Position numbers and translations under genes: made by a program | Source of the DNA: a virus | Lineage: Duplodnaviria > Caudoviricetes | Strand: one strand, 5' to 3' | Virus record (IMG/VR): IMGVR_UViG_3300048778_000101 | Location: 1 to 62,208 of that record | DNA length: 62,208 nt | The notes under the pieces: model-generated | Database searches by the model: none | Seen by the model: only the letters and a program-made list of their open reading frames with translations | What the model was told of the DNA's origin: nothing | Part shown: positions 1 to 62,208 of the stretch, one piece after another | Numbering within the stretch: position 1 is the stretch's first letter | Layout: each line of letters opens with the position of its first letter

Positions 1-127
1 AGTGCCAAGCCATGCTCGACTTCCTCAAATCCCTTCGTAAATAGGGGTAAGTGAGATGGCTATCAACCGTAAACCCGGCTTCTACTGGGTCTACGAAGTC
101 TATCCCACAGGATGGATTGTTGCTCAA
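1..127. repeat. 127-bp exact terminal overlap with 62082-62208 (circular assembly)
   Basis: AGTGCCAAGCC...GGATTGTTGCTCAA is identical at both ends; ORFs run across the join. Confidence 0.97.
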
Positions 128-244
128 TATCTCGGCAACGGTACGTGGATTATCCCGGGCTGGGGATACACTTGCTGTGAGGATGACTTTGACCAAATCG
201 ACGAAAGGCAAACCTTCCACCCCCTGACTAGGAAAGGGTTCTAA
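56..244 (+). CDS. small hypothetical protein, GxYWV...YxGNGxW family (paralogue of 60094 and 61532 ORFs)
   Basis: PGFYWV..WIVAQYLGNGTW..IDERQTF matches IGYYWV..WMIAKYIGNGEW..IDERQIF; GGGG RBS. Confidence 0.75.
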   Translation: MAINRKPGFYWVYEVYPTGWIVAQYLGNGTWIIPGWGYTCCEDDFDQIDERQTFHPLTRKGF

Positions 245-246
245 CA

Positions 247-603
247 ATGCAACTATACTACTTCAACGCCACTTCAACTAGCGTACGGGCGCTCGAAGTT
301 CCCCTAGCCGTTGAAACTATGGAGTTCCAAATCCCAGTAGCCACATCCTTCATGCGATTGCATAGGGTAGCTGCTTATCTAACCCCTGAAACTGCCCAGC
401 AAGCCTATGGTAAAATGGCGGAATTGCGGGCCTCTCAAGTAACTCCGCTGGAAGATCGCGTGGGGGAGTTACAAGCCCAGTTTGACCAAATCAGCAAAGA
501 GCTTGATGAGGAGTTTGCGGCCGCTGAATTGGCCGAGGAAATGCTTGGGGAGACTATTTACAAATCCGCCTGGAAGGCTTTGGATGAACTAACCATCTTT
601 TGA
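247..603 (+). CDS. hypothetical protein with coiled-coil C-terminus
   Basis: ORF follows the previous gene directly; heptad-like LEDRVGELQAQFDQISKEL. Confidence 0.6.
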   Translation: MQLYYFNATSTSVRALEVPLAVETMEFQIPVATSFMRLHRVAAYLTPETAQQAYGKMAELRASQVTPLEDRVGELQAQFDQISKELDEEFAAAELAEEMLGETIYKSAWKALDELTIF

Positions 604-610
604 TAACTGC

Positions 611-655
611 CAGCTTGGGGGAATGTTCTCCGATCGCAGAGTTCCCCCCAAGCTG
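611..655 (+). terminator. strong hairpin (terminator or RNA-processing site)
   Basis: CAGCTTGGGGG...CCCCCAAGCTG 11-bp stem directly after the stop codon, followed by T/A-rich sequence. Confidence 0.55.
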
Positions 656-664
656 CTTTAAATA

Positions 665-818
665 ATTCGACTATTTTCCGATAATACCCTCTTGCTAGTT
701 GGTAAAATATCGGTATAATGAATTCAACGAATTCCAGAGGGGCTAGTGGATTGGTTGGTAATTAGGCTAATTAGATAATTTGTTAGTCAAATTACGTCTA
801 GCACTGTCAGTTCCAAGC
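665..818 (+). promoter_or_regulatory. sigma70-like promoter plus conserved leader, copy 1 (copy 2 at 58301-58454)
   Basis: TTGCTA(692)-16 bp-TATAAT(714); CTTGCTAGTTGGTAAAATAT and AGTTCCAAGC are shared with copy 2. Confidence 0.75.
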
Positions 819-852
819 GTAGTTCGATAGTCGCAATCAGGGCCCGGGAGAG

Positions 853-1227
853 TTGAAAATGCCTATGACCAGAAAAGTATACACTGCCATTGCGCAGCAA
901 ATACGACAAGTTTATCGGAGTAAATCTAGTAGCCCGGAAATCGAGGAGACTTTGCGTAGCTTGGCCGTGGCTATAGCCGATATTTTTGGGGCATCTAATC
1001 CCCGGTTTGATGAGGCTACATTCCTCATTGAAGCTCTAGGCCCGAAAGCACCTCAGAGTTGGCTCTTCGGCTGGGGGGAGGGAGCAATCCCGCTACAGCG
1101 GCCCGTCTGGCCTGCAACAACAATTGAGATCAAGGGCACTCAGACAGGCCGGATTGAAGGTTCTGCGGCTGGCAATAGCAACATAACCGATGGCAACGGC
1201 AAAGGGAAACAGTTCCCCGAAGTTTAA
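853..1227 (+). CDS. conserved small phage protein (MTRKxY...LA..F...NPRFD..FL type)
   Basis: MTRKVYTAIA...TLRSLAVAIADIFGASNPRFDEATFL; paralogous segment in the 60156 ORF. Confidence 0.7.
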   Translation: MKMPMTRKVYTAIAQQIRQVYRSKSSSPEIEETLRSLAVAIADIFGASNPRFDEATFLIEALGPKAPQSWLFGWGEGAIPLQRPVWPATTIEIKGTQTGRIEGSAAGNSNITDGNGKGKQFPEV

Positions 1228-1290
1228 ACTTCGGCGTGACCAGTTTCAAGGGAGCTTAAAATGGCAACTTGCTCTGAAAGGCTTTAACCA

Positions 1291-1692
1291 ATGACTAAGA
1301 TAGTCTATGATGCCGGCGCATTTATCCCCGACTTTCACCTTAGCCATATGGCTATGGAATTGTATGCAAAACTGGCAAAAAAGGACTGGCGGAAAGTTCG
1401 GCTGCAATTGGGGGATAGGGGCGATCCGGATTTTTACATCGAAGTTTGGGAGGAAGCTGACGGATCTCGCGTGAATACAAATGCTATACCCCGGCACGAC
1501 CCTGCTCTGGTAGAGGTAGTCGAAACCTTGCGGGACGGTGCCTCCGGTCTTGCTAGTTATCTGAAAGTAACAGAAATCCCAGATGGAAGCATCTACCGGA
1601 TCGAGAAAATAGCTCTTGGGGCGGAGCGCGTAGTAATTCCCGAAGATTTGGAGTGGATCAACCCCCGAGGTAATCCCGGAGCTTGGGAATGA
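1291..1692 (+). CDS. conserved hypothetical phage protein (RHDPxLVxVVE family)
   Basis: PRHDPALVEVVETL..ASG..SYLKVTEIPDG motif. Confidence 0.75.
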   Translation: MTKIVYDAGAFIPDFHLSHMAMELYAKLAKKDWRKVRLQLGDRGDPDFYIEVWEEADGSRVNTNAIPRHDPALVEVVETLRDGASGLASYLKVTEIPDGSIYRIEKIALGAERVVIPEDLEWINPRGNPGAWE

Positions 1693-1747
1693 GGGCCTTC
1701 TACGATAACTCTGACTTACAACGCTAACTCTGGAAGAGAGGTTCGCC

Positions 1748-2104
1748 GTGGCTAAAAAATTAGATCTCACAAAGCCTGTCCAAACCAAAGGCGGAAAGCC
1801 TGTTAGGATTATCTGCACAGACTCCGGCATTCTGGGATACCCTTTAGTTGGAATTATCGAGTACAGCAAAGGGGTATCCCAGATTGAGTCCTTCACCGAG
1901 GTGGGGCGTGCGACCCGCCTCGGCGTCTTAGAGGATTTGGAAAACATTCCCGAAAAACACACAGCTTGGGTTGCCCTTCACAGGCTCCCTAATGGGGAAG
2001 TTGTCCCGGCAGGGCTTTACGAAAGGCGGGAAAAAGCGGAACTGGCAGATACAAAACTTGGGACTAGCTTCGTTGTAGCTATTAAACTTGAGTGGGAGGA
2101 CTAA
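1748..2104 (+). CDS. hypothetical phage protein (KPVQT..G..V.I.CT family), paralogue of 14225-14584
   Basis: TKPVQTKGGKPVRIICTD..YPLVG...WED. Confidence 0.75.
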   Translation: MAKKLDLTKPVQTKGGKPVRIICTDSGILGYPLVGIIEYSKGVSQIESFTEVGRATRLGVLEDLENIPEKHTAWVALHRLPNGEVVPAGLYERREKAELADTKLGTSFVVAIKLEWED

Positions 2105-2106
2105 CC

Positions 2107-2421
2107 ATGAAAGTTCGCTGGACGCATGCCATTTGGGTAACTGTGTATGCCCTCACAAACTGCGAGGATTACCCGGAATATGACGAGGACGTTCAAATTC
2201 TGCTCACGGTGGAAGCCGCTGTAGACAGGCCACGGCTTGGGGAGCTTTCCGACAGCGACGGGTTGGAACTTATCCAATGGGAGATTAATAGCTCCGCATC
2301 CGGGAAGCTTAAGCACTGGCGACTTCCAATACTCCCGCAAGATTTGGTCATCTGGGAGGCTATCGAGAACTGGTGGGCAGAGTCTTCCGTAGAGTGCTGG
2401 GATAGTTACGAGGAAATCTGA
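2107..2421 (+). CDS. acidic hypothetical protein
   Basis: GGAGG RBS before ATG 2107; continues the operon. Confidence 0.6.
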   Translation: MKVRWTHAIWVTVYALTNCEDYPEYDEDVQILLTVEAAVDRPRLGELSDSDGLELIQWEINSSASGKLKHWRLPILPQDLVIWEAIENWWAESSVECWDSYEEI

Positions 2422-2435
2422 GAGGGCGAAAAGAA

Positions 2436-2903
2436 ATGTCAGAAAAACTCTCGGAGCGGCATATGAAATTAGCTCTAATCTGGCGCCGCTCCAACTTATC
2501 CCCCGTGGTGATAGACTGCCAACTTCCGAGCAATGCTCAGCGCATTAGATTGGAACTATATCAGGCCCGACGTAGCTATCTCAATCTCCCGCAGGAATTG
2601 CAGGACGCCGCGACAGTGGAGGCTATGCAACTTAATTGCGTGACAACCCTGGCAGATCCCTTTTCCCGGTCTAAGTGTCTCCTGTCCTTGGGCAGGGGTT
2701 CCACAGACTATCTGATAGAGAGTGCCCTAAAGGAGATCGCTAAAGAGGATGCTGCCAACGGGCCTAAAGTTCTAGCACAACCGTCCAAACCTCTAGTTAT
2801 GCTAACTTCGCCAGAAACTGCCAGCGAGGTGGCCCGCTCCAGGGATGTCCTGGAAAAATTCAACGTAAAAGCCGCTCTCGAGGAATTGGGAAACCTCGGC
2901 TAG
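2436..2903 (+). CDS. hypothetical protein
   Basis: 155-aa ORF with RBS. Confidence 0.6.
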   Translation: MSEKLSERHMKLALIWRRSNLSPVVIDCQLPSNAQRIRLELYQARRSYLNLPQELQDAATVEAMQLNCVTTLADPFSRSKCLLSLGRGSTDYLIESALKEIAKEDAANGPKVLAQPSKPLVMLTSPETASEVARSRDVLEKFNVKAALEELGNLG

Positions 2904-2965
2904 TCAAGGATAGTCACAGACCAGCAGCCGATGCAGGCTTTTCCGGCTTGTGTCGGCTGTTTCTA

Positions 2966-2994
2966 TTGCTAGAATTCTTCGCCAGGGGTATAAA
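2966..2994 (+). promoter_or_regulatory. sigma70-like promoter
   Basis: TTGCTA-17 bp-TATAAA, preceded by hairpin CAGCCGATGCA/TGTGTCGGCTG and followed by AAGGAG RBS. Confidence 0.6.
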
Positions 2995-3036
2995 GGGGGC
3001 AGGAAAAACGTTACCATCTCACAAGGAGATTTAAAA

Positions 3037-3651
3037 ATGTCCGAATACTCCGAAACTTCCGAGGAAGTCGAAACCACCCACTCGGGTTCTGGCAAGGAAC
3101 CTGTTTCCGTGACTATGGAAGACGGCCGCGTCGTGAAGTTCCCGCCCCGTCGGCGAAGCATTCGCACTATCTGGGAAGATGCTGAAGGGCAGTTGCATGC
3201 CCGAGTTGATTTCGACAACGGCCGCATCGTCAGCTTGGATGTTCCCGAGTGGTCTATCAAGGAACTGGCTGCTCGCGGCGTGGAACTTACTTTCAGCCCG
3301 CTCATCAATGCCCCGGATAGTACCGATCAGGCCGTGGATAATGTGGAAGAGTTGGTTGAACGCTTTAACTCCGGGGATCGGAGCATCTTCACCAAGGCGA
3401 ACTCTGTCCCCTCTTTGCAGGTGTCCATCCTGGCGCAGGCGCTGTTTAACTACTGGGAGGCTGCTGGCAAGCCGAAAGACCTGGAAGTTATCAGCAGGTG
3501 GCTCAAGGAGCAGAACCATTCCGCCAAGTTGAAACTGCGGAAGTCGGCGGAGATCAAGCCCTTCGTCGATGCCCTGGAAGCGCAGAAGCGTCCGGTCAAG
3601 AGGGACGACACGGCTGCCAGCGCCTTGCTGGAAAGCCTGCTGGCCGCCTGA
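3037..3651 (+). CDS. hypothetical protein, paralogue of 56062-56640
   Basis: AAGGAG RBS before ATG 3037; shared pattern LAxxG...L.SG.W/D...L..A...K..E.I...L...LL..L. Confidence 0.75.
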   Translation: MSEYSETSEEVETTHSGSGKEPVSVTMEDGRVVKFPPRRRSIRTIWEDAEGQLHARVDFDNGRIVSLDVPEWSIKELAARGVELTFSPLINAPDSTDQAVDNVEELVERFNSGDRSIFTKANSVPSLQVSILAQALFNYWEAAGKPKDLEVISRWLKEQNHSAKLKLRKSAEIKPFVDALEAQKRPVKRDDTAASALLESLLAA

Positions 3652-3688
3652 TAGGTGCAATCAGCCGTATACTAAAACGGCGCAAGAC

Positions 3689-3734
3689 GCGACCCCGGAG
3701 GGCTGTAACGGCTTTCCGGGGTTGCTTTATTTTT
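3689..3734 (+). terminator. Rho-independent terminator
   Basis: GCGACCCCGGAGGGCTG/CGGCTTTCCGGGGTTGC stem followed by TTTATTTTT. Confidence 0.8.
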
Positions 3735-3758
3735 GGCGTATGCCTTGTACGATTTCCG

Positions 3759-3787
3759 TTGCATGTATGGCATAGACCCTCTATATT
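3759..3787 (+). promoter_or_regulatory. sigma70-like promoter
   Basis: TTGCAT-17 bp-TATATT downstream of the terminator. Confidence 0.5.
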
Positions 3788-3814
3788 CCTATTTGAAGCA
3801 AGGGAGTTGAAAAC

Positions 3815-4012
3815 ATGAAAGTGGTTCTGAAGAAATGCGACGATGGTTCAACAGCCGTCGAGACGGAAACCCCCGGAGGCGTCTGGATGGTGGATTATGA
3901 CTGGGCCACACAACTGGAGAGTTTTAAAGACTTCCGAGAAGTTGTTCTGGATCTGCCGCTGCTGAAAGCTTGCCGGACTTTCGGCTTTGAAGTGTCCGAA
4001 GATCCCAAGTGA
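3815..4012 (+). CDS. hypothetical protein
   Basis: GGGAG RBS, 65 aa. Confidence 0.55.
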   Translation: MKVVLKKCDDGSTAVETETPGGVWMVDYDWATQLESFKDFREVVLDLPLLKACRTFGFEVSEDPK

Positions 4013-4046
4013 GACTTTGTAAATCTTAATCCCGGAGGAAACTGCC

Positions 4047-4205
4047 ATGAAACCTGAAGAAGACCTGGAACTAAAACGAAAGACAACTTTCCGTCTGTTG
4101 GCGATACTGGTAGTTAGTTATGCGATTGCCGGGGGGCTGGCGGTCTTTATGGCTGCGTCTATTGAGGCATGTCATCGGGCGGAGGCAATCAACTATCATG
4201 ACTGA
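4047..4205 (+). CDS. small single-TM membrane protein (not in ORF track)
   Basis: GGAGG RBS; MKPEEDLELKRKTTFRLLAILVVSYAIAGGLAVFMAASIEACHRAEAINYHD. Confidence 0.6.
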   Translation: MKPEEDLELKRKTTFRLLAILVVSYAIAGGLAVFMAASIEACHRAEAINYHD

Positions 4206-4620
4206 CAACGACGACTTAGACGCTCTTCTGCTGGCGCTAACTCCGGCTAAGATCCGGCCAGATGAACCCGATACCGCTAAGAGAAAAGCTGTACAGGAGC
4301 AATTGCGTCGGCAGGGGCCTGAGTTTGAATGGACTACCATTTCCCACTTAGCTATGATGAGCGTGTTCCAGTGCTCTCGGTGCGGAGATGAGGTGGTGGC
4401 ATTCTCCCACTACATGTTGCGACAGACGCACAGAACTAGCAGAATAACCCGGTTTGTAGCGGCTACGCCAGTCATCTTGGCCGAAACGCTGCCTGGGGCG
4501 CTCGGTAAGCCTGATGAAGTCGGCTTTCAGATTAAGACGGTTCCCCACTGCACGAAATGTTTGCAAGTGGATTTCAGTGGAATAGACTATCTCCGTAGCC
4601 TTGTTGTGAGGATTGGGTAA
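4198..4620 (+). CDS. hypothetical Zn-binding protein
   Basis: GGAGG RBS before ATG 4198; CSRC...CTKC. Confidence 0.6.
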   Translation: MTDNDDLDALLLALTPAKIRPDEPDTAKRKAVQEQLRRQGPEFEWTTISHLAMMSVFQCSRCGDEVVAFSHYMLRQTHRTSRITRFVAATPVILAETLPGALGKPDEVGFQIKTVPHCTKCLQVDFSGIDYLRSLVVRIG

Positions 4621-5237
4621 TGATTGTAACGACGGAATTGCTGCAGGGGGCCGTCCCTGGCCTGGAGCGGGTGGAATTTTGGGCAACTAGGTTGGCGCCG
4701 GTACTGTCTGACTACTGTATTTCAGACACACCGGAACGGCTGGCGGCTTATATTGCAGTCACCGCACATGAAACTGGGAATTATACAGATCTGGAGGAAA
4801 ATCTAAACTATACAGAAGCGGGACTTGTGAAAACTTGGCCCGAGCGTTTTAACCAACAGACTGCGGGAACTTACGCGCATAACGCAGTAGTTATAGCTAA
4901 CCGGGCTTATGCAAATCGGATGGGGAATGGCCCGGAAAGTTCAGGAGATGGCTACCGTTATCGTGGTCGCGGGCTTATACAACTTACGGGAAAGGATAAT
5001 TATCTCAAATATGGGTACATGATGGAACTGGATCTACTCAACAAGCCCGACCTACTGGCCCAGCCAAATCTCGCCATCGAAAGCTCCGCCATCTTCTGGA
5101 CAAATCACAACCTCAATGACTTGGCGGATGCTGGAAACTTCCAAGAACTGCGAAGAATTGTCAATGGTGGAACTATCGGAATGACGGACTATCTGAAACG
5201 TCTTGACACAGCCCTGACCTATCTGCGGAGTTTGTGA
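4620..5237 (+). CDS. endolysin, glycoside hydrolase family 19
   Basis: AHETG...EENLNY...GDGYRYRGRGLIQLTGKDNY...VNGG. Confidence 0.93.
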   Translation: MIVTTELLQGAVPGLERVEFWATRLAPVLSDYCISDTPERLAAYIAVTAHETGNYTDLEENLNYTEAGLVKTWPERFNQQTAGTYAHNAVVIANRAYANRMGNGPESSGDGYRYRGRGLIQLTGKDNYLKYGYMMELDLLNKPDLLAQPNLAIESSAIFWTNHNLNDLADAGNFQELRRIVNGGTIGMTDYLKRLDTALTYLRSL

Positions 5238-5339
5238 AAATGCCATATCTCCCCTGGTATCCTATCTATTTGGCAGCCGTGTGTAATTTGCGCTGGTATG
5301 CCCTGGCGGTAAAAGCTCTCAAGCCTCGGAAGTCGTAAC

Positions 5340-5693
5340 ATGCGGGCCTCTCCTACGCGCAAACGAATTACCCTGTCGGCCGATCTGGCGCAAAAGCTGG
5401 ATAAACTTCTCTGGTCTTCTCTTGCCGGGGGGGTTCCGAAGGCAGCCTGGGATCAGTTCGTAGAAGAGGCCCTTTCCCGCGAACTGCATCGTCGGGTGGG
5501 GACTAGCCCCGTTAAATTGGGACAGGGCACCCAATTAGTTCCGAAAGCCTTAACCGAAGCCATGCGAATGGCTGCCCGCCGCGCCCTCATGGAGGATTAT
5601 ATAGAAGGGAATTATCCTAATCTTCCTACTTTTATCAGGGAGGTTAACATCGATCGTGTATGGGTAACTGTTTTAAGTTCGGGAGTTAAGTAA
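5340..5693 (+). CDS. hypothetical protein, possibly ribbon-helix-helix DNA-binding
   Basis: RKRITLSADLAQKLD...QFVEEALSREL strand-helix-helix pattern. Confidence 0.45.
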   Translation: MRASPTRKRITLSADLAQKLDKLLWSSLAGGVPKAAWDQFVEEALSRELHRRVGTSPVKLGQGTQLVPKALTEAMRMAARRALMEDYIEGNYPNLPTFIREVNIDRVWVTVLSSGVK

Positions 5694-7009
5694 TGGACCC
5701 AGCATTCGACCTGTCCCTGGAGGATTTCTATGATACACATGTTTCAGGGTCTGCAGATAGTCTTAACGAAGGGCAACGAGCGTTCATAGCTAAGGCGCTG
5801 GAGTTTTTGCGTAGTTCATCTAGCTTTTTCCTGGTCCAAGGCGCGGCCGGGGTTGGAAAAACCTATTCCGTGAAGGAACTGGTAACAGAAGCTGGCGGAA
5901 AGTTTGCTTATACCGCCCCAACCAACAAGGCTACCAAAGTTTTGCGGGAAGCCTTGACTACGGAAAATTTTCAGCCCTACTGTAGAACTATCTATTCCAT
6001 TCTCGGACTACGCCTAACCCCCCAAGGGGATGTTAAAGAGATCGTAGAGCGTGAGGAGGGGGTTAATCTAACTTCCTTCAAGGCAATTATTGTCGATGAA
6101 GCCTCTATGATCAATGCGGCGCTGTGGAAGTACATTAAAAATGCATCCCGCCAACAGGGGGTTAAATTCATTTTCTTGGGAGATCCTGCGCAATTGCCGC
6201 CTGTTGGGGAAGTCCGCTCGCCTGTCTGGGAACTGCCCGTTGATGTAACCCTATCTGCGGTAATTCGGCATGATAATCAAATTCTAACGTTAGTTACGGG
6301 GATCAGGAAATTAGTTAATCACATAGCTCCGACTTTTCACCCCCGTTCGGATAATGACGGAACCGAAGGTATTTGGGCCTTGACTAGGGCGGAGTTTTCT
6401 CGTCAAATATCCGGGGCTTATGAAGATTTGTCAGCGCCTAATAACAAAGCTAAGGTAGTCGCTTGGCGCAACGTAACTGTAGAGGGCTATAATAAGATTA
6501 TCCGAAATAGGCTATTTCCGGGAACTACGCTAACCTGGCTTCCAGAGGATAGAATTGTCCTAACAGAACCTGTTCAGGATTTGGACACCGGGAAGATAGT
6601 TGCACAAACTGACGACGAGGGGACTATTCTGCGGGTGGAGGTAGACGTACACCCGGATTACGCTGATATAACCTGTTGGGTGCTGCTAATTAAGCTAGAT
6701 GACGGCCCTATTATAAGACTTTTCATTTTGCACGAAACTGCCAAAACTGCTTATGATGGGCGAATTGCCAAACTAAAGCATATGGCGATGCTTCGGCGAA
6801 GCGCCTGGGCAGATTTTTGGGAATTTGTGGGGAAGTTCCATAAAGCGAAACACGCCTATGCCATAACTGCTCACAGATCGCAGGGATCTACCTACGATAC
6901 GGTATATGTTGACTGGCGGGATATCTGGCTCAACCACAACAGGTCGGAAGCTATGCGCTGCCTCTATGTGGCACTAACCCGCCCACGTAAGCGTTTATTC
7001 CTTGGGTAA
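5693..7009 (+). CDS. dda: SF1B DNA helicase, T4 Dda/RecD-like
   Basis: GAAGVGKT, APTNKA, IIVDEASM, GDPAQLPPV, YAITAHRSQGSTY, LYVALTR. Confidence 0.9.
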   Translation: MDPAFDLSLEDFYDTHVSGSADSLNEGQRAFIAKALEFLRSSSSFFLVQGAAGVGKTYSVKELVTEAGGKFAYTAPTNKATKVLREALTTENFQPYCRTIYSILGLRLTPQGDVKEIVEREEGVNLTSFKAIIVDEASMINAALWKYIKNASRQQGVKFIFLGDPAQLPPVGEVRSPVWELPVDVTLSAVIRHDNQILTLVTGIRKLVNHIAPTFHPRSDNDGTEGIWALTRAEFSRQISGAYEDLSAPNNKAKVVAWRNVTVEGYNKIIRNRLFPGTTLTWLPEDRIVLTEPVQDLDTGKIVAQTDDEGTILRVEVDVHPDYADITCWVLLIKLDDGPIIRLFILHETAKTAYDGRIAKLKHMAMLRRSAWADFWEFVGKFHKAKHAYAITAHRSQGSTYDTVYVDWRDIWLNHNRSEAMRCLYVALTRPRKRLFLG

Positions 7010-7023
7010 TTAGTACATTCCAC

Positions 7024-7052
7024 TTGCCCCTTTAAAGAACTTTTGCTATACT
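7024..7052 (+). promoter_or_regulatory. sigma70-like promoter (extended -10)
   Basis: TTGCCC-17 bp-TATACT with TG upstream; AGGAGG RBS follows. Confidence 0.6.
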
Positions 7053-7091
7053 CTCTACAGATGGGAGCTGAAACTTTTAGGAGGTTTTAAA

Positions 7092-7343
7092 ATGTCTATG
7101 AGCCCCCAAGAAGAACTAGCCATAATCCGAGCAAAATCAATAGCCGGGACGGCTACCTTGGAAGATACAAAACGTGCTGTGTTAATCTGCCGTCAGGATA
7201 GGTTCGCAGCGGCCTCGGCTGCGGCTACGAAAGTTGCGGCAAAAGTGGCTAAGGCAACTGCTGCTGTGGAAAAGGCGGGAAAGAGGCCAGCTAAGAAACC
7301 GCTGGAAACTCTCGACCTGCTGAAGGCTCTTGAAGAGTTCTAA
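7092..7343 (+). CDS. small Ala/Lys-rich protein
   Basis: AAATKVAAKVAKATAAVEKAGK; strong RBS. Confidence 0.65.
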   Translation: MSMSPQEELAIIRAKSIAGTATLEDTKRAVLICRQDRFAAASAAATKVAAKVAKATAAVEKAGKRPAKKPLETLDLLKALEEF

Positions 7344-7363
7344 ACTGCAACGGGAGATAATTC

Positions 7364-8323
7364 ATGTCGCACCCATTCGGAACTGAGCCTGTTTTCTTCC
7401 CGCCCGTAATCGATAGTACAATGATTGCTGCTTTTCGCAGTTGCCCTATGAAGATGTTCCTTACCTATGTTCTACATTACAAGCCTAAGGCGGAAAGTGT
7501 GCATCTGCATGCCGGTGGGGTATTTGCCAGCGGCCTGGAAGAGGTCCGTCGAAGTTTCTTTGAACGCGGCTGTTCCTCCGAAGAGTCTATCGCAAATGGC
7601 GTGGGAACTGTTCTGAAACTTTACGGATACTTTGAACCACCCTATGGTAGCGCCAAGTCCTGGGAACGTGTTGCAGGGGCTTTAGTCTACTATTTCGATG
7701 AGTTCCCTCTGGCCGGTGGAACTATGCCCCCCTATCGCTTTCCGAATGGGGATTTTGGGATAGAGTATAGTTTCGCCGAACCCCTACCAATCCGTCATCC
7801 GCAGACCGGAGTTCCTATACTCTACACAGGCCGAAGTGATCAGATAGTTTCGTGGGCCGGGGGGGTTTATATTGAAGACGATAAGACAACTTCCCAGCTA
7901 GGAACCACTTGGGCACAGCAGTATGAGCACCGGAGCCAATTTACGGGGTACTGCTGGGCAGCGCAGAGGGCTGGGATAGATGCCGTTGGGGTGGTGGTCC
8001 GCGGGATTGCTATCCGCAAAACTGGCTACGACAGTCAAGAGATCGTAACCTACCGAGCCCCCTGGGAGATCGACCGCTGGTTCGAGCAAACTTGCCGAGA
8101 TATCCAGCGCATGATTAAATGCTGGGAGGAGAACCATTGGGATTATAACTTGGACCATGCTTGCACGGAATTTGGGGGATGCACCTTTGCAGGTCAGGTG
8201 TGTAAGTCCCCAGAGCCGCAAGGTTGGCTAGATACCCACTACACCCAAAAAGTTTGGGATCCGGCCAGTCATGCCGAAATTACTCCCGCAGAGTGGCTAG
8301 ATAGGTGGCGCGGAAAGTCCTGA
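7364..8323 (+). CDS. Cas4-like PD-(D/E)XK exonuclease with probable Fe-S cysteines
   Basis: RSCP; IEYSF..GRSD..IEDDKT..QFTGY; C-terminal ACTEFGGC..QVC. Confidence 0.85.
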   Translation: MSHPFGTEPVFFPPVIDSTMIAAFRSCPMKMFLTYVLHYKPKAESVHLHAGGVFASGLEEVRRSFFERGCSSEESIANGVGTVLKLYGYFEPPYGSAKSWERVAGALVYYFDEFPLAGGTMPPYRFPNGDFGIEYSFAEPLPIRHPQTGVPILYTGRSDQIVSWAGGVYIEDDKTTSQLGTTWAQQYEHRSQFTGYCWAAQRAGIDAVGVVVRGIAIRKTGYDSQEIVTYRAPWEIDRWFEQTCRDIQRMIKCWEENHWDYNLDHACTEFGGCTFAGQVCKSPEPQGWLDTHYTQKVWDPASHAEITPAEWLDRWRGKS

Positions 8324-8344
8324 AGTTCCCATAAAGAGGTTAAA

Positions 8345-8530
8345 ATGACCGATCGCACTGCACTTCTGTTAGCAATCTATCGTATACTGGAGGAAACTTA
8401 CCCCCTTGGAAGGGTAGTTCCTAAAAAACTTCCCCTAGGGAAACTAGGCAGAGCTATTCTAGACTATGAAGCCGCAATTCAAACTATTTTCGATGAAATT
8501 GGTGCGGCCCTTAACATCCCGGAGGAGTAA
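8345..8530 (+). CDS. hypothetical protein
   Basis: GAGG RBS; within operon. Confidence 0.5.
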   Translation: MTDRTALLLAIYRILEETYPLGRVVPKKLPLGKLGRAILDYEAAIQTIFDEIGAALNIPEE

Positions 8531-8535
8531 TCTTC

Positions 8536-8892
8536 ATGGACTACATCCTATCCAGCGCAGCACCGGCCACCAGAACTATCTATCACCACTCTAGGTTTCT
8601 TGTGGAATTCCGGCAAGCTATTGCGTGGTCGATGCCTCAGGAGCCTGCCGGCTGGATTATGTCCCGTTCCTACCTTTACCTATGCCCCACTTGCGGAAAA
8701 CTGTGGGCGATGTCTCCGTTGAAGCTATTTAGTGGGGTATCCGTACCATTCACTTCAGTTTGGGGGATTTGCGAAGCTTGTGGGGGATCAGAAAGTTTTC
8801 TAGCCAACTCTTTCGGGGAATGCGTACATGACTTTGCGCTCTTCGAGGCCCTTCCCCACAAGCTTATGTCCCGCGAGCTTAACCTTCTCTAA
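8536..8892 (+). CDS. hypothetical Zn-finger protein
   Basis: CPTCGKLW...CEAC. Confidence 0.6.
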   Translation: MDYILSSAAPATRTIYHHSRFLVEFRQAIAWSMPQEPAGWIMSRSYLYLCPTCGKLWAMSPLKLFSGVSVPFTSVWGICEACGGSESFLANSFGECVHDFALFEALPHKLMSRELNLL

Positions 8893-8903
8893 CTAAGAAA
8901 GGC

Positions 8904-9428
8904 TTGTCTATGATTAGCTTGAATGAATTGCAACGAAAACTCTTCTATGAGGCTGAAACGGGTTGCTTCTATCGCATCAAGAGGGGTATTGTAGGGGACA
9001 TCGCTTGCACCCTGACCGAAGCCGGGCGTGGAAGATCACTTATCATAACCCTTAATGGGGGGAGTTCCCGTATCGCCGGAACTAAGGCGGCTTGGATGCT
9101 TAAGACTGGGAACTTTCTACCGGCTAACCAATTTGTCGCAACTGTGGATGGGGATCGTCGAAATCTGGCCTGGGCTAACTTGGAACTTAGGACTTACTCA
9201 GACGCCATGATTAAGGTCAGGGCGAAAAGTTCCAAACCTTCGGGCCGGGTTGGCGTGCATTGGAGCGCAACTAACTCCAAATGGGTTGCCACTTTCTCAT
9301 GTAACGGGAAAGAAGTTAGAAAGAAATTCCAAGCGGAGCAGTTAGCCGAAGCTATCTCCTTCCGGGATAGTCAAGAGGATGCGATTATGCTACATAAACT
9401 TGCTATGTCAGGGGCTTGGAATGGCTGA
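8904..9428 (+). CDS. HNH-AP2 homing-endonuclease-like protein with degenerate active site
   Basis: LFYEAETG N-terminus; VATVDGDRRNLAWANL in place of DHI.GD..DN...NL; AP2-like SGRVGVHW...KWVA. Confidence 0.75.
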   Translation: MSMISLNELQRKLFYEAETGCFYRIKRGIVGDIACTLTEAGRGRSLIITLNGGSSRIAGTKAAWMLKTGNFLPANQFVATVDGDRRNLAWANLELRTYSDAMIKVRAKSSKPSGRVGVHWSATNSKWVATFSCNGKEVRKKFQAEQLAEAISFRDSQEDAIMLHKLAMSGAWNG

Positions 9429-10290
9429 AACTGCGGAAATAGGGCTGAAACGCCTAGCCGGGATCAATGTACTGCTTATGGGACCGGCCGGAACTGGGAA
9501 AACCCACTCCATTGGAACTTTGGTCGATGCGGGAATTGAGACTTTCTATCTAGGACTTGAGTCTGGTCTGGAAAGTTTGTCTGGGTATTACACGGACGTG
9601 GGTAAGCCCATCCCAGCTAACTTGCACTGGCATATGCTGAGACAACCAACAGCAGGCTTTACCGAAATGCTTGCCAGTGCTAATCAAATCAGTGCCAACA
9701 CTCTCGAAGGGCTGGCGAAATATTCCGATCCTAACCGGCGGTCTTACAATGGCTTCATCAACCTTTTAACCGCTCTCTCCGATTTCCCTGACGACAGCTC
9801 CGGGCTTAAATTCGGGCCCGTTGACAAGTGGGGGCCTGATAGGGCACTTGTTATCGACGGGATGACCGGCATCGGCCAAGCGGCCATGTCTCTAGTTGTT
9901 GGGGGGAAACCAGTCAGAAACCAGGCTGACTGGCAGATTGCCCAAGATCAGGTCGAAAAAATTACCCGCAAACTCTGCGACAACTCCCCCTGCCATTTTA
10001 TCCTCTTGGCCCACGTTGAGCGTGAAGTGGATCAAATTCTAGGGGGAGTTAAGATCACAGTACAAACCCTCGGAAATAAGCTTGCGCCTAAACTACCGCC
10101 GATGTTCTCCGATGTTATCTTGGCCGTGCGCCAGGGTGATAGTTGGACCTGGGACACGGGCAGTTCTCAAGCCGACGTTAAAGCCCGTAATATGCCGTTC
10201 AAAACGGGGCAGCCACCTAGTTTTGCCCCGCTTATCAACCGCTGGCGCAAACGTAGTCTGATGTCAGCAACACCTACCGCCACCAACTGA
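9421..10290 (+). CDS. Sak4-like/AAA_24 P-loop ATPase (single-strand annealing)
   Basis: LLMGPAGTGKT, LVIDG, ILLAHVE, FSDV; next to SSB-like and nuclease genes. Confidence 0.8.
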   Translation: MAETAEIGLKRLAGINVLLMGPAGTGKTHSIGTLVDAGIETFYLGLESGLESLSGYYTDVGKPIPANLHWHMLRQPTAGFTEMLASANQISANTLEGLAKYSDPNRRSYNGFINLLTALSDFPDDSSGLKFGPVDKWGPDRALVIDGMTGIGQAAMSLVVGGKPVRNQADWQIAQDQVEKITRKLCDNSPCHFILLAHVEREVDQILGGVKITVQTLGNKLAPKLPPMFSDVILAVRQGDSWTWDTGSSQADVKARNMPFKTGQPPSFAPLINRWRKRSLMSATPTATN

Positions 10291-10300
10291 GGAAACTATC

Positions 10301-10753
10301 ATGAGTGAGTCTAGTGCGTTTGATCCCGAAGAGTTCCTTTCTGGCTCCATTGACGGAACCAATTCCACTGTCTATGTTCCGTGCCCCATTGGCGAGTACC
10401 AAGCTATCGTTGAGGGGCTTAAGCCTCGCCAATGGAGCAAGGATGGGTCTTCGGGCGTTTATCTGGACATCCAGTGGCGTATCGAAGACCCACAAGTTCT
10501 GGAGGCCCTGGGGCGCGACAAAGTTATCGTAACCCAATCATTTCCCCTGGAGTTTGATGCAAACTCTCGGGTGTCCACTCGGGCGGGGGCTAATGTCCCC
10601 CTTGGGCGGGTTCGTGAAGCGGTTAACCTCAATACCCCCGGCCAACTCTTTTCCATTACGCAGCTTATCGGGCAGTTCGCCAAGGTTCAGGTTAAGCATG
10701 ACATCTTCCGGGGAGAGCCCCAGGCCAAGGTGGCGTCCGTTTCTCGGCTCTAA
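10301..10753 (+). CDS. single-stranded DNA-binding protein-like (DUF669 type)
   Basis: VPCPIGEYQAIV...LIGQFAKVQVKH OB-fold pattern after the Sak4-like ATPase. Confidence 0.65.
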   Translation: MSESSAFDPEEFLSGSIDGTNSTVYVPCPIGEYQAIVEGLKPRQWSKDGSSGVYLDIQWRIEDPQVLEALGRDKVIVTQSFPLEFDANSRVSTRAGANVPLGRVREAVNLNTPGQLFSITQLIGQFAKVQVKHDIFRGEPQAKVASVSRL

Positions 10754-10793
10754 GTTCTAGGGTACGTAGAGATCCTAGCCAAAGTTAGCCATC

Positions 10794-10830
10794 GGGCGGC
10801 TGGTTTCCACAGGACTGGCCGCCCACTTTT
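10794..10830 (+). terminator. Rho-independent terminator
   Basis: GGGCGGCTGGT/ACTGGCCGCCC stem followed by ACTTTT. Confidence 0.65.
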
Positions 10831-10845
10831 ATACAGAGGCATGCC

Positions 10846-11172
10846 ATGAACAGACCTATCTTCGACGATCTAGTTACGGAATTCCTACGAGAAGCCGAAG
10901 CTGTCCGTAACCAAAAGGGGGCAGAATATGCCACCGACGCCGATGTCCTCGCCAACTTTAAACGCTGCGAACTTCTTACAGGATTGCCTGTAGACAAGGT
11001 TATTATCCTATTGCTGGCTAAGCATTTTGATGCAATTTCCACCATTGTCCGAGTGGGCAATCCCGTGCACCTAGACAGCAACAACTCCTTGCGCGGCCGT
11101 CTGATTGATTTGGTTAATTACAGCTTGTTTCTCCTGGCTGCCCATGAAGGGGGGCTTAAGGATGCGGACTAA
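10846..11172 (+). CDS. all-alpha nucleotide-modification-associated protein (DUF1599/Nmad-like, MazG-related)
   Basis: KGAEYA..DVLANF...KHFDAI...GRLIDLVNY. Confidence 0.6.
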   Translation: MNRPIFDDLVTEFLREAEAVRNQKGAEYATDADVLANFKRCELLTGLPVDKVIILLLAKHFDAISTIVRVGNPVHLDSNNSLRGRLIDLVNYSLFLLAAHEGGLKDAD

Positions 11173-13543
11173 AGGGATACTCCCGGCCCCAAATAAAATT
11201 ATGATTGTGGGGGATTTCCCCTCTTCAGAAGACATCCGAACTGGCAAAGCTTTCTCAGGCCCCTCTGGTACGGAGTTGAGCCGCCTGCTGACAGAGGCTA
11301 ATATAGATCCTGGGCGGTGTTTTTACACGCACGCGATTGATGAGCGACCTTCGCGTGGGGATTTGGATAACTTCATCGCCCCCACTATCAAAGCCCGTAC
11401 CCCGGAGCATGCGAACTTCAGGGGGAAGTACGTCCTTCCTGTGATAGTTCGCGGGGCCAAGGATCTTGCGGAACTAGTGGACCTTTGCCAACCCAATGCT
11501 ATAGTAGCTATGGGAGAACTGGCGCTTTGGATGCTGACCGGGCAGGATAGCATCATGTCCTGGCGGTGTAGCGAACTGCCGTCAATCCTGCCTACAAAAC
11601 TTTCCCGCGTTTTTAAGGTAATTCCCACCTTCTCCGTAGGCCAAGTTCTGAGCCAATGGTCCTGGCGCTCTATTCTATTGCACGATTTGCGCAAGGTTTC
11701 GCGCGAGGCTAGTTCCCCGGAGTTGTTTAAGACCCCATATAATTTCCAAATTCGCCCACATTTCGCTCAAGCCTCTACTACGCTGAGAATGCTTGAGGAC
11801 AAGGTAACTAGAGGCCCCTTCAAGCTTTCTGTAGATATTGAAACACGTTCGGGGCATATCGCTTGTATCGGCTTGGCTTGGTCTGACCTGGAAGCTATAT
11901 GTATCCCGTTCATGTGTGTAGAGAGCCCATCCGGCTACTGGACAGAGGCGCAGGAAGCTTATATTTGGTATGCCTTGAAGAAAGTGCTGTATCACACTAA
12001 TTGTGAAGTGATCGGACAGAACTTTTCTTATGATATTCAGTATTTCTACCGCTGGATGTGCTTCATGCCCCGGCTGGCTCGTGACACTATGATAGCTCAG
12101 CATTCCATGTTTTCCAATATTAAGAAGGATTTAGGTTTCCTATCGTCGATGTACCTGCCGCACCATGTCTACTGGAAAGATGAGGGCAAGCTTTGGAATG
12201 CTGACGCCTCCAAAGGATTAGGGGAAGAAGATGTTTGGTGGACTTATAACTGCAAGGATGCGGCAGTTACCTACGCCGTGGATACAGCCCAACAGGGTGC
12301 CGTGGACAAGATGGGTTTGCGCGAAGTTCATGACTTCCAGCAGAAATTGTTCTGGCCTGTCGTAGAGACAATGAACAGGGGTATTGAGATTAATATGGGA
12401 TTGCGCGGCCAGTTTGCCTTGGAATTGTCCGATGCTATTATGGAGCGCCAGAATACCCTGGAATATGTTCTCGGGCATACGGTCAATCCCAAGTCCCCCT
12501 TACAACTGCAAACCCTTTTCTATGGCGACTTGGCGCAGAAGCGGGTAATTAACCCGAAAACTGGAAAAGTGTCCTGTGATGAGGCCAGTCTAACTAAGGT
12601 AGCTGACAGGGAGCCTGCGCTTAAACCTTTGGTGGCTACCATACTAGAACTGCGAAGTTTGGGGGTATTTCTATCAACTTTTGTCAACGCTCCCCTAGAC
12701 ATTGACGGGCGTATGCGGTGCAGTTTTAACATCGCAGGTACTGAAACTTACAGATTTAGTTCCCGTGAAAATGCTTTTGGAAGCGGGATGAACCTTCAGA
12801 ATATTCCTAAAGGTGGCGAGGGTTCTGTAAATCTCCCTAATGTTAGGAAACTATTCATTCCAGGGTCTGGTAGAACTTTTTTTGACATCGATCTAAGTTC
12901 TGCGGACTTGCGCATTGTGGTCTGGGATAGCGATGAGCCCGAGATGAAAGCCATTTTCCGCGAAGACCTTGACCCTTACACAGAAGTCGCCAGGGAATTC
13001 TATAAAGACCCCAAGATAACTAAGAAAGATCCCCGCCGGCAGAATTTTAAGAAATTTTGTCATAGCACTAATTACCTAGGGACGCCGGAAGGGATCGCAG
13101 GGCAATTGGGCTGGACAGTGCATGAAACTGAAACTATGCAACGCTGGTACTTTCGCAGGTTCCCGAGGATTAAGAAATGGCAAGATGACTTCAAATTTCG
13201 CATAACTAGCACGAAGAAAATTTCTAATATTTTCGGGTATCAACTGCACATCTTCGATAGGATCGAAGGTAACGTTATGAATGAAGCTATTGCCTGGCTT
13301 CCCCAGTCTACAGTTGGATGTATTATCAACCGGGCCTACGTTAATATCTACGAAACCCTTAAGGAGGTGGAAATTCTTTTGCAGTGCCATGATTCTCTGG
13401 CGGGAACTTTCCCCGACTACTTGGGAGATTGGGCAGTGCGGGAGATTATCAAACGGTCCGAGATTATGCTGCCCTATGACGATCCGATGTTCATTCCGGT
13501 GGGCGTTGTGACAAGCAAAGTCAGTTGGGGGGATTGTAAATAG
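11162..13543 (+). CDS. polA: family A DNA polymerase with N-terminal UDG-like domain and 3'-5' exonuclease
   Basis: IMIVGDFP..FSGPSG (UDG family 4-like); VDIET, GQNFSYD, YNCKD (Exo I-III); DLSSADLR, RQNFKKFCHSTNYLG, QCHDSL (motifs A, B, C). Confidence 0.95.
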   Translation: MRTKGILPAPNKIMIVGDFPSSEDIRTGKAFSGPSGTELSRLLTEANIDPGRCFYTHAIDERPSRGDLDNFIAPTIKARTPEHANFRGKYVLPVIVRGAKDLAELVDLCQPNAIVAMGELALWMLTGQDSIMSWRCSELPSILPTKLSRVFKVIPTFSVGQVLSQWSWRSILLHDLRKVSREASSPELFKTPYNFQIRPHFAQASTTLRMLEDKVTRGPFKLSVDIETRSGHIACIGLAWSDLEAICIPFMCVESPSGYWTEAQEAYIWYALKKVLYHTNCEVIGQNFSYDIQYFYRWMCFMPRLARDTMIAQHSMFSNIKKDLGFLSSMYLPHHVYWKDEGKLWNADASKGLGEEDVWWTYNCKDAAVTYAVDTAQQGAVDKMGLREVHDFQQKLFWPVVETMNRGIEINMGLRGQFALELSDAIMERQNTLEYVLGHTVNPKSPLQLQTLFYGDLAQKRVINPKTGKVSCDEASLTKVADREPALKPLVATILELRSLGVFLSTFVNAPLDIDGRMRCSFNIAGTETYRFSSRENAFGSGMNLQNIPKGGEGSVNLPNVRKLFIPGSGRTFFDIDLSSADLRIVVWDSDEPEMKAIFREDLDPYTEVAREFYKDPKITKKDPRRQNFKKFCHSTNYLGTPEGIAGQLGWTVHETETMQRWYFRRFPRIKKWQDDFKFRITSTKKISNIFGYQLHIFDRIEGNVMNEAIAWLPQSTVGCIINRAYVNIYETLKEVEILLQCHDSLAGTFPDYLGDWAVREIIKRSEIMLPYDDPMFIPVGVVTSKVSWGDCK

Positions 13544-13587
13544 GGCCTACTTCTGAGAGAAAATAATGCAAAATTAGTTGATTTACC

Positions 13588-13616
13588 TTGACCCTTTAGC
13601 GGGGATATGTGATACT
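13588..13616 (+). promoter_or_regulatory. sigma70-like promoter
   Basis: TTGACC-17 bp-GATACT with TG extension. Confidence 0.5.
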
Positions 13617-13840
13617 CTTAATACAAACAGACAGCAGGGTGCGGAATGGAAGATTTTCAACGATGCCGACAAGTCTGCGGGGCATCCGAAATATGCCGGA
13701 GGGCCACAACTGGGGAAGATCCTTCACTGCCTTACTTTGAATTCCCCTTCCAGTGGCGTACACCGTTCTGTTTCTGGTGCCCTGGATTGTTGATTAAGGA
13801 TGGTGTGTGGGCGGACGAAGGCAACTCTGGGGCTAAGAAA

Positions 13841-14014
13841 ATGGCCAAAAACTCTGAAGTAACAATCTCCCAGGAACGCTATAAAGAATTGCTGTTGACC
13901 GAACGAAAGCTTATGGCTTTGGAAGACGGCGGGGTGGAAGATTGGGGCTGGTACGGAGAAACTATGAAAGAGTTCCGTGAAGATGAAGACAGAGACGCAG
14001 AGCAGGGGGCTTAA
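13841..14014 (+). CDS. small conserved phage protein (L.ALE.GGV..W.WY)
   Basis: VTISQERYKELL..KLMALEDGGVEDWGWY; probable start 13841 inside track ORF 13646. Confidence 0.65.
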   Translation: MAKNSEVTISQERYKELLLTERKLMALEDGGVEDWGWYGETMKEFREDEDRDAEQGA

Positions 14015-14224
14015 ATGACTTTCCAATGTACCTGCACTAAAAGTTACGCTATCATACTGGACCTACCTTCGCGTAACTATGAACTTACAATCACATATCA
14101 AATAGATAACGGAGGGGTAGTGCGGAAAATTACCTTCGAGGATAACGTTAACTCGCCTAAAAATCTTCTGCATTTGCTGAAAGATCTCGGAATTCCCCAC
14201 CCCCCCGCGCTAGGAGGCTTCTAA
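14015..14224 (+). CDS. hypothetical protein
   Basis: translationally coupled ORF. Confidence 0.5.
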   Translation: MTFQCTCTKSYAIILDLPSRNYELTITYQIDNGGVVRKITFEDNVNSPKNLLHLLKDLGIPHPPALGGF

Positions 14225-14584
14225 ATGACTAAACCAGTTGATTGGACTAAGCCTGTACAAACTGAGTCCGGGCTGCCTGTTTGGATTCTTTGCACCTATG
14301 CTATGGGGGCGTATCCCGTAATAGGTCTGGTTAAGCAGGATATAGAAGAGTGGCTTTGCTGGTGGCCAGTCTCAGGAGATGCCTGCCCAGCCAGCCGCAA
14401 CTATCGTCTTGTCAATGTTCCCACCAAACACGAAGGCTGGGTAATTCTGTATGCCACGGACGAAGCTAAGCGTGAAACATGCTCGCATGTTTACGAGACA
14501 CTGGAAGAGGCCCGGCAAGAGTTGAACTTTAACTCGTACCGGTCCTCTAATTACATAATTGCCAAGGTAACTTGGGAGGATTAA
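14225..14584 (+). CDS. hypothetical phage protein, paralogue of 1748-2104
   Basis: TKPVQTESGLPVWILCT..YPVIG...WED. Confidence 0.75.
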   Translation: MTKPVDWTKPVQTESGLPVWILCTYAMGAYPVIGLVKQDIEEWLCWWPVSGDACPASRNYRLVNVPTKHEGWVILYATDEAKRETCSHVYETLEEARQELNFNSYRSSNYIIAKVTWED

Positions 14585-14815
14585 ATGGAACTGGGAATTC
14601 TGGGAGGGCTTAGTCTGCCGAAATACTGCCATTCCTACAAAAGTTACTACGCTACCATAATCACCCCAGTTTGTGACAACGGTAGCGGCGCACAAAAGAA
14701 AAAGGCCCCTCCCCACCAGAAGTTTATCTATCGTGAGAATTCACGAAAAATGCGCCCCAGGGCTAGTTCCCAGTGAGGGTTGTGAAGAACACATGACCCA
14801 ATCGGAGTATAAAAT

Positions 14816-14971
14816 ATGACCCTAGAACAGTGGATCTCTAAAGAGCGTGCTCAACTCCAGGCTTTCGCCAAATATTGGAGAAAGGAACAAAAAGGTCCAG
14901 ACGGTGAATGGTTTCCAGAAGACCTGCCGCCCGATGACTGGGATGAGCAATATCGCTCATTTATAGGCTAA
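14816..14971 (+). CDS. small hypothetical protein (not in ORF track)
   Basis: GGAG RBS; MTLEQWISKERAQLQAFAKYWRKEQKGPDGEWFPEDLPPDDWDEQYRSFIG. Confidence 0.6.
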   Translation: MTLEQWISKERAQLQAFAKYWRKEQKGPDGEWFPEDLPPDDWDEQYRSFIG

Positions 14972-15011
14972 AGTGGGGGCTTCATGAAGTTCTTTGCGAC
15001 GAAATACTGCC

Positions 15012-15425
15012 TCAGTAAGGGGATACTTCCCAAGGAAGCGGGCACATCCGATAGTCCATAACAACTTCTTCCCCCGCTTCTATCTCACGCAATGTTCTAA
15101 CATCAACAACGCCAGCTTCCTGATCAACAAGGAAGCTGGCGTTTGGCGTTTCGGAATGGTTTATGAGACTGGCGAACCCGAGCGCAATTCCCACGGCCCC
15201 ATCATGCCGGTAAATTCTATTCTCCGATCCCGAAGTCTCCCAGGAAAACACATAAGCATCCAGCAGCCCACGGCGTGGGAACTTAACCCATTCCTCCGCA
15301 GGTATAACCAGCACAGGACATCTTTCCAGAATTATAAAAGCCGGTAAATGCCCCGAAGTGAAAACCCCACGACCTTTCCCCGGAACTTCTTGAATGGACA
15401 TCTTGCACCGGGAAGAGTAGATCAT
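15012..15425 (-). CDS. SET-domain protein-lysine methyltransferase
   Basis: GKGRGVF, ASLINHSETPNA, REIEAGEEVVMDY. Confidence 0.9.
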   Translation of the reverse strand: MIYSSRCKMSIQEVPGKGRGVFTSGHLPAFIILERCPVLVIPAEEWVKFPRRGLLDAYVFSWETSGSENRIYRHDGAVGIALGFASLINHSETPNASFLVDQEAGVVDVRTLREIEAGEEVVMDYRMCPLPWEVSPY

Positions 15426-15426
15426 T

Positions 15427-15951
15427 TCAAACCCCGTCCTTCAAAGGGTTAAGCGGGGCAAACGCCGAGCAGATTAGCAGAAGTTCCTCGGGGGTTATTA
15501 GCTGCCAAGGCTTAGCTAGTGGGCCTGCCACAAACGGATGCGAAGCTTGCGTCAGGGCACCAGCTGCCAAGCCTGAACAGATAAAATGCCCGGCAGTGTG
15601 GAGATCCCTGTTCAAAGCAATTCCCACAATTGCATTCGTATCATAGGGCTTGCCTACTTGGTCAAGTGCCCACATATAAGTAGCGTATTCGCACTCCTGG
15701 GTAGTTGGGAGACTTACCCTAACTCTATTAACCATCCCGCTAGCTGCCCCGTAACCGGACCAGCGTATTTGAACACCGGCAGGCTTGCCCCCTAATCCAG
15801 CTTCGTGCTGCGCTCCGAGTAGATCACCTCGATTAGCATCCCATTCAGGCAGCACAAAATCCACATGCCCCACCGAGCCGTGAGTTCCCCAGTCAATAAC
15901 TTCCCCCATAAGGGAATTAAAGGAACAGAACTGCAAAGTTATCGCGGACAT
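15427..15951 (-). CDS. permuted papain-like NlpC/P60 (YiiX/YebB-type) hydrolase
   Basis: GHVDFV...QVGKPYD...FICSGL...ITPEEL; His precedes Cys. Confidence 0.8.
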   Translation of the reverse strand: MSAITLQFCSFNSLMGEVIDWGTHGSVGHVDFVLPEWDANRGDLLGAQHEAGLGGKPAGVQIRWSGYGAASGMVNRVRVSLPTTQECEYATYMWALDQVGKPYDTNAIVGIALNRDLHTAGHFICSGLAAGALTQASHPFVAGPLAKPWQLITPEELLLICSAFAPLNPLKDGV

Positions 15952-15958
15952 GTCTCAC

Positions 15959-16261
15959 CTAGGGCTGTTTAAGGGGGGTTCCGGGGATAGCGGCAATTCC
16001 GGTCGCGGGGGCCGTGCAAATGATATGCCCCAAGGCGTCAATGGCCACAACAATCGAAGCGGCTGGCGCATCTATCACCTGGATAATGGGGGCGGCGATC
16101 TCCCCGGTGACGTCTACAGCGCACCCCGTTTGTCGCAGAGCCTGCTCGGCTACCGATAGATCGGCCTGAAGCGTCGGGCCGGCGCACCCCGTTGCAAGAA
16201 GAAGCAGCCCACACCAAGCATTACACCGCACTAGTGCCACCAGCGAGTTCGGACGCAACAT
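15959..16261 (-). CDS. lipoprotein, possible outer spanin
   Basis: hydrophobic stretch plus lipobox LLLLATGC; lysis-cassette position. Confidence 0.55.
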   Translation of the reverse strand: MLRPNSLVALVRCNAWCGLLLLATGCAGPTLQADLSVAEQALRQTGCAVDVTGEIAAPIIQVIDAPAASIVVAIDALGHIICTAPATGIAAIPGTPLKQP

Positions 16262-16466
16262 AGTCCAACAACGTCCGTTCGGCTACGGGGATAGCGGCCA
16301 GTGACTTAGCCGCCGACAGGTGCAAATCACGCTCGACAGTCAATTTGGCAATCAAGCCCTGCTGGGAAGTTACAGTTGCCGTCAACTGCTCCGTGGTGGC
16401 AGTAATTTGCGAGGACAGCGCGTCAGCTTTAGTCTGCGCACCCTGGAGCAAAGCAGTGATATTCAT
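16221..16466 (-). CDS. small coiled-coil protein (lysis region)
   Basis: GGAGG RBS; heptad pattern. Confidence 0.55.
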   Translation of the reverse strand: MNITALLQGAQTKADALSSQITATTEQLTATVTSQQGLIAKLTVERDLHLSAAKSLAAIPVAERTLLDYVASELAGGTSAV

Positions 16467-16723
16467 TTTATGCCTCCTGTAGTTTGGGTAGGGTTTTCCG
16501 GGAGTTTCCTTGCCTGCAAATTAACTAGCACATGGGAAATCATCCCCCCGAGGAGGACTATAAGTCCGGCAAAGTTAAGTGCTTCCTCGTCTGTAAGGGG
16601 CTGCAAAGGCCAGTGGGTTAGATAGACCATAGAACTCGCCAGGAGTGACGTAATAGTTCCGCCCCCGGCCACTAGCAGGGAAGGGGATGTCGGATTAACT
16701 GCCACCTTAATGCCCCCCACCAA
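16463..16723 (-). CDS. putative holin (two TM helices)
   Basis: LLVAGGGTITSLLASSMVYL and LNFAGLIVLLGGMISHVLV. Confidence 0.6.
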   Translation of the reverse strand: MVGGIKVAVNPTSPSLLVAGGGTITSLLASSMVYLTHWPLQPLTDEEALNFAGLIVLLGGMISHVLVNLQARKLPENPTQTTGGIK

Positions 16724-17069
16724 AAAGCCACTTAATCAATCCATGCAGGCCAGCGCCAATTCCAGTTGCCCCCACAGAAGCGGCTCCCAGCACAAACAAG
16801 CCTCGATCTTTCCAATGCTCCAAAGAGTCTACTTTCTTGGTAAGCTCTTTGATAGCTTGGATCTGCACCTCTTCGATAGCGATGTGGGTCTCCAACGAAA
16901 CTTTAAGTTCCGTCAAAGCGCCCTGCACAGTTTCTAGGAGTAAAAATAGCTTTTCCATCCCTTTAGACTGCTCATCATTGCTGGCTTCCAATTTACCGAG
17001 CGTTTTCCACACATCGTAGTCTACCATTCTGCGGGTGGGGGACTGCTCGGAAACTTCTGGCATGATCAA
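16707..17069 (-). CDS. coiled-coil protein with C-terminal TM (XhlA/holin-like)
   Basis: coiled coil followed by GLFVLGAASVGATGIGAGLHGLIKWLF. Confidence 0.6.
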   Translation of the reverse strand: MIMPEVSEQSPTRRMVDYDVWKTLGKLEASNDEQSKGMEKLFLLLETVQGALTELKVSLETHIAIEEVQIQAIKELTKKVDSLEHWKDRGLFVLGAASVGATGIGAGLHGLIKWLFGGGH

Positions 17070-17073
17070 TTAC

Positions 17074-20000
17074 TCACTTGTTAGCTGCCAGATGGGCTTG
17101 GCGAGCCTTGATTAGAGTTTGCAAGTTGTGATCCGTTTGCCGGGACAAGAGGATGGTAGAAGTCCTAGCGGCGGCTCTAGCGGCATTGAAAGCCTGGCGC
17201 AGCCTGTTCTGCTGCTGCTCTGAATTTAGTTTAACCCAACCGGGACTATTGACAAGCTGAGTTATGTTTAACTTCGCAGCTTTGCCAGCCTTTTCAGAAT
17301 AATACTGGTATTCAGTAGGGAGAAGCGGGATGGAGTTAAAGGACTTTTGCGGTTGCGCGGGGATTGCGTCCAAGCGTTCGAGTTCGGTCCAAACTCTATC
17401 CTGACGAGGAGCCAGCGGAGTTAGCATCATCTTGTTAGGCAGCGGCTCCCCGAAGATGTCCAACCTTGGGGGCAGTTCCGTAGACCAAAATGGGGTACGC
17501 GATTGGACAGTTTCCCGCAGACCATCAACTTTCCGCTGATAGGGATCTATTTCCTGGATATGTGCAACTTGGTTTAGCAGAGAGGAAAACGGCATGAAAC
17601 CCGCCGCAAGGTTAGTTGCATAATATCTTCCAGCATCGAAGGGACTGTCAATTGCCTCGAAAAGATTAGCCAGTCCTCCCACCCAAGTATCATTGACGGT
17701 AAGCTCCCCGAGGGAATGGACTACCCGTTCGAGGCTTTTTTGCATATCTTCTTGGCCGATGTGGTCATACATCTGGAACAGATCCGCCGCCAGCATGAAG
17801 GGCTTAGCGAAACCACCGAGGTACTTAGTCATGGGCACATTGAAAGGGCCGAAGGGGGTTGGCATCTGTAAAGAATAAGGAACTTTACCCAATGCGCGCC
17901 ATTGTGACTCTTCCCCTTCGGGGCAGCCGCCAGTTATCTTACCCTGCGCAGCCAGCCCCAGAACTCCCATGGTGTAGAAAGTTCCGGCGATCATCTTTCC
18001 GCGCACCAGATCGGCTTCGGCACTCTGCCCAAAAGCAGCGCCACGTACATCCTTCAGAGCTAGGCCGAATACTGAACGCTCGATACCTTGGCGAACAAGG
18101 TTAGCCTCCACCTGCACAAACGGAAATATTAGCGACAATCCAAAGTTTTTGCTAACTGCTGAGGAGAACCGCTGCGTCAACGAGCCCCATTCTGCACGAT
18201 TATTAAGGGCCATCTCATTACCGCGCTTAGCGGCTAAGACAGCCATCTCATCTGGGGGGTTGAGGCGCAGTTCAGATATCCTGTCTGTAAGTTGGTAGCC
18301 AGACAACCCCTCAGCCATAGCTTGCTTAGTTGCCAAACCAGCAAGTTGCATCTGGTATCCCACCAGTTTATTGAAGGTATGGATGCCTGTGATAATCCGC
18401 GCCGGGACGTTCATTACATTTCCGTAATAACGTGCAAAGGTTTCTGGGGCAGTTTCTGGGGCAGTTTTGATCTTATTAATAGCTGCTTTAAGCTCCTCCC
18501 CCTTTAGGCCACTGGCGATAGCATCTCGGACGGCTAGTTCTCTATGGTGTCCTGCCAACTCTGCGGCTGGGTTTTCCATCCCAAGGGACAGTTCGCTGTA
18601 ATCCCCCTCCGAAGGGTTGCTGAAGATAGTTCCCTGTTCCCCGAAAATTCGCTGCGGAACTCCAGTCTTAACGGTTCGTAGGGCTTGAGTAATCGCGGCG
18701 GGAGTTGCCGTGTAGTGAGCCTTCACCTGTTCCCAGGCTTCCCGGAAATAGGTGCGCTCCTGCGGGGATAGGCTGGGCTGGAACTTACTCTGCAAGGCCG
18801 CAATTACAGTGTAAGTAGGAACCATCAAGCGTTCATGAGCAGCCGCAGCTATGTAAGCCAAGTGGGTTAGAGGGCCAGACAGCAGCCCTGAATTCCGCTG
18901 CCAAACTACCGCCCGTTTTAGTGTCTCCGTAAGCGGGGTAAAATTAGCCTCCAGGAACTCTCCAAGCTGATCCGGGGAACTGATATCCTTGTTTATAAAC
19001 TCAGCCAGATCGGCCATCTGCTTGAAACTGGTTATGCCGAAATGCTTCTCCATCTGTTCCCGCAAATCCCCTTCCATATTTAATCTAGGGACGTAAGACA
19101 TCTTATGGAAAGCCGCCAGTGCCCGGCCCGCCGAAGCTGCCAGCATAGACCTTTCCCGATAAAAGAACTTAAACCGAGCCACAGACTCCATGTAGTTTTT
19201 GTAGGTTTTCGACGAATAGCCTTTATTCAAAGCCCCGTAAGCCTTGTACATGTCTACCATAGCTTTGGACAGCAAATGCGCGGCGTCTTTTACACGCTGC
19301 TGCTCGCGGTAAGTTACCTCATTGAAGCGGGCGGAATGCAACTCAGGGCTTTGTTGATACATGCTATCTATGACAGCGTAAAAGTCCTTTGTGTCTTTAA
19401 TTCCACGCAAGTCCGTGGGCAAGTTAGTTGCGATGACATTCCCCAGGAGAATTTCCCCATCTTTGCCACGGGGCCAGTTGGCAGAAGTGTTACTGCCATC
19501 AATTATTGGGGCTTTTGGATCTCTGACGGAACTGGTTTCTCCTGGGGGAGGGGCGGAGTTCCCATAGGCGTCTTCGGAACTGCTTCTAGCAGACTGGAAG
19601 GCGTCGGAGATATCTCCGTCTTGCCGTTTAAGGCGCTCGACATCGTCGTCCAGTGATCCAGAGCTTTTTCCCGGAGCGCTAGTTCTGACTTCGTGCTCTC
19701 CAGCAGCCCCCTTACCAGAGCTAGTTGGTCGTCCGTCAGTTTGGGGCTGTTCACGAGCGCGTTCAAATTGCTCAATCGCAGCCTGGCGTCGGAGACTTTC
19801 GTCTGTAGTTCCTGCATAGATGGCATCCACTATCTCCGGGGGGAGGTTATTGGCAATTACGCTATCCACTTCGCCCTTGATGGCATCGCCAATTTTATCG
19901 GACTGGTGCGGGGGCGTGGTTAGAGCTTCGACAGAATGAATTTCGTGGAGTTTAACAGAAGGCAAGTCTTCGGGGCGAATTACCGTTCTAACTGGTTTGC

Positions 20001-22974
20001 TCGTGTAGATCTTATCGAAAACATCCTTCATAGCTTCGGGAAGGGGTTCCCCGAGGGAAGTGATTGTCTGATAGACCTTGGTAAGCCACACTTTGAATTG
20101 CGCAAAAACCTCTGCCAACCCATTACTCGGAGCTACGCCTTCCCGCAAGTACTGTTCATGCCATTTAGCAAATTGCTCATGCTGCGGAACTGACAAATCC
20201 TTAAGATCGGATACTTGGAACTGCCGAGCTACAGAATTATAAAGATCCTTAACCAATTGCGGGGCACTGTCCTCCGCGCCGAGTTTTGTGAGTTCCACAA
20301 GGTACTGGTGGCCTAGCTCATGGACCACTGTGGAAGCGTCTTGGTCTTTGGTTAGGTTGAGGAGATTTTGGGAATTCTCTACGGGCGTAAGACTACCGCG
20401 CTCCGTGCCCTTTGCTTGCAAGAAGGTTTTAGCCTCCTTAACCGCATCCGCACTAGTCCCTTCCCCAGCTTGGAAGCCGTGATCCTCGAAGAATTCTTCT
20501 GGCGTAACTCCATACAAATCCGCCCAAGCATTAGCATGTGCTGTCGCCAGGGCGGCTTCGGTCTTAGCTAGTGCTTCAGGGCGACCCGCCGCTTTGAGCT
20601 GGGTTTCTACATGATTGCTTAGGTCAGCAATTAACTTATCTGAGACTTCCTGCGGGGGCTTAGTGGTTCCGAGCGGAGCTTCAGCAGTTGCTGGCACTTG
20701 CGGGGGTCTGGGCTCGATCGCTTCGGGGGGAAGTCCAGCTTCTACCCTAGCCTCATCGGCCTTAACTGCGACCTCTCCCTGTCTATACGCCTCTTCCAAT
20801 TGCGGGCGGATGAAATCAAGTCTAGTATTCAAACCCGTTTGCCGAGCCCGCATGCTAGCTACACGATTGGCCTCAGCCTCTGCGGCTTTTGCATCTTTGG
20901 CAGCAAATACTTCTTTTGCTTCGGCCTGCTCGCTGTCGGACATGTTTTCCAGAAGAGCATCCCGTCTAGCCGTCAAAGCATCCGCAGCTATTTTAGCCTT
21001 ATCAGCCTCCTCGCCGCCCTTTAATTTAAAATCTTGTGTAAGATCCTTAACCTCCCGGATAGCATCCGCAAGCTTCTGTTTAGCCGCAAGTTGCTCGTCA
21101 ATATCGCGGCCTTCCGCATTGACAAATTGTAGGTCTTCTTTCGCATTATCCACACGGGAATTAGCTTCAGCAATCTTGGCCCGAAGTGGCGCCAGCATCT
21201 CCTCCGGGGCAGCATTTTCCAGAAGCTCTACCTTCTCCAGCCGTGCGGCTAAACTCTGTTTCTGCCTAGTTAGCGCATCATAAGACAAGAACTCTTTCGG
21301 GGCATATGCCTTCGCGGCCTCTTGCACCTCTGGGGTTACATCCGTTCTATAATAGTTAGTTATCTTTCGCAAAGCTTTCATATCTGCGAACTCTTGCGCG
21401 GACATCTCCCCGGAGTTCTCAATGGGAGCTTCCCCGTCTGCCAGCAGTTGCCCATTGCGCTCTTGCTGTATCTGCGCCCGCTGGTAAACATCCCGGATAT
21501 CAGGAACCATTTCCTGCATTTTGGAATTGAGATCCCGGTACTTAGTCATGAGGTCTTGAGCAGCCTCCCCGGAAGCCTCTGAGGGGGCCGCCTCCTGCCA
21601 AGCACCTAGTTGCCGCAAAGTCTCCCCAAGCTGATCCCGCTGGGCAGTTAGATCTCCGTAAGCTGAGATAGTCTGCGGGTCTAGTTGTTTGGCAATGTCC
21701 TGCAAAAGCGGCTTGTCAGAATCGGGGGAAAACAAATCCACAACAGCCTGACGATCTGCGGCTTGTTGGTAGATTTCCTTAATCCTGGGCTCAAGCTCTT
21801 CCAGTCGGGAACTAGCCTTATCGGAAGCTGCTTGCAACCGATTAATTCCAGCCTCGATCTCGGGGGAACTGCCTTCCTCGGATTGCTTCTGCTTCAGTTC
21901 GTCTAGCCAGTTTTTGAAATTAGCGGAGTTCTCCTTAAGGCCAGCATTTTCATTAAAGGCTTCGGGGTCAATGGACTGCGCCACGAGATCGGTTGTGGTC
22001 TGCTTCGGCATCAACTGCGGCTGGGAAGCTGCTACAGAACCTCTAATTGACTGTTCTTCGGGGGTATAGTTATTCCAAAGAGAGGTGTAATCCTGGAAAT
22101 CTCCTAACTGCGGGGCTAAGTCCTGCGGCGTAATTCCCATGTCTTGCATAGGGGTTTGAATAAGGGCTTTGTTGATCTGCTGGGTTAGTTCCGCATTCTT
22201 GGCGAGAAGGTCCGACCCCTCCGGGGAAGCTTGGGAAGTTTTCAGATCCTCGGGAGTTAGCACCGCGCTCGCGGGTTTAGCTCCGAGAATATTAGCGGCG
22301 CGGGCTGCTGGCGTACCCAACTCTTCTAGGTATTTACTCCAACCGTAAGTTCCGCCAGAGAAGGCCGCGCCAACCCCAGCGGCTACGCTCACCTTAGTCC
22401 AATCGACATCCGAGCCGGTTTGGTAATGTTCGTAGGCTTGCCCGGCAGCTTCAAACCCGCCGGAGAAAGCGGCATTCATCCCGCGCTGTAGAAGTGCCCT
22501 AGTTCCCAGCAACCTTTCAAATGCCGAGCCAGTCTCCGTAGCTGTTTTAGCCAACATCGGGCTAAACCCAACCAGCCCAGGAAGCATCCCGCCGACAAAA
22601 GCCGCCGTAGAATGCTGCCCTTCATCTTGGGCCAACTGGATTGGGTCAATTCCAAGTGCTTTAGATACGGAATAGGGCAGCGCATCAAGTAACTTATCTT
22701 GAACTGCACGGGCGGCATAAGAAGCCCCCATACCACCGGCCGCGGCTCCTAGGAAAGTGCCAACTGGCCCCGCAGCGGTTCCGGCCGCTCCACCCAATCC
22801 CATACCAACGTAACTAGCGGCTCCAGGAAAAGCGTTAGCCAGAAATTGGTGCCTAGCCGCACCAGTAGCAGAAGAAGTTAAACTGGAAGTACCCCCCATA
22901 GGTTCTAGTGGGGAAGTTTCATCCGCCGATTTCTCGGCACCGCCCATGGGTAAAAGTTCCGGGGTATCGTCCAA
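17074..22974 (-). CDS. large internal virion/ejection protein (T7 gp16 position) with HExxH motif
   Basis: 1966 aa; Gly/Ala-rich hydrophobic N-terminus, coiled coils, TVVHELGH, C-terminal P.FSSLL...DPY.R...LPPRLDIFGEP; last of three ejection genes. Confidence 0.75.
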   Translation of the reverse strand: MDDTPELLPMGGAEKSADETSPLEPMGGTSSLTSSATGAARHQFLANAFPGAASYVGMGLGGAAGTAAGPVGTFLGAAAGGMGASYAARAVQDKLLDALPYSVSKALGIDPIQLAQDEGQHSTAAFVGGMLPGLVGFSPMLAKTATETGSAFERLLGTRALLQRGMNAAFSGGFEAAGQAYEHYQTGSDVDWTKVSVAAGVGAAFSGGTYGWSKYLEELGTPAARAANILGAKPASAVLTPEDLKTSQASPEGSDLLAKNAELTQQINKALIQTPMQDMGITPQDLAPQLGDFQDYTSLWNNYTPEEQSIRGSVAASQPQLMPKQTTTDLVAQSIDPEAFNENAGLKENSANFKNWLDELKQKQSEEGSSPEIEAGINRLQAASDKASSRLEELEPRIKEIYQQAADRQAVVDLFSPDSDKPLLQDIAKQLDPQTISAYGDLTAQRDQLGETLRQLGAWQEAAPSEASGEAAQDLMTKYRDLNSKMQEMVPDIRDVYQRAQIQQERNGQLLADGEAPIENSGEMSAQEFADMKALRKITNYYRTDVTPEVQEAAKAYAPKEFLSYDALTRQKQSLAARLEKVELLENAAPEEMLAPLRAKIAEANSRVDNAKEDLQFVNAEGRDIDEQLAAKQKLADAIREVKDLTQDFKLKGGEEADKAKIAADALTARRDALLENMSDSEQAEAKEVFAAKDAKAAEAEANRVASMRARQTGLNTRLDFIRPQLEEAYRQGEVAVKADEARVEAGLPPEAIEPRPPQVPATAEAPLGTTKPPQEVSDKLIADLSNHVETQLKAAGRPEALAKTEAALATAHANAWADLYGVTPEEFFEDHGFQAGEGTSADAVKEAKTFLQAKGTERGSLTPVENSQNLLNLTKDQDASTVVHELGHQYLVELTKLGAEDSAPQLVKDLYNSVARQFQVSDLKDLSVPQHEQFAKWHEQYLREGVAPSNGLAEVFAQFKVWLTKVYQTITSLGEPLPEAMKDVFDKIYTSKPVRTVIRPEDLPSVKLHEIHSVEALTTPPHQSDKIGDAIKGEVDSVIANNLPPEIVDAIYAGTTDESLRRQAAIEQFERAREQPQTDGRPTSSGKGAAGEHEVRTSAPGKSSGSLDDDVERLKRQDGDISDAFQSARSSSEDAYGNSAPPPGETSSVRDPKAPIIDGSNTSANWPRGKDGEILLGNVIATNLPTDLRGIKDTKDFYAVIDSMYQQSPELHSARFNEVTYREQQRVKDAAHLLSKAMVDMYKAYGALNKGYSSKTYKNYMESVARFKFFYRERSMLAASAGRALAAFHKMSYVPRLNMEGDLREQMEKHFGITSFKQMADLAEFINKDISSPDQLGEFLEANFTPLTETLKRAVVWQRNSGLLSGPLTHLAYIAAAAHERLMVPTYTVIAALQSKFQPSLSPQERTYFREAWEQVKAHYTATPAAITQALRTVKTGVPQRIFGEQGTIFSNPSEGDYSELSLGMENPAAELAGHHRELAVRDAIASGLKGEELKAAINKIKTAPETAPETFARYYGNVMNVPARIITGIHTFNKLVGYQMQLAGLATKQAMAEGLSGYQLTDRISELRLNPPDEMAVLAAKRGNEMALNNRAEWGSLTQRFSSAVSKNFGLSLIFPFVQVEANLVRQGIERSVFGLALKDVRGAAFGQSAEADLVRGKMIAGTFYTMGVLGLAAQGKITGGCPEGEESQWRALGKVPYSLQMPTPFGPFNVPMTKYLGGFAKPFMLAADLFQMYDHIGQEDMQKSLERVVHSLGELTVNDTWVGGLANLFEAIDSPFDAGRYYATNLAAGFMPFSSLLNQVAHIQEIDPYQRKVDGLRETVQSRTPFWSTELPPRLDIFGEPLPNKMMLTPLAPRQDRVWTELERLDAIPAQPQKSFNSIPLLPTEYQYYSEKAGKAAKLNITQLVNSPGWVKLNSEQQQNRLRQAFNAARAAARTSTILLSRQTDHNLQTLIKARQAHLAANK

Positions 22975-22976
22975 TT

Positions 22977-25658
22977 CTAATACTCCAACCTGGACAAGCT
23001 TTGTCCAGTATCCTGAGAAGGTTCGGCCGGGGCAAGCGTTTGATATGCAGAAGACATCTCAGGGGTAACTGCGCCGGGATAACTGCTTGGTACCGCCTTT
23101 GGCGCAGACTTTGCATTAACCAGCGTATACAGAGTTTGCGGCTGTATTCCAACCCCCTGAAACTGGGCCAGAACTTTCGGGTTGTTCAACAGACTGGGAT
23201 CTTTGATCACCTTCAACAGATTAGAATATACCGCAGGCTGCTGGGGGGCTTGGAAACTACCCACGAGTTGTTTAAGCATGCCGGGGTTAGTCCCTTCGGG
23301 AACTGCCAGACTATTTAAATCCATCCCCGGCAACTTCGCAGGCCCGAGAGCATCCGCAGGTTTGCTCAGAGTATTCCAGTAAGCTTGCAGATTGGCATGA
23401 ACATCTTTTCCTATGCCCTGGGAACTGTCTAGGATCTGCGAAGTGGTGGCATTATTCGCGCGCGCCTCCCTAAACACCTCAAGGGCCTTAGCTTGGAACA
23501 GCCCAACCTTTTGACTAAGCAGCGGGTCCACGGGATCTCGTGTAGTTGCTAGGGCTTGCAGCTCGCGCGGGTCTTTGTTAGTGAACTCGCTAAGCATGTC
23601 CCCCATGTAACCATTGGTTCCGGCTATGTCAGCGGGGGACAACTTTTTGAAAGTATCGGCAGCTTCCACTAAACTCTTTCGGCCATAGGTAGTTAGATCC
23701 CATTGAGGGTTTAGGATAGCTTCGGCGCTCAATTGCCCATTGGTCGCCGGGCCAAGTAGTCTGCTAAAATCCCCTCCCGTATTGAGAGGAGATCCGCTAA
23801 TCTTCTCCTCCTGGGCACGTTTACCCATGCTAATAAGGCCCTCAATCGCCTGCGGGTCTAGGTTAGAGGCTGCCCCCGCCGCTCGGATTTGCTCTACTGT
23901 GGGGGGAGTGGTTCCGGTAACAGCTTTGTAGATAGCTAAAGAGCCTTGATCCTTCTGATCCTGCTGTTTAACTGCGGCCGCTTGGATCTTGTATTGTTCC
24001 GAAGTATGCCACTGCCCGGCAGCGGAGATTGCAGAACTAATTGCCTGTTGATTTCCCGAAAATTGCTTGGGAATGTCCTGAAGCATTTCAGAGTATTTCA
24101 AGTCCACATCGGCTTTAGCACGGGCTACCGGGTCTTGGATAGTTGCTAGTTGCGGATTTTCCCCGGTTACTGAGGGTTTTTGCAGCGAAGTCCAGGTACT
24201 TTTCAGAGAGTTCCAGTTAATTTGCTTATTCTGAAAGTCTTGTTCCAGTGCCGGGATGCCTGTTCCTCCGTTAGTTCCCACATACTTTTGATTAAGAAGA
24301 GCCCTAGCTGCTTTAATTTGGTTAACTTCACTGAAGTCCTGGACACTCAGACCTGCGCTTGCAGTCGCGTCACGCCAAGTCCCCGGCATGAACTGGAAGG
24401 CTCCGGCGGGCTGGTTAATTTGAGGAGTTCCCTTAACATAGTCAGGCGGGTACGGGTATTCTTGAAAAGTGCTGGAAGCTGTATCTGGCAATGTGGCCCG
24501 CAGAACTGGATCAGCTACGCCACCCTTACCAAGAGCGAAGAAGTTTCCGCCAGACTCCCCTTTAGCGACAGTTCCCAGCGCAAATTGAACAGCCTGGGAC
24601 TTCTCCCCAGCTTGGTCAAAAAGCCTCTGAGGGATTACATTCGTCCCTTGATACGGCTGCTTAGCCATATCAGCGTTCTGCGAAATAACTGTAGGCTGCC
24701 CCAGCTTAGCACTAGTTTGCGGCTGGCTCCAGCCGTTTAAAAAATCCTGAACATACCCCTGTCCAACCTGAGCCTGATTAGCCTGATCTACCTTTTCCAC
24801 CAAAGTAGGGGGCATTAAATCCCGCAGCTTCATAGTCCCAGAGCCATCTACCATATACTGCGGGGATGGGGTATCCCCACTAGCCGTGGTGGGCGCTCCT
24901 GGAACTTCGGTATCCATCAACTTAGCAGCTTCCCCAGCCCTGCCCAAAGCCACTAGCCGCTGGATACGGGGAAGGTACACATCCTGGAAAGATTTATTAG
25001 CAATGGTTTGGCGGGCCTCATCGCTGTTGACACTGTCAGCGCCCCCGCCTATAACAGCATCCCCATAGTTGGCGCCGAAAGCCATTCTATAAGCATGCTG
25101 GAAAACTTCCGAGGGAGCATCTTCCCGTGCTGCCATTTGAACAGCTTGCTGCCGGTTTAGTTCATTAGCGGTTCGGCCCGCTACTTGTGCCTGCTGATCA
25201 AGGTGAGTACCAGCTTGCCCCAGAATAACAGAAGCCCTATAGCGTCTAATCTCCTGGTCAAACAGTAGTCTAGAGTTGGCAGTTCCGAGTTGGCTTCGGA
25301 TCTCATTTACTGCGCCTTCAATGTCTTGGTGAAACTGTGGAGCGGCATTTAGGGCGTCCTGACCCTTTTTCCCCAGGAAACCTACGTCTAGTTGGCCTGT
25401 TACCGGATCAATCTCGCCGGTCCCATGGAGCATCTTTTGGGTCTGCTCAATGGCTTGTGCTTGTGCGTTATCCGCAGCTACCTTATCCAGGAAATCAGAA
25501 CTGTGCTGAAGACCCTGTCCGATAGCTCCGATACCTTGCGCAATGCCCCCGCCAAACATGTTAGGATTGGTATTAAGCCGCTGGTAGTCATCGGGAAGAT
25601 GTTCATCAGGGACTGCTGACGGGGTTTGCTGCGTGGGGTTGTAAGGAACTTGTGCCAT
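22977..25658 (-). CDS. internal virion/ejection protein with lysozyme/lytic transglycosylase domain
   Basis: KGESGG...AGAFQFMPGTW...DFSEVNQIKAA; GKKGQDAL N-terminal motif; gp15 position. Confidence 0.8.
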   Translation of the reverse strand: MAQVPYNPTQQTPSAVPDEHLPDDYQRLNTNPNMFGGGIAQGIGAIGQGLQHSSDFLDKVAADNAQAQAIEQTQKMLHGTGEIDPVTGQLDVGFLGKKGQDALNAAPQFHQDIEGAVNEIRSQLGTANSRLLFDQEIRRYRASVILGQAGTHLDQQAQVAGRTANELNRQQAVQMAAREDAPSEVFQHAYRMAFGANYGDAVIGGGADSVNSDEARQTIANKSFQDVYLPRIQRLVALGRAGEAAKLMDTEVPGAPTTASGDTPSPQYMVDGSGTMKLRDLMPPTLVEKVDQANQAQVGQGYVQDFLNGWSQPQTSAKLGQPTVISQNADMAKQPYQGTNVIPQRLFDQAGEKSQAVQFALGTVAKGESGGNFFALGKGGVADPVLRATLPDTASSTFQEYPYPPDYVKGTPQINQPAGAFQFMPGTWRDATASAGLSVQDFSEVNQIKAARALLNQKYVGTNGGTGIPALEQDFQNKQINWNSLKSTWTSLQKPSVTGENPQLATIQDPVARAKADVDLKYSEMLQDIPKQFSGNQQAISSAISAAGQWHTSEQYKIQAAAVKQQDQKDQGSLAIYKAVTGTTPPTVEQIRAAGAASNLDPQAIEGLISMGKRAQEEKISGSPLNTGGDFSRLLGPATNGQLSAEAILNPQWDLTTYGRKSLVEAADTFKKLSPADIAGTNGYMGDMLSEFTNKDPRELQALATTRDPVDPLLSQKVGLFQAKALEVFREARANNATTSQILDSSQGIGKDVHANLQAYWNTLSKPADALGPAKLPGMDLNSLAVPEGTNPGMLKQLVGSFQAPQQPAVYSNLLKVIKDPSLLNNPKVLAQFQGVGIQPQTLYTLVNAKSAPKAVPSSYPGAVTPEMSSAYQTLAPAEPSQDTGQSLSRLEY

Positions 25659-25668
25659 AGATTATCTC

Positions 25669-26259
25669 CTATACAGCCGCCGCATTGCCTGAAGAGGTCA
25701 GAGGCCCATACTGGGGATTAGTTGCATTACTAACCCCATTATAAATCCCCTGCCCAAGTGTGGACGCCCCCGAGATTGCGTTGGCATTTCCCAGCAAACC
25801 TGCCGTAGACTGCAAACCAGCCGAGGTCGTGGCCTGACTAGCCTGCGCCCCATACAAACCGCTCTGAGCAGAATAATTAGTTGCTTGCGTACCGTATCCG
25901 TAAGCTTGCAACAGTGCGTTGTGCATCACGTTTAATTCCGATAATTCACCCTTTTGAGAGGTGGCTTGAATTACCTTAGCAGCCGAGCCAGAATTGATAT
26001 CGACGCCTTCCGAGGCTAGTGAAGCTCCCACCATAGCCGTCTGTTGAGCAGCTTGCAAACCAGCTTGAGTAGCGGACGCTTGCCCGGCCTGGATAGATGC
26101 AGTTTGGTTTTGTTGCGCAGCTTGGGCATTGTTGGCAGCCACCTGCGCTTGATACCTGGCCTCGGCAGATTGCGCTTGCCCGGATTGATAAGAACTATAA
26201 GCGGTGACACTGGCGGCGGTAACTGCGGCAACAGCACTAACAACGGCGGCGGTTCCCAT
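25669..26259 (-). CDS. small internal virion/ejection protein (T7 gp14 position)
   Basis: Ala/Gln-rich, YQAQVAANNA..ASEGVDINSGSA. Confidence 0.8.
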   Translation of the reverse strand: MGTAAVVSAVAAVTAASVTAYSSYQSGQAQSAEARYQAQVAANNAQAAQQNQTASIQAGQASATQAGLQAAQQTAMVGASLASEGVDINSGSAAKVIQATSQKGELSELNVMHNALLQAYGYGTQATNYSAQSGLYGAQASQATTSAGLQSTAGLLGNANAISGASTLGQGIYNGVSNATNPQYGPLTSSGNAAAV

Positions 26260-26264
26260 AATCT

Positions 26265-27782
26265 CTACTCCAAGCTAAGGGCGTACAAAGACCCGATGCA
26301 TTTAGCTCCGAGCCTTTCAAACAAGTATGTCTGCTTGTCCCCATTTCCCCGGACACCCGCGCGTAGGATCAACTGCTTAACCCCCTTAGCTGCCAGTTTC
26401 TCGCGGGCATATTTATGCATCTTAAGCCCCAGTTTCCCGCGGAATTCCTTACGCACGAAAAATGTATTCTGATAGCCAATTAGGGCATCCTTGCTTTCAT
26501 AGCTGGGATTGATAAGAAATACAAGATATCCAACAACCCCTGAGAAAGTCCTAGCAGTTACCACCTGCAAATAGCCTAATCTTTCGTGCGCTTTATACAA
26601 GTCCCAGTTTATGTCGGGGGGCAGTTCCGGGACAGTTCCAGCATCTTCGTAGTGGAGCCGAAAGCATTCAGAACCATCTGCCTGAAGCGCGGCCACAGAC
26701 TCTTCTTGTATAGTTACATGGGCGCACAGCTCATCAATTACCGAAGCTATGTGATCCTGCCTGATTGCGAGCCTGTTCCAGCGATCCTGCATGTTTATTT
26801 GGATATTCTGCTTAGCCAAGTCAGCCCACCAAGCTCTGTCAAATGGGAGATCCAAGCAGAACTCAAACACCTCTGCGCAAGTAGCTTCCTCAGGCAGATC
26901 GGCGTAGTTAACCGTAAGCACACCAGGGAGCTTTGAGATAGCATCCAGACGGTTTGACTCTTCTTGTAAATAACCTGCGGGGAATTCCCAGCCGAACTTT
27001 GATGCGCTCTCCGCAACTTCCCCAATCGGGCGCTTAACCACAACTACCCGCAACTCCCCCAACTCGTCTGCCAGGAAATGAAATGCCCTAGCCATCCCCG
27101 TTTCAACAGTACCTGTCTTAGGCATCCGTAGGCGGTTTACCAAATCTTCTGTAGAGTCTACATCCACCAGCATATCATGGTAGAAGTCCCAGCCAGCATA
27201 GGACAGAAACACGGACAGCCAGGTTGTCCTGGAGCGGGGCAGTCCGAGAACTAGTACCGGAGTGGTAACGCCCCCTGGAACTGGTTTCCGCCAACGATAA
27301 ATCTCCTGGCCCTCGGGACAGTCATTCCCAAATACCTTAACAAACCCCAGTTTCCGAATATACCTAACCGCAGTCTCATCGTGGCTCATAACTGTGGCTG
27401 TGATCTCGTCATGCGATGTTTTAAGCCAGCTAAGACCGTTATTGCAGATAGTTAGGAACTCTCGCGGGTACCGTAGACCCTCTTGACTGACTGCGATCCA
27501 GACATGCACGCTATTAGAGACGAGGGTTCCAATAATACCCCCCATTCCCATTAGTTTCCCATCCAAGAACCATGAGAAAACTTCACGGGATTTGATGAAA
27601 ATATCTCTAAGTTCCTTGTGGGGGTTTAGCCCCAACTCCCGCAGGCAATTCAAATGCTCGGGCCTAAGTCTACGAACCAATAGGCCAGCCTGGAAGATCT
27701 TAGCTTCTCGCAGTTCCGAGATCATTACCGAGTTCCTTGCTGGCGGGGACGGGCTTCTATCTGAGGAGTATCCCCCACCCAA
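26265..27782 (-). CDS. three-domain fusion: gp13-like GNAT, sulfotransferase-like P-loop, GNAT
   Basis: VW...TATVMSHDETAVRYIRKLGF; VLGLPRSRTTWLS; VGYLVF...FFVRKEFRG..G..LFERLG; real start probably near 27725. Confidence 0.75.
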   Translation of the reverse strand: MGGGYSSDRSPSPPARNSVMISELREAKIFQAGLLVRRLRPEHLNCLRELGLNPHKELRDIFIKSREVFSWFLDGKLMGMGGIIGTLVSNSVHVWIAVSQEGLRYPREFLTICNNGLSWLKTSHDEITATVMSHDETAVRYIRKLGFVKVFGNDCPEGQEIYRWRKPVPGGVTTPVLVLGLPRSRTTWLSVFLSYAGWDFYHDMLVDVDSTEDLVNRLRMPKTGTVETGMARAFHFLADELGELRVVVVKRPIGEVAESASKFGWEFPAGYLQEESNRLDAISKLPGVLTVNYADLPEEATCAEVFEFCLDLPFDRAWWADLAKQNIQINMQDRWNRLAIRQDHIASVIDELCAHVTIQEESVAALQADGSECFRLHYEDAGTVPELPPDINWDLYKAHERLGYLQVVTARTFSGVVGYLVFLINPSYESKDALIGYQNTFFVRKEFRGKLGLKMHKYAREKLAAKGVKQLILRAGVRGNGDKQTYLFERLGAKCIGSLYALSLE

Positions 27783-30700
27783 ACCTCGGGCACAAGTGCT
27801 AATACATTCATAGGCAGCGGATAGTCTTGTTGCAAAGCTACCTGCCCAGAGCGAGCAAAGCCGCCGCTAACTGGGATGCGCACATCCCCGGTATAGAGTG
27901 GGGTAGCTACGCCCCCGGCCAGTTGGGGGGAAGTGAATGGGTAGGGGGAATATAAATTACCGTAAGGCGGCTCAAATTGGGTATCCGGTACAGTGCTCAA
28001 ATTCTTCCAATTAGGGGCTATCTGCGGCGGGTTTTGCACAGAACCATCGGGCTGATTAGCTCCCACCTTAATTCCGCGGGAAGCTTCAAGTCTCGCCGTA
28101 ACTGCCGCAATCTTCTTGCGCTGGCCCTGGACTGTGGGGGAGCCGGCATCGAGATAAACACTTTGCAATTGGGCTTGGTAAGCCAGCCCTATGGTGATCT
28201 GCGAGGCACTGTTGGCTAAAGTAATGGTCCCTTGGGGGGATACCATCTGCGGGGGAATTACAATACCATCCGCGAGGCCAGTAACTACCAGCCCGGCCAG
28301 GTGATTTAGCCCATATACAACGGTAATGGGGGTACTGTACTCCCAATCTCCCAATACTGTTCCGTAAGTTCCGGGTAGTATTAGTGCCGGCACCCCAGGC
28401 ACAGTTGCCGTGAAGGGGGCTACAATATTTACCGTGAGTGCATCAAACCGACCTGCCGTAAAAACGGTGCTTGTAGTTATGGCGATCCCATTTCCGCCGC
28501 GAATAACTGTCCCTATGGGGAGGGTTGCTAGGATAGATGTGGGGACAGTTAGCACTGGCAAGCAGTAAAATGTGGCGGAATTATCCAATACACAGTGCGC
28601 GGAAGCCCCACTGCCTGTTCCGGCGGGATCTGAGATAGAGATTTTCGGGGTAACGTAGCCGGAACCTGCCATAGAGACGGTAACTCCGGTGAGCACCCCA
28701 CCAGTTATAACGGGACTAAGAACTGCCCCCACCCCATCTCCAGTAGTATCTGCTACAGTTACCGTAGTTCCGCTGGAGTAGCCAGTTCCCCCTGCTTCGA
28801 TAACTACACTAGCAATAGCCCCCAGCCCGTAAACACTCTCCACGATGAGATTAGCATCCGCAACTACAGGGCTGCTGTTGGCGGGGATAGTTCCAGTTTT
28901 CGCAATCCCGCTGTCCACACACCAAGAAGTTTCGGCGCTATTCCATAAGCGATTGTCCATACGCTCGATGGTGTAGGTACTACTGCCATTAACAATCCGG
29001 CGCACACAGCAGTACAAGGCGTCTACAGGAGGCTCCGTGACAGCGCAGACGCTCTCGAACAAGCCCGCCGTGTCATGCCGAGCCCACCCGAGCACTTCCT
29101 GTTGCTTCAGGATTGTTAAACTAAGCAGAACCCCATCATCGCGAACTGCCCAAATTACCTTGTAGGGTTCCTCGCACCAAGCCCATTGTTTAATGGTGTG
29201 GCCGATAAATAGATGCGAAGATAATTGGGTAAGATCCGTGCCCGTGTAGATATTTTGGAAGAATTGGTAGGAGATATCCCGAACAATGGAACCTTTCGCC
29301 TGAACGTAGAGGATATCGAAATCAATCCGGATTGGGGGGACTGTGGAAGAGATGCCATTGTAGGCTTGAGGTTGGGCGCTAACTCCGGAGGGGGTTATGG
29401 GCTGCACACTGTAGATGGAAGAGCCGGCTCCGGTAACTTGCCAAGCGGATAGCCCGGTTAGAACTACCAATCCGCCGGGCATGGGCACCAGCCATTGAAC
29501 TCCGTTAACCTGAACTGACCACGGGGTAGCTACAATAGAATCAGTATCGATAGGGGGAACCCGACTATCGAAATTGTTAAAAGCCCCTGACTGCGACATC
29601 CACAAAGTATCGGGGTTATTGATAGTTGAGGCAAACACCCGGCGCTCTTGGAAATAGCCGGGCACTGCTGGATAGGTGCCGGACTGGGGGCCGATTACCA
29701 GACTAGCTGTAGGGGCGACAGATCCGCTGATAAAGGTGGGGACGAGCGTAATTGTATCCGCAGCGGCGTAGCCAAAGCCAGAGTTAGTTACCACAAAGTT
29801 CTGGAAAACGCCATTGTCCCCAATCACGGCGTAACCGGAGAAGCCTGAGCCGGTGGTGGTGTTTATAGTTGCCGTAACCGCTGAAACCGGGTCACCAGCG
29901 CTTGTGGTATTGATTGTTAAAATCTGCCCGTGCGCAAACGGGTTATTGTGGATAGGAGGCACCCGCGAGTAATCTGCCGTAATGTTATTATCGACAAAAG
30001 TAGTGCCGTAACTGGTTCCGATAAACCCGAACAAGCTGCCAGAAGTGATTAGAGAGTAGCCGGTTATTGTGTTGTAGACGTTGTAGGCGGGAGGGGCTTT
30101 GTAGTAGTTGTAGTAGCCGGCTCCGGAAGTTGGGGAGCATTCGATAACTTCCGATCCAGCGGTTACATCAATTTCCACGCTGTTGGTAATTATGGCTACC
30201 GGAGATGCGGGGCTCTCCTCGCCGGTAGCGGCATCAACTGCGGTGGCTACGTATTGGTAGACGGTTGGGGAAGTCCCGGAGGAGACTGTTGTAGTGGCGC
30301 GGCCAGTTATTGAAGCTGGAGCTGCAATTGCAGCTACTGGGGCAGCTTCTGTAAGCGTCCAGGAGTTGTTAGCAGCTCCTCGCACCAAGTCGTAAGGGGG
30401 ATATTCGCTACCCGTCGTGGAGTTAACGCAGCAGAGTGTCATGGTATTTGCGGACTGCGTGTATTTAAGGTACTCTAAGTCAACGGCTGCCCAAGGCGTG
30501 GTGAAGGTGAATACTCGGGTAGCCGTGGAATAAGGAGTTCCATAGATAAAAGGGACATATCCCAGCGTAGATGCCGGGTTCCCAAATGCGTCAAGAAGGC
30601 TGAAACTGGTAGAGGATAGTTTGTTAATTACATAGATATTTCCGTTTAGGTTAAGCATGGTGGAATTGTTGTCGAAGTAGGTGTAGTCGAAGGTAGAAAA

Positions 30701-31084
30701 GCCATGGGGAGCTGTGGTGACTACCACGCCGGGAGTGGCTAGGGTTACGCTGGCAATGGTAGCGGAGACGGTGTCGAGTACATAGGCGCCTTGGTAAATT
30801 ACGCGCATGTAGTGATCGCCAAATTCCAGACAAAGCCCCTGGGCGGTAGAGAACTGGAAGGGAATTAAGCGCGGGGGAGGGGCGCCCGCAAAACCTCCGA
30901 GAGATTGCTTGCTAACTCCCACGAAAGCAGTTCCAGCGCGGGAATAGGCTCCTCCGCGGTAGCTGACAAACATATTTCGCATAGTGGAAGCTGCGGAGTG
31001 GAATTTGGCTAGGTCTACATGGCCGAATAGGGAGGGGGAAATTTCGCCAGAGGCGAAGGCCGTTTGAATAACTGGTACAGACAT
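27725..31084 (-). CDS. tail nozzle / tail tubular protein B with insertions
   Basis: QTAFASGEISP..G..D...NMFV..GGA..RAGT; YPAVPGYFQERRVFA; WMSQSG.FNNF; GWARH; QDYPLPMNVL. Confidence 0.9.
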   Translation of the reverse strand: MSVPVIQTAFASGEISPSLFGHVDLAKFHSAASTMRNMFVSYRGGAYSRAGTAFVGVSKQSLGGFAGAPPPRLIPFQFSTAQGLCLEFGDHYMRVIYQGAYVLDTVSATIASVTLATPGVVVTTAPHGFSTFDYTYFDNNSTMLNLNGNIYVINKLSSTSFSLLDAFGNPASTLGYVPFIYGTPYSTATRVFTFTTPWAAVDLEYLKYTQSANTMTLCCVNSTTGSEYPPYDLVRGAANNSWTLTEAAPVAAIAAPASITGRATTTVSSGTSPTVYQYVATAVDAATGEESPASPVAIITNSVEIDVTAGSEVIECSPTSGAGYYNYYKAPPAYNVYNTITGYSLITSGSLFGFIGTSYGTTFVDNNITADYSRVPPIHNNPFAHGQILTINTTSAGDPVSAVTATINTTTGSGFSGYAVIGDNGVFQNFVVTNSGFGYAAADTITLVPTFISGSVAPTASLVIGPQSGTYPAVPGYFQERRVFASTINNPDTLWMSQSGAFNNFDSRVPPIDTDSIVATPWSVQVNGVQWLVPMPGGLVVLTGLSAWQVTGAGSSIYSVQPITPSGVSAQPQAYNGISSTVPPIRIDFDILYVQAKGSIVRDISYQFFQNIYTGTDLTQLSSHLFIGHTIKQWAWCEEPYKVIWAVRDDGVLLSLTILKQQEVLGWARHDTAGLFESVCAVTEPPVDALYCCVRRIVNGSSTYTIERMDNRLWNSAETSWCVDSGIAKTGTIPANSSPVVADANLIVESVYGLGAIASVVIEAGGTGYSSGTTVTVADTTGDGVGAVLSPVITGGVLTGVTVSMAGSGYVTPKISISDPAGTGSGASAHCVLDNSATFYCLPVLTVPTSILATLPIGTVIRGGNGIAITTSTVFTAGRFDALTVNIVAPFTATVPGVPALILPGTYGTVLGDWEYSTPITVVYGLNHLAGLVVTGLADGIVIPPQMVSPQGTITLANSASQITIGLAYQAQLQSVYLDAGSPTVQGQRKKIAAVTARLEASRGIKVGANQPDGSVQNPPQIAPNWKNLSTVPDTQFEPPYGNLYSPYPFTSPQLAGGVATPLYTGDVRIPVSGGFARSGQVALQQDYPLPMNVLALVPEVWVGDTPQIEARPRQQGTR

Positions 31085-31189
31085 TCTGGCCTCGGGGAAT
31101 TTGTTAGCTCCGGTTAGGATAAGGGGAATTTGGACAAAAGTCTAGCGGGGATTTGGGTAGTTGCCGGACGGGGCTTGGCGTAATTAGGG

Positions 31190-31990
31190 GGATTTGAGAG
31201 GGCCGTAACTAGTCGCGCTTAACCCGACGCCACGGGGCTTCTTATTTGCTGAAACTAGGAATGCTAAACCTACCGCAATTAGGAATGCTTAATTCACCAG
31301 AATTAAATAGGATAAGTGTCCGCCGCAACTAGGCACGCCAAACTTTTCAAGCTAACTTATAACTAACTTCAATTTCGCTAGGCCCCCTGGAAATCAACGA
31401 TTTATCGTACCACGCAAATAGCATTCTGGCAAGAGAAATCCGCTAGTTAGCTTAAGTATTATTAAAACAAGCCGAGATAATTCCGGGCAGTCGCAAGTCT
31501 TGTGTAATTGCCAATTCCCGGCGGAGCCGGGTATAGCTGGAGCCGGGTATAGCCGGGTATAGCTGGAGAATGGTGAGCCGGGGAATGGTGAGCTTGGGAA
31601 TTGCAAGTTAGAAAGTGATGAGTTAAAAGACGAATTGGCAACTGCAAACTAGACCCGAGCTACCCCGGCGCCGCCAGGCTGATTAGAGTTTGGCTAGCTC
31701 GGATAGTTGGTTTAATTGGTCGAAGCTGAGCCGATGCGAATCAGTTTAATTTATTATAACAATACCCGGCGGAGCCGGGGGTAATCGAAGGATGGCAGTT
31801 TCTAGCCTGTCAAATCGCCAAACTAGTCGAAGCTAATTAGAAACTGGCAGCCCCATTTAACCCGCCCAAACAATACCCGTCGTAGCCGGGAATAGCCGAG
31901 CAATCTGCGATAACTTCTAGCTATAGTACATCTATAATAGGAAGCCCGCGGGCCCGCGGCAAAGCACGACTAGTTATCTCAAACCCCCAC
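31190..31990. other. structured non-coding element A (iteron-like boxes, GNA hairpins, palindrome, flanking inverted repeats)
   Basis: no credible ORF; motif-by-motif homology to 52010-52852. Confidence 0.75.
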
Positions 31991-32023
31991 CAGCAATACT
32001 CATCCCGCAAGTTCCCAAATACA

Positions 32024-32067
32024 CAAAATAAAACAGACCAGCCCCAACTCAATGAGACTAGTCTGTT
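32024..32067 (-). terminator. Rho-independent terminator of the head/adaptor operon
   Basis: minus strand AACAGACTAGTCTCA-TTGAGT-TGGGGCTGGTCTGTT followed by TTATTTTG; G:U pairs work only on the minus strand. Confidence 0.7.
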
Positions 32068-32093
32068 ACCAATTCCCCTAATTAACCCTAGAC

Positions 32094-32969
32094 CTAATAA
32101 GCGGACCCGTCCGAAAACCCGCAGGTATCCCAGCCATAACCCAAAGTGCCCATACCCGCAGCGAACCCGCCAGCCCCCCAGAGCCTAGTCCCGCTATCCC
32201 TAATCCGCATCCAATCCGGCGTATGGTCCGTAGAATACCAACCCTCATTCCCATCCGTAATCCGAGCTTGCTGCAACTTACTCTTAGCAACGGCAATCTG
32301 TTGCCCCCGCAACTCCAGCCCAAACTTTTTATCCTTACTCAATGTAAGCGCAACCTCACTAGCCAAATAAGCCACAAAGGCCGCCCTAAACAATGCATCC
32401 CAAATACTCGGAAACATAACCAGCGACGTGTAAACCAACTGCGCCTGCGCTACATTAGTCAAGATAACAGTCTGCCCCGTCGGACTAACCCCAGGCTGCT
32501 CCCAATACTGCCCTTGCATCGGAGGGATGTTATTAAAATCCGTAGCTACCGTAAACCTAGCCGGAACCATCCGTATCGAACTTTGCGTGGGCGAACCAAC
32601 CTGCGCCACCGGATTAGGCGGAGCCATAATATTCCCCGGAGCCCCACTCGCCGTGGAGTTAAATGCATTAACCGGAACAAACCTAGCCTTAACGCAATCC
32701 GCCGGATACTGATACTCATACTGCCACGGAACCGGAACTACAGTCCCCACATTAGGCGTCTGCCCACTCCCGTCAGCCAGCAGAAAGAGGGGCGCTGTCT
32801 TTCTGGCAAAATCCCAATGTGCAGCACGCAGCAACTGCCGAACGCACTGCCCATAGGCCCGTAAGCATACCTGCGCCTCCCGCGTCCCCTCTTCCAAATC
32901 GCCAATTACGACCTCGCTTCCAATCGCATCCAATGCTTGATTAACTACATCTGCGGGTAAATTAGCCAC
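32094..32969 (-). CDS. tail adaptor / tail tubular protein A paralogue 4
   Basis: DVVNQALDAIG...LLRAAHWDFA...WQYEYQYPADC...WDALFRAAFVAYLA. Confidence 0.85.
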   Translation of the reverse strand: MANLPADVVNQALDAIGSEVVIGDLEEGTREAQVCLRAYGQCVRQLLRAAHWDFARKTAPLFLLADGSGQTPNVGTVVPVPWQYEYQYPADCVKARFVPVNAFNSTASGAPGNIMAPPNPVAQVGSPTQSSIRMVPARFTVATDFNNIPPMQGQYWEQPGVSPTGQTVILTNVAQAQLVYTSLVMFPSIWDALFRAAFVAYLASEVALTLSKDKKFGLELRGQQIAVAKSKLQQARITDGNEGWYSTDHTPDWMRIRDSGTRLWGAGGFAAGMGTLGYGWDTCGFSDGSAY

Positions 32970-32971
32970 AA

Positions 32972-33598
32972 TTAGCCCCTTTCCGAGGTGGCTTCAACCG
33001 TACTGCGCAAGGCTAGATCGGCATCCAGTTTCTGCTCGGCCAGCCTCTCCTGCGTCAGTATAGCTATCCTAGGAGATAGTCTTTCCGCCAGCTTAGCCAC
33101 AAGCACTTCCACGAACAACGGCTCCCAGGTGGACATGTCTGTAACTTGCCCGGTGTAGGTCAGAATTGCCCCAGTCACATTGCAGCAAATTGTCTTCTGC
33201 GCGGGCGAATACGACGTATCATTAATCACCGCAAACGAATTAGGCTGCGGATCGAAATTAGGTATCCAAAGCGGAGCGGCTTTAATCGATCGCACTTTAA
33301 GACAATCGCCGGGATAACTATATTCAAACATCCACGGGATCGGGGGATACGCGGGGCTCCAGACCGTAGGCGGAATATACCCATTAGCCGGAGCTACCTT
33401 CAGCACACTTAAGGACAAGTTTCTTTCTGCAAACCCATAGTCATTCGCACGAAGGGCCTCATCCCTAGTCTGAGAATACACCTCCAGGGCAGCTTCAGCA
33501 GCCGGGCTTCCCTCGAACAAATTACCGATACGCCGATCAAACCCCAGCCTCACCAGAGCTTGATTTACAATATCCTCTGGCGAAGTTGGGGATGACAT
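32972..33598 (-). CDS. tail adaptor / tail tubular protein A paralogue 3
   Basis: DIVNQALVRLG...DEALR..YGFA...WMFEYSYPGDC...WEPLFVEVLVAKLA. Confidence 0.85.
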   Translation of the reverse strand: MSSPTSPEDIVNQALVRLGFDRRIGNLFEGSPAAEAALEVYSQTRDEALRANDYGFAERNLSLSVLKVAPANGYIPPTVWSPAYPPIPWMFEYSYPGDCLKVRSIKAAPLWIPNFDPQPNSFAVINDTSYSPAQKTICCNVTGAILTYTGQVTDMSTWEPLFVEVLVAKLAERLSPRIAILTQERLAEQKLDADLALRSTVEATSERG

Positions 33599-33601
33599 AG
33601 C

Positions 33602-34228
33602 TTAAGTTTCCGTAACAGAAGCGACCTGGAACGCATTATCAGCATCCGTATCACTCTGTTTCAGCAGAGCTTCAATGTGCTGCATATTAGCCAGCGCAAC
33701 GGTGAAAGCTTTGGCCAATTTATCAACCAGCGCATTTACGAACAACGTATCCCAAGTGGTCATATCCGTAATTTGGCCAGTGTAGGTCAGAACCAAATTC
33801 GGAGCATTTGCCAGGATAACTCGCTGCGGAGGCGTGTACGCGCTATCATTGCCCACGGCAAAATGCTGCGGAAGCGGGTCCAAATTAGGCAGAACAGCCG
33901 GAGTACTCTGAACATACAGCACTCGGATGCAGTCTGAGGGATAAGCATACTCATATTCCCAAGGGAGAATAGGATATGTATTCGCCCAAGGAGTTGAGCC
34001 ATAGCCACCTGTGGGGGCAGATTTAAGCTGCGTCAAAGTTACAGTTCGCTGCGCAAACCCCCAGTCTTTCATACGCAGGGCTTCATCACGGCTCTGGGAA
34101 TACAAATCCAACGCCAACTTACTGGCCGGACTGCCTTCAAACAAGTTACCAATTCGGCGCGGGTAGCCGAGCTTCCCCAGCGCCATATTAACAATGTCTT
34201 CTGGAGACGTAACGCTACTAGCCATCAA
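33602..34228 (-). CDS. tail adaptor / tail tubular protein A paralogue 2
   Basis: DIVNMALGKLG...DEALR..WGFA...WEYEYAYPSDC...WDTLFVNALVDKLA. Confidence 0.85.
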   Translation of the reverse strand: MMASSVTSPEDIVNMALGKLGYPRRIGNLFEGSPASKLALDLYSQSRDEALRMKDWGFAQRTVTLTQLKSAPTGGYGSTPWANTYPILPWEYEYAYPSDCIRVLYVQSTPAVLPNLDPLPQHFAVGNDSAYTPPQRVILANAPNLVLTYTGQITDMTTWDTLFVNALVDKLAKAFTVALANMQHIEALLKQSDTDADNAFQVASVTET

Positions 34229-34788
34229 TCTTGCCTTTCCTGGCCAACTTGTTCAAACGCCGCCGACTGGTCTAGCGTATCTCTGGAGGTATCCGGTTTA
34301 CCTGCAATTGCCATAGCCATGCTGGAAGCCAACATCCGCACAACAGTTTCGCGGAAAATAGAGTCCCACAAGTTCTCCGATGGGACATTTGTATACATAA
34401 CTTGTGCATTCGGCAAGTTAGTTTGGATTACTTTTGTTGGAATTCCGCCCACCAGGGAATTAGCGACCTCCCATCGAATGGGCAACGGGTTAAAAGGATC
34501 TGCGAGTGTCGGAGGATTTAACTGCCGGACTTGGATACCATTCGGATACAGGTACTCAACAGTCCACGGGAACGGGGCGGTATTCCCTGACAGAACCAGC
34601 GCGGCAGTGGTTCGAGAAAAATCCCAGCCGAACCGACGGCCTACAGTTTCAACCGTCGGAAGATACAAAGAAGCAGCCGCTACACCCGCAGGAGAACTGT
34701 CAAATGTAGGATAAGTCCCAGTAACTGGGGTTTGATTATCCCCGATTAGCTGGATAGCTTGGTTAACGATGTCAGTTGATGTAACCAT
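34225..34788 (-). CDS. tail adaptor / tail tubular protein A paralogue 1
   Basis: DIVNQAIQLIG...WDFS...WTVEYLYP...WDSIFRETVVRMLA. Confidence 0.85.
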   Translation of the reverse strand: MVTSTDIVNQAIQLIGDNQTPVTGTYPTFDSSPAGVAAASLYLPTVETVGRRFGWDFSRTTAALVLSGNTAPFPWTVEYLYPNGIQVRQLNPPTLADPFNPLPIRWEVANSLVGGIPTKVIQTNLPNAQVMYTNVPSENLWDSIFRETVVRMLASSMAMAIAGKPDTSRDTLDQSAAFEQVGQERQD

Positions 34789-34791
34789 GGC

Positions 34792-36999
34792 TTAATACTC
34801 AATCCAAGCCAACCCAGGAGATCCGTTGCCTCCGGGATAACTGCCCGCTGAACCCCCGCCGCCGCCTGCGCAGTATCCGTAAGCATTAGACCCCGCTGCA
34901 CCAGTTTCTATCCCACCCTGCCCGAACTGACTACTCCCACCGCAGGTACCAAACCCTTGCGAAGACATATAAGGTCCGGTGGTGCAAGTATAGGAGTTAG
35001 CTCCAGTGGGAATAGTATCCAGCGGACCGCCCAAAGCTACGCCACCAATTCCAGGTTCGGCAGTGGATCCCACAGTTGCATAAGTTCCGCCCTCGCCACC
35101 AGTAGCCCTAAGAGACCCAACCGTAGTTGTAGCACCGGCAGAGCCATCTACCCCAGCCCCGCTGCCAGAACCGCTGGACCCGATAGTGATAGAGACCGAA
35201 GTTCCTGGAGTGGTGGTTATAACTCCCCTATTCCACCCGCCGGCACCCCCGCCAGCCGCCCCATAGGAAGCTGTACCACCACCGCCGCCGCCGCCACCCC
35301 CACACAGGGTAACTGTGTAACTATACACGCCCGCTGGAACTGTCCAAGTCCCGGACGATGTAACTGCAACCAATCCATGCGGGATAGTTACTGAAAGAGC
35401 CCCGCCACTAAGGGACAAGTTAGCACCAATTGACGCAGAGGCTGCCAGATTTGGTGTCCCGCTCCCTACCAAGACTTCCCCGGAAGCCGGGGGCACAGTA
35501 GTTTGCGTAATTGTATTTGTAAGAGAAGACCCGGAAAGACTTAGACCAGCTCCAACATTAACAGTGGACGCAGTTCCTGCAACTCCAGTTCCCCCCAGAA
35601 GCTGCCCGGCCCCCGGCGGTACGGTAACTTGTGTAATTGTACTGGAGAGTGCCCCACCGCTGAGGTTGAGACCAGCTCCAATAGCTACCGCAGAAGCAGT
35701 CCCGCTAATTCCGCTGCCACCCAACAACTCCCCAGATGCTGCCGGGACTTCGACTTGAGTAATAGTACTAGCAAGCGTACCTGCGGCGAAACTAAGCCCA
35801 GTCCCGACAGTAACACTAGCTGCCTGATTGGCGGTTCCACTCCCACTGAGCAGTTTGGAACCGTCTGACGGAATAGTTGCTTGTGTAATAGTGCTGAACA
35901 AGGTGCCTGAGGTCAGCGAAAGCCCGGCCCCCAGAGAGACATCAGCAGCTTGATTAGGTGTTCCGCTGCCCCCAAGCAGTTTGGTAGCATCCGCGGGGAT
36001 AGTTGCTTGTGTAATAGTGCTGAACAAAGTTCCAGCGATCAGACTGAGACCCGTCCCAACTACCACCGCCGAGGCCGTCCCACTGGTACCACTACCCCCG
36101 AGCAAATCCCCAGAGGCCGGGGGAATACTGTTTGTATTGGTCAGGTATCCGCCGGAGAGTTGCAGCCCAGTTCCAATAGCTACTGGTGAGGCTGTTCCAA
36201 TAAAACCACTTCCACCAAGTAGCTCTCCTGTCGCCGGTGGGATAGTTGCGCAAGGGGCTCCGAAGTCCACGGCATTACCGAATACATCAAATTCCAAGCA
36301 GTTGAAGCTGGCATAACTGCCTGTAGACAATTGAATTCGGGGGCCATTTCCACGAACCGCCGCACTCCCGCCTAGACCGACTACCTGCCCTCCGAATGTG
36401 ATAACAGAGTTCGTTAGGTAAGCATTGGAAATAGACAGGGGGGCGATGTTATTCAGAACAGTTCCGCAGTCTTTTAGAACTGTTCCGGTGGAATTATTCC
36501 AGCAGGCTACATCACCAACTGCGGAGGCATTTGGCCCGCTTAGATAGCCGTTTGTAGGGAGCGTAACTATCTGCCCATTGGCCATGATAGTAAACGGCAA
36601 CGGAGCCGCCCCACCCCCGGAGCCATATTCCAAAAGACCGCTACCCTGTGCATTGGGGCTTAGACAGACGTAATGGTAGCCATTAGCACTAGTTGTTGGG
36701 CCATCGTAGTCGCAGAAGTTGGCCCCATAAGGGCCAGTTCCGCCATTGGGAAAGGGGCCGGTACCAACGCCACGGACGGTGAGACCTAGTTCAGAAAGAC
36801 CTACCCCAATTGCCCCGCCAGCGGCAGTTCCGCTGTCTTGTACAACAGGCTGCCATGCGGTAGATCCGCCAGGGCCAGCGTACATGGGAACATGCCCAAC
36901 GGACCAGGGGCCGCCTTGTATAACTGTGCTCTGCGCATAACTGACTGCTGGTGACAGGGCTAGGCAAACCGCTAGGGAGTAAGGTAGACCGCGCATCAT
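34792..36999 (-). CDS. fibre protein: signal peptide, seven ~42-aa shaft repeats, Gly-rich tip
   Basis: MRGLPYSLAVCLALSPAVSYA/Q; repeats P.xG.LLGGSG...A..V..G.GL.L..G.L..TITQ; SSGTWTVPAGV...CGGGGGGG. Confidence 0.8.
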   Translation of the reverse strand: MMRGLPYSLAVCLALSPAVSYAQSTVIQGGPWSVGHVPMYAGPGGSTAWQPVVQDSGTAAGGAIGVGLSELGLTVRGVGTGPFPNGGTGPYGANFCDYDGPTTSANGYHYVCLSPNAQGSGLLEYGSGGGAAPLPFTIMANGQIVTLPTNGYLSGPNASAVGDVACWNNSTGTVLKDCGTVLNNIAPLSISNAYLTNSVITFGGQVVGLGGSAAVRGNGPRIQLSTGSYASFNCLEFDVFGNAVDFGAPCATIPPATGELLGGSGFIGTASPVAIGTGLQLSGGYLTNTNSIPPASGDLLGGSGTSGTASAVVVGTGLSLIAGTLFSTITQATIPADATKLLGGSGTPNQAADVSLGAGLSLTSGTLFSTITQATIPSDGSKLLSGSGTANQAASVTVGTGLSFAAGTLASTITQVEVPAASGELLGGSGISGTASAVAIGAGLNLSGGALSSTITQVTVPPGAGQLLGGTGVAGTASTVNVGAGLSLSGSSLTNTITQTTVPPASGEVLVGSGTPNLAASASIGANLSLSGGALSVTIPHGLVAVTSSGTWTVPAGVYSYTVTLCGGGGGGGGGTASYGAAGGGAGGWNRGVITTTPGTSVSITIGSSGSGSGAGVDGSAGATTTVGSLRATGGEGGTYATVGSTAEPGIGGVALGGPLDTIPTGANSYTCTTGPYMSSQGFGTCGGSSQFGQGGIETGAAGSNAYGYCAGGGGGSAGSYPGGNGSPGLAWIEY

Positions 37000-37014
37000 A
37001 GTCTTTCATCAAAT

Positions 37015-37071
37015 GGGGCTAGATGTAAGTTTGCACAGTATTAGCAATTACCGCAAGCTTAATCTAGCCCC
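37015..37071. terminator. long intergenic hairpin
   Basis: GGGGCTAGAT.TAAGTTTGC...GCAAGCTTAATCTAGCCCC. Confidence 0.5.
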
Positions 37072-37143
37072 TTTGAAATAGTTGAGAGTTACGGTGAGAT
37101 TCCGGTGGCGAGGCCAGAAGGGTGAAGTTTTTGTTAACTTGCG

Positions 37144-37647
37144 TTAACTCGGAAGTGTCCAAACGACTGCTTGGACGGCGGCTTCTGTGGTTGCGGCGCA
37201 GATCTCAGCCGCAAGAACAGAATTTTGAACGACAAGCGCCTCTTTAGCCACGCTGCCATCCTGTAGAACCTTCAAGATTTGCGGGGCCGTGTGTGCGACA
37301 TAGCCCCAATTTCCAGAAGCATCGGCGCACCAGAACTTTCCGCCAATACCGCCAGCCACCAAACCCACCAGATTGGCTTGGTCGGTTTGGCCTGACGGAT
37401 AGGTATAGACCGCCCCAAGCGCGGAAGACTGAAAGCCCCCAATAATGGCCGACGCACATCCAGCAGATACGGCGTAAATTTGAGTGTCTTGCGCCTGCGC
37501 CAGGGCGGCGGCGGCATAACCCGGAAAGGCCGTGGCCAGTTGGGCCGGGGTGGGGAAATCGTCGAACAACACCTCGCCGGCAGCCGGCGTGTGATCGTTG
37601 GAACAGCAGGAAATGTAGCTCCCATTACCACTCGCTACATACATCAC
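37144..37647 (-). CDS. tail-fibre-associated protein (DUF4376-like)
   Basis: IIGGFQSSALG..YTYPS..TDQANL...FWCAD...HTAPQI..V...AATTEAAVQAVVW. Confidence 0.75.
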   Translation of the reverse strand: MMYVASGNGSYISCCSNDHTPAAGEVLFDDFPTPAQLATAFPGYAAAALAQAQDTQIYAVSAGCASAIIGGFQSSALGAVYTYPSGQTDQANLVGLVAGGIGGKFWCADASGNWGYVAHTAPQILKVLQDGSVAKEALVVQNSVLAAEICAATTEAAVQAVVWTLPS

Positions 37648-38567
37648 AAAGACTCCTCATAACCGCGAGTGCCGATTTGAGACCATTTGTTACAGCTTGT
37701 CGCCCAATAGATATTGGTCGTCTCAAGGGAAATCGACACATCGACGACGTTCGTGAGTATTCCGAATGACGTTACGAGGTTAGTAAAGTACACTTCCGTT
37801 GTTTGACCGTCGTTATAAGAGACATTGCACGCACTGTTGGGGGCAACCATCATTCCACTAGTTGTGTTGTTAGACTGACTAAATAGCTGGACATGCACCA
37901 TTCTCGCGGTCGAAGCGACAAACGGAGACACCGAAACGGCGACCCAGGTGGGATTGACAATATTCCCTACCCCGCCTGAAGAGCTAACCAATGTAGGCAG
38001 GGTGATGGTATTTGTGCCAGCCGTATTAACATAAGTCACGCGAGACCCACGTTGCATCGTCCTGTACAAGTACGGGCCGGCATCGGTGAGGAGCGGCCCG
38101 GCATAGGCCCAATAGGTATAGCCGCTGGGCAGCGTCGGCGCTGTCCCACTGAAGGGCGATTGCAGCGACATCAAGGACGAAACCGTGGTGCCGTTGTAGA
38201 TCGCATAGAGGTAATACCAAGTCGAGGCGGCCAGACTGCCCGTATCCAAGCCTCCGGCGCCAACCGTCCCGGTCGCCACGGTCGCATTGACGCCACTGAG
38301 AACGACGGTCGCCCCCGCGCTGTTGACCGCCGTCAGATAGGCCGCGGTGATGGTGGCGGCCGTATTGTTGGCGACGACCACCTTCTTGCCGATGTGGCTA
38401 TGTGGGAGACTTCCACCCCCACCCCCACCCCCACCACTACCGCTGCCATTACTGGCAGCCGTTACAAACCCTTTAGAATTAACGGTGATATTGGCATTGG
38501 TATAGCTTCCGGGGACCACACCCGTCGGGAGGAGTGGTGGGCCTGGCGGAATGGGCAACAGCGGCAT
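37644..38567 (-). CDS. tail fibre / receptor-binding protein
   Basis: GVVPGSYTNANITVNSKG.VT.ASNG; GAGGLDTGSLAASTWYYLYAI; PTLPSGYT. Confidence 0.75.
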   Translation of the reverse strand: MPLLPIPPGPPLLPTGVVPGSYTNANITVNSKGFVTAASNGSGSGGGGGGGGSLPHSHIGKKVVVANNTAATITAAYLTAVNSAGATVVLSGVNATVATGTVGAGGLDTGSLAASTWYYLYAIYNGTTVSSLMSLQSPFSGTAPTLPSGYTYWAYAGPLLTDAGPYLYRTMQRGSRVTYVNTAGTNTITLPTLVSSSGGVGNIVNPTWVAVSVSPFVASTARMVHVQLFSQSNNTTSGMMVAPNSACNVSYNDGQTTEVYFTNLVTSFGILTNVVDVSISLETTNIYWATSCNKWSQIGTRGYEESL

Positions 38568-38570
38568 GTC

Positions 38571-39782
38571 TCAACTCCCCGCATAAGCGACCCAATCGGC
38601 CGCTGTTCCGTTGATGAAAAGATCGCTGAGATTGGCGACGGCGAAACTGATCCCCGTGCCCGGAGCCAGCGGATAACCCGTTCCGGTGCCGCTTGATGTC
38701 GTGTTCACACCAGTGGCTCCGACATAAATTGTCCCGGCGTTACTGCTGGCTGCCGTGATGATGACGCCATTGGTAAGGGCTCCGCTCCCCAGAACAACCG
38801 CTGTATTTGTGACCGCGATAGCCTTCTGCCCGCACACAGGAGCCGCTGGTAATGGAGTTACCACCGGCATGCTGTTGGCAATAGTCGCCGGCCCGAGTGT
38901 GGGGAGCTTTGCGTTAACAGCCGCGAGCAGATACGCTCCCTGGGAAGTCCACCCGTTGAGTCCAACGCCACCCGACATCAACGTCGCGGCAGAAATCGCC
39001 GTACCGTCCTGCGCGGGGGTGCCAAGCTGCGTCAGGATCGCCGCCAGCGTAGTCTGTGTAGCTGCGCCTGCGGGCAACGGCCAACTGCCCGGCGGATTAA
39101 TGCTCACCGTGTCCGTGCCAGACGCCAACATCCAAGTGCGGCCGGTGGACCATGTGCCACTTTGCGTAACCGCCCTCGGGCCGCTCGCAGTCGAGGCAAT
39201 AGTCGAGAGATAGCCGATCTCGGTGGCTTGGTTGGCTGCGGTTGCGGAGCCTGTCGGAAGCGGCCAACTCGCGGGCGGAGTGACCGCGACCGTCCCAATC
39301 GCCGCAGAGCCTGCGCCAAGCGCTACAGTCCACGACCCGGACTGAGCGGCGGCGACGCTGTCCGTCCCGCTGGTCAAATCCCAGGTGCGTCCGGTGCTCC
39401 AAGTTCCCGATTGCGTAACCGCCCTTGGACCACTAGCAGTCGAAGCAATCGCAGAAAGGTAGCCAATTTCCGTAGACTGATTAGCAGCAGTTGCTGCACC
39501 TGTGGACAATGGCCAACTACTGGGGGGAGTAACCCCTACAGTCCAAACCCCTGACTGCGTTGTGGCGATAGTTCCGCCAACCGAGACATCCACAGTTCCG
39601 ACAGACGCCCCGGAGAGGGGTACTGGAGTTCCAGTAATCGTATAAGGCACATTGCCGGGAATAGATACCGAAATAAGCGGATTGCCGAGTCCGCAATCTA
39701 CATAACGAAAATAGTTGCCGCCCGCCCCGTCTTGCCAGAGATCTGACCAACCGTTGCCAGAAGATCCACCCAAGTTACTCAT
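38571..39782 (-). CDS. fibre/decoration protein with internal repeats
   Basis: repeated WPL.TG.ATAANQ.TEIGYLS.IASTASGPRAVTQSGTWSTGRTW; C-terminal beta domain N.GTIYVG..GYPLAPG. Confidence 0.7.
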   Translation of the reverse strand: MSNLGGSSGNGWSDLWQDGAGGNYFRYVDCGLGNPLISVSIPGNVPYTITGTPVPLSGASVGTVDVSVGGTIATTQSGVWTVGVTPPSSWPLSTGAATAANQSTEIGYLSAIASTASGPRAVTQSGTWSTGRTWDLTSGTDSVAAAQSGSWTVALGAGSAAIGTVAVTPPASWPLPTGSATAANQATEIGYLSTIASTASGPRAVTQSGTWSTGRTWMLASGTDTVSINPPGSWPLPAGAATQTTLAAILTQLGTPAQDGTAISAATLMSGGVGLNGWTSQGAYLLAAVNAKLPTLGPATIANSMPVVTPLPAAPVCGQKAIAVTNTAVVLGSGALTNGVIITAASSNAGTIYVGATGVNTTSSGTGTGYPLAPGTGISFAVANLSDLFINGTAADWVAYAGS

Positions 39783-40139
39783 TTACTGCCCCTCTACGAT
39801 AACTAGTGTGGTCCCGAGTGGGGAGATGGAGTAAAGGGCTTGACGAGATATTACAGTATCCAAAGTGAGCGTAGACCCTGCCGGCAGAATAAGATTGGCG
39901 GTAGTCGCGGCGGCCCCGAAATTCAGATAACTGTTATAGTTACCAGTATTCTGGATCTGGAGGTACTTGCGAGAGGTGTTGGCAGCAAGGATTTGGGAAC
40001 TGGAAGAGGTTACAGTTCCCGTAGATAGGCCCATAGTAACGAAAGTTTGAGAAGAACTTGAAGGGTAGGGAACCTGCGAATATGCAGGAAGGCTAAGGCT
40101 TCCCAGAACTAGGGCCAGGATGAGGGGCTTAGTCTTCAT
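39783..40139 (-). CDS. small beta-rich decoration-like protein with signal peptide
   Basis: MKTKPLILALVLGSLSLPAYS/Q; ILAAN.SRKYL.IQN.G..YLNFG. Confidence 0.7.
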   Translation of the reverse strand: MKTKPLILALVLGSLSLPAYSQVPYPSSSSQTFVTMGLSTGTVTSSSSQILAANTSRKYLQIQNTGNYNSYLNFGAAATTANLILPAGSTLTLDTVISRQALYSISPLGTTLVIVEGQ

Positions 40140-40431
40140 CCTCATCCTCCGCATCCTCAGACTCAATCGCGAGATTTTCAATCTGCACTTCTACACGGGA
40201 GTTATCGCCGACACAGGAGACACAGGTAATTCTGCCCAAAAAATGCCCGTGGATAATTCCCCCGACGAATGCATCTCTGTGGTCCAGATCCAGTTTGCCT
40301 AACTCATTTCCGGTGAGAGTGATCCTAAGCCCATAAGGGAACTCTGGCCCATCTACCGGAAGCGGGGCTGAGAAGTCATGCTTCTCTTCATCATCAAGTT
40401 CCATGCTATGCATAATTTGATACATAATCAA
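40129..40431 (-). CDS. probable capsid accessory (staple-like) protein
   Basis: FPYGLRITL...ELGKL...VEVQIENL pattern; head-module position. Confidence 0.55.
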   Translation of the reverse strand: MIMYQIMHSMELDDEEKHDFSAPLPVDGPEFPYGLRITLTGNELGKLDLDHRDAFVGGIIHGHFLGRITCVSCVGDNSRVEVQIENLAIESEDAEDEDED

Positions 40432-41021
40432 ACCCCCGGAGCTTGGGGAACTTGCGGAACTGCAGGGGCTGGTGCCGTAGGCTGCGGAGTTGCTGGCATA
40501 GCTCCGGCTGGCGGAACTTGCCCGGCGGAGGGATTGGTCATGAGTTCGGCTTCTTGTCTGTCCGCCATCTCATGCCCTTCCTTCATGTGCTTATGATGCA
40601 AAGCTGCATGAGCTTCTTGGTGCCGGGACTGCATCTGGGACTTTTCATGCTCATGTTTACGATGCATCTTAACTACACCATGAGCACCTTCCGAACCGCC
40701 AGCATCATGTTCTTTTTCCTGGCGCTCGTGCATAGTTCTATGCTCATCTCTCTGGGCACCGTGCAAGTTACGCCGCTCGCCTTCCTGCCGCTTATGCATC
40801 TCTACCCGTTCGCTTTTGTGCCGAGTTTCCGGGCCAGCTAGTTTTGCAACAGTCTCTTTTTCAGCGGGCTTCTTAGCCGGGGACTTATCCAAATCCCGCT
40901 CATTAGTTCCCGTACCTTTGTCTTTCTTCTCAGAACTACTTTCGGCTTTCTCGTACAACGGACTACGCCGACGAGCCTTGCCCATATCCTCTTTTCGGGG
41001 TTCTTTAGCCTCGTCAGCCAT
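40428..41021 (-). CDS. His/Glu/Lys-rich low-complexity protein
   Basis: many H-x2/3-H spacings; N-terminal RRRSPLY. Confidence 0.7.
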   Translation of the reverse strand: MADEAKEPRKEDMGKARRRSPLYEKAESSSEKKDKGTGTNERDLDKSPAKKPAEKETVAKLAGPETRHKSERVEMHKRQEGERRNLHGAQRDEHRTMHERQEKEHDAGGSEGAHGVVKMHRKHEHEKSQMQSRHQEAHAALHHKHMKEGHEMADRQEAELMTNPSAGQVPPAGAMPATPQPTAPAPAVPQVPQAPGV

Positions 41022-41026
41022 AATCT

Positions 41027-41260
41027 TCAATCCTTTTTATTATACAGAATGGCAGATCGGCGGGGTTTCTTGCTAAATCCCATCAAAGTTTCCGCCAATC
41101 GCGCCTGTTTCCCCAATTTGCCTTGAGAATTTTCACGGCCCTCAGCAAATTCTCGGGTAGTCTCGCCGGCTTCTTTCGCTTTAGCCGCAAACTGCCCGTG
41201 AGCGCCTTCCGTAGCGGCTTGGACCCACTTTTTATTTTTCTTGGGCTTTTCATCGGCCAT
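41027..41260 (-). CDS. small basic head-region protein
   Basis: KKWVQ.A...GKLGKQARLAETL; C-terminal RRSAILYN; GGAG RBS before start 41260. Confidence 0.7.
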   Translation of the reverse strand: MADEKPKKNKKWVQAATEGAHGQFAAKAKEAGETTREFAEGRENSQGKLGKQARLAETLMGFSKKPRRSAILYNKKD

Positions 41261-41288
41261 AGGAAAACTCCGCGACAAGAGGTCAAGA

Positions 41289-41456
41289 CTATTTAGACTT
41301 GTCATACAGCACAGATTTCTTGCGCTTAGGTAGTTTGCCACCTTCATCAGACTTGGCAAACTCTTCCCCAACTTTCTGTGGAACCCCATCGACACCATCC
41401 GTCTTAAAGGCTGCCGCATACATCAGCTTTCGCTGCGCTTGGCTAACCGGAGGCAT
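41289..41456 (-). CDS. small basic head-region protein (not in ORF track)
   Basis: MPPVSQAQRKLMYAAAFKTDGVDGVPQKVGEEFAKSDEGGKLPKRKKSVLYDKSK; starts immediately after the upstream stop. Confidence 0.75.
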   Translation of the reverse strand: MPPVSQAQRKLMYAAAFKTDGVDGVPQKVGEEFAKSDEGGKLPKRKKSVLYDKSK

Positions 41457-41963
41457 TTAACTGCGATCCCAGGCGCCAGTGCTCTGCGAATACGTATAGC
41501 AAGCCTTGCCAGCGGCGCCGAGAGCGGTTACAGCATTGTTGATAGTCTGCCCGGTTACGACACTAGCAGTCAGAGCAGTGATAATCTGCGACGAAAACAC
41601 GCAGTTAACCTGGCCGTCTGAGGGGAGCGCCGACAGGGTGACAGTTCCCGTAGCCAGCGTACCTGCCGGATTAAGGATCAGGTCCATGGTCGAATTGCCG
41701 AACGCCTGGGTAAAGCCGGTCGAAGGGGCCAACTTAATATAGCCAGGAACTCCGGCAATCTGGGCAGCCGTGGCGTATTTGCTGGGAACAGTACCCACAC
41801 CGCCGACAACATCATTAAACAGATCGGTAGTCCCTACCATAGGAACCACTGCGACATAATTCTGATACTGGGCGTAGGCGTCCGCGCTGTAGTAGCCCCC
41901 GACGCCACAAAGCAGCGCAGCCAGAGCGATTTTAGACATATTGCGCATGATTAATCCCCTCAT
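41457..41963 (-). CDS. beta-rich structural-module protein with signal peptide
   Basis: MRNMSKIALAALLCGVGGYYSADAYA/Q; LILNPAGTLATGTVTL..P.DGQ. Confidence 0.7.
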   Translation of the reverse strand: MRGLIMRNMSKIALAALLCGVGGYYSADAYAQYQNYVAVVPMVGTTDLFNDVVGGVGTVPSKYATAAQIAGVPGYIKLAPSTGFTQAFGNSTMDLILNPAGTLATGTVTLSALPSDGQVNCVFSSQIITALTASVVTGQTINNAVTALGAAGKACYTYSQSTGAWDRS

Positions 41964-41971
41964 TGAAGCAA

Positions 41972-42472
41972 TTACGAATAAGTTCCGGTTCCGACGCTGG
42001 TCAGAGTTGCCGTAGTCGCCGAAGTCAGCGTAACATAAAACGATCGGGTAGTGTTCTGGGCGATGGTCATAGTTCCCGCTAAGGTCCAGCCCGTATTCGT
42101 AGTTACAGTCCAGGCATAAGCCCCGGAACTGCTGTTGATGACAGTCAGTTTGTAGGTATTCCCAGCCGCAGAGTTCTGGATAGCCGAGAAAAGGCTGGGA
42201 GCCGTAGGCAACTGGGCATTAGCCGCACCACCCAGAGTTCCGGTAAGGTTCAGCGTGGTTTCAATCTGCCCCGCGTAGACATTACCCGTGGTCAGAGTCA
42301 CCCCAGCGGTAGCGGTATTCGTAGTGTACGCCTGCCCGCCAGCTAGGATCAAATTGGCAACCTGCTCAGAGGTAGCTACGGTATCATATGGACCGCCATT
42401 ATCCACCAGAACAAATTCCGTACCCGTAAGACTGGTCAAAACTACGCCAGGGGGTTGGTAGGAGTTAGTCAT
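41972..42472 (-). CDS. probable capsid decoration protein
   Basis: Thr/Gly-rich beta protein, LPTA..L, downstream of the capsid gene. Confidence 0.6.
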   Translation of the reverse strand: MTNSYQPPGVVLTSLTGTEFVLVDNGGPYDTVATSEQVANLILAGGQAYTTNTATAGVTLTTGNVYAGQIETTLNLTGTLGGAANAQLPTAPSLFSAIQNSAAGNTYKLTVINSSSGAYAWTVTTNTGWTLAGTMTIAQNTTRSFYVTLTSATTATLTSVGTGTYS

Positions 42473-42486
42473 AGAATGCCCTTCCG

Positions 42487-43347
42487 TTAAACTGCCGAGG
42501 AGATCGCAAGAGACATAGCTGCCGAGCCTGTCTCGCTGATCCTGTAATTGATGGGTCCGCTGGTGAAGCTGGTGCAGTTCAGGCGGAGTAGGACAGTATT
42601 CTCAGCTTCCCCGGACAACAGAGAAATTGGTGTTCCCAAATTCCAGACCGCCAAGTTGCCCTGCCCACCAACATTGCCAACGATCCAGGTAGAGCCGCCA
42701 TCAAAACTGCGCTCAAGCTGAACTGAGCCGCTATAGGCAATGGGCGCTCCGGTAAAGCTGGCGTTGGTATCTGTACCAGACAGGACGCTGGAACCGGCCA
42801 GAGCAAAAGAGACTGCTTTTCCGATCGCGGTAACTGTAGCTGAAGCTGACATGATAGCTGTTCCGGGGATTAGAACTCCGGCATTGAAGGTAGCAGCTTG
42901 AAGAATTCCGGTAATCGTAGTCCCTGCCGGGATACCCGCCCCTACGGCGGTGGCACCAATTAGACCAGTCGTAGATACCAACCCCGAAATAGAACTGCTG
43001 CCGGAGTATACATTCCCAGTCAAACTAATCGCCGGCAAGGCCAGCGTACCGCTAGTTCCGGTAAGAGTTCCGACCGTAGACCCCGGCGGCACATTAACCC
43101 CATTAACAGCCACCCCAGGGGCTAGCGTACCAGCACTGGCTACTGTGAAGTTAAGGGTTCCTGCCGTAGTGGTAAGGCTGGTATTGTAATTGCACCAAAT
43201 CAGAAGATTATATGGGCCGAGGAAAGTGAATGGAACTCCCGGCCCAACTGAGGCGAACGTACCCGAGATAACTGCATTGGCAGCATCTCCAGTAGCTGGG
43301 GTGCCGGAGGCAAGTACACCCAATGGAGCCGGAAGTCCCATATTCAT
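42487..43347 (-). CDS. probable capsid spike/decoration protein
   Basis: G/T/A-rich; VQLERSFDGGSTW...RLNCTS.TSG.INYRIS. Confidence 0.6.
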   Translation of the reverse strand: MNMGLPAPLGVLASGTPATGDAANAVISGTFASVGPGVPFTFLGPYNLLIWCNYNTSLTTTAGTLNFTVASAGTLAPGVAVNGVNVPPGSTVGTLTGTSGTLALPAISLTGNVYSGSSSISGLVSTTGLIGATAVGAGIPAGTTITGILQAATFNAGVLIPGTAIMSASATVTAIGKAVSFALAGSSVLSGTDTNASFTGAPIAYSGSVQLERSFDGGSTWIVGNVGGQGNLAVWNLGTPISLLSGEAENTVLLRLNCTSFTSGPINYRISETGSAAMSLAISSAV

Positions 43348-43352
43348 ACGCC

Positions 43353-44123
43353 TCAGTTAATCTTGCGAGCAGGTTCGTGCAGAGTTCCAAGAACCCGCAA
43401 AGCGCCGGAAGCGGCAGCTTCTCCAGCAACTTTAAGACCAACACCATGGGAACCGGGGGCTCGGCCAGGCTGCTCCGGCAAAACTCCCGTCATAACTTCA
43501 TTCCCAGTATCCCCGTGAATGACCAAGCCGCCGGAGGTAACTCGGAGCGGCTTAAACTGCACAACTTCCGCCGTAGCTCCGATACTGTCGGTAAACGCAG
43601 CAAAGATTTCCTTGGCCTTATCATTGACGGGGATCATAGCTTCGTTGGGGATCCCCGACCATCCGATCTCAGTGGCCCGCTGCTTCTTCTGACTGTCAAT
43701 CCAAATAGGTTCCACAAGGACTTCATCCAAATAGACCTTATTCGTCAGCGTGTAGAGGGCAACTTCCCGGCTTTCCTGGAGTTTGTCCACCAAATCGAAC
43801 AGCAATTCCCGCGCGGCCTGTCGCTTAACCAAAACGTCCGGCGGAACCCGGACCTTCTCCGTACCCTGATCAGAGATGGCTGCAATCGAAAGCGCCATCG
43901 TTTCAAAAAGTTTCTGAAGTTCCGGGGAAGATTTTTCCGAATTAGCCGGAAGCGCACCAATGGTGTTCTTAATAGCTTCGTCCACGGCCAGTTTGACAGC
44001 TTCACGAAACTCCGCAGTTTTAGCGAAGTCCTTCGGGGGTTCTTGCACAATCGCCATCTTAAGCCACCGTATAATTGCGAGAGGCAAATTTCTCGGAGTA
44101 GTCATCACGGGCGAGCGTGACAA
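43353..44123 (-). CDS. hypothetical head-module protein (start probably ~44058)
   Basis: ORF in the late operon. Confidence 0.55.
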   Translation of the reverse strand: MSRSPVMTTPRNLPLAIIRWLKMAIVQEPPKDFAKTAEFREAVKLAVDEAIKNTIGALPANSEKSSPELQKLFETMALSIAAISDQGTEKVRVPPDVLVKRQAARELLFDLVDKLQESREVALYTLTNKVYLDEVLVEPIWIDSQKKQRATEIGWSGIPNEAMIPVNDKAKEIFAAFTDSIGATAEVVQFKPLRVTSGGLVIHGDTGNEVMTGVLPEQPGRAPGSHGVGLKVAGEAAASGALRVLGTLHEPARKIN

Positions 44124-44607
44124 TAGCCGAGGAGATAGTCCCAGCGGTGAAAGAAGTACCCGCCGGAACCTGGAACAACAGCCGCAGATAGCGCGGATTG
44201 AGGCCGGCTGGAAAACTCGGCGGGAAGTCGAACCGGGCCAGAATAGCTCCGCTGGTCAGGGCAGTTACCGCAATGGGGCCGGTTTCAACCAAGGTGTTCC
44301 AAGTGCTGGGCTGATAACTGCCAGAAACACCCTGGTCCGCCGCAGCCTGGAACGCCACATTCAGAGTAGCCGCCGTAGAAGTGGTGGCCGTAATTCCGAT
44401 GTTAACCTGAACCAGCGGCTTATTCCCGCCGATACCAACATCCATTCCGAACACCGCCGCGTTGCCGATGATATTGGCCGGAGGAGTTCCCACACCCTGC
44501 CCAAGAAGGTCCAGGGTATTGATGGACGGGATAGAGATCCCAGCCGCTCCGATAAGCGACAAATTGCCGCCGATCGGGACAAAACTAAGCTGCGAGTCGA
44601 TGCGCAT
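44059..44607 (-). CDS. capsid cement protein (Bbp16-like)
   Basis: MRIDSQLSF...S.NTLDL...RYLRL.F.V...FTAGTI.SAIV directly after the MCP. Confidence 0.8.
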   Translation of the reverse strand: MRIDSQLSFVPIGGNLSLIGAAGISIPSINTLDLLGQGVGTPPANIIGNAAVFGMDVGIGGNKPLVQVNIGITATTSTAATLNVAFQAAADQGVSGSYQPSTWNTLVETGPIAVTALTSGAILARFDFPPSFPAGLNPRYLRLLFQVPAGTSFTAGTISSAIVTLARDDYSEKFASRNYTVA

Positions 44608-44632
44608 TATCTTGAACTCCTAGTTAGCGCGC

Positions 44633-45682
44633 TTAGACGACGCGGGCTTCGGTGGTGGTAAGCTGGTCAACGATCTTGATGGGAATACCGCGATAGGTAT
44701 CGCAGGGCATACCGGCGTAGTCTTCCAGATGCAGCAGAACATTTCGCTGGCGCATAGCCTGCAAGTCCATGTAGTGCCGAATGGTCCGGTTGCAGTAGAA
44801 CGTCGGGCGAATACCGGGGGACGGATCTTCCACAGCGTCAGTTTTGGTAATGCCGCTGGTCTTCTTACCAAGATGCGGGGGGAGGAACATCATCTGCGCC
44901 AGTTTGGCAAAGATATCAACAGCATTCGGGCCAGCGAGACCAGCCGCAGTTACGTCGATATTAGCCGCGCGGGCGGCATAACGCCAATCCTGCGGGCACA
45001 GACCAGCATGCTGTTCAAACAAACTCGTGTAAGCTTCAAAGCGATTACCCAGAGCATCATAACCCGGAGTTACATCGCCCTTATCCTCCATAACCAGACC
45101 AGCTTTGGAGCCACGCGGGTAGAGCCCGAAGATAGTGCGCTCACCCCAGCACACCAGCCAGATACTGGAGTTACTGGAACCAGTTCCGCCGCAGTCCAAA
45201 ACATTGGTGGCATTCTGGGCGCCGCTGGAAGTGCTGACAGTATTGTAGAAGCCAGCCAATCCCATAAACTGAGCGGGATTAGCCACAGAATTTCCGTAAA
45301 AGAAAGTCTGGGCCATAGTCTGCGACATACCTTCAAGGAACGCCACATCTTCCCGTTCGCGGAAAGTTTCAACATCCCCAGAGTCCATCGCCAGCGTCTT
45401 ATCGACCTGCGAGTAATCTCGCAGCATGCCAATGCCAACACGAGACTTGGACGTAGTGCTCTTGGAGTAGGGCACGCCCATATTGTACTGAGCCCAACTG
45501 CCGGCCGGGATACTGGTTCGGAATACGAAACTATGCCCGCCAGTCTCATTCGCCTCAATCCAAGGCAAATCATCAAACAAATCATTGCTCTGACTGAGCA
45601 TTTCGGCGATATACGCCTGTTTGCCATGCGGATCTTGGCGCGTAGTCAAATCGACAAGAGAGAGCCAACTGCCGGTAGCCAT
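44633..45682 (-). CDS. major capsid protein (BPP-1 Bbp17-like HK97 fold)
   Basis: IAEMLSQSN..F.D.PW.EAN; AFLEGMSQ..A...FYG; SSIWLVCWG; DWRY..R.ANID; GIPI..VDQL..TEARVV. Confidence 0.93.
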   Translation of the reverse strand: MATGSWLSLVDLTTRQDPHGKQAYIAEMLSQSNDLFDDLPWIEANETGGHSFVFRTSIPAGSWAQYNMGVPYSKSTTSKSRVGIGMLRDYSQVDKTLAMDSGDVETFREREDVAFLEGMSQTMAQTFFYGNSVANPAQFMGLAGFYNTVSTSSGAQNATNVLDCGGTGSSNSSIWLVCWGERTIFGLYPRGSKAGLVMEDKGDVTPGYDALGNRFEAYTSLFEQHAGLCPQDWRYAARAANIDVTAAGLAGPNAVDIFAKLAQMMFLPPHLGKKTSGITKTDAVEDPSPGIRPTFYCNRTIRHYMDLQAMRQRNVLLHLEDYAGMPCDTYRGIPIKIVDQLTTTEARVV

Positions 45683-45709
45683 ATACTAAGTCCTTTCTAT
45701 ACTGGGCAG

Positions 45710-46471
45710 TTAACGCCCGCTTTGGGTAGAGGTGGGATGATTATACAAAACTCCCCGACGATTAGCCGGAGTATTAGGCTGCGGAGCGGGAGTTCCGCGA
45801 ACAGCGGGGATTTTCGGCTCATCATAAATTCGGGCAAGGTTATGGAAAGCCTTGAGAAAAGCCGGATGATCCCCAGCCCCAGTTACCCGAAGAAAGTCGT
45901 CAAAAGCCGCCCGATCTTCTGCCGGAACCGCCATATCCCGAACTCGGGCAATAGCACTCATTGCGGTCTGATGGCCCGCTCCACCGATCTTTTCATCGGA
46001 CATAACTTGGGTTCTCCAAGTCTTCCTAACATCTGCAAAAGAGGCGTGCTGCTGGGCCAATGTATCAGTGCCAAGTTTGGCAATTGCCGTAGCATGCAGA
46101 TTAAGCAATTCCTGCCCAACTTCAGCAGACATATTGTGCTTAGTTAGGACATCTCGGTAGATACTCATAGAGGCCGGATCGGGCTCAACCCCTCCGGGCA
46201 GCTCGAACTTGTAATCCGCCAGACTAACCGGCTCGGTGACTTTAACCTCAGAGACAGGATCTACCGGCTTGGCATCTTCTTTAGCCCCAACCGGCTCCGC
46301 TTTAACGTCAGCAGGCTCTGCCGCAACTTCGGCGGGCTTGGTAACTTCGGGAGTTTGCCCCACACCTTCAAGGAGAGAGGGAACTTCGGTATGCAGAACC
46401 ACAGCAGTCTCAACCGCAACTGCGGGAACTTCTACCGTAACTTCTGCAGGAGCCTCAGCAACGTCGGTCAT
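45710..46471 (-). CDS. capsid scaffolding protein
   Basis: acidic/Pro-rich N-terminus, YKFELPGG, TGAGDHP.F.K.F, C-terminal VLY; directly upstream of the MCP. Confidence 0.8.
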   Translation of the reverse strand: MTDVAEAPAEVTVEVPAVAVETAVVLHTEVPSLLEGVGQTPEVTKPAEVAAEPADVKAEPVGAKEDAKPVDPVSEVKVTEPVSLADYKFELPGGVEPDPASMSIYRDVLTKHNMSAEVGQELLNLHATAIAKLGTDTLAQQHASFADVRKTWRTQVMSDEKIGGAGHQTAMSAIARVRDMAVPAEDRAAFDDFLRVTGAGDHPAFLKAFHNLARIYDEPKIPAVRGTPAPQPNTPANRRGVLYNHPTSTQSGR

Positions 46472-46872
46472 TTCATACCTCTCATCTTGATGTTAACCTT
46501 TGAAAATCTCGGGTCAAGCTCATCATGCATCGTAGCTACCTCCGAGCGAACTATCTTCAAAAGATGCAGGTATAATCTAAGCCCAAAAGCCTGCTGGCCG
46601 GCGTGGAACCAAGTTGCCTCAACCTGCGGAAACCCATTAGGACCAGTTGCGAACCGCTCTTCAAAAGTTCCCGCATCTTGCAAGAGCCCCCAGACAATTC
46701 CCCGGCCGGTGGGGTGCCCCATAATAGCTCTCCAGAACTCAAGTGTCTCCAGTTCCCGCAGGCGAGCCTTCTCCCGCGCCTTATTGACACCTGAACGACT
46801 TCCAGCGTCTGGGGTTTCCACCTCCGGGTCGTCTGAAACTTCGTCAAATAGTTCCAACTGTTCGTCTTCCAT
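46468..46872 (-). CDS. Bbp19-like head-module protein
   Basis: MGHPTGRGIVWGLL..AG.F...F..GQQ..GL. Confidence 0.75.
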   Translation of the reverse strand: MEDEQLELFDEVSDDPEVETPDAGSRSGVNKAREKARLRELETLEFWRAIMGHPTGRGIVWGLLQDAGTFEERFATGPNGFPQVEATWFHAGQQAFGLRLYLHLLKIVRSEVATMHDELDPRFSKVNIKMRGMK

Positions 46873-46880
46873 GGGAACTC

Positions 46881-47294
46881 CTAGTGCAGCATACCAGTGG
46901 ACTGTACGTGCTGTTTTGAGGTAATACTGGCCGGGGGGAGGATCGCCCCTTTAATTCCGGTTTTATCGTGCCGAAGATGCTCGGCCAAGTTAGCTCCTAG
47001 GCGCAAATTATCTCCAAGCATCCCAAACAACTTGCGGGGCCGCCTGCCACGGAGCCATCCACCAGCTTTTTCGTGTGCCATCTCCATGGCAATTCCCAGA
47101 GGGAACCAGCGAGAGTCTTCTCGCCAATGCCCAACTTGGCGACAGCATCCTTCGATAAGTTTAAGGGACTTTCGCAATTCCCCATATGCCTGCCCCATGA
47201 CAGGCAGCTTTACCAGTCTATCACAGCAACTAGCTGCCTTCTTAAAATTCTCCACCATACAGGAGAAGATTTCACCCTCAGTTAGATCAGACAT
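46881..47294 (-). CDS. hypothetical protein
   Basis: ORF between the portal and the Bbp19-like gene. Confidence 0.6.
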   Translation of the reverse strand: MSDLTEGEIFSCMVENFKKAASCCDRLVKLPVMGQAYGELRKSLKLIEGCCRQVGHWREDSRWFPLGIAMEMAHEKAGGWLRGRRPRKLFGMLGDNLRLGANLAEHLRHDKTGIKGAILPPASITSKQHVQSTGMLH

Positions 47295-47296
47295 AC

Positions 47297-49111
47297 TTAT
47301 TGTCCTCCCGGAATTCCGAGTAATGCATTCAGTGCAGAATTTCCACCCACATTAGTTTCGCTAAGTGTCTTAGCAGCCTGTACCCCGGCCATAGTTGGAG
47401 CAATTGCCTGCTGCTTAGCCTGAGCACTCTGCCGGGCGGCGTCCTGTTCCTGCACCTCCTTCGCAGTGTACAAAGCATCGGCAGGGAAGCTACTCATATC
47501 TGCGTACCTGCGCATTGCGGCGTCCAGATTGAAAATACGCAGGGGATCGGGAACTCCGGCAGCTTTGGCAGCGGCGCTCATACTACCAGCCATGCCTAGG
47601 GTATCTTTCATAGCTACGGTTTCAGTAGCCCTTTGCGCCAGCTTTAGAATTGAAATGTACTCAATCTTCAGCGGAACATTGTGCAAAGACTCCGGCAATG
47701 GGAGTAGCATCCCCCGGCGCCGCATAATTGACAATACTCTGGTAATGGCCGGTCCGGCGAACTCTGTCTCAAACAGTTCAATAAACGGCCCAAGTATCTG
47801 AAGACGCTCCAGATCTCGCTTAGTTAGCTCCAACTCATTCCTGGGCTGCACACCTTCCATCTGGCTAATTGCCATAAAGATGTCTGTGAAAAAACATTTC
47901 TTAATCCGATCCTGGATCTCCTTAATATCCTGTACAATCGGTTGCAAGGCTTGAGGGTTAACTTCAAACAAGGGGAAGAAGCCCTTTCTACCGCCAGCCG
48001 TGCTCATGTAGGTAATCTGGCCGGGGAGGATCGAACTAGGCTCATTCTTCAATTCTGGATCAGCCCCCATCGGAGGTCTAACTACCTTTTCAAGTAATTC
48101 CGCCTTCCTGCGAGTTTCCTGCTGAAGCTGTTTTATATCTCCAAGAGCATCCATACCGGGACTACGCCCGTAGGGATCATTGCTAACTGTAGACCAGCGG
48201 GCTGCCATGAACGGGCGTTCGTTAAAACCCCGCCTGGACAGTTCTCGGTCAGTTTTAACCCCCTTTAGCCAATATACCTCTCTCCAGGGGAAATGGCCGG
48301 GAACCACAGTTACTGAAGCAGTCTCACCAGTACCCCGTTTGGAACTGATTGGGGCATTAGGTTCAATAGCATGCGCAACCACATGCTCCAATGACAAACT
48401 TGCTCCCCCAGTTTCCCAGGCAGTTCTAACTTGCTGCGGGCAATTATCCAGGGTAAACATCTCTACTATCTGCGCTGTGTTCAGTGTGAACTCCCGGTAA
48501 AAGGCATCGACACTGAGCCGGCCTCCGACATCGAGATAGTATTCTCCCGCGCACGAACCATAGCAGCGAATTACATCCTCATCATCTTCATAGATAATTA
48601 TGGGAGCCGTACCGAATGTAGTAACATCTTGGAAAGCTTGGGCCATAGTTGTATAGAAATTAGATTGGCCCAGTACAGTATAAAGCTTCCTTTCTGTGTC
48701 CTCGATCCAATACTTCCCATCCCGATCAAGCTGGTCATAACTATTACCGAGCTTGAACCAGGGTCGCGAGGGGCTAGTTAGCCCGGTCCAAAGTCCGCTG
48801 GAGCATGTCTGCATAGCCAGGGTAGCTGTACTATCCACGATACTCTGGTTAATTGGGCTGCCTCGGGTCATCCTGTTGGCAACCACTAGCCAGTGATACC
48901 GGCGCGGGAGAATGTATTCTGCCAAACTTGCCCAATAGGCCCACCAACTATAGCGCCAACTGCGAAGCATACCCAAGCGAGATTCACAAGCCCCATAGAT
49001 AGCAGGCCAATCTTTACCCGCTGGGGCGGGATTACCCAAAGTTAGGGGCTGTTGTGCCAGTAGCGTGGGGCTCATATGTTCGTAAGGGGCGGAACTGAAA
49101 TCTTCAGCCAT
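47297..49111 (-). CDS. portal protein (head-tail connector)
   Basis: DSTA..A...L.SGL..GLTSPSRPWF; SNFY; RW....YGRSPGMDALGD.KQLQ; IEYISIL..AQ. Confidence 0.93.
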   Translation of the reverse strand: MAEDFSSAPYEHMSPTLLAQQPLTLGNPAPAGKDWPAIYGACESRLGMLRSWRYSWWAYWASLAEYILPRRYHWLVVANRMTRGSPINQSIVDSTATLAMQTCSSGLWTGLTSPSRPWFKLGNSYDQLDRDGKYWIEDTERKLYTVLGQSNFYTTMAQAFQDVTTFGTAPIIIYEDDEDVIRCYGSCAGEYYLDVGGRLSVDAFYREFTLNTAQIVEMFTLDNCPQQVRTAWETGGASLSLEHVVAHAIEPNAPISSKRGTGETASVTVVPGHFPWREVYWLKGVKTDRELSRRGFNERPFMAARWSTVSNDPYGRSPGMDALGDIKQLQQETRRKAELLEKVVRPPMGADPELKNEPSSILPGQITYMSTAGGRKGFFPLFEVNPQALQPIVQDIKEIQDRIKKCFFTDIFMAISQMEGVQPRNELELTKRDLERLQILGPFIELFETEFAGPAITRVLSIMRRRGMLLPLPESLHNVPLKIEYISILKLAQRATETVAMKDTLGMAGSMSAAAKAAGVPDPLRIFNLDAAMRRYADMSSFPADALYTAKEVQEQDAARQSAQAKQQAIAPTMAGVQAAKTLSETNVGGNSALNALLGIPGGQ

Positions 49112-49114
49112 AAC

Positions 49115-49339
49115 CTATTGCCCCAGGAGAGTTTTAGCGGCAGTTGCAGTAGTCCCGGTGACGCCTTGAGCCGAAGTTCCGCCCAAAGTGTCACTAAAAC
49201 CCATACCACCAGCCGCAGCAGCAGCGGCTCTTTGTGCAGCAGCAGAACCCGCAGCCTGTACTTGCGCACTAGCTTGCGTAGCCGGGATAGGCGGAGGCGA
49301 AACTGCGGCAGGTGCTGCGGGAGTAGATCCACCACCCAT
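49115..49339 (-). CDS. small Ala-rich virion protein
   Basis: MGGGS.P..PPP...KTLLGQ pattern between TerL and portal. Confidence 0.65.
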   Translation of the reverse strand: MGGGSTPAAPAAVSPPPIPATQASAQVQAAGSAAAQRAAAAAAGGMGFSDTLGGTSAQGVTGTTATAAKTLLGQ

Positions 49340-49351
49340 AATTAGAACTCC

Positions 49352-50788
49352 TTACCAGATTGTGGAATATTTATCATCATGCCCGTCGAATGGGTCGTAG
49401 TCAAACTTATGCCACCCACTTCTAGCGGCTGACTTCCTGCGAGCGGTTACGGGGAAAGCGAAAGTTAGGGCAAACGCATCTGCGTGGTCCGGGGAGTAGC
49501 CAAGTTTGCCTTTAATAACGTCCTTAGGCTCCAGAATAAGTTTACTGCCCTTGAAAGTGTAGGTAGTAGCCGAAAGCGCATCGAAGAGCTTCTTATTGTA
49601 AGGAAGAGCGCCCCCACGTTTGACCCATTCGATAGCTTGGAAGTACATCTCCGCTCGCTTATTGGCGTAACGGGTATCATCGCCAGCCTTAGTAGCAAAA
49701 CCAACTCCGATTGGGGACTTTCCAAGGTTACGGAGTTGGTCTAGCCAGCCGGCGCCAAACCCGCCGGTATCATCTACAAAGCAGGCGTCTGCACCCCAGT
49801 TATCCCATTCGCGAATGGTAACCTCAGCCCCTTGGGTACTATCCAGTCCGCGATAATCCAAAAATCCGAAGCATTGAACACCCTGGCGCTTGCAGATTAC
49901 GCTCTCATCATCCCCGTGGCGAGCTACGTCAATCCCAAGAACCTTAGCAGCTACTCCTATGTCAAATTCTCTGTAGTATCTTTTTGAGGCAGCTTCCAGT
50001 TCCGGTAGCCCTATTAAGGCATTCAGGGATTGCGGCGGGAATTGCCCAAACACATTGACTAGCACCCAGGGATTATCACGGCCATACTTTTCAATCTGCT
50101 CATTGGCCCACTGCACGCTAATTCGAGGGGATCTCTTCGGGCTTTCGGGGTCTCCGGTAATTTCCACAACATACCAGAGGTGTTTTTCATCGGTGGTAGC
50201 TCTGTATAGCGGGCCTTCTCGCATGGTGGGATTACCGGCTTGGATAATATGCCCTTCTTTACAGGAAGATAGGGCAGCTTCGGCAGTAGCCATAACTGCG
50301 TCCGGGATACCGCCGCTCTCATCCAGAAGGAATAGGATAAAATCGGCATGCAGCCCAGCCAGGGTGTCCGATTGCTGGCTTTTGTCGGCAGTTTTACTCC
50401 AAGTTCGCGCCGTCATAAACCAAGTTTCGGAGTATTCCTTGTGGCTAATTCTGGTCTTAGTCCAAGTAAACATCTCTTTTAGTAGTGGAGAATTTTCCTG
50501 CCACTTCGCCATTTCGGCCCATAGATTATCAGATAGATTATCCTTGCTGATTGAGGTAGCCGCAACTTTGGGCATGGGACGGGTTAGTAGAAAGTTCCAA
50601 GCCAACCAGGCCAACAAGGCTGTCTTTCCGGGGCCTTTGCAAGCCTTCATAGCTATGCGTTGGTTTTTTGGGAAAGCTTGGAGAACTTCCGCCTGCCAGT
50701 CGTCAGGTTCTACTCCGAAGAGTTCCCGGACCATAACTACTGGATCATCGCGCCAGGCCCGGAGTTTGGCAATTGCTGGTAGACTCAT
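49352..50788 (-). CDS. terL: terminase large subunit
   Basis: KACKGPGKT, FLLDESG, GNP, LGIDVAR.GDD, SPD.ADA.ALTF. Confidence 0.95.
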   Translation of the reverse strand: MSLPAIAKLRAWRDDPVVMVRELFGVEPDDWQAEVLQAFPKNQRIAMKACKGPGKTALLAWLAWNFLLTRPMPKVAATSISKDNLSDNLWAEMAKWQENSPLLKEMFTWTKTRISHKEYSETWFMTARTWSKTADKSQQSDTLAGLHADFILFLLDESGGIPDAVMATAEAALSSCKEGHIIQAGNPTMREGPLYRATTDEKHLWYVVEITGDPESPKRSPRISVQWANEQIEKYGRDNPWVLVNVFGQFPPQSLNALIGLPELEAASKRYYREFDIGVAAKVLGIDVARHGDDESVICKRQGVQCFGFLDYRGLDSTQGAEVTIREWDNWGADACFVDDTGGFGAGWLDQLRNLGKSPIGVGFATKAGDDTRYANKRAEMYFQAIEWVKRGGALPYNKKLFDALSATTYTFKGSKLILEPKDVIKGKLGYSPDHADAFALTFAFPVTARRKSAARSGWHKFDYDPFDGHDDKYSTIW

Positions 50789-51357
50789 TTCTTATCCCAG
50801 TCTTTTGAGATAGGTTGGAAGGGGTCTAGTTCCAAGGAGTCTGCTATACTATCCAGGTCTGTGGAATTATCCACGGGAGTTATATCAACTAACTCTGGGT
50901 CTTCGTAGCTTTTGGTTACTAGATCGGCCCAGGTTAGTTTGACGTCGTGTTCGATTTGCTGCTTGTCCCGCCAGCTAACTTCACGACGATTTTTCAGCCA
51001 GAAAGTAGCTGCTGCTGTGTCTGGGGCGACGTCTTCTCTAGTTTCGGTGACAGTTATGGAACCTTCGCTGTCGGTAACTGTTTTGGTAGTGGTTTTAACT
51101 CCGCCGATTGCCCGATTATAGAGTGCCAGAGCTACTTTACCGTCGGATTCTACGCGGCCTTGGGATAGGTAGGTAGTTATCTCCGGCGTGCGCTTCTTCC
51201 AGGAATTGAAAATAGCCTCGCTAACTCCGAAGTAAGCTCCGATTTCGGCATCGGCAAGCCCCAACAAGGCCAGTCTGTACACAGTAGCCAGTGCTTCTTG
51301 CCGGGAAGTTGCGGGAATAGCTGCGGGGACAAGTGAGACTGCTGTTTTCGGGGGCAT
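50785..51357 (-). CDS. terS: terminase small subunit
   Basis: LLGL.D.EI..YFGVS....NSWKK; V..ALY.RA.G; PDT.A..FWLKNR...WRDK. Confidence 0.88.
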   Translation of the reverse strand: MPPKTAVSLVPAAIPATSRQEALATVYRLALLGLADAEIGAYFGVSEAIFNSWKKRTPEITTYLSQGRVESDGKVALALYNRAIGGVKTTTKTVTDSEGSITVTETREDVAPDTAAATFWLKNRREVSWRDKQQIEHDVKLTWADLVTKSYEDPELVDITPVDNSTDLDSIADSLELDPFQPISKDWDKK

Positions 51358-51579
51358 TTAGGAAGCCTCCGAGCGGGTTTTGTAGATTAGGTTCTGGAAA
51401 CCATTGCTGTTTAGCATGTAGCTTACCCAAGATTGCGGCAAATGCAGCAATTCAGCATAAGTTTCATGGGAAGCTTCGGGAAGTTTGAGAACTAGGTTAA
51501 GCAGATCATCTTTAGCGGGCATGGGAAGGTTCCTTAGCTGATTTAGCTGAGTATGCCATGCCAGAGGGTTTAATGTCAA
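51358..51579 (-). CDS. small HTH-like protein
   Basis: ASHETYAELLHLPQSWVSYML.S..FQ. Confidence 0.5.
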   Translation of the reverse strand: MTLNPLAWHTQLNQLRNLPMPAKDDLLNLVLKLPEASHETYAELLHLPQSWVSYMLNSNGFQNLIYKTRSEAS

Positions 51580-51583
51580 TTGA

Positions 51584-51907
51584 TTAGGGGAATTCGCGAA
51601 GGGTTTGGTCGATTATTGCATCGACCATTTGGTTATCTATTTTCAGTATGGCCAGATAACCGGACTGGGTAGTTTCATCCCATACTTGTTTGACGCGAAG
51701 TCTCCAGGCGGTTTTGATTAGCGGGTACCAGATGTGATCGGGACGGGTTCTGATAGTTTCCAGGAAGTATTTCCAATAGCGATGTGTATTTTCCAAATGC
51801 GGGCGGGAGAGGCAGAAAGCAAATTTAGCGCGGGAGGTAGTTTGCAGTTTTTCTAGGATTATGTGGAATTCAATTGGGTAGTCATCGGGATCGTGGTGGC
51901 GGATCAT
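51584..51907 (-). CDS. hypothetical protein
   Basis: GGAG RBS; first gene downstream of element B. Confidence 0.55.
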   Translation of the reverse strand: MIRHHDPDDYPIEFHIILEKLQTTSRAKFAFCLSRPHLENTHRYWKYFLETIRTRPDHIWYPLIKTAWRLRVKQVWDETTQSGYLAILKIDNQMVDAIIDQTLREFP

Positions 51908-52009
51908 AGTTGCGCTCCGTTTGGAATTGTCAGATTTAGTTAGCGGCGCTTGGTGAGCTTGCGAACCTTAGCAGAGCTTACGGCGCGTTCATATGAATTT
52001 TTGCATTTA

Positions 52010-52852
52010 ATTAACTGGCGCATTTGCCATGTGCTTATATTGAAACTAGTCATGCTAAACCCGAATTGAAACTAAGCATGCTAAACTCCGGGATAATTAG
52101 GCACGCCAAACTTTGAGATAATTAGGAGCCTCTAACTAGCACGCGCTGTCCCCCGCAAACCAACGATTTATCGTAGCATGAAATTCCGCAGTTAGCAAGG
52201 CTAATCTTATCCAAGCTAGAATTAAAACCCCGTCGAAGACGGGTATAGCTCCATAATTGCCATAATTGCCATAATTGCCATAATTCCGAAACCGACAGCT
52301 GTAATAATATAAATAACTCCACCCAATTTCCGCGGAGCCCGGCGGAGCCGGGGATAGTTCGGGATAGTTCTAGATAGTTCCAGCTAGTTCTATAGTTTGC
52401 AAATACCTGGAGTAGCTCAACAGTTACCGGAATTGCCGCAATCACCTAGTATGGTTAAAGAATTAGCCGCAATTCCCGCCGAACAAGTCCCGCGCGGTTT
52501 CGGAAACTGCTAGTTATAATGCACAATCCCCGCGCAATTCCGGCAGTTCCCGCGCAAGCTTTGGCCCGCCGGAGGTGGGTATAACTCTGCCAGCTAGTCT
52601 AATTCATGCCAGTTGGTCTAATACAGCTTCTAATTAATATGAAACAGTTCCTGAGATAACTAGCGAGGCTAATTTGAATTACCCAAAATTGGGAAATCGC
52701 CAAGTATGGGGGAACGCAACCGACCCCCGCCACCCTACCCCCAAACTCCAAATTAGCCCCCCTACCCCAGTCTAGCCAATCTCGCTAGTTAAGCTAAGCT
52801 AATCAAGCCGCGAGCGCCGCGGGCCCGCGGTTAAGCGTCCCTAGTTACGGGC
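52010..52852. other. structured non-coding element B, homologue of element A
   Basis: same motif order as 31190-31990, plus (CCATAATTG)x4 and TAGTTC tracts phased at 10 bp. Confidence 0.75.
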
Positions 52853-52931
52853 AACTGCGCCCGTCCTTAGTCGACTACGGTCCTAGGGGGCATGGGCCAA
52901 TTAGACCGGTCCCCATGCCCCCTACGAGGCC

Positions 52932-53174
52932 CTAGATACGCATCCACCCCCCTAGGCTAACTGCCCACACCTGCCGCCCCCTAGTAGCCCTGCGGGACCG
53001 CTCCAGGAAGCTATACAGGCGGTCCTTAACGCCCTCCACGCGCTTCGCAATTACCGCCGAGGCCCTACGACGATAGGCCAGTATCTGCCCCTCGACGACA
53101 TCGTACTTATCCAGCACTAGACGCGCGGTCAGGGCGACGATAGCTTTGGCTTGCTGTAAATTCATGATAATCAC
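52932..53174 (-). CDS. hypothetical protein
   Basis: GGGGAGG RBS. Confidence 0.45.
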   Translation of the reverse strand: MIIMNLQQAKAIVALTARLVLDKYDVVEGQILAYRRRASAVIAKRVEGVKDRLYSFLERSRRATRGRQVWAVSLGGWMRI

Positions 53175-53205
53175 CTCCCCCTGCCGCCCGTTATAGCCGA
53201 TCTCG

Positions 53206-53511
53206 CTAGCTACGCAAGCTCTTTATCAGCCCCTGGAACTTCACCAGCCCCTGGAACAGTGTAGGAAGCCCTAGCTGGCTGCGCTCTTCCTGACCCAGGG
53301 CCTGCAACTGCTCCGACATATGCTCGACATACTGCACGCACTCAAAGACTTGCTGGGTCTTATCATCATCCGCAGTCAGCACCATGCGCAATGCTGAAAG
53401 AAATGCTGCCGTATCGATCATGATAGGTAATTCTCCGCTAACTAAGCCGCGAACCAATTCGCAGTTCCTAATCTGCCTCGATCTAGCTAACTTTGCAAGA
53501 AAATAAATCAC
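53206..53511 (-). CDS. hypothetical protein
   Basis: ORF; GGAG RBS before an internal Met. Confidence 0.4.
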   Translation of the reverse strand: MIYFLAKLARSRQIRNCELVRGLVSGELPIMIDTAAFLSALRMVLTADDDKTQQVFECVQYVEHMSEQLQALGQEERSQLGLPTLFQGLVKFQGLIKSLRS

Positions 53512-53737
53512 AACTAAGTCACAAGTTTGCTTGTTACAAATGCAGTGTGACGAATTTTCTTTAAATCATACGCAAACCCCCCCCTAGCTAAGGGCATACT
53601 AGCCAAAATCGTATAGGGGTGGCCACAAGAGGCTTTACACGCGCGGGCAGTTAGGGTAATGGATGTGTATTGAAGAGCGGACACGGACAGCGCAAACCGC
53701 GTGAGGGGACGCTCTTTAGGGGGGGGGGGATAAATAG

Positions 53738-55147
53738 ATGCAAAATGCCGAGGCCACGGGGCTTGCTACTAGGCTGCTGGGGGTAGCTCCAGATAGTGGC
53801 GCGGGCGAGGCGGATATTGCCAACCTTGCTGATCGCATTACGCACAGGTCGCAGACCCGTGGCGCCGTCCGGGAGTGGCTAATCAGCGCGGGTTTGCCGC
53901 TGGAGGCGACAGTAACTACACGCGCCAGGACACTGGCACAGGCCTATTTAGTCCCGAGCTACCGCGCCACACTGATACGCGCGCGGGGGGCAGCCGCTCC
54001 GGCCTCGGCATTGCTGGCGGATCTAGCCGCTTTTGCGGCACCAGATGCCCCTCGACCAGCTGTGCAGACTGTGGAGAGTGTGCAGATTGCCGAGAGTGTG
54101 CAGATTGCCGAGACCGCTCCCAACTCCCCTGCCGCGGTTGACATTGCCGTCGTAACTGCACGCGTGTTTACCCTGCTGACGCCGGATATAGCACGCGCTC
54201 ATGCTGATATGCGGCACGCGCTTGAAGGGCAGCTGGTGGACGGCATGGCTGACGTAGTGGCTCAGACTTGCAAGGCCGCTACCGCGTATATTGATGCCCG
54301 GCTGCCCCCACGTATGATCACGGTCAAGTCCCCGACAGGCGGCGAGATTAGCGTCGGCTTGCAGCATGCGCAATTCCCTGCTCTTTTGAGGGCATGTGGC
54401 GCCCGTGATCACAAAGGCAATAGGCTCAATATATGGCTTACTGGCGCGGCTGGCTCGGGCAAAACCAGCGCGGCCGAAGCCGTAAGCAAAGCTTTAGGTC
54501 TGGATTTTTGTTTTGACGGCGCCCTTGACGCGGATTATAGGGTCTTGGGATTTAGAGATGCCGCTGGCGCTGTTGCCGAGACCAATTTTCGCCGGGCATT
54601 TGTCCACGGCGGCATTTACGTGGCGGATGAAATCGATAGCTGGCATCCGCAAGCCCTGCTGGCGCTAAATGCGGCACTAGCTAACGGGGTGGCGAGTTTT
54701 CCCGACGGTATTTTCCACCGGCATCCGGATTGCGTAGTTATCGCTTGCGCGAATACTTGGGGGCACGGCGCTACACATGAGTATGTCGGCCGGGCTAAGC
54801 TAGACGCCGCCAGTCTTGATCGATTTTTTCCGAAGATCGAATGGAAAACCGACGAAAAGCTAGAGACGGAGATTGCCCGGCAAATGGCGGGTGAAATTGG
54901 GATTATTTGGGCTAAATTTGTGCAAGGCCACCGCCGACGGGTTAGCGAGCAAGGTCTCCGGGTGGTAGTCACACCACGGATGACATTCTCGGGAATTAGT
55001 CTGCTGCTGCAAGACTTTACGGCCGGCGAAGTTGTCGAAATGACGGCGCAGGCCGGGCTTAGCCAGGAACAGCAGGATGCGCTACGGCTGGCGGAATATG
55101 CATCCAGGGTGGCGGTGGAAATCCGCGAAGTCCCGAAAGGCCCATAA
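53738..55147 (+). CDS. MoxR/CobS-like AAA+ ATPase
   Basis: NIWLTGAAGSGKT; ADEID; LNAALANG..FPDG...HPD; ANT.G.G...YVGR..LDAASLDRF. Confidence 0.9.
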   Translation: MQNAEATGLATRLLGVAPDSGAGEADIANLADRITHRSQTRGAVREWLISAGLPLEATVTTRARTLAQAYLVPSYRATLIRARGAAAPASALLADLAAFAAPDAPRPAVQTVESVQIAESVQIAETAPNSPAAVDIAVVTARVFTLLTPDIARAHADMRHALEGQLVDGMADVVAQTCKAATAYIDARLPPRMITVKSPTGGEISVGLQHAQFPALLRACGARDHKGNRLNIWLTGAAGSGKTSAAEAVSKALGLDFCFDGALDADYRVLGFRDAAGAVAETNFRRAFVHGGIYVADEIDSWHPQALLALNAALANGVASFPDGIFHRHPDCVVIACANTWGHGATHEYVGRAKLDAASLDRFFPKIEWKTDEKLETEIARQMAGEIGIIWAKFVQGHRRRVSEQGLRVVVTPRMTFSGISLLLQDFTAGEVVEMTAQAGLSQEQQDALRLAEYASRVAVEIREVPKGP

Positions 55148-55148
55148 G

Positions 55149-55967
55149 ATGATTAAGCGCTATCCCAGCGTGGCGGCACTCGCTAAAGCTTGGCAGGACT
55201 GCCCGCACAAAAAGCCTCGGGCGACCGATTGGTACAACGGCGAAAGTGCGAATGACACCTACCGCAAAGCGCTTAATGGGGATGCCTCGCTGGTCCCAGC
55301 GGCTGAAAAGCTTCTAAGTAAACTATCCGCGTCCCTGGAAACGCCACTCCGCAGCATTCACAGGGCGCCGTGCGGTGGCTGGCCAGCTATCCCAGATTAT
55401 TTAATGGGCAGTCCCACGCCCATGCGACGTTTTGAGCATACCTCCGAGGATATAGCGCCTATTAGGGTGGTCTCAATCTGCACATCGTCGGCGGGGCTTG
55501 ATGCCCGGATGCTGCAAAAGCGAGGAATAGCTATCCTCGCCTTGGTCCTAGCACTGGCGCAAAGCCGGCCAGTCACGCTTGAGGTTGCCGGGGTACTGGG
55601 TGGAATTGACTGCGATCGGAAAAAGGGTGAATTTATTCCAATTACGGAAATTAACACTAAACCCTTGGACTTAGCTACGGCTTGCTACGTGCTTACAAGC
55701 TCCGGCTTTGATAGACGCATTCATCACGACTTAACTAGGCAATACATGCTGGCCACCTACGACGCGGAATGGGCTGGTGCTTGGGCGCCTGGGTTTAGCC
55801 ACGATAACCCGCAAGCTTATTTTGACACCCTAGCCGATCGGCTAGAATACCCCCGCGACAAAACGCTGGTGATTGGCGGCGCTCACTTGTCTGACAAGCT
55901 ACTATCTAACCCTGTGGCTTGGGTGCAGGGACAGATTGACCGATTTACGCAAATTGCGAAGGACTGA
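55149..55967 (+). CDS. VWA/CobT-like partner of the AAA ATPase
   Basis: IPDYLMG.P.PM; VVSICTSSAG (degenerate MIDAS); RG.AILALV..L; follows the ATPase. Confidence 0.65.
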   Translation: MIKRYPSVAALAKAWQDCPHKKPRATDWYNGESANDTYRKALNGDASLVPAAEKLLSKLSASLETPLRSIHRAPCGGWPAIPDYLMGSPTPMRRFEHTSEDIAPIRVVSICTSSAGLDARMLQKRGIAILALVLALAQSRPVTLEVAGVLGGIDCDRKKGEFIPITEINTKPLDLATACYVLTSSGFDRRIHHDLTRQYMLATYDAEWAGAWAPGFSHDNPQAYFDTLADRLEYPRDKTLVIGGAHLSDKLLSNPVAWVQGQIDRFTQIAKD

Positions 55968-56009
55968 CGCCCCTTAATAGAGGAAAAGCCGTGACGACCT
56001 AAAAAATAG

Positions 56010-56038
56010 TTGACACGCGTTAGGCTTCTGCCTAAAAT
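56010..56038 (+). promoter_or_regulatory. strong sigma70 promoter
   Basis: A-tract, then TTGACA-17 bp-TAAAAT, then AAGGAG RBS. Confidence 0.8.
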
Positions 56039-56061
56039 TCCTCAGAAACAAGGAGATCAAA

Positions 56062-56640
56062 ATGGCCGCTCAAGAGACATCCCGCCGGAAGCGTGGGGAA
56101 GATGTGAATATCACCCCCGCGCCGGAAAACAATTGCCTTGCCATCGGCTTTGGCGATGGCACTCAAGCCGTGCTTAATCTGGGTGATCTCTCGCAAGAGA
56201 TTATCACTCTTGCCCTCTACCACGGCCTTAAGAATAAGCTTATTCCGGCCCTTCCCGCCGGAAGCACGGCCGAAGCCAAGAAAGCTAATGTCTTGGACAC
56301 CCTGGACACTCTGCTTTCCGGAAATTGGACTAAACCGCGCGAAACTGCCGCCAAAGTCGATAGCAGCGATCTGTTATATACTGCGATGGTGCGTATCTGT
56401 GATGGCAATCACTCGCCGTACCCAAGGAAGTCACCGGAAGCCATCAAGGAATACTTGGACAAATATGCAAAAGCCGGCGCAGATACCCCGGCAGAGGCCA
56501 AGGCCAAGAAAGACACCCTTCGGCAATGGGCTTCCAAAGATGCAATCGCCCGAGAGATCGCCGAAATCAAGGCGGAGCGTGGAAAGGGGCAGCCCCCAGA
56601 GAATGTTTCTGATCTGCTGGATGATCTTATGCGGTCCTAG
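56062..56640 (+). CDS. hypothetical protein, paralogue of 3037-3651
   Basis: LALYHGLKNKL...LLSGNW...DLLYTAM...KSPEAIKEYL...DLLDDL. Confidence 0.75.
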   Translation: MAAQETSRRKRGEDVNITPAPENNCLAIGFGDGTQAVLNLGDLSQEIITLALYHGLKNKLIPALPAGSTAEAKKANVLDTLDTLLSGNWTKPRETAAKVDSSDLLYTAMVRICDGNHSPYPRKSPEAIKEYLDKYAKAGADTPAEAKAKKDTLRQWASKDAIAREIAEIKAERGKGQPPENVSDLLDDLMRS

Positions 56641-56714
56641 GTGACGGGAGGCTTAACCTAGCCAAGGGCCTAGAGTCCTTGGCCTAGTTAAACCCCCAAA
56701 GAAAGGTTAAAGCT

Positions 56715-57209
56715 ATGTCCAATACACCCATCCCGCTCTACCAATGGCTGGCACTGCAGCTTGAGGGCTGGAGCAAGGTCCAAAAGCCCACCCCCGAAGG
56801 AAAAGTCAGTTGGTCTGATATGTATGAGCGCCGCATTCGCGAAGCTTTGAGCAACGTCTTTCCCTCGGGTGCCGGCTTTGATGCCGGCACCCAGTTGATA
56901 CCAGCCGAGCATATAAATAAAGCCGGCAAATGGAACGGTAAGTTGACCTTCATTGTAGGCTATCACCACATGATGGATGGGTTTTATGTCGCTTGGACCT
57001 ACCACAAGGTTACCGTCCGGTCAGACTTGACCCAAGGTTTTAGCCTGACCGTCAGCGGCCGGAACCGGAACCAGATCAAAAGCTATATTGCCGAAATTTT
57101 CACTGAAATCCTGAACCAAGACGTGATGCGTATCACCGACGGGCCGTCTGCTGACTGGCATTTCCACATCGACGGCCAGTTTTTGGCCAATGCGGACTAT
57201 GCGGCCTAG
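56715..57209 (+). CDS. hypothetical protein, paralogue of 57601-58086
   Basis: PIPLYQWLA..DMYERRI..PSG.GFD.GT..TVRSDL..GQFLANA. Confidence 0.75.
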   Translation: MSNTPIPLYQWLALQLEGWSKVQKPTPEGKVSWSDMYERRIREALSNVFPSGAGFDAGTQLIPAEHINKAGKWNGKLTFIVGYHHMMDGFYVAWTYHKVTVRSDLTQGFSLTVSGRNRNQIKSYIAEIFTEILNQDVMRITDGPSADWHFHIDGQFLANADYAA

Positions 57210-57262
57210 GAGGCTTAACCTAGCCAAGGGCCTAGTTAAACCCCCAAAGAAAGGTTAAAGTC

Positions 57263-57496
57263 ATGTCCACACTATCTGAAGCTGTTCTTGGTGAGAAGAA
57301 GGCCTTTTGGGCCAAAACCTACGGCGAACCGGGCCATGGTCCGGCAGGCCCAAAAGGCATTTTGTTTGCCAATTGGAACAACTACACCGCGGAACAACGT
57401 GCCAGCTTGAAAACCGAAGGTTTCAGTCTTGAATGGTTGGACGAATGGATTATCCGCAAAAGCGGCAAAGCCTACTACGCCCCGCCGGACAGTTGA
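57263..57496 (+). CDS. hypothetical protein (possibly truncated)
   Basis: Y.EPG...GILFANWN..LEW.DEW; repeated leader upstream. Confidence 0.6.
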   Translation: MSTLSEAVLGEKKAFWAKTYGEPGHGPAGPKGILFANWNNYTAEQRASLKTEGFSLEWLDEWIIRKSGKAYYAPPDS

Positions 57497-57600
57497 AGCT
57501 AGACTCTTAGCTATCGCGTCACATCCGCCGGCTTAGTCCTCGGTCCAGACGAAGGGGACTAAGCCCCCGCAATCTAACGCCACGAAGAAAGGTTAAAGCT

Positions 57601-58086
57601 ATGCAAGAAAGCCTCTTACCCCCCTATCCTATTCCTCTGTATCGCTGGCTTGCGCAACAACTTGTAGGCATCGCCTGCACTTGGCGCGAGGAAGCCTGGA
57701 AAGACATGTATGCTCGGCGTATACAGCAGGCGCTTGATAGCGCGCTACCAGCTGGCACTAAATTAGACCCTGCCGAACAACTTGACTGGCGCGAATTTCG
57801 CAATGGGGCATTTGATAGTGCGAAGTTTAGCGGTATTTTGATTTTTCGTGGGGAATACGGTGGCCTCCCGTATACCGCTACCGTCAGGTCGGACTTGGCT
57901 AACTGCGTTTCGATAGAAGTTAGTTACGGGCGCTCGTTTAAGGGCGGCAATCCGATCGAAGCCGAACTTTTACGTATCCTTTGGCAACCTGTCATCCGAC
58001 GGGCTGGGGATACTCCGAAATTGGATGAATATCTGTGCGCTGGCAAATTCTTGGCAAACGCCTGTCGCGTGCACCCTCAAAGCTAG
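57601..58086 (+). CDS. hypothetical protein, paralogue of 56715-57209
   Basis: PIPLYRWLA..DMYARRI..TVRSDL..GKFLANA. Confidence 0.75.
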   Translation: MQESLLPPYPIPLYRWLAQQLVGIACTWREEAWKDMYARRIQQALDSALPAGTKLDPAEQLDWREFRNGAFDSAKFSGILIFRGEYGGLPYTATVRSDLANCVSIEVSYGRSFKGGNPIEAELLRILWQPVIRRAGDTPKLDEYLCAGKFLANACRVHPQS

Positions 58087-58300
58087 GGGGCTTAAATTTG
58101 GAACAGAACCCAAGCCCCCACAGCCGGTGGTTCTGTTCTAAGGTTAAACCCCTTGTGACTGTGCGTGAACTTCTTGCGACATGGAAAATAGGCGACAAAG
58201 TTCTTGTTCAAGTGCAATCACGCCCCTTTACTCTAAATACGCTTTGACAAGTTGTCCAAGGCATTACCCGCTACAAAGTCTCACAGGGCGGATTTACAAA

Positions 58301-58454
58301 ATTCGACTAGTTTCCACTATTTATTCTTGCTAGTTGGTAAAATATTGATATAATGAAATCGAAGATTTCCAGGGAGGCTGGTGAATTGTTGGTTAATTAG
58401 CCTAACTAAGGCCATTCGTTAATCAAGTTGAGTTTGGCGTGGTTAGTTCCAAGC
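58301..58454 (+). promoter_or_regulatory. sigma70-like promoter plus conserved leader, copy 2
   Basis: TTGCTA(58327)-16 bp-TATAAT(58349); homologous to 665-818. Confidence 0.75.
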
Positions 58455-58599
58455 TTACAGAAACTATCAAGGATACCCGAGATGACTACATCAAAATGCA
58501 TCAAACACAGGGCCGAAGAGAAACGTACCCCCAACTAGCGATGATCTGATCTGACCAATGTTCTGCAAGAATTAATTTAAGAAACAGGGAGCTTACAAA

Positions 58600-58995
58600 A
58601 TGTCCAGAACTGTCCGAGACGGCCAAACCGTTAGTTATCTATACTCTCCCGATGGCGGGATGTGGGAAACTGCTGCCCAAAAGAAGCTCCAGAAAAAGCT
58701 TTGCCGCAAACGACAGCGGATGCAGCACCGGGCCATCCTCCATCAGGCTCTGAAAGAAGATTGCCAGGACACCGGAACCCCATCCTGGGATGATAATGTG
58801 TGGATGGCTGCCGAGGCACGCGGCGACGATTGGTCATTTGATGATTGGGATGAATTTAATGGACCACAGGTAGATATTTGGGGTTATGAGCAAAATTACG
58901 GCGAGAATTATCGTGATAGTTTTCTTTACTATGAGCGCTATTTAGCCTTGCTCGCTTTTTTCCAAAAATTGCATGAGAGACCGACGAAAAGCTAG
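58600..58995 (+). CDS. hypothetical protein
   Basis: GGGAG RBS; basic N-terminal half, acidic C-terminal half. Confidence 0.55.
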   Translation: MSRTVRDGQTVSYLYSPDGGMWETAAQKKLQKKLCRKRQRMQHRAILHQALKEDCQDTGTPSWDDNVWMAAEARGDDWSFDDWDEFNGPQVDIWGYEQNYGENYRDSFLYYERYLALLAFFQKLHERPTKS

Positions 58996-59006
58996 AGACG
59001 GAGATT
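58944..59006 (+). pseudogene. fragment of a second copy of the AAA ATPase gene
   Basis: SLARFFPKIA*ETDEKLETEI versus SLDRFFPKIEWKTDEKLETEI at 54812-54874. Confidence 0.75.
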
Positions 59007-59055
59007 ATTACGCCGACTACCCTGACCTATAACTCATCCTAGGGGGGCTAAAATT

Positions 59056-59301
59056 ATGAACTACAACTATCGACGGACAATTCGACATGTACTCAGGAGT
59101 ATCCTGAATGAAGACGCCAGTAAGGATATCGGTAAAATCGTTTTGCAAGAACTCCTGTTTCACGAAAAACTGGAGGAATATCGTCTTTTAAAGTCCTGCG
59201 AAGAACTCAACACCCCCGCAGCCAAATACCTGCATCAGTGGCTTAAGGCCAATGATCCAAGCCACCCGGATATGGTACAGATTAATCTTGAAATGACTTA
59301 G
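59056..59301 (+). CDS. hypothetical protein
   Basis: RBS; within operon. Confidence 0.55.
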   Translation: MNYNYRRTIRHVLRSILNEDASKDIGKIVLQELLFHEKLEEYRLLKSCEELNTPAAKYLHQWLKANDPSHPDMVQINLEMT

Positions 59302-59326
59302 ACCTAACTAGAAAAGGACTAGAACT

Positions 59327-59575
59327 ATGGCAAAGCCATTTTACTCCCCAGACACCCAACAGGATTTAAATGGGTATGACATTATCTACACTCTTACGCT
59401 TCCCGAAAAGCGAGAGTTTATCTATGATGATGACGTTCCATCCGGCATAATCCATAAATTCCGATACGAAGTATCGGGAAGATTGCCCAGAGATAGACTG
59501 TTCGATCGTCTCATGCAATTGCATGATGTTTTTGAGGGACTTATTGAAATTATTTCAATAGAGAGAGGAAAGTAA
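59327..59575 (+). CDS. hypothetical protein
   Basis: AGGA RBS; within operon. Confidence 0.55.
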   Translation: MAKPFYSPDTQQDLNGYDIIYTLTLPEKREFIYDDDVPSGIIHKFRYEVSGRLPRDRLFDRLMQLHDVFEGLIEIISIERGK

Positions 59576-59740
59576 GCCATGCCAGTCCTTGTCCCTGGGG
59601 GCATTGTAGTTACCAAAATCACCGAAATCAAGGAGCTTTAGCCATGCCCACCCCACAGGAAATCCTCCCCACAAACATCGAATAGGATCTTTAGCCACGG
59701 AACTTTGGGGCTTTAAGCATCTAGCAACAGTGCAAATAGA

Positions 59741-60082
59741 ATGGGAGGAATGACTATGCCCACCGAACGGGAAATTGCCGAGGCTTTGGAAAGCGCAATC
59801 CTTCACTGGGAGCAAAATCGCGAAGCCGATGGCTGGACGATCTTCCCAAGCTTCGGGATGGATAACTGTCCATTGTGTAATCTGTTTGTCCAGGCGAAAT
59901 GCCAGGGATGCCCGGTGGTAGCGCATACAGAGGGTGTATATTGCCGTCAGACACCCTACGGAGACGCTGTCGTCGCTTGGGCCTCTGTATGCGATGGATG
60001 GGAAGAGGCCGCCATCGCATTCCCCGAATACCGCCGACAATGCCAAGCTATGGTTGATCTTCTGAAATCATTCCGTAAATAG
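59741..60082 (+). CDS. Cys-rich small protein, paralogue 1
   Basis: AL.SAI.HW..N...CPLC..F...CQGCP...YC..TPY. Confidence 0.75.
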   Translation: MGGMTMPTEREIAEALESAILHWEQNREADGWTIFPSFGMDNCPLCNLFVQAKCQGCPVVAHTEGVYCRQTPYGDAVVAWASVCDGWEEAAIAFPEYRRQCQAMVDLLKSFRK

Positions 60083-60093
60083 GGGACAGCGAA

Positions 60094-60215
60094 ATGCCTG
60101 CAGACCGCGAAATAGGCTACTACTGGGTTGGTAAACTCTATGAGGACTGTATGGAGTGGATGATTGCCAAATACATCGGCAATGGAGAATGGACTTTGTC
60201 AGGGTACCACGCGAT
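60094..60215 (+). repeat. exact ~122-bp duplicate of 61532-61653 (truncated gene copy)
   Basis: ATGCCTGCAGACCGCG...GTACCACGCGAT is identical; the copies diverge immediately afterwards. Confidence 0.9.
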
Positions 60216-60482
60216 TATATGGAGGCAGCGCAGGCTCTCTATCATACTTTCCAGGATACGTATTGGAAGGTGCGCAGTAACGACGAAATAGAACAGACCC
60301 TCCGGACCTTGGCTGAAGATATAGCCAGCAATCTCCAGCAAAGTAGCCCACAGTTTGATAAAGCCAACTTCCTGGAAGTTTGTTTCAACTATTTCCGAAG
60401 CCGGCCTCAACGGAGAGATGCTGCCATGATCTATGAACACCAGACCGTAATCTATAGTTATCCAGAATATAGGGAGCTTTAA
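60156..60482 (+). CDS. chimeric or 5'-truncated paralogue of 853-1227
   Basis: RDYMEAAQ...EIEQTLRTLAEDIA..L...PQFDKANFL. Confidence 0.55.
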   Translation: MDDCQIHRQWRMDFVRVPRDYMEAAQALYHTFQDTYWKVRSNDEIEQTLRTLAEDIASNLQQSSPQFDKANFLEVCFNYFRSRPQRRDAAMIYEHQTVIYSYPEYREL

Positions 60483-60484
60483 CC

Positions 60485-60808
60485 ATGGCCACCCAGCAAG
60501 AAATACTTGTGGCGTTGTCCAGTTCTATCGAACATTGGACAGACAATCTCACCAGCAAAAATCCCTCAATTGCCGCCGCCGACTGTGCTTTATGTGACAT
60601 GTTCTGCGATAGCTGCACAGGGTGCCCGCTTCGTGGATATGATCCGGGGGGCAGGGGACATTGCCACGGCACCCCTTACTATGCTGCCCTAGACGCACTT
60701 CGGAGTGGTGAGCCCACGCAATTCAAAATCCATTGCGAAGCCATGATCGATCTTCTCGAAGACGAACGGGATAAGTTACTTGTGGCCATGAACTCCCTAC
60801 AAGCTTAA
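60485..60808 (+). CDS. Cys-rich small protein, paralogue 2
   Basis: AL.SSIEHW.DN...CALC..F...CTGCP...HCHGTPY. Confidence 0.75.
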   Translation: MATQQEILVALSSSIEHWTDNLTSKNPSIAAADCALCDMFCDSCTGCPLRGYDPGGRGHCHGTPYYAALDALRSGEPTQFKIHCEAMIDLLEDERDKLLVAMNSLQA

Positions 60809-60827
60809 CCAGAAAAGGAAACTAATC

Positions 60828-61277
60828 ATGAGCTTAGACGTGTACCTTATAATTTCTGAAACTATTCTCCGCGACGGCAGTGGGATTTTCATCCGCCATG
60901 CCGGCGAAACTGCGGAAATCTCCCGCGAGCAGTGGAATGAAATGTGCCCCTGGTATGAGCCGACGATCATGGACTGGGTTACCGGAGAGCGTGTGGTTTA
61001 TTCGGCCAATATCACCCATAATCTGGGGGTGATGGCGAAGTCCGCCGGCATTTACATACATTTGTGGCGGCCAGAAGAACTGGGAATCACGAAAGCTCAT
61101 GAATTGATCGGACCGCTTCGGGACGGATACCGCTGGCTTCGGCATTTCCCGGAAACCGCCCGGCAATATAATCCCGATAATGGGTGGGGGACATACGAGG
61201 AGCTTGCTGCTTTTGTGCGGAAATACCTCACAGCGTGCGAAGAACACCCAGAAGCCGCCGTCAAAGTGAGCCGATAA
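60828..61277 (+). CDS. conserved hypothetical phage protein
   Basis: MSLDVYL...ANITHNL..MA..AG...LWRP...NP.NGWG.Y...YL.AC.EHP.A...VSR. Confidence 0.8.
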   Translation: MSLDVYLIISETILRDGSGIFIRHAGETAEISREQWNEMCPWYEPTIMDWVTGERVVYSANITHNLGVMAKSAGIYIHLWRPEELGITKAHELIGPLRDGYRWLRHFPETARQYNPDNGWGTYEELAAFVRKYLTACEEHPEAAVKVSR

Positions 61278-61531
61278 CACCGGGCGGCAGGCGAGATCAT
61301 CGATGCCCTGAATGAACACGATGGATTGCTCGCCGATACCAGGAGATCGGCTGAGAAAGCGGCGAGGAAGCTGCGCGAGAAGATGCGCGGGATGGGTTTG
61401 TTTTGATTCAGTGCCATGTCTGGCGCGGGCTGGGTCCGCGAGACAGAGGGGTGTTGCCAATATATCGGAGATTGGTATAAGGTATCAGCCCGCGAATACC
61501 TTACCGTAAGCTATATCGAGGAGTAAGTGAG

Positions 61532-61768
61532 ATGCCTGCAGACCGCGAAATAGGCTACTACTGGGTTGGTAAACTCTATGAGGACTGTATGGAGTGGATG
61601 ATTGCCAAATACATCGGCAATGGAGAATGGACTTTGTCAGGGTACCACGCGATCTATCTTAAGGATTATTTCGTCGAAATCGACGAAAGGCAAATCTTCC
61701 GGCCAGCCGACAATCGGACCGCACCGTCGGGAGTTAACTGCACAGGAGAGGTGGCAAAGAGCGCATGA
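61532..61768 (+). CDS. small protein, GxYWV family (intact copy)
   Basis: GAGGAG RBS; paralogue of 56-244. Confidence 0.7.
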   Translation: MPADREIGYYWVGKLYEDCMEWMIAKYIGNGEWTLSGYHAIYLKDYFVEIDERQIFRPADNRTAPSGVNCTGEVAKSA

Positions 61769-61819
61769 TATTGCGAGGGAACGTGCTGAAATTAGCGGAA
61801 TTAAGTGGGAGGAATAGAC

Positions 61820-62125
61820 ATGCCAACAGATCAGAAAGTTGCCGAAGCTCTGGAAGGTGCCATCAAGCATTGGCAATACAACCTCACGGCAGTCAGGGAG
61901 GTATTAGAGCCCAGTTTTGCCAGGTATAGCTGCCCCCTGTGCGCTCTGTTTGGCAATAGCTGCGACGGGTGCCCCATTGCGGAACGCACTGGACTGCTGG
62001 ATTGTGAGGGCACCCCCTATTCTGCGGCTATGCATGCATGGTGGCGAGTCGAAGACTATCCATTCCCCGAATACCATAAGGAGTGCCAAGCCATGCTCGA
62101 CTTCCTCAAATCCCTTCGTAAATAG
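61820..62125 (+). CDS. Cys-rich small protein, paralogue 3
   Basis: ALEGAIKHW..N...CPLC..F...CDGCP...DCEGTPY; ends FPEY...CQAM.D.LKS.RK like paralogue 1. Confidence 0.75.
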   Translation: MPTDQKVAEALEGAIKHWQYNLTAVREVLEPSFARYSCPLCALFGNSCDGCPIAERTGLLDCEGTPYSAAMHAWWRVEDYPFPEYHKECQAMLDFLKSLRK

Positions 62126-62208
62126 GGGTAAGTGAGATGGCTATCAACCGTAAACCCGGCTTCTACTGGGTCTACGAAGTCTATCCCACAGGATGGATTG
62201 TTGCTCAA

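Follow-up and report, generated by a model that had tools for sequence, protein, structure and literature searches.

Local flips of silent-site strand skew at two homologous non-coding cassettes in a peat phage genome

Why the plus strand of a phage genome should switch abruptly from G-rich to C-rich at two separate places, each time across a non-coding element, is the question raised by the stretch of DNA analysed here (the window, 62,208 nt). The genome, which comes from peat, is a complete circular contig of about 62.1 kb, and near-identical copies in one JGI contig and in four other runs support the sequence as real. The 127-nt overlap of the contig has the length of an assembler k-mer and so does not demonstrate a terminal repeat.

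The six hand counts of G and C given for the plus strand in the initial annotation were all exact on recount. Left of the first element (A), they are G40/C20 at 30961–31080 and G46/C16 at 31081–31200, and right of it G10/C41 at 31981–32100 and G23/C54 at 32101–32220; for the second element (B), they are G38/C17 at 51841–51960 on the left and G9/C37 at 52721–52800 on the right. When the skew step, defined as the 1 kb on the left minus the 1 kb on the right, was scanned genome-wide (sd of the step 0.105), the biggest plus-to-minus GC-skew drop (0.46) was found at 31.75–31.85 kb, at A, and the second biggest (0.36–0.37) at 52.0–52.1 kb, at B. The sharp flip described for each element is thus real, the two top drops of the genome coinciding with the two elements. 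Furthermore, cumulative GC skew, predicted to peak near 31.6 and 52.4 kb, peaks locally at about 31.7 and 52.0 kb. The maxima predicted for AT skew had the wrong sign: A−T as plotted gives local minima at the elements, the change being clear at B (−0.14 to +0.09) and weak at A.

Element A is a 1009-nt non-coding cassette (31085–32093) inserted where relatives have two tail genes side by side, and no credible ORF, Rfam family or tRNA was found in it. Its junctions with the flanks are covered by contigs from three other runs and by metagenome contig L076. The G-rich left arm (31085–31250, plus strand, G59/C31) contains four GGGGRATTTG-like repeats (31094, 31123, 31146 and 31187) and is an imperfect inverted repeat of the C-rich right arm (31936–32093, minus strand, G23/C54), with pairing between 31206–31246 and 31936–31976 (41 nt, 73%), 31151–31177 and 31994–32020, and 31171–31194 and 32071–32094. 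The right arm, which shares a repeat family with B, also holds a 14-nt perfect palindrome, CCGCGGGCCCGCGG, at 31946–31959, an inverted 17-mer-like copy, and a terminator-like stem (32067–32032, minus strand) just past the stop of a 291-aa gene. The 17-mer itself, AAYTAGGMAYGCYAAAC, is present in three direct plus-strand copies (31253–31343); it has 11 matches in the genome against 1.36 expected, nine of them in or at the two elements, and these could be iterons or promoters. In addition, A contains a 15-nt block, CAACGATTTATCGTA, with the dyad symmetry ACGAT-TT-ATCGT (31395–31409), and three copies of a hairpin module, CCCGGC-GNA-GCCGGG (31517, 31765 and 31876; 31517–31890, plus strand), each followed by short tandem repeats, the hairpin at 31779–31765 being terminator-like on the minus strand.

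Upstream of the packaging genes lies element B (51908–52931; 1024 nt, non-coding), the twin of A, homologous and collinear with it (71% column identity) and in the same orientation. It carries 17-mers at 52044, 52070 and 52095 on the plus strand and at 52830–52846 on the minus strand, a dyad block (52161–52175) identical to the copy in A, hairpins at 52229, 52338 and 52565, and a palindrome at 52817–52830. Of the seven copies in the hairpin family (four in A, three in B), one is not a hairpin; the stems are preserved in B despite two-sided changes (CCCGTC..GACGGG and CCCGCC..GGTGGG).

According to the gene map and PHROG matches, A is flanked by minus-strand tail genes on both sides. On the left lies the 5′ part (29000–31084) of the gene for a 1119-aa tail protein (27725–31084; phrog_376, E=2e-158), and on the right four paralogous tail genes (291, 208, 208 and 187 aa; 32094–34788). 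The three paralogues searched (291 aa, 208 aa at 32972–33598, and 187 aa) match phrog_394, and the other 208-aa gene shares 52% identity with the searched one. Left of B, terL, terS (phrog_309) and two small ORFs occupy 49352–51907 on the minus strand, TerL being about 55% identical to that of Xanthomonas CP2-like phages. Right of B, there are only three short candidate minus-strand ORFs (80, 101 and 56 aa; 52932–53684) with low coding scores, and the two searched (80 and 101 aa) had no PHROG match. The statement that both elements are flanked by minus-strand genes therefore stands for both sides of A and the left of B, and is plausible for the right of B. Gene direction was rejected as the cause of the flip.

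Four-fold sites were scored as plus-strand G or C against a genome baseline of G1431/C1355. The counts were G122/C46 at A-left (p=7e-8), G60/C154 at A-right (p=3.5e-11), G138/C66 at B-left (p=6e-6) and G30/C39 at B-right (p=0.22, not significant and underpowered), so that three of the four flanks are individually significant. The flip had been said to reach the synonymous sites of the flanking genes: this is confirmed on both sides of A and on the left of B, while on the right of B the flip is confirmed only in raw sequence, where the plus strand is C-rich (skew −0.16 to −0.33 per 120 nt), and in the non-coding right part of the cassette (52660–52931, G65/C96). By gene, the four-fold G/C counts are 74/41, 34/14, 8/5 and 22/6 at B-left and 17/71, 22/47, 21/36 and 19/29 at A-right, with 127/105 in the next gene. 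Third-position skew in the four flanks is +0.60, −0.45, +0.22 and −0.26 against a baseline of −0.02 to −0.09, and codon positions 1 and 2 are near baseline; the flip is almost entirely a third-codon-position effect.

All eight four-fold codon families show the same order of G/(G+C), left below baseline below right. Furthermore, C/(C+T) in NNY codons is 0.57 on the left, 0.43 at baseline and 0.29 on the right, and G/(A+G) in NNR codons is 0.37, 0.57 and 0.72, respectively, a shift of two-fold sites that C>T plus A>G changes on the strand with its 3′ end inward would predict; at B-left, two-fold T/C is 103/57 against 697/941 at baseline (p=2e-7). At silent sites, the plus strand is G/T-enriched at A-left and B-left and the minus (coding) strand at A-right, there weakening with distance from A. 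It is thus true at silent sites, and for both transition types, that the strand whose 3′ end points towards the element is the G/T-rich one, and the earlier argument that a conventional bidirectional origin would show the reverse polarity is correct, the predicted signature being present.

The third-position signal was compared with a null in which the amino-acid sequence was kept and codons were redrawn 1000 times from genome-wide usage. The genome-wide maximum third-position drop in the null was 0.34 ± 0.05 (largest 0.53). The observed drop at A, 1.10, lies above all 1000 draws, and that at B, 0.30–0.49, is the second-ranked peak and marginally above the null; third-position peaks beyond noise are therefore present. 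Exponential fits to four-fold sites outward from the cassette gave decay lengths of 1.5, 1.5 and 2.0 kb for A-left, A-right and B-left (LRT 39.3, 44.6 and 16.9), in agreement with the predicted decay over 1–2 kb, and P(G) is 0.86, 0.13 and 0.78 at the cassette edge against 0.46–0.55 far away. At A-left, four-fold plus-strand skew per 500 nt rises from 0.15–0.26 (29.0–30.0 kb) to 0.56, 0.60 and 0.78 (30.0–31.08 kb), and on the coding strand the 1119-aa gene runs through −0.63, −0.56, −0.15, −0.31, −0.03 and −0.26 from its 5′ end, a gradient absent in the five orthologues examined. Baseline minus-strand genes have G/(G+C) of 0.40–0.56 and show no long-range replication skew; the process behind the skew is thus local. 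The change in composition is dominated by a net C-to-G shift, with T gaining 0–7 points at four-fold sites.

Among 10 distinct relatives, the two tail genes around A are adjacent (gap ≤25 nt) in eight and separated by small ORFs in two, and cassette A is present in none. The flip at this junction is absent in all seven relatives where both genes were measurable, the four-fold skew difference across the two genes being −0.17 to +0.24 as compared with +0.92 here. The largest raw 1-kb drop was 0.25 and 0.19 in two complete relatives and at most 0.28 across 35 TerL-related loci. Judged from these sequence comparisons, the flip is lineage-specific and tied to the cassette. Because searches turned up cassettes of this kind in no other genome, the association of cassette with skew effectively has n=2 sites. 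Across the mapped ends of three reference phages there is little or no such flip: the third-position drop is +0.05 in lambda, −0.04 in SPP1 and +0.23 in T7, the last of the same sign and about five times smaller than here.

Altogether, the two DNA strands differ locally, in a way that depends on distance from two homologous non-coding cassettes of ~1 kb gained by this phage lineage; the asymmetry has the cassettes at its centre and lies almost wholly at silent positions. The best reading is a local strand-specific mutation bias with the polarity of a terminus or DNA end, and we infer that such a bias, and not selection on proteins or codons, is the cause. That it arises from recurrent interruption of DNA synthesis at the cassettes is held tentatively, at somewhat less than an even chance. 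The strand running 5′→3′ into the cassette would repeatedly be single-stranded for longer over about 1.5–2 kb on each side, and would gather C>T and A>G changes and become G+T-rich. The cassettes, crowded with hairpins, repeats, terminators and 17-mers that resemble promoters or iterons, would most likely be the sites of interruption. Forks arriving from either side might stall there, exposing the lagging-strand template over about one Okazaki length; or DNA might break or end there, 5′→3′ resection leaving 3′ tails that would feed the phage's own recombination module (a Sak4-like annealase, a PD-(D/E)XK exonuclease, a Dda-like helicase and PolA). The suggestion that both elements are recurrent DNA ends may hold, although forks arrested at the element, or unwinding ahead of leading-strand synthesis, would expose the same strands. 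Simple deamination does not fully predict the net C-to-G shift with its small gain of T. The non-significant B-right flank, the marginal standing of B against the null and the small drops at reference-phage ends were counted against the mutation-bias reading.

It is very improbable that the flips have no special cause beyond amino-acid composition, expression-linked codon adaptation or chance. The many Ser, Thr, Ala and Pro codons in the 5′ part of the tail gene raise plus-strand second-position G (0.43 against 0.19–0.28 at baseline), and B alone exceeds the null marginally; however, third positions carry the effect, the eight four-fold families shift together, no amino-acid-preserving null reaches the value at A, and orthologues of the same proteins lack the flip. 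Amino-acid composition was rejected on these grounds, as was chance for A, and codon adaptation was rejected as well, since the capsid-region genes deviate from the genome by avoiding A-ending codons, an axis distinct from keto versus amino. A transcriptional cause was considered unlikely. Transcription converging on the cassettes, sense from the right and antisense from the left, could expose non-template strands (e.g., in R-loops), or RNAs leaving the cassette could be kept C-rich and G-poor by selection (Rho-sensitive, R-loop-averse). The 17-mers of the cassettes are indeed promoter-like, and hairpins in them resemble terminators of the minus-strand operon upstream; the right flanks are operon 3′ ends, where the G+T-richness of the coding (non-template) strand is as expected from transcription-associated deamination. 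The left-flank coding strand, however, is C+A-rich, the opposite of that bias for the annotated direction. Antisense transcription on the left is purely hypothetical, with no run containing the phage on record as RNA, a sigma-70-type scan gave no promoter excess, and the uniform shift across codon families and T/C and A/G two-fold sites fits mutation better.

Mosaic ancestry, in which recombination brought in the flanks from phages of very different coding-strand third-position skew and the cassettes simply lie where modules join, is likewise doubtful. Coding-strand four-fold skew in related phages ranges from about −0.7 to +0.95, with structural genes of L008 mostly at −0.2 to −0.86 and terL of L033–L038 at G153–179/C4–17, so imported blocks could in principle differ in skew; short-segment exchange does occur, since a 39-kb contig of another organism has only 37086–37524 in common with this phage; and the cassettes occupy operon and module boundaries. 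Yet mosaicism would have to draw on oppositely skewed donors for the left and right flanks, at two separate sites and always with the same polarity, whereas the observed skew decays with distance to the left and right of A, and inside one gene, instead of forming blocks, composition is unchanged at codon positions 1 and 2, and four-fold GC content of the flanks (51–59%) fits the baseline of 52%. Lower still is the probability we assign to unusual origins, at which a helicase loaded at the cassette would unwind 1–2 kb both ways before leading-strand synthesis catches up, leaving near-origin leading-strand templates (3′ end towards the origin) single-stranded longest. An origin-like set of features (the 17-mer in three direct copies, a conserved dyad block, hairpins and AT-rich stretches) occurs twice in the genome, the phage has a Dda-like helicase and PolA whereas a search of 20 proteins recognised neither a primase nor a hexameric helicase, and the exposure polarity of this model would, by our reasoning, agree with that observed. 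Against it, the genome lacks the minus-to-plus far-field polarity that any origin should give, neither cassette adjoins a recognised initiator gene (the neighbour of B encodes a CobS/MoxR-like ATPase), and the helicase-first model is ad hoc; we know of no precedent for such unwinding ahead of leading-strand synthesis.

Among known systems, the GC-skew shift at the bacterial replication terminus (ter/dif) shares the plus-to-minus switch on the plus strand, with the G-rich strand running 5′→3′ towards the site from both sides. The phage asymmetry, in contrast, is local (~1.5–2 kb) and very strong, four-fold P(G) falling from 0.86 to 0.13 across A; it is not preceded by any replichore-wide skew, and there are two sites in a 62-kb phage. 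In vertebrate mtDNA, C>T and A>G changes enrich the exposed strand in G+T at silent sites, the more so the longer it is single-stranded, and the gradient extends over the whole genome in line with strand-displacement replication from a single origin; the phage shows a similarly graded enrichment of one strand, but as two short mirror-image gradients meeting at a non-coding cassette. Strand-coordinated mutation clusters at resected double-strand breaks in yeast and tumours are somatic or experimental, with 3′ tails targeted, the damaged strand switching at the break and a length scale set by resection tracts (kb). The strand switch and kb scale are alike, whereas the phage skew is an equilibrium composition fixed in the genome and a break is only proposed. 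RSF1010 oriV and P4 ori/crr are iteron-type origins with paired single-strand initiation hairpins, P4 having two related sites, ori and crr, in one genome. The cassettes, also two related sites per genome, resemble them in three direct repeats, AT-rich stretches and stable G-N-A-loop hairpins on one strand, and differ in having no recognised initiator or primase and a skew polarity opposite to that expected of origin-fired or strand-displacement synthesis. Finally, B resembles the concatemer-junction and terminal-repeat regions of T7-like phages, which are long, non-coding, placed beside packaging genes and furnished with promoters, short tandem repeats and hairpins, whereas cassette A lies amid the tail genes, 20.8 kb from B.

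Skew in strand composition is usually taken to reflect, across a whole genome, the direction of replication or transcription. In this phage it is instead linked to two non-coding cassettes peculiar to the lineage, A (31085-32093) and B (51908-52931), across each of which the plus-strand GC skew passes from plus to minus. The flip is a compositional strand asymmetry, a known phenomenon, here short-range, mirror-symmetric and independent of gene direction, as observed in one genome. A non-exhaustive search found no account, in the portion of the literature it covered, of skew at silent sites flipping locally around intergenic elements in phages.

The tailed-phage genome is the whole 62,208-base record; the same 127 bases stand at both of its ends, as is characteristic of circular assemblies made at k=127. 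Plus-strand genes extend from 53738 across the record origin to 14971; according to Pfam and PHROG searches, they include those for PolA with an N-terminal UDG-superfamily domain, a Dda-like SF1 helicase, a PD-(D/E)XK exonuclease, a Sak4-like annealase, an HNH endonuclease and a CobS/MoxR-like ATPase. Minus-strand genes, including terS, terL and head and tail genes, run from 53684 down to 15012. In the family-A DNA polymerase (11105-13543), the uracil-DNA-glycosylase-superfamily domain occupies residues 29-178, before the 3'-5' exonuclease and polymerase domains. Cassette B lies upstream of terS at a distance of 550 nt that takes in two small ORFs, and has the CobS/MoxR-like ATPase gene as its neighbour; the first early genes beside it (53738-55967) encode this AAA ATPase (phrog_249) and a DUF7192 protein, with a 71-nt gene overlap. 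Cassette A lies 20.8 kb away, between tail genes. Directly adjoining it, at 32972-34228, a phrog_394 tail gene of 208 aa occurs as two tandem copies (52% identical, with a common 79-nt stretch of 77% identity), where relatives have one. Near-identical sequence is contained in peat metagenomes from many studies (22 listed runs, all assembled contigs). Since the junctions of A with its flanks are spanned by contigs of three other runs and by JGI contig L076 (the same phage, 99.5% identical), the arrangement is not an assembly artefact; contig breaks within A at low depth were given no weight.

The two cassettes are devoid of credible genes, collinear, in one common orientation and identical at 71% of columns. 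Each carries three direct 17-mers near its left side and one inverted copy at the right, far edge, a 15-nt dyad block identical between A and B, the 14-nt perfect palindrome CCGCGGGCCCGCGG, and several CCCGGC-GNA-GCCGGG hairpins followed by short tandem repeats, with some hairpin copies changed on both stem sides. On the plus strand, the loop of every hairpin module (31517-31890 and 52229-52579) is three bases long and of the form G-N-A (GGA, GTA, GAA); the modules also have conserved flanks, AATWCC before and TATAG-like after, and the tandem repeats that follow vary between copies. The two ends of A, ~150 nt each, are imperfect inverted repeats of one another, the left rich in G and the right in C, with arms of 41 nt at 73%, 27 nt at 74% and 24 nt at 79% identity. 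In B, the best inverted pairs are weak, and their left arms fall within an ORF. The left arm of A is the only place where the motif GGGGRATTTG is clustered, and no oriented Chi- or KOPS-like oligomer explaining the G-richness was found; such an oligomer was rejected as a candidate, the enrichment at k=5-8 on the G-rich strands being weak and diffuse (TAGGG, 23 forward vs 4 reverse). Genome-wide, TAGGGG is not enriched (38 matches vs 44.7 expected). Across the whole window there were no Rfam matches at gathering score and no tRNAs. Exact and degenerate motif scans of viral_contigs and genome_contigs gave nothing related to the cassettes: one scan returned 10 hits with no protein or DNA similarity to the window, and the others returned none. 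Likewise, nhmmer searches with the cassettes over ~0.9 Mb of collected loci matched only L076, and blastn against cultured phages gave no match.

The six hand counts of G and C in the initial annotation were all exact on recounting, and the flips are indeed centred on the cassettes. When 1 kb to the left was compared with 1 kb to the right along the genome (sd 0.105), the two largest plus-to-minus drops genome-wide were those at A (0.46) and B (0.36-0.37). Independence from gene direction, which had also been proposed, holds around A, with well-supported minus-strand tail genes on both sides, and to the left of B, with terS and terL; to the right of B it rests on three short unsupported minus-strand ORFs. 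Third-position plus-strand skew is +0.60 in A-left (29000-31084), -0.45 in A-right (32094-34788), +0.22 in B-left (49352-51907) and -0.26 in B-right (52932-53684), against a baseline of -0.02 to -0.09. Codon positions 1 and 2 in the flanks are near baseline, save position 2 of a Ser/Thr/Ala/Pro-rich tail-gene start (0.43 vs 0.19-0.28). Because the flip is carried at third codon positions, both outcomes that the initial annotation had named as fatal to its claim, namely absent third-position peaks and an origin in amino-acid composition, fail to materialize.

Four-fold sites, compared with a baseline G/C of 1431/1355, give plus-strand G/C of 122/46 in A-left (p=7e-8), 60/154 in A-right (p=3.5e-11), 138/66 in B-left (p=6e-6) and 30/39 in B-right, an underpowered flank in which the deviation is not significant. 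With the protein sequence fixed and codons redrawn from genome-wide usage, the null drop never exceeded 0.53 in 1000 replicates, and the observed drop at A is 1.10. The drop at B (0.30-0.49) ranks second genome-wide but exceeds the amino-acid-preserving null only marginally. Amino-acid composition was rejected as the cause by the codon-position split together with this null. The evidence base is one genome with two cassette sites, one of the four flanks being underpowered.

The direction of the bias is consistent across codon families. G/(G+C) is ordered left < baseline < right in 8/8 four-fold families. At two-fold sites, C/(C+T) in NNY codons is 0.57 on the left, 0.43 at baseline and 0.29 on the right, and G/(A+G) in NNR codons is 0.37, 0.57 and 0.72, respectively. 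On the plus strand, G and T are gained in the left flanks and C and A in the right flanks, so that the keto-enriched strand on each side is the one whose 3' end points towards the cassette; both transition types are involved. The composition change is chiefly a net C-to-G shift with a modest T gain, and simple deamination is therefore an incomplete account. The decay over 1-2 kb that had been anticipated is borne out by exponential fits of 1.5 kb (A-left), 1.5 kb (A-right) and 2.0 kb (B-left). At the cassette edge, the probability of G given G or C is 0.86 in A-left, 0.13 in A-right and 0.78 in B-left, and far away it is 0.46-0.55. Within the single 1119-aa tail gene, the coding-strand four-fold skew runs from the 5' end as -0.63, -0.56, -0.15, -0.31, -0.03 and -0.26. 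Population variants among contigs comprise ~40 listed differences, mostly outside the flanks, too few for a polarised mutation spectrum.

The comparison with related genomes suggested by the initial annotation provides a natural control. Ten distinct related contigs carry the tail-gene pair, with protein identities of 28-62%; the tail genes are adjacent (gap <=25 nt) in 8/10 and separated by small ORFs in 2/10. A ~1-kb non-coding element lies between them in 0/10, and nhmmer finds no element homologue in these contigs. The coding-strand four-fold skew difference between the two tail genes ranges from -0.17 to +0.24 in the seven measurable relatives, vs +0.92 here, and no 5'-end gradient was seen in orthologues of the 1119-aa tail gene. 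The largest raw 1-kb drops in two complete relatives are 0.25 and 0.19, and none above 0.28 occurs in 35 of 47 TerL-related loci, the other 12 having been left out as short, partial or more distant (L052, L057, L058, L061, L063-L066, L069, L071, L073 and L074). Since relatives have neither cassette A nor the flip, the flip is lineage-specific and coincident with the cassettes.

For every class of element tested, at least one defining feature is missing where it could be tested. The absence of A in 10/10 relatives and the two copies here correspond to the precise-site presence/absence polymorphism and multiple copies of MITE-like elements. The three 17-mers per cassette are the several direct repeats of a binding-site-sized motif found in iteron-type origins; no cognate initiator, primase or helicase gene, which usually lies adjacent, was recognised among the 20 proteins compared with Pfam/PHROGs. 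The cassettes resemble iteron-type origins, and also T7-type junction regions, in anatomy only. A conventional bidirectional origin has a minus-to-plus switch in plus-strand GC skew, and both cassettes switch from plus to minus. This is the sign of a bacterial replication terminus without its long range: no replichore-long skew of constant sign leads to the switch, the decay extending over only 1.5-2 kb, and minus-strand genes away from the cassettes have a flat silent-site G/(G+C) of 0.40-0.56. Because skew towards the cassettes is not long-range, the pattern does not fit a simple convergence of forks in a theta replicon, and the process must act within ~2 kb. As for the recurrent DNA ends proposed in the initial annotation, the polarity is that of a DNA end or replication terminus, the reverse of a conventional origin, but mapped reference ends show little flip. 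Third-position drops across mapped ends are +0.23 in T7, +0.05 in lambda and -0.04 in SPP1, compared with 1.10 at A, and none of these termini has left a flip comparable to that at A; the phiKMV ends yielded no value, with too few coding sites nearby. At +0.23 (keto +0.27), the modest drop at the T7 (L075) ends nearly reaches the maximum for that genome, 0.27, and it agrees in sign with the flips described here. Genome-wide maximum drops in T7, lambda, SPP1 and phiKMV are only 0.27-0.45, and the change in four-fold P(G) from 0.86 to 0.13 across 1 kb at A exceeds the largest flip in these four reference phages.

Transcription-associated asymmetry, with a G+T-rich coding strand along annotated genes, is not found overall: the coding strand is G+T-rich on the right flanks but C+A-rich on both left flanks. 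Codon adaptation was rejected, since the likely highly expressed capsid-region genes deviate on another axis: they avoid A-ending codons (T/(A+T) 0.78-0.87, NNR G 0.56-0.86) with ordinary G/(G+C) and C/(C+T), whereas the flanks deviate along the keto/amino axis. Mosaic import of the flanks from other phages is possible in principle, because phages of very different silent-site skew do exist; it would then illustrate a sharp contrast in mutational history between phage modules. However, donors of opposite skew would be required, with matching polarity at both sites, and the decay with distance does not follow from import.

The data support a local, strand-specific mutation pressure at the cassettes. 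Mitochondrial DNA acquires strand asymmetry from time spent single-stranded, and in mutation clusters at resected breaks the damaged strand switches; the flip pattern works like both. Exposure of the strands concerned could arise through 5' resection at a break or end, through arrest at the cassette of forks coming from either direction, which would bare their lagging-strand template, or at an origin where unwinding runs ahead of the leading strand. Stalling or breakage at the cassettes, taken together, rank first of the three routes, at somewhat less than an even chance. The cassettes are packed with hairpins, repeats, terminators and sites that proteins might bind, and the phage has a recombination module but no recognised primase. 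A fuller reading, possible though rather doubtful, is that the cassettes are sites of recurrent breakage or fork arrest starting recombination-dependent replication, with the ~1.5-kb silent-site mirror gradients preserving, over evolutionary time, how long the 3' single-stranded tails are and which way they point. On that reading, sequence alone could suffice to map recurrent ssDNA intermediates in uncultured phages. If recurrent single-strandedness is the cause, silent sites would show which stretches of phage DNA are exposed, and over what length, in the course of replication or recombination. Ends, fork barriers or recombination start sites could then be located from sequence in the many phages known only from metagenomes, and orphan intergenic cassettes would gain a concrete, testable function.

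Several further observations were made in this genome and its relatives. Six terL loci of one phage group in viral_contigs (L033-L038) have an extreme genome-wide silent-site G bias, with four-fold G:C of 153-179 to 4-17 and coding-strand skew of 0.83-0.95. The opposite extreme within related protein families is a 50.5-kb contig with terminal repeats (L008/G004), in which the four-fold sites of most structural genes strongly favour C, the coding-strand skew lying mostly between -0.2 and -0.86. In a complete 56.5-kb relative (G001, also L021), positions 1-13900 hold only very short ORFs under table 11, on mixed strands and with erratic silent-site skew; this first ~14 kb may contain few genes or follow a different genetic code, or a crude gene caller may have treated it badly. 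In the present genome, a direct repeat of 189 nt (39110-39547; 71% identical, spacing 249 nt) lies within a 403-aa minus-strand gene. Finally, a 39-kb contig (~65x) of another organism or phage in run X3 matches the window only at 37086-37524, inside a 167-aa gene, over 440 nt with 12 differences and 2 indels, which suggests that phages exchanged a short segment.

Follow-up and report, generated by a model that had tools for sequence, protein, structure and literature searches.

Two related non-coding stretches of about 1 kb, here called elements A and B, occur in the genome of a peat podovirus, and the question that they raise is what such a pair does. A preliminary description of this DNA had proposed replication origins or termini, packaging or cutting sites, recombination sites, or late-transcription activator sites. 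Our analysis covered a stretch of 62,208 nt (the window), whose relevant features are collected in Table 1. As described before, A and B hold no credible ORF, and five motif classes recur in both in the same order and orientation. The elements share 25 exact direct words of at least 9 nt (shuffle mean 3.69, maximum 11 in 200 shuffles) and 13 inverted exact matches (shuffle mean 3.5, maximum 10), and they align with a mean column identity of 70% and many gaps; no exact match exceeds 17 nt, so the spacers between motifs have indeed diverged. Regarding gene context, a 107-aa ORF and the terS, terL, portal and capsid genes come downstream of B, and the unit preceding B ends at a long hairpin that follows two small genes. 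A comes after a strong terminator, which forms its upstream edge, and precedes a gp12-like tail-tube gene; on its other side lies the gp11-like gene, third in a tandem row of three paralogues. Contigs of an independent DNA run match A throughout, apart from 14 nt of a tandem tract, which argues against the misassembly that had been considered. These data support the proposal of two paralogous, cis-acting non-coding elements that each head a late transcription unit.

Table 1. Coordinates of elements A and B, their predicted parts and neighboring features in the window.
Feature	Position	Strand	Remarks
Element A	31085-32093		1,009 nt; ORF-free
Element B	51908-52931		ORF-free
gp12-like tail tube B gene	27725..31084	-	first gene downstream of A; phrog_376, E 2e-158
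gp11-like tail tube A gene	32094..32969	-	last gene upstream of A; phrog_394
Small terminase subunit gene	50785..51357	-	second gene downstream of B; phrog_309, E 1e-32
Intrinsic terminator, gp11-like (tail tube A) operon	32032..32067	-	15-pair stem followed by TTATTTTGTG
Promoter P_A (predicted)	31404..31432	-	TTGCCA, 17 nt, TGg, TACGAT; motif (ii) at 31395-31409 as -10 and start region
Promoter P_B (predicted)	52170..52198	-	TTGCTA, 17 nt, TGc, TACGAT; motif (ii) at 52161-52175 as -10 and start region
Early promoter paralogue	692..719	+	TTGCTA-16-TATAAT; leader homologous to that at 58327
Early promoter paralogue and leader	58327..58448	+	TTGCTA-16-TGaTATAAT; start region common to P_A
Predicted untranslated leader, gp12-like operon	31085..31397	-	~310 nt; placed from the position of P_A
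Predicted untranslated leader, terS-terL-portal-capsid operon	51908..52163	-	~255 nt; placed from the position of P_B
Four 17-bp boxes, P_A leader	31207..31343	-	at 31207, 31253, 31277, 31327
Three 17-bp boxes, P_B leader	52044..52111	-	at 52044, 52070, 52095; spacing 25-26 bp
Three C(GNA)G mini-hairpins then ATAG, A	31517..31890	+	31517-31531, 31765-31779, 31876-31890
Three C(GNA)G mini-hairpins then ATAG, B	52229..52579	+	52229-52243, 52338-52352, 52565-52579
Tandem tracts	A: 31523-31601; B: 52251-52285, 52353-52392
Left arm, long inverted repeat	31150..31246		inside P_A leader; C-rich in mRNA sense
Right arm, long imperfect inverted repeat flanking A	31936..32021		GC palindrome 31946-31959; degenerate inverted box and CTAGTTA 31960-31976
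Far-end module of B	52817..52850		GC palindrome 52817-52830; inverted box and CTAGTTA 52830-52847

The clearest lead comes from motif (ii), CAACGATTTATCGTA, which is exact at 31395 and 52161 and had been described as a dyad. On the minus (gene) strand it would correspond to the -10 and start region of a predicted sigma70-type promoter, TTGCYA-17-TGnTACGAT. The broader pattern TTGCYA-N15-18-TAYRAT occurs four times in the 62 kb (0.24 expected; no shuffle of 100 reaches four), always in non-coding DNA and aimed at downstream genes: besides P_A and P_B, the copies at 692 and 58327 head early operons. A generic promoter scan picked P_A unaided, with a TG preceding its -10, and missed P_B, which matches 8 of 12 hexamer positions. 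At 58356, the early promoter carries the 23-nt start region of P_A again, with one mismatch (0.00 expected); this homology also accounts for inverted repeat I1. The four cassettes can be aligned through -35, -10, start region and box positions. Thus, the earlier suggestion of late-transcription activator sites stands as far as transcription control is concerned, with the difference that motif (ii) looks like a sigma70-type promoter with its leader, in a four-member family that includes two early operons. As had been noted, no RNA polymerase or sigma factor is recognisable among the phage proteins in searches including Pfam and PHROGs, so promoters for the host polymerase would be required.

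The 17-bp box, AAYTAGGCAYGCYAAAC, points in the same direction. Allowing up to three mismatches, 11 matches lie in the window, against 0.96 expected and none of 100 shuffles reaching that number. They comprise the six sites already described (31253, 31277, 31327, 52044, 52070 and 52095), a fourth one in A (31207), an inverted copy at the far end of B (52830-52846, minus strand), one in an early leader (58432-58448, 15/17 matching, in the same orientation relative to transcription as the late boxes), and two in coding DNA (6262 and 25006) that look like chance. Leaving these last aside, boxes are found solely in A, B and that one early leader; the other box-like sites of the early leaders are weak. 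The first box starts 60 nt past the -10 in the P_A leader and 58 nt past it in the P_B leader, and a first box or box-like site falls at 58-60 nt in all four cassettes. In the 14-nt box cores, 29 of 49 positions are complementary (random sets 12.1 +/- 2.9, maximum 22; shifted registers 4-19), a partial dyad symmetry that suggests operator-like sites.

With a probability of roughly 0.5, we consider A and B to be duplicated, lineage-specific terminator/promoter/operator regions that coordinate two late operons, and that would define two late (virion-gene) transcription units of a podovirus dependent on host RNA polymerase. Read along the gene (minus) strand, each element would comprise the end of the preceding unit (the strong terminator at A, the long hairpin at B), a far-end module with a box-like site and a 14-bp GC palindrome, some 400-500 bp in which three C(GNA)G mini-hairpins, with ATAG after each, occur alongside 9-16-bp tandem tracts, an AT-rich tract, the predicted promoter, and an untranslated leader of 255-310 nt that holds three boxes in B and four in A, all with partial dyad symmetry. 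Host RNA polymerase would initiate at P_A and P_B, and a putative dimeric DNA-binding regulator would sit on the box arrays just downstream of both, so that the tail/ejection and packaging/head operons would be switched together; promoter activity, regulator binding and timing are what we infer here. Nonetheless, operators at 58-150 nt downstream of a promoter are unusual, and an RNA-level or non-transcriptional role of the boxes is possible. Neither a DNA-binding regulator nor a box-binding protein was found in the proteins scanned against Pfam and/or PHROGs or by Atlas look-ups. The hairpins and tandem tracts, about 500 bp per element, also fall outside this account; for that half we favor insulation or a supercoil-sensitive DNA structure upstream of the promoters.

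How the pair arose can be approached through relatives. The closest one found, G062 (49-65% protein identity; TerL 62%, capsid 65%, portal 51%, gp11-like 51%, gp12-like 49-61%), has neither element, and no match to the hairpin core or the promoter pattern. Its gp11-like stop overlaps its gp12-like start where A sits in the phage, and its genes ahead of terS/TerL are gapless. A would therefore appear to be a lineage-specific insertion: a B-like region was probably duplicated into the junction of gp11 and gp12, so that what had been one operon would have become two. The preliminary description had held that lack of conservation of the motifs in relatives would speak against it; they are absent from every relative found, all of them distant. 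A rather improbable proposal, compatible with the control-region model since it concerns origin and evolutionary role, is that of a mobile or recombinogenic terminator/promoter unit copied into this junction, an equally doubtful extension being that the two copies mark module boundaries for exchange of the head/packaging block. Proposed analogues are promoter-bearing MITEs and the PeSL cassettes of T4-like phages, composite terminator/promoter motifs described as mediating modular shuffling (PMC4122927). The 1,009-nt insertion fits such a proposal, as does an imperfect inverted repeat of ~97 nt (up to ~150 nt in nested segments) flanking A (Smith-Waterman score 39 vs. 17.6 +/- 2.6; 0 of 300 shuffles reach 39), which the control-region model leaves unexplained. 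However, B has no such flanking repeat (its score is equalled or exceeded in 59 of 300 shuffles), just two copies exist, no target-site duplication was seen on reading the element ends, no transposase or homing gene is adjacent, and no other phage contig searched carries a copy. Head-module proteins are 51-65% identical to relatives in TerL-selected IMG/VR contigs, and none of these loci has a match to the 893-aa and 1966-aa proteins encoded downstream of A (the gp12-like one matches only weakly), but this head-versus-tail contrast is partly built in, since TerL served to select the loci, which extend just 10 kb to either side, and G062 does have a gp12-like gene. Exact A-B identity of at most 17 nt is also a poor substrate for homologous exchange; with no A/B hybrid junction seen, it disfavors the sites for excision of the head module suggested before.

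The same relative bears on packaging. Two cutting sites, yielding 21- and 41-kb pieces, had been suggested; this idea is weakened by G062, which lacks both elements and is similar in size, as its contig has 53,963 nt and is rated 85% complete. It seems highly improbable that the boxes are small-terminase sites with genome ends in one or both elements, a scheme that likens them to the three R sites of lambda cosB just upstream of terS. The three boxes of B do precede the first gene of the terS-terL operon, at a distance of 137-204 bp, and short repeat arrays are known beside genome ends in T7-type phages. Nonetheless, the same boxes recur in A, between tail genes, and one in an early leader, and G062 does without the elements despite its related TerL; the 127-nt terminal repeat of the record is an assembly overlap, uninformative on ends.

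The mini-hairpins open further readings. CCCGNCGNAGNCGGG followed by NATAG has six copies in the elements (31517, 31765, 31876, 52229, 52338 and 52565), and over the two strands of the window the pattern is matched 10 times vs. 0.52 expected (0 of 100 shuffles reach 10). All six lie on one strand, with 6-bp stems (35 of 36 stem cells pair) and 3-nt GGA, GAA or GTA loops of invariant G and A. The loop asymmetry and a single G-T pair favor the plus strand, antisense to the genes, which the control-region model does not account for. The hairpin at 52243..52229 is also terminator-like on the minus strand. The far-end palindrome, CCGCGGGCCCGCGG, is found at 31946 and 52817, in both cases with ..AAGC....CTAGTTA after it.

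A role as replication origins, which transcription might activate, would put these parts to another use: 17-bp repeats as iterons for a putative initiator, AT-rich tracts for unwinding, and plus-strand GCGNAGC-type mini-hairpins as single-strand initiation signals, an arrangement resembling RSF1010 oriV (iterons, AT-rich DNA, ssiA/ssiB) and the paired ori/crr of P4. We regard this as unlikely. Each element does have three to four direct repeats, with AT-rich tracts adjoining promoter and hairpins; the one-sided hairpins carry the core GCGGAGC/CGAAG, reported as a "mini-hairpin DNA" motif at the G4 origin, RSF1010 ssiA and N4 promoters (PMC13037366); and Pfam/PHROGs scans found no primase gene, which leaves room for a host primase recruited by the hairpins or for a primer made by RNA polymerase. 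On the other hand, no initiator gene was found, A and B contain no DnaA box (five matches in the window vs. 3.33 expected), the same box and promoter cassette heads an early operon, GC skew tracks gene orientation, and the closest relative, with the same replication-independent gene order, lacks both elements. Among the four candidate functions, transcription control is the one for which the sequence offers positive evidence.

The heptamer GCGGAGC is identical to the core of N4 early-promoter hairpins (PMC13037366, PMC4496689). It is nevertheless extremely improbable that extruded plus-strand (template) hairpins are read leftwards into the late operons by a phage polymerase: the stems, loops and heptamer speak for it, and with the plus strand as template transcription would follow gene direction, but no RNA polymerase was found by Pfam or PHROGs, and the virion protein of 1966 aa, a relative of LPD-domain polyvalent proteins, lacks the DxDxD motif and has no sequence match to solved structures at E up to 1. 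Moreover, the flank conserved in six of six copies (ATAG) is on the wrong side, upstream in N4 terms, the start-side flank being conserved only among the copies of A. This reading is already weakened.

A structured RNA, for example a plus-strand transcript with GNA-loop hairpins or a read-through minus-strand one with an RNase III-processed A-flank stem, is very unlikely. On its plus strand, though not on the other (z -0.68), the upstream half of A folds better than its shuffles (z -2.44, 0/100), which also counts against the control-region model; the flanks of A can form a ~150-nt duplex (ddG -61.5 vs. -21.3 +/- 4.4; 0/100 shuffles); and two of six hairpin copies have one compensatory pair, with one G-U tolerated on the plus strand only. 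This covariation is not significant, however (42 of 500 shuffles reach it), B shows no fold excess on either strand (z -1.35 and -1.21) and no flank pairing by cofolding, and the sole plus-strand promoter match is a tandem-repeat product, hence not convincing. No Rfam family matched the elements even at E up to 5, three hits in B being far under cut-offs, and the tRNA search found none. The leaders are not structured RNAs, since their folds are no more stable than shuffles for P_A (z 0.13) and less stable for P_B (z +1.41).

Broadly, the pair resembles a gene-control cassette that was duplicated rather than a novel type of machine; after literature and database search it still holds that no described element has the whole architecture, but each part is of a known type. 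In a few genomes of Armatimonadales, the hairpin with its ATAG likewise forms an intergenic repeat present in multiple copies, a weak lead to the host, given a GC content of 0.52 in the phage vs. 0.68-0.69 in the loci bearing the motif.

The window is a complete IMG/VR virus record of 62,208 nt with two gene blocks of opposite polarity: the plus-strand genes extend from 53738 through the junction to 14584, the minus-strand genes from 51907 down to 15012 (see table). The two related non-coding elements, referred to here as A and B, each stand ahead of a late operon of virion genes. The first and last 127 nt are identical (1-127 and 62082-62208), most simply an assembler overlap from a circular or permuted genome, and uninformative on the physical ends. 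Among the phage genes there is none recognisable as an RNA polymerase, sigma factor, primase or replication initiator; the DNA polymerase carries a uracil-DNA-glycosylase-superfamily domain (PF03167, residues 29-178) fused to exonuclease and polymerase domains.

Features of the phage genome, with the minus-strand genes in gene order and A and B in their places; P_A and P_B are the predicted promoters, and boxes the 17-bp repeats
Feature	Position	Strand	Details
Other plus-strand products		+	AAA ATPase, Dda-like helicase, PD-(D/E)XK nuclease, Sak4-like protein, HNH endonuclease, endolysin
Family-A DNA polymerase	11105-13543	+	UDG-like N-terminus
Element B	51908-52931		
107-aa ORF		-	
terS		-	phrog_309
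TerL		-	55% identical to Xanthomonas CP2-like phages
Portal		-	T7-type, PF12236
Capsid protein		-	42% identical to phiV10/epsilon15-like phages
Fibre-like proteins		-	
Three tandem paralogous gp11-like tail-tube-A genes	32094-34228	-	phrog_394; 291, 208, 208 aa
Element A	31085-32093		
gp12-like tail-tube-B gene		-	phrog_376
Internal virion proteins		-	505, 196, 893, 1966 aa
1966-aa virion protein	17074-22974	-	C-terminus matches internal virion protein family phrog_6651
Small genes		-	
P_A (predicted)	31432..31404	-	TTGCCA-17-TGgTACGAT; 9/12 on hexamers; also found by generic scan
P_B (predicted)	52198..52170	-	TTGCTA-17-TGcTACGAT; 8/12 on hexamers
Fourth box in A	31207		
Inverted box adjoining palindrome, B	52830-52846		
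Inverted box adjoining palindrome, A	31960-31976		degenerate copy
Good box in early leader	58432-58448		
C-rich, G-poor tract, B	52715-52775	+	G-runs on minus strand
C-rich, G-poor tract, A	31977-32050	+	G-runs on minus strand
Inverted repeat around A	31150-31246, 31936-32021		imperfect
Small gene, 71 aa	53206-53421	-	between divergent region and B
Small gene, 77 aa	52932-53165	-	arginine-rich; between divergent region and B
Early/late divergent region	53511-53738		palindrome ACAAGCAAACTTGT

The motif classes listed in the preliminary description were all recovered, in position and far above chance. The boxes have 11 matches in the window (0.96 expected) and the hairpin plus ATAG has 10 (0.52 expected), the 15-nt "dyad" word and the 14-nt palindrome occur once per element, and tandem tracts are confirmed in both. 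Additional to that list are the fourth box in A, an inverted box adjoining each palindrome and a box in the early leader, as well as an enrichment of CTAGTTA, with 8 of the 23 window copies falling within A and B. The two elements have 25 direct exact words of at least 9 nt in common (mean 3.69 and maximum 11 in 200 shuffles), the longest only 17 nt, and globally align with 70% column identity and many gaps; neither holds a credible ORF. Strongly C-rich, G-poor tracts on the plus strand adjoin the palindrome, on opposite sides in A and B. The phage occurs in roughly 19 peat studies. In an independent DNA run, the contigs agree with A apart from 14 nt within a tandem tract. The four variants of sequencing run X6 in A (31483, 31492, 31729 and 31989) all fall outside the motifs, for which the chance estimate is about 4 in 10.

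Since the late genes lie on the minus strand, the elements are to be read on that strand, where the "dyad" word CAACGATTTATCGTA becomes TACGATAAATCGTTG, the -10 hexamer and start region of a predicted sigma70-type promoter. With 17 nt between their hexamers, P_A and P_B fit the definition of this class (a -35 near TTGACA and a -10 near TATAAT, separated by 16-18 nt), and both carry the extended -10 TG. The pattern TTGCYA-N15-18-TAYRAT has exactly four matches in the genome (0.24 expected; 0 of 100 shuffles reach four), every one in non-coding DNA, upstream of a gene block and pointing at it. The two remaining copies (692 and 58327, plus strand) carry a TATAAT -10, head early operons and sit in a 130-nt repeat; furthermore, a copy of P_A's 23-nt start region, differing at one position, lies at 58356. 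When the four cassettes are aligned, their -35 and -10 hexamers, start regions and boxes fall into register, and the first box or box-like site starts 58-60 nt past the -10 in all of them, so that the three boxes would lie within the predicted untranslated leaders, of about 310 nt in A and 255 nt in B. Assembled contigs of three metatranscriptome runs (X10, X14 and X17) cover the flanking genes in part, up to 31141 and from 32173 onward, and none covers 31171-32172, including the predicted leader at 31142-31397, a lack of cover that has no bearing on P_A or on an abundant RNA.

Neither leader has a more stable fold than shuffled sequence (z 0.13 for A, +1.41 for B), and the boxes, spaced 25-26 bp apart in B, have partly dyad-symmetric cores, with 29 of 49 complementary positions against 12.1 +/- 2.9 in random sets, a significance overstated by the non-independence of the copies. 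Because of this location, the lack of excess fold and the symmetry, we favour the boxes as candidate operator sites for a dimeric DNA-binding protein rather than as an RNA signal. No HTH, RHH or other DNA-binding family appeared in the proteins scanned (Pfam, PHROGs and two Atlas look-ups). The two small genes between the divergent region and B, whose 71-aa and 77-aa products match no protein family, are, together with that region, candidates for the switch and the box-binding protein.

From these sequence patterns, A and B would be duplicated control regions jointly driving both late operons, a reading to which we give about even odds (roughly 0.5); the assignment of P_A and P_B as promoters is held more firmly. 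Each region would combine a terminator or insulator, a hairpin array, a host-type promoter and an operator-like leader. The interpretation in the preliminary description is partly right. Present evidence does not make the finding a new class of cis-acting machine. The parts are of known kinds, and what is unusual is their combination, size and twin arrangement. No description of such paired elements was found within a limited literature search. The OL and OR regions of lambda each contain three 17-bp dyad-symmetric operators. The phage elements are alike in having a predicted sigma70-type promoter (TTGNNA-17-TGnTAnnAT) and two arrays of three 17-bp, partly dyad sites, 24-26 bp apart, each array for one operon, and in having an extra site at the far end, which could permit looping. 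They differ in that the boxes do not overlap the promoter but follow it at 58-150 bp downstream, that the phage has no recognised repressor gene, and that each element holds about 500 bp of extra hairpin and repeat DNA.

Direct repeats, AT-rich tracts and GC-rich hairpins are also the ingredients of iteron origins (lambda ori, RSF1010 oriV, P4 ori/crr). A and B resemble these in their three or more direct 17-bp repeats, AT-rich tracts of 10-20 nt and GC-rich hairpins, and in being two related cis sites per genome. The promoter sits between the AT-rich tracts and the box repeats. That A and B are replication origins is doubtful: no initiator gene was recognised, neither element has a DnaA box, and the repeats go with a family of promoters of which one member serves an early operon too.

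Both elements also contain hairpins on the plus strand, three in each; a 6-bp GC stem closes a G-N-A loop, and (N)ATAG comes next. Among the six copies, 35 of 36 stem cells are paired and the loop G and A are invariant; one stem position has a compensatory change in two copies, and one G-T pair is tolerated on the plus strand only. With six copies this covariation is not significant, being reached by 42 of 500 shuffles. Three of the six have U-rich tails on the minus strand (by reading), and scans flagged two of these as terminator-like, one just before P_B; on these grounds the hairpins may act partly as insulation. Their GCGGAGC core is the "mini-hairpin DNA" heptamer of N4 virion-polymerase promoters, the G4 origin and RSF1010 ssiA (PMC13037366, PMC4496689). 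The likeness extends from this core (GCGGAGC, or CGAAG/CGTAG variants) to the 3-nt GNA loop, the 5-6-bp GC stem and the three copies per locus, while the phage differs in having no recognised cognate polymerase or primase gene, in a conserved ATAG flank unlike the N4 start region, and in placing its copies upstream of late rather than early genes.

We regard the idea that these hairpins are themselves N4-like promoters as barely credible. They do fit the 5-7-bp stem, 3-nt purine-centred loop and GC-rich heptamer of the published definition (PMC4496689), but a CAATW start region is common to A's three copies only, not B's, the flank that all six copies have in common lies on the wrong side for such a promoter, and no virion or early single-subunit RNA polymerase was found among the phage genes. 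The relatives of the 1966-aa protein are polyvalent virion proteins with LPD domains: over its first 1300 residues it matches large "polyvalent" proteins in which PF18834, PF18760 and PF18809 domains occur. It has neither a DxDxD motif nor a sequence match to solved structures. One homologue of it is labelled as from an Armatimonadota MAG. A structured RNA produced from the elements is very improbable too: Rfam gave no match at the gathering cut-off and nothing credible at E up to 5 (best 21.8 bits against a cut-off of 39). ARAGORN found no tRNA.

No sequence relative of A or B was found in INPHARED (distant mode), IMG/VR or metagenome contigs. The closest phage found is the IMG/VR contig G062 (53,963 nt, rated 85% complete), with identities of 62% for TerL, 65% for the capsid, 51% for the portal, 51% for the gp11-like and 49-61% for the gp12-like protein. 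The gp11-like stop and gp12-like start overlap in G062 and are 1,009 nt apart in the window; terS and TerL of G062 are preceded by co-directional genes with no gap, and the hairpin core and promoter pattern are absent from it. In L074, a more distant relative from metagenome contigs (52% identity), the gp12-like gene directly follows another gene, again with no gap. For these reasons A and B appear to be lineage-specific, with A a probable insertion splitting an ancestral operon, the comparison being with distant relatives that probably infect other hosts. Two of the three gp11-like genes have a 79-nt stretch 77% alike, and G062 has a single 309-aa orthologue beside its gp12-like gene. The preliminary description had counted absence of the motifs from relatives as evidence against it, and absent they are from the relatives found, distant though these are. 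G062, similar in genome size and lacking the elements, also speaks against an obligatory cutting into 21- and 41-kb pieces. A packaging (cos/pac) function is highly unlikely. As terS-binding repeats beside the terS gene, the boxes fit in position for B only.

A is bordered by a long, imperfect inverted repeat (Smith-Waterman score 39 against 17.6 +/- 2.6; 0 of 300 shuffles reach it), nested segments of which extend as far as the stop codon of the gp11-like gene and to within about 35 nt of the start of the gp12-like gene. When cofolded, the flanks have a ddG of -61.5 kcal/mol (-21.3 +/- 4.4 in shuffles). B has no comparable flanking repeat, its score being reached by 59 of 300 shuffles and its cofold likewise unexceptional. 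The repeat around A could be either a trace of insertion or functional, for instance in processing of read-through RNA. Rho sites were considered, as the leader of A contains a C-rich, G-poor stretch (C 0.40-0.45, G 0.10-0.18), and were dropped because B's leader is only mildly C-rich and A's stretch is the inverted copy of the G-rich right arm. A mobile or recombinogenic cassette, which would be compatible with the control-region reading, we rate a shade more doubtful than replication origins. Of the features of MITE-like elements, terminal inverted repeats occur at A and not at B, no target-site duplication was seen at the repeat ends of A, and the two copies in the genome are the only ones in the collections searched. 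An X6 DNA contig aligns over 30829-32833 at 85% likeness with short sides and with joints 30829/30933, 30982/32223 and 32270/32833, skipping 30982-32223 and 32270-32833; it may come from a diverged relative lacking or replacing A, in pieces too short to interpret.

Composite terminator/early-promoter motifs are described as the PeSL cassettes of T4-like phages (PMC4122927). A and B are similar as repeated units of a terminator-like stem-loop plus a promoter at module boundaries, one of them exactly where a relative has contiguous genes, a comparison resting on one distant relative. They are dissimilar in being far larger (about 0.8-1 kb), in having two late and two early copies only, in carrying operator-like boxes and in that no recombination products were observed. 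If the control-region reading is true, this orphan peat phage reveals how late genes can be organised in a polymerase-less podovirus: a cassette of terminator, hairpin array, host-type promoter and operator array was duplicated, with one copy placed between two tail genes whose counterparts in a relative are translationally coupled, yielding two operons under one control logic and a concrete, testable case of operon splitting through cassette duplication.

Broader searches returned scattered matches. TerL relatives in IMG/VR comprise 47 loci at up to 63% identity, none of which has a box even when 2 mismatches are allowed; a two-mismatch version of the dyad word occurs in one, the palindrome in one and a single hairpin core in eleven, and two (L009, L011) have large ORF-free gaps upstream of TerL with unrelated repeats. 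Relatives of the gp12-like protein were found at two IMG/VR loci (28% identity) and three loci in metagenome contigs. Scanning IMG/VR for the box gave 21 loci with one exact match each, three of them with a second site 42 nt away; in the one of these inspected the site lies inside a 935-aa ORF, and it was discarded. Tandem boxes were seen in IMG/VR at five loci (three identical; GC 0.29-0.38) without the other motifs, about four being expected by chance on our own estimate, and were also set aside. In the same collection, hairpin plus ATAGY gave seven single matches only, promoter plus start one match in AT-rich DNA, and the end module none.

Among 185,579 species (one genome each), CCCGGCGGAGCCGGGNATAG occurs at 14 loci, and a single uncultured Armatimonadales genome (G001) accounts for four; when up to one mismatch is allowed, G001 has 21 copies and the reversed control gives 1. 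In Armatimonadales, 3 of 61 sampled genomes carry the relaxed motif CCGGCGNAGCCGGGNATAG in multiple copies (15, 7 and 2; controls 0), and across the phylum it is present in 3 of 301 sampled genomes (15, 7 and 1 copies). REP and BIME elements are multicopy intergenic hairpins of bacteria. The Armatimonadales copies resemble them in being multicopy, intergenic and within a composite, as the middle of three hairpins, with an (A/G)TAG tetranucleotide beside a hairpin; the phage, unlike them, has no composite. The shared hairpin-plus-ATAG is weakly suggestive of a common host factor or of a link to a host, a rare lead for an uncultured phage, to a narrow Armatimonadales clade. The lead is weak because GC is 0.52 in the phage against 0.68-0.69 in the Armatimonadales loci, the likeness covers about 20 nt only (middle hairpin plus ATAG, not the full composite), the box has no match in G001, and BLAST of phage positions 1-60000 against G001 gave none.

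It is improbable, though conceivable from these patterns, that the plus-strand C(GNA)G hairpin arrays are DNA-level signals of a kind also used by the host lineage in multicopy intergenic repeats of its own, such as those in a few Armatimonadales genomes. With the iteron-like boxes and the promoter, the two arrays would form twin transcription-activated replication or priming sites; A and B would then be a duplicated unit of origin and late promoter, through which late transcription is coupled to replication in a phage that has no recognisable polymerase, sigma factor, primase or initiator type.

In G001 and G025, another Armatimonadales genome, loci L098-L124 carry the multicopy composite with loop types GAAG/UUCG, GNA and UUCA, which may represent an undescribed REP-like or RNA family; Rfam's Acido-Lenti-1 gave near-threshold matches only (35.5 bits against a cut-off of 37), beside bacterial repeats and not in the phage. 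Repeats of another kind occur in the early region of the phage, with 135 nt at 96% (60081/61519) and 75 nt at 71% (59735/61799) within 59735-61873, and 63 nt at 84% (54812/58944), which suggests duplicated small early genes.

Follow-up and report, generated by a model that had tools for sequence, protein, structure and literature searches.

Mini-hairpins with a C-GNA-G loop are used by the promoters of N4; N4 has two such loops in the accessible part of PMC13037366, GAA and the GGA of the P2 mini-hairpin, whose core is GCGGAGC, and the P2 oligonucleotide in the excerpted methods of PMC13492108 carries the same mini-hairpin. Mini-hairpins of the N4 type extrude at physiological superhelicity, according to the accessible portion of PMC4496689. 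GTAG-tagged REPs, as described in the available sections of PMC3733652, have stems mostly of 6–9 bp, loops of 2–3 nt and an unpaired terminal tag; their stems include complementary variants and G.T pairs, and whole clusters recur along with segments of the surrounding DNA.

We analysed a 62,208-nt stretch of DNA (the window), the whole of record IMGVR_UViG_3300048778_000101, which is a complete podophage genome from an uncultured peat phage (GC 52%); its 127-bp terminal repeat resembles an assembly overlap and gives no ends. The genome contains a family of seven hairpins, six on the + strand and one on the − strand, each copy spanning ~22 nt and comprising a 6-bp GC stem, a 3-nt G-first loop and an ATAG/GTAG-type tag on the 3′ side. 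The original prediction had listed five of these, at 31517, 31765, 31876, 52229 and 52338, and all five were recovered, including the single mismatch at 31876 (T.C) and the compensatory change from G:C to T:A, with pairing kept, at 52229; the copies at 52565 (+) and 31664 (−) are additional. All seven sit in two paralogous non-coding cassettes, A and B, which share a layout running from the end of an upstream minus-strand gene through hairpin units, three or four in number and 90–150 nt apart, to a predicted promoter, a repeat-rich leader and a late virion operon. The features, in coordinate order, are as follows.

31207–31350: AACTAGGAATGCTAAACC-type repeats of 24–25 nt, within the leader that follows promoter A
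31404–31432, − strand: predicted promoter A, TTGCCA-N17-TACGAT with TG before the −10 box, facing the tail and ejection-protein operon
31469–31476, + strand: relic in cassette A, matching the place of copy 5 in cassette B and adjoining the shared GTTTTAAT block
31517–31538, + strand: copy 1, CCCGGC-GGA-GCCGGG with tag TATAGCT (pattern match; covariance model E 8e-10)
31542–31563, + strand: two extra units of 3′ arm plus tag (GCCGGGTATAGC at 31542 and 31552) without 5′ arm, in a period-16/10 tandem array
31657–31678, − strand: copy 2, inverted, CCTGGC-GGC-GCCGGG (31664–31678) then GTAGCT, with a T.G wobble on the minus strand (E 2e-6)
31765–31786, + strand: copy 3, CCCGGC-GGA-GCCGGG then GGTAATC; its minus-strand side continues directly as TGTTATAAT
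31876–31897, + strand: copy 4, CCCGTC-GTA-GCCGGG (the mismatched copy) with AATAGCC
31946–31959: 14-bp perfect palindrome CCGCGGGCCCGCGG in cassette A, common to cassette B
32032–32067, − strand: canonical intrinsic terminator ending the upstream tail-fibre operon, where cassette A begins when read along the minus strand (dG −22.1, tail score −4.45)
52039–52119: AACTAGGAATGCTAAACC-type repeats of 24–26 nt downstream of promoter B
52170–52198, − strand: predicted promoter B, TTGCTA-N17-TACGAT with TG before the −10 box, facing ORF107, TerS, TerL and the portal gene
52229–52250, + strand: copy 5, CCCGTC-GAA-GACGGG (pair 5 is T:A) with TATAGCT; the minus strand continues as GTTTTAATT
52251–52285: array of CCATAATTG, 3.9 units, on the 3′ side of copy 5
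52338–52359, + strand: copy 6, CCCGGC-GGA-GCCGGG with GATAGTT
52353–52392: array of GATAGTTCNN, 3.8 units, on the 3′ side of copy 6
52475–52483, + strand: relic of 5′ arm and loop alone (CCCGCCGAA), found by sequence inspection
52565–52586, + strand: copy 7, CCCGCC-GGA-GGTGGG (52565–52579; pair 5 is C:G, pair 4 a G.T wobble) with TATAACT (E 1e-7)
52817–52830: palindrome CCGCGGGCCCGCGG in cassette B

Allowing up to two mismatches, the 15-mer has five matches in the genome (among them the minus-strand 31664–31678; the 52229 copy, with three mismatches, was confirmed separately); 100 dinucleotide-preserving shuffles averaged 0.29 and none of them reached five. The pattern CCCGKCGNAGMCGGG gave five forward and no reverse matches, its backward-read control none in either direction, and an unfiltered covariance-model scan of both strands returned exactly the seven copies at E <= 2e-6; the runners-up are copies 4 and 3 read on their opposite strands (E 0.023 and 0.028), and the best unrelated match, at 49007, has E 0.045. 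The motif G[AC]CGGG.ATAG occurs seven times on the + strand and never on the − strand, with six of the seven inside the two cassettes and two of these six lacking a 5′ arm. No family copies were found in the other intergenic gaps of the phage, and the small ORFs of cassette B had no family match and no homologue among the relatives. Pairwise identity between copies averages 0.83 for the core, 0.48 for the tag and 0.24–0.31 for the flanks (~25%, the random level), and three copies share an identical 15-mer although their flanks are unrelated; borders this sharp point to sequence-specific constraint or copying, not to just any hairpin. The (T/A)ATAG said to follow most hairpins does follow three of the five first listed (NATAG follows four), with GGTAA at 31765.

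Something appears to maintain the hairpin fold-back, as DNA or RNA, a view that the pairing supports in part. All but one of the 42 stem cells pair on the tag strand, stem pair 5 is GC in four copies, CG in one and TA in one, and both wobble pairs are compatible only with the strand bearing the G-first loop and the tag; the covariation statistics are modest, as 34 to 64 of 500 shuffles equal the observed values. Selection on DNA structure, as originally proposed, is supported as far as the fold-back and the 83% core identity go, but the sequence fits DNA or RNA alike. Exclusive + orientation and a loop varying only at its middle base hold for the five hairpins first listed and not for the whole family, given the minus-strand GGC-loop copy at 31664–31678. 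Conservation of loop bases 1 and 3 among those five sequences (three identical) involves four substitutions, which by our estimate would miss two given positions about half the time.

The cassette promoters share the predicted sigma-70-type consensus TTGCYA-N17-TGnTACGAT, with hexamers conserved between A and B but not the spacer; promoter B, scoring 8/12 against a cut-off of 9, was not listed by the promoter scan. TTGC[CT]A-N17-TACGAT has just two sites in the genome, and all seven copies lie upstream of these, after the upstream gene end, holding their position relative to other conserved blocks of both cassettes. Early cassettes of the phage carry TTGCTA-N16-TATAAT, which suggests that the host polymerase reads sigma-70-type signals. 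Cassette B, the largest non-coding region, sits where the early (+) and late (−) gene blocks diverge, with TerS and TerL directly downstream. Cassette A is absent from the closest relatives and is an insertion: in G001 and G004 its flanking genes abut, 3 and 9 nt apart. No recurrent hairpin family was found in G001, G002 or G004, so the element is dispensable for the basic biology of the group.

We tentatively read the hairpins as a DNA-level cis element upstream of late promoters. A single short cis-acting element, made up of a 15-bp GC palindrome, a G-first triloop and a one-sided ATAG/GTAG-type tag, would belong to a duplicated, lineage-specific control cassette and would act as DNA within the spacer upstream of the promoter. 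A phage or host factor may recognize it sequence-specifically, more likely in extruded-hairpin form than as a duplex palindrome; the 6-bp stem and C-GNA-G tip match the N4 design that extrudes at physiological superhelicity. Negative supercoils would gather behind the active promoter, cassette B moreover lying between divergent transcription units, and a bound or extruded array could tune or insulate the late promoter. Several observations count against this DNA-level reading: the hairpin nearest the −35 box is ~40 nt away in B (copy 5, 52229) and ~92 nt away in A, the coordinates give no helical phasing among hairpins, the U-rich minus-strand tails of three of the seven copies fall in the genome's best 5%, no binding protein for the hairpins was identified, the relatives lack the element and the covariation statistics are weak. 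Duplex recognition in particular has against it the covariation and the G.T wobbles, which are expected of a folded single strand, RNA included.

Those tails suggest weak minus-strand terminators, attenuators or 3′-end stabilizers within a PeSL-like terminator-to-promoter cassette that uncouples late operons, a reading that we consider quite unlikely. Two hairpins, 31765 and 52229, are flagged by a consensus scan as resembling minus-strand terminators, and the tails of 31765, 31876 and 52229 score −3.51, −3.54 and −3.29 (cut-off for the best 5%, −3.11), within the range of five canonical terminators (−2.5 to −4.45); the hairpin at 52229 stands close upstream of a −35 box, 31765 runs directly into its tail, and cassette A is an indel between relatives, as are PeSLs in the accessible part of PMC4122927. 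However, the three good tails represent two events, since 31765 and 31876 form a tandem duplication, and the tails of four of the seven copies are at median level. Canonical terminators have dG values of −17 to −22, compared with −8.2 to −10.3 for five six-pair minus-strand copies (one via a U.G wobble) and about −5 for the mismatched 31876 and 52565, the latter an A.C mismatch on the minus strand and a wobble on the plus; this gap between clear terminators and perfect family members (−8 to −10) counts against a purely RNA-level stop signal. For termination, moreover, structure suffices, and neither an identical 15-mer nor a conserved upstream-side tag is needed; in cassette A the copies come after a strong terminator in any case. 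The same regions might be iteron-type arrays of hairpins and phased short repeats, marking a replication origin or a terminase recognition (pac/cos) region: an inverted half-site has direct repeats of 3′ arm plus tag next to it, the 3.9- and 3.8-unit arrays adjoining hairpins have a period of 9–10, and cassette B has the size and the position, at the early/late divergence and before the terminase genes, while the lack of a recognized initiator or primase makes transcription-primed initiation conceivable. We consider this very unlikely, as the array sequence changes from hairpin to hairpin, two regions 20 kb apart would be implied (one recently inserted inside an operon), the terminal repeat defines no ends and no origin-binding protein was found in the phage. 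Templated correction of quasi-palindromes can yield 'compensatory' changes without selection, and the hairpins could be functionless, slippage-prone palindromes homogenized by gene conversion and hairpin-templated correction in fast-evolving non-coding DNA. Partial tandem duplications beginning in the loop (for example, two units each of GGAGCCGGGTATAGCT and GCGGAGCC), several further duplicated intergenic cassettes elsewhere in the genome and the absence of the family from relatives agree with such an origin, which nevertheless seems very unlikely: identical 15-mers with a conserved tag in random flanks are hard to obtain via ~22-nt conversion tracts, and the copies keep their place relative to other conserved cassette blocks.

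Copying of a different kind, which we regard as unlikely, would make the hairpins REP-like tagged palindromes, multiplied as units by a host Y1 (RAYT-type) enzyme acting on single-stranded DNA hairpins, or by recombination, with any effect on the phage being secondary. The hairpin design fits the GTAG-tagged REPs of PMC3733652, as far as the available sections describe them; three identical 15-mers lie in unrelated flanks, partial copies, relics and one inverted copy accompany them, and the relatives lack the family. Among 185,579 species genomes, the 20-nt core-plus-tag pattern occurs at 14 places, of which a single Armatimonadales MAG, G006, accounts for four (six with NNTAG); in it the pattern adjoins a REPIN-like doublet family, whose GCCCCGRAGGGGC occurs 125 times (control, 4) with inverted pairs 39–67 nt apart (mostly 43–52), and Y1_Tnp has eight matches. 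Yet the phage copies number just seven and are confined to two non-coding regions, the phage has no detected Y1 transposase, and the tag is mostly ATAG rather than GTAG and lies 3′ of the palindrome on the strand reading NTAG. The E. coli GTAG tag is on the 5′ side of the palindrome. The tag in G006 may belong to the next palindrome, GC is 64–72% in the seven G006 loci checked against 52% in the phage, G006 showed no further DNA similarity to cassette B and nothing matching the portal, and a single repeat family among ~11 independent database matches could be chance. The original prediction, correct that N4 promoters use the C-GNA-G loop, pointed to priming, nicking or polymerase loading, and the + strand hairpins would then be N4-like single-strand start signals (leftward template-strand promoters or replication priming/loading sites) read by an unrecognized phage or host enzyme. 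The phage core GCGGAGC with its GGA loop equals the P2 mini-hairpin given in PMC13037366, whose accessible part also has the GAA loop; the 6-bp stem is inside the N4 range of 5–7 bp, for the adjoining leftward operons the template strand carries six of the seven copies, and the copies are arranged in tandem, like P1–P3 of N4. In four of the seven, C stands five bases 5′ of the stem, at the same offset as the N4 +1, and in three of those the four intervening bases are A/T only. A genome-wide scan for perfect stems of at least 5 bp with a C-GNA-G tip found seven hairpins, all on the + strand, but three of them (57411, 58355 and 59461) are unrelated in sequence to the family; 160 related-phage loci (1,377,137 nt) hold 47 on the + and 46 on the − strand, or about two per strand per 62 kb. 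As originally stated, no N4-type RNA polymerase or HUH nuclease was found in the phage, nor any primase or Y1 enzyme; the missing primase leaves a priming route open. No RNA polymerase emerged when the large virion proteins were compared with Pfam, PHROGs and PDB sequences, a six-frame search with PF00940 gave no match (its control likewise matched in no genome), and the proteins of 893 and 1966 aa, which look like lysozyme-bearing and polyvalent ejection proteins, have no DxDxD motif. The key −8G of N4 is G in four copies, T in two and C in one, the 5′ flank, where N4 starts, has only random identity (0.25), the conserved tag would end up far upstream, late virion genes rather than early ones would be served, and one copy is inverted with a GGC loop. 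The family lies upstream of two predicted sigma-70-type late promoters, and the proposed priming, nicking and loading roles are not supported; a direct role as a start site of RNA or DNA synthesis is less likely than tuning or insulation of the late promoter, and N4-like start signals are highly doubtful.

The likeness to N4 is real for the core and fails at −8G, the conserved start region, the gene class and the polymerase. The repeats are real and conserved and give no support for starting or priming synthesis as in N4; the hairpin family is a lineage-specific variant of already known kinds of element.

All five C-GNA-G hairpins of the original prediction lie at the positions given there, and they belong to a family of seven elements of ~22 nt, each combining a 6-bp GC stem, a 3-nt loop that starts with G and a 3′ tag of the ATAG or GTAG type. 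Every copy lies in one of two non-coding regions, cassettes A (31085-32093) and B (51908 to ~52931), and the two added copies emerged when these were compared with each other at high sensitivity.

Hairpin copies, named by start coordinate, and relics
31517, plus strand, cassette A
31664-31678, minus strand, cassette A, inverted copy: CCTGGC-GGC-GCCGGG, then GTAGCT
31765, plus strand, cassette A
31876, plus strand, cassette A
52229, plus strand, cassette B
52338, plus strand, cassette B
52565-52579, plus strand, cassette B: CCCGCC-GGA-GGTGGG, then TATAAC
31469-31476, relic: decayed copy adjoining the shared block GTTTTAAT, at the place where cassette B has copy 52229
52475, relic: 5′ arm and loop

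A covariance model built from the seven copies and run over the whole window (both strands, filters off) returned only those seven at E ≤2e-6; the next matches (E 0.023 and 0.028) fall on copies 4 and 3 of the seven, read on the opposite strand, and the best unrelated match, at 49007, has E 0.045. Allowing ≤2 mismatches, the 15-mer occurs five times, against a mean of 0.29 in 100 shuffles, none of which reached five. A both-strand scan for perfect C-GNA-G triloops with stems of at least 5 bp gave seven on the plus strand and none on the minus strand, three of the seven (57411, 58355 and 59461) being unrelated hairpins outside the family. Related phage DNA (1.377 Mb) carries 47 such hairpins on the plus strand and 46 on the minus strand, or ~2 per strand per 62 kb without bias. 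Among the copies, the 15-mer has a mean pairwise identity of 0.83 and the following seven bases one of 0.48, the tag there reading ATAG in four copies and GTAG, GTAA and ATAA in one each; every other flank segment that was measured gave 0.24-0.31, the random level. Contigs from two RNA and two DNA sequencing runs showed no difference inside any hairpin across 30700-32500; those of one RNA run cover the coding flanks (to 31141 and from 32228) and leave the spacer bare, and the second RNA run gave none in this interval, missing cover being no evidence. The element is real, and it is either constrained or actively copied.

Stem length is 6 bp and loop length 3 nt in all seven copies; one copy carries a mismatch and two a wobble pair. 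On the tag strand (the strand reading NTAG), 41 of 42 stem cells are paired. At stem pair 5, four copies have G:C, one has C:G, one has T:A and one is mismatched, and the wobbles G.T (52565) and T.G (31664) become A.C mismatches if read on the other strand. Controls for covariation were only moderately convincing: the paired fraction was attained by 64 of 500 shuffles and the covariation score by 34 of 500, and pairing dropped to 33-52% with slid partners. The element folds, or once folded, as a hairpin on its tag strand. C-GNA-G appears on that strand in six of seven copies and GCGGAGC itself in three, with loops GGA (four copies), GAA, GTA and GGC (one each). Selection on DNA structure had been argued from a loop varying only at its middle base; conservation of the first and third bases is judged from four substitutions in five sequences, which is not significant by itself, and the minus-strand copy reads GGC. 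Nearest-neighbour DNA folding gives equal energies for both strands and therefore does not discriminate between them; the extra stability of C-GNA-G is thus taken from the literature and was not computed here. DNA mini-hairpins of the form d(GCGNAGC), studied by Hirao and colleagues, are reportedly extraordinarily stable.

The window, 62,208 bp long, is an entire IMG/VR virus record. The phage genome is divided between plus-strand early and replication genes and minus-strand virion genes, the latter also including fibre-like genes.

Genes of the window
50785-51357, minus strand, TerS
49352-50788, minus strand, TerL
47297-49111, minus strand, portal gene
44633-45682, minus strand, GP7-type capsid gene
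27725-31084, minus strand, tail protein, 1119 aa (phrog_376, E 2e-158)
26265-27782, minus strand, internal/ejected virion protein, 505 aa, with hydrolase and GNAT-like parts
25669-26259, minus strand, internal/ejected virion protein, 196 aa
22977-25658, minus strand, internal/ejected virion protein, 893 aa
17074-22974, minus strand, internal/ejected virion protein, 1966 aa
11105-13543, plus strand, family-A DNA polymerase with an N-terminal UDG-superfamily (UDG-like) domain
13646-14014, plus strand, T7 gp5.9-like RecBCD inhibitor domain
Plus strand, Dda-like helicase, PD-(D/E)XK exonuclease, Sak4-like ATPase and CobS-like AAA protein

The nearest named relatives of the capsid are phiV10/epsilon15-like phages at ~42% identity. 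A SET-domain protein is encoded at 15012-15425, no tRNA was found in the window, and an Rfam search of the window at E up to 1 gave no match. A 127-bp repeat stands at both termini of the window; since a circular assembly graph would leave such a repeat, it probably carries no information on the true ends. Across the whole window, GCG[AG]AGC occurs 20 times on the plus strand and six times on the minus strand, in gene blocks of both orientations, and without the four cassette copies the counts are 16 and six; this strand excess may reflect codon usage.

Cassettes A and B are paralogous, sharing blocks in identical order along the minus strand.

Blocks shared by cassettes A and B, in minus-strand order
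1, perfect palindrome CCGCGGGCCCGCGG
2, hairpin units, 90-150 nt apart
3, block GTTTTAAT
4, TTGC(C/T)A-N17-TACGAT, with TG ahead of the -10 box
5, block AAAGTTTGGCGTGCCTA(G/A)TT
6, repeats of 24-26 nt

The fourth block has exactly two sites genome-wide, and its hexamers are kept while the spacer has diverged, the pattern expected of a real sigma-70-type promoter. A consensus promoter scan listed the A site and scored the B site 8/12, one under threshold. Early cassettes carry TTGCTA-N16-TATAAT, from which it is evident that signals of this kind are recognised by the host polymerase. Inspection by eye spoke against a sigma-54 interpretation of the conserved block, which was rejected. The region A hairpins sit between a strong terminator (32032-32067, dG -22) and the predicted promoter, in a stretch that minus-strand transcription should mostly skip. 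In the -10/start block of both late promoters lies a palindrome, ACGAT-TT-ATCGT (31398-31409 and 52164-52175), a possible operator overlapping the late promoter. The leader between the 24-nt repeats and the tail gene start carries GGGGA(A/T)TTTG four times on the plus strand (31094-31196), and GC skew over 30001-32000 is +0.17 despite the minus-strand gene. An inverted repeat at 52881-52927 (16-nt arms, 94% complementary, no U tract) directly follows the stop of an 80-aa ORF; neither this ORF nor the other two small ORFs of region B (101 aa and 107 aa) has a homologue in the relatives.

In the two closest relatives holding both genes, orthologues of the ORF at 32094-32969 and of the tail gene abut (gene ends 36155/36151 in the 67-kb phage G001 and 7199/7189 in phage G004), so a ~1-kb control cassette has entered a conserved virion operon. 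Region A is an insertion over its full 1 kb, a terminator-to-promoter cassette duplicated into that operon. No recurrent hairpin family was found in G001, G004 or a third relative, G002, and the G001 counterpart of cassette B is unrelated sequence; the family is thus lineage-specific, and it is absent from all seven closest loci. Wider searches returned two loci for the tail protein (28% identity), 195 relatives for the portal (best 68%) and 126 metagenome-contig relatives for TerL; one of these, a 1.7-kb fragment, is 100% identical and ends short of the cassette, and the remainder reach ≤74% identity. The hairpin-plus-tag pattern had two matches in IMG/VR, both in GC-rich coding DNA of unrelated contigs. 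The G002 tail-protein match (861-1226 and 1971-4799) is split by ~740 nt inside one open frame, and the G001 TerL frame (locus L011, 7305-9788) has 827 aa against 478 aa in the window phage; both may be inserted elements.

The genome is rich in small paralogous genes and in intergenic cassettes, of which several further ones are duplicated. An early promoter cassette with TTGCTA-N16-TATAAT occurs at 657-818 and 58293-58454 (76% over 164 nt), and the 5′ hairpin after its promoter covaries between copies (GAATTC-AAC-GAATTC and GAAATC-GAA-GATTTC); the non-family C-GNA-G hairpin at 58355 is this 5′ hairpin, its paralogue having the loop AAC. Other early-region repeats pair 60088-60218 with 61526-61657 (132 nt, 97.7%), 56647-56721 with 57209-57269 (41 nt, 95%) and 54812-54874 with 58944-59006 (63 nt, 84%).

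Of the single readings, we tentatively favour one in which the element acts at the DNA level, upstream of the two predicted late promoters. A factor would recognise it either as a palindrome or, once extruded, as a mini-hairpin of the N4 style, and the hairpin array would tune or insulate the late promoter. Copy 52229 lies ~40 nt upstream of the predicted -35 box and copy 31765 abuts TGTTATAAT, the other copies lying 90-500 nt from the conserved predicted promoter. Weak minus-strand terminators are distinctly unlikely as an explanation. Copies 31765, 31876 and 52229 have U-rich minus-strand tails in the genome's best 5%, and the consensus scan lists two of them; the tails of the other four are unremarkable. 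Folded on that strand, the five copies that form all six pairs have a dG of -8.2 to -10.3 (one via a U.G wobble) and the mismatched copies 31876 and 52565 one of ~-5, against -17 to -22 for the phage's five clear terminators, which were picked from a home-made genome-wide list of 262 rows that is otherwise too noisy. Termination would also leave the identical 15-mers and the conserved tag without explanation; attenuation is a possible subsidiary role for some copies. Two further candidates were rejected: a CRISPR-repeat mimic, as no locus in the genome scan had more than one match and hence no array carries this repeat, and a diversity-generating retroelement hairpin, as self-BLAST gave no template/variable pair and the scanned proteins include no reverse transcriptase.

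REP-like repeats are an unlikely explanation, the phage copies being few and confined to two cassettes, and a six-frame search of the phage with PF01797 found no Y1 (RAYT) transposase. The 20-nt core-plus-tag pattern occurs at 14 places in 185,579 species genomes, four of them in G006, an Armatimonadales metagenome-assembled genome that has six with NNTAG. There the hairpin adjoins a doublet family, GCCCCGRAGGGGC (GCCCC-GRA-GGGGC mini-hairpins), found 125 times against four for a control and arranged as inverted pairs 39-67 nt apart, mostly 43-52; G006 also has eight Y1_Tnp matches, one of them 133 nt from a REPIN-like unit. The doublet family is seen for example at loci L200, L203, L209, L211, L216 and L217, and some of its pairs continue into CCCGGC-GGA-GCCGGG with an NNTAG tag and a third palindrome. 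As host or donor, G006 has against it a GC content of 64-72% (seven loci) versus 52% in the phage, no further DNA similarity to cassette B, no portal match, and its standing as the only one with the pattern among 401 sampled genomes of its phylum; nothing beyond the repeat itself speaks for it as host, and we rejected it. The other ten places are single matches in nine genomes, mostly in GC-rich, unrelated context (130-nt windows), and the G006 family, one among ~11 independent matches, may be coincidence. N4-like start or priming signals are very unlikely, and we regard origin or packaging iterons, and by-products without function, as comparably improbable. Searches with Pfam, PHROGs, PDB sequences, PF00940 (six frames of the window) and Atlas look-alikes gave no virion or T7-like RNA polymerase; the PF00940 control gave no match in any genome, which makes that negative weak. 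The tail, 505-aa, 196-aa, 893-aa and 1966-aa proteins lack a DxDxD motif. Pfam, PHROG and PDB-sequence comparisons gave no match for the 893-aa protein, whose Atlas look-alikes are phage proteins, some with lysozyme-type domains; for the 1966-aa protein the match is to a family of internal virion proteins, and polyvalent-protein domains occur in its look-alikes. The prediction had reported neither an N4-type RNA polymerase nor an HUH nuclease. Among the proteins scanned, no primase was recognised. We give still less credence to a further reading, in which N4-type single-strand start signals are read by an enzyme other than an N4-type polymerase. The plus-strand hairpins would be extruded by the negative supercoils that gather behind the late promoters, and either leftward late transcription would start there or DNA synthesis would be primed for the phage family-A polymerase; candidate readers would be host primase, host RNA polymerase or an unrecognised phage protein.

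Were the favoured reading of a bound or extruded site correct, it would offer compact, testable DNA-structure control of late genes in a host-polymerase-dependent podophage, for which the seven copies, differing in swapped pairs, wobbles, loops and in one case orientation, already supply a small mutational series. N4-type start signals would extend hairpin-promoter logic past the schitoviruses, so that the sole well-studied class of hairpin promoters would span more than a single phage family. If REP-like, the family would mean that repeats of this type are able to settle in the regulatory DNA of phages, and it could give a lead to the host. The 1-kb regulatory cassette copied into the middle of a virion operon is a clear case of phage operon rewiring.

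Among known systems, the mini-hairpins of Hirao and colleagues are a structural class that implies no function. The available parts of PMC4496689 describe the early promoters of N4 as hairpins on the template strand, with stems of 5-7 bp, loops of 3 nt and the centre at -11, contacted at -11G, -10G, -9C and -8G within a conserved region from -17 to +1 and extruded by gyrase-driven supercoiling aided by SSB. Those of PMC13037366 give the mini-hairpin GCGGAGC with loops GGA or GAA, consistent with a purine at the centre, -11 (PMC13037366, PMC4496689), and those of PMC13492108 a P2 oligonucleotide with stem GAAGC/GCTTC, loop GGA and four A's then CC 5′ of the stem. Measured against these partial accounts of P1-P3, the likeness to N4 holds for the core (GCGGAGC identical in three copies, with a closing C:G pair), the stem and loop sizes (6 bp and 3 nt in all seven), the tandem layout and the strand, six of seven copies being on the template strand with respect to the neighbouring leftward operons. 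Five of the seven loops are GGA or GAA as in N4, whereas the GTA and GGC loops do not fit. A C stands as fifth base 5′ of the stem, the N4 +1 offset, in four of seven copies, some with an A/T spacer, against ~1.8 expected by chance, two of the four being tandem duplicates. The likeness fails elsewhere: the -8G position, part of the covarying pair, is G in four copies, T in two and C in one; the ten bases 5′ of the stem, conserved in N4, show a pairwise identity of 0.25 on average; the conserved tag is on the side away from an N4-type start region; one copy is inverted; and no polymerase was found. N4 promoters serve the early end of a schitovirus, whereas these hairpins belong to a podophage whose capsid is of the epsilon15/BPP-1 type, and they stand ahead of its late virion operons.

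In the available parts of PMC3733652, REPs are palindromic units of 20-40 bp with stems of 6-13 bp and a short loop; the GTAG-tagged class mostly has stems of 6-9 bp, loops of 2-3 nt and an unpaired terminal tag, with complementary variants, G.T pairs and clusters that include flank pieces. The 15-bp palindrome with its ~7-nt tag falls within that partial definition, and the phage family resembles REPs and REPINs in its GC palindrome, short loop, tag, stem variants, extragenic site and clusters with partial flanks. It differs in copy number, seven in two regions rather than hundreds spread extragenically, and in its tag, mostly ATAG rather than GTAG. The polarity of tag to palindrome also appears opposite to that of E. 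coli REPs.

The cassettes as wholes recall the PeSLs of T4-type phages, which the accessible portions of PMC4122927 and PMC2839356 present as composite terminator/promoter cassettes that are duplicated and mark indels. As far as those portions go, the likeness extends to the composite non-coding make-up, the duplication within the genome and the indel marking, cassette A being missing between the orthologous genes of G001 and G004. PeSLs as described there are small units of a single stem-loop and an early promoter in myovirus hyperplastic regions, whereas the cassettes reported here span 0.8-1 kb, carry several identical mini-hairpins and belong to the late operons of a podophage.
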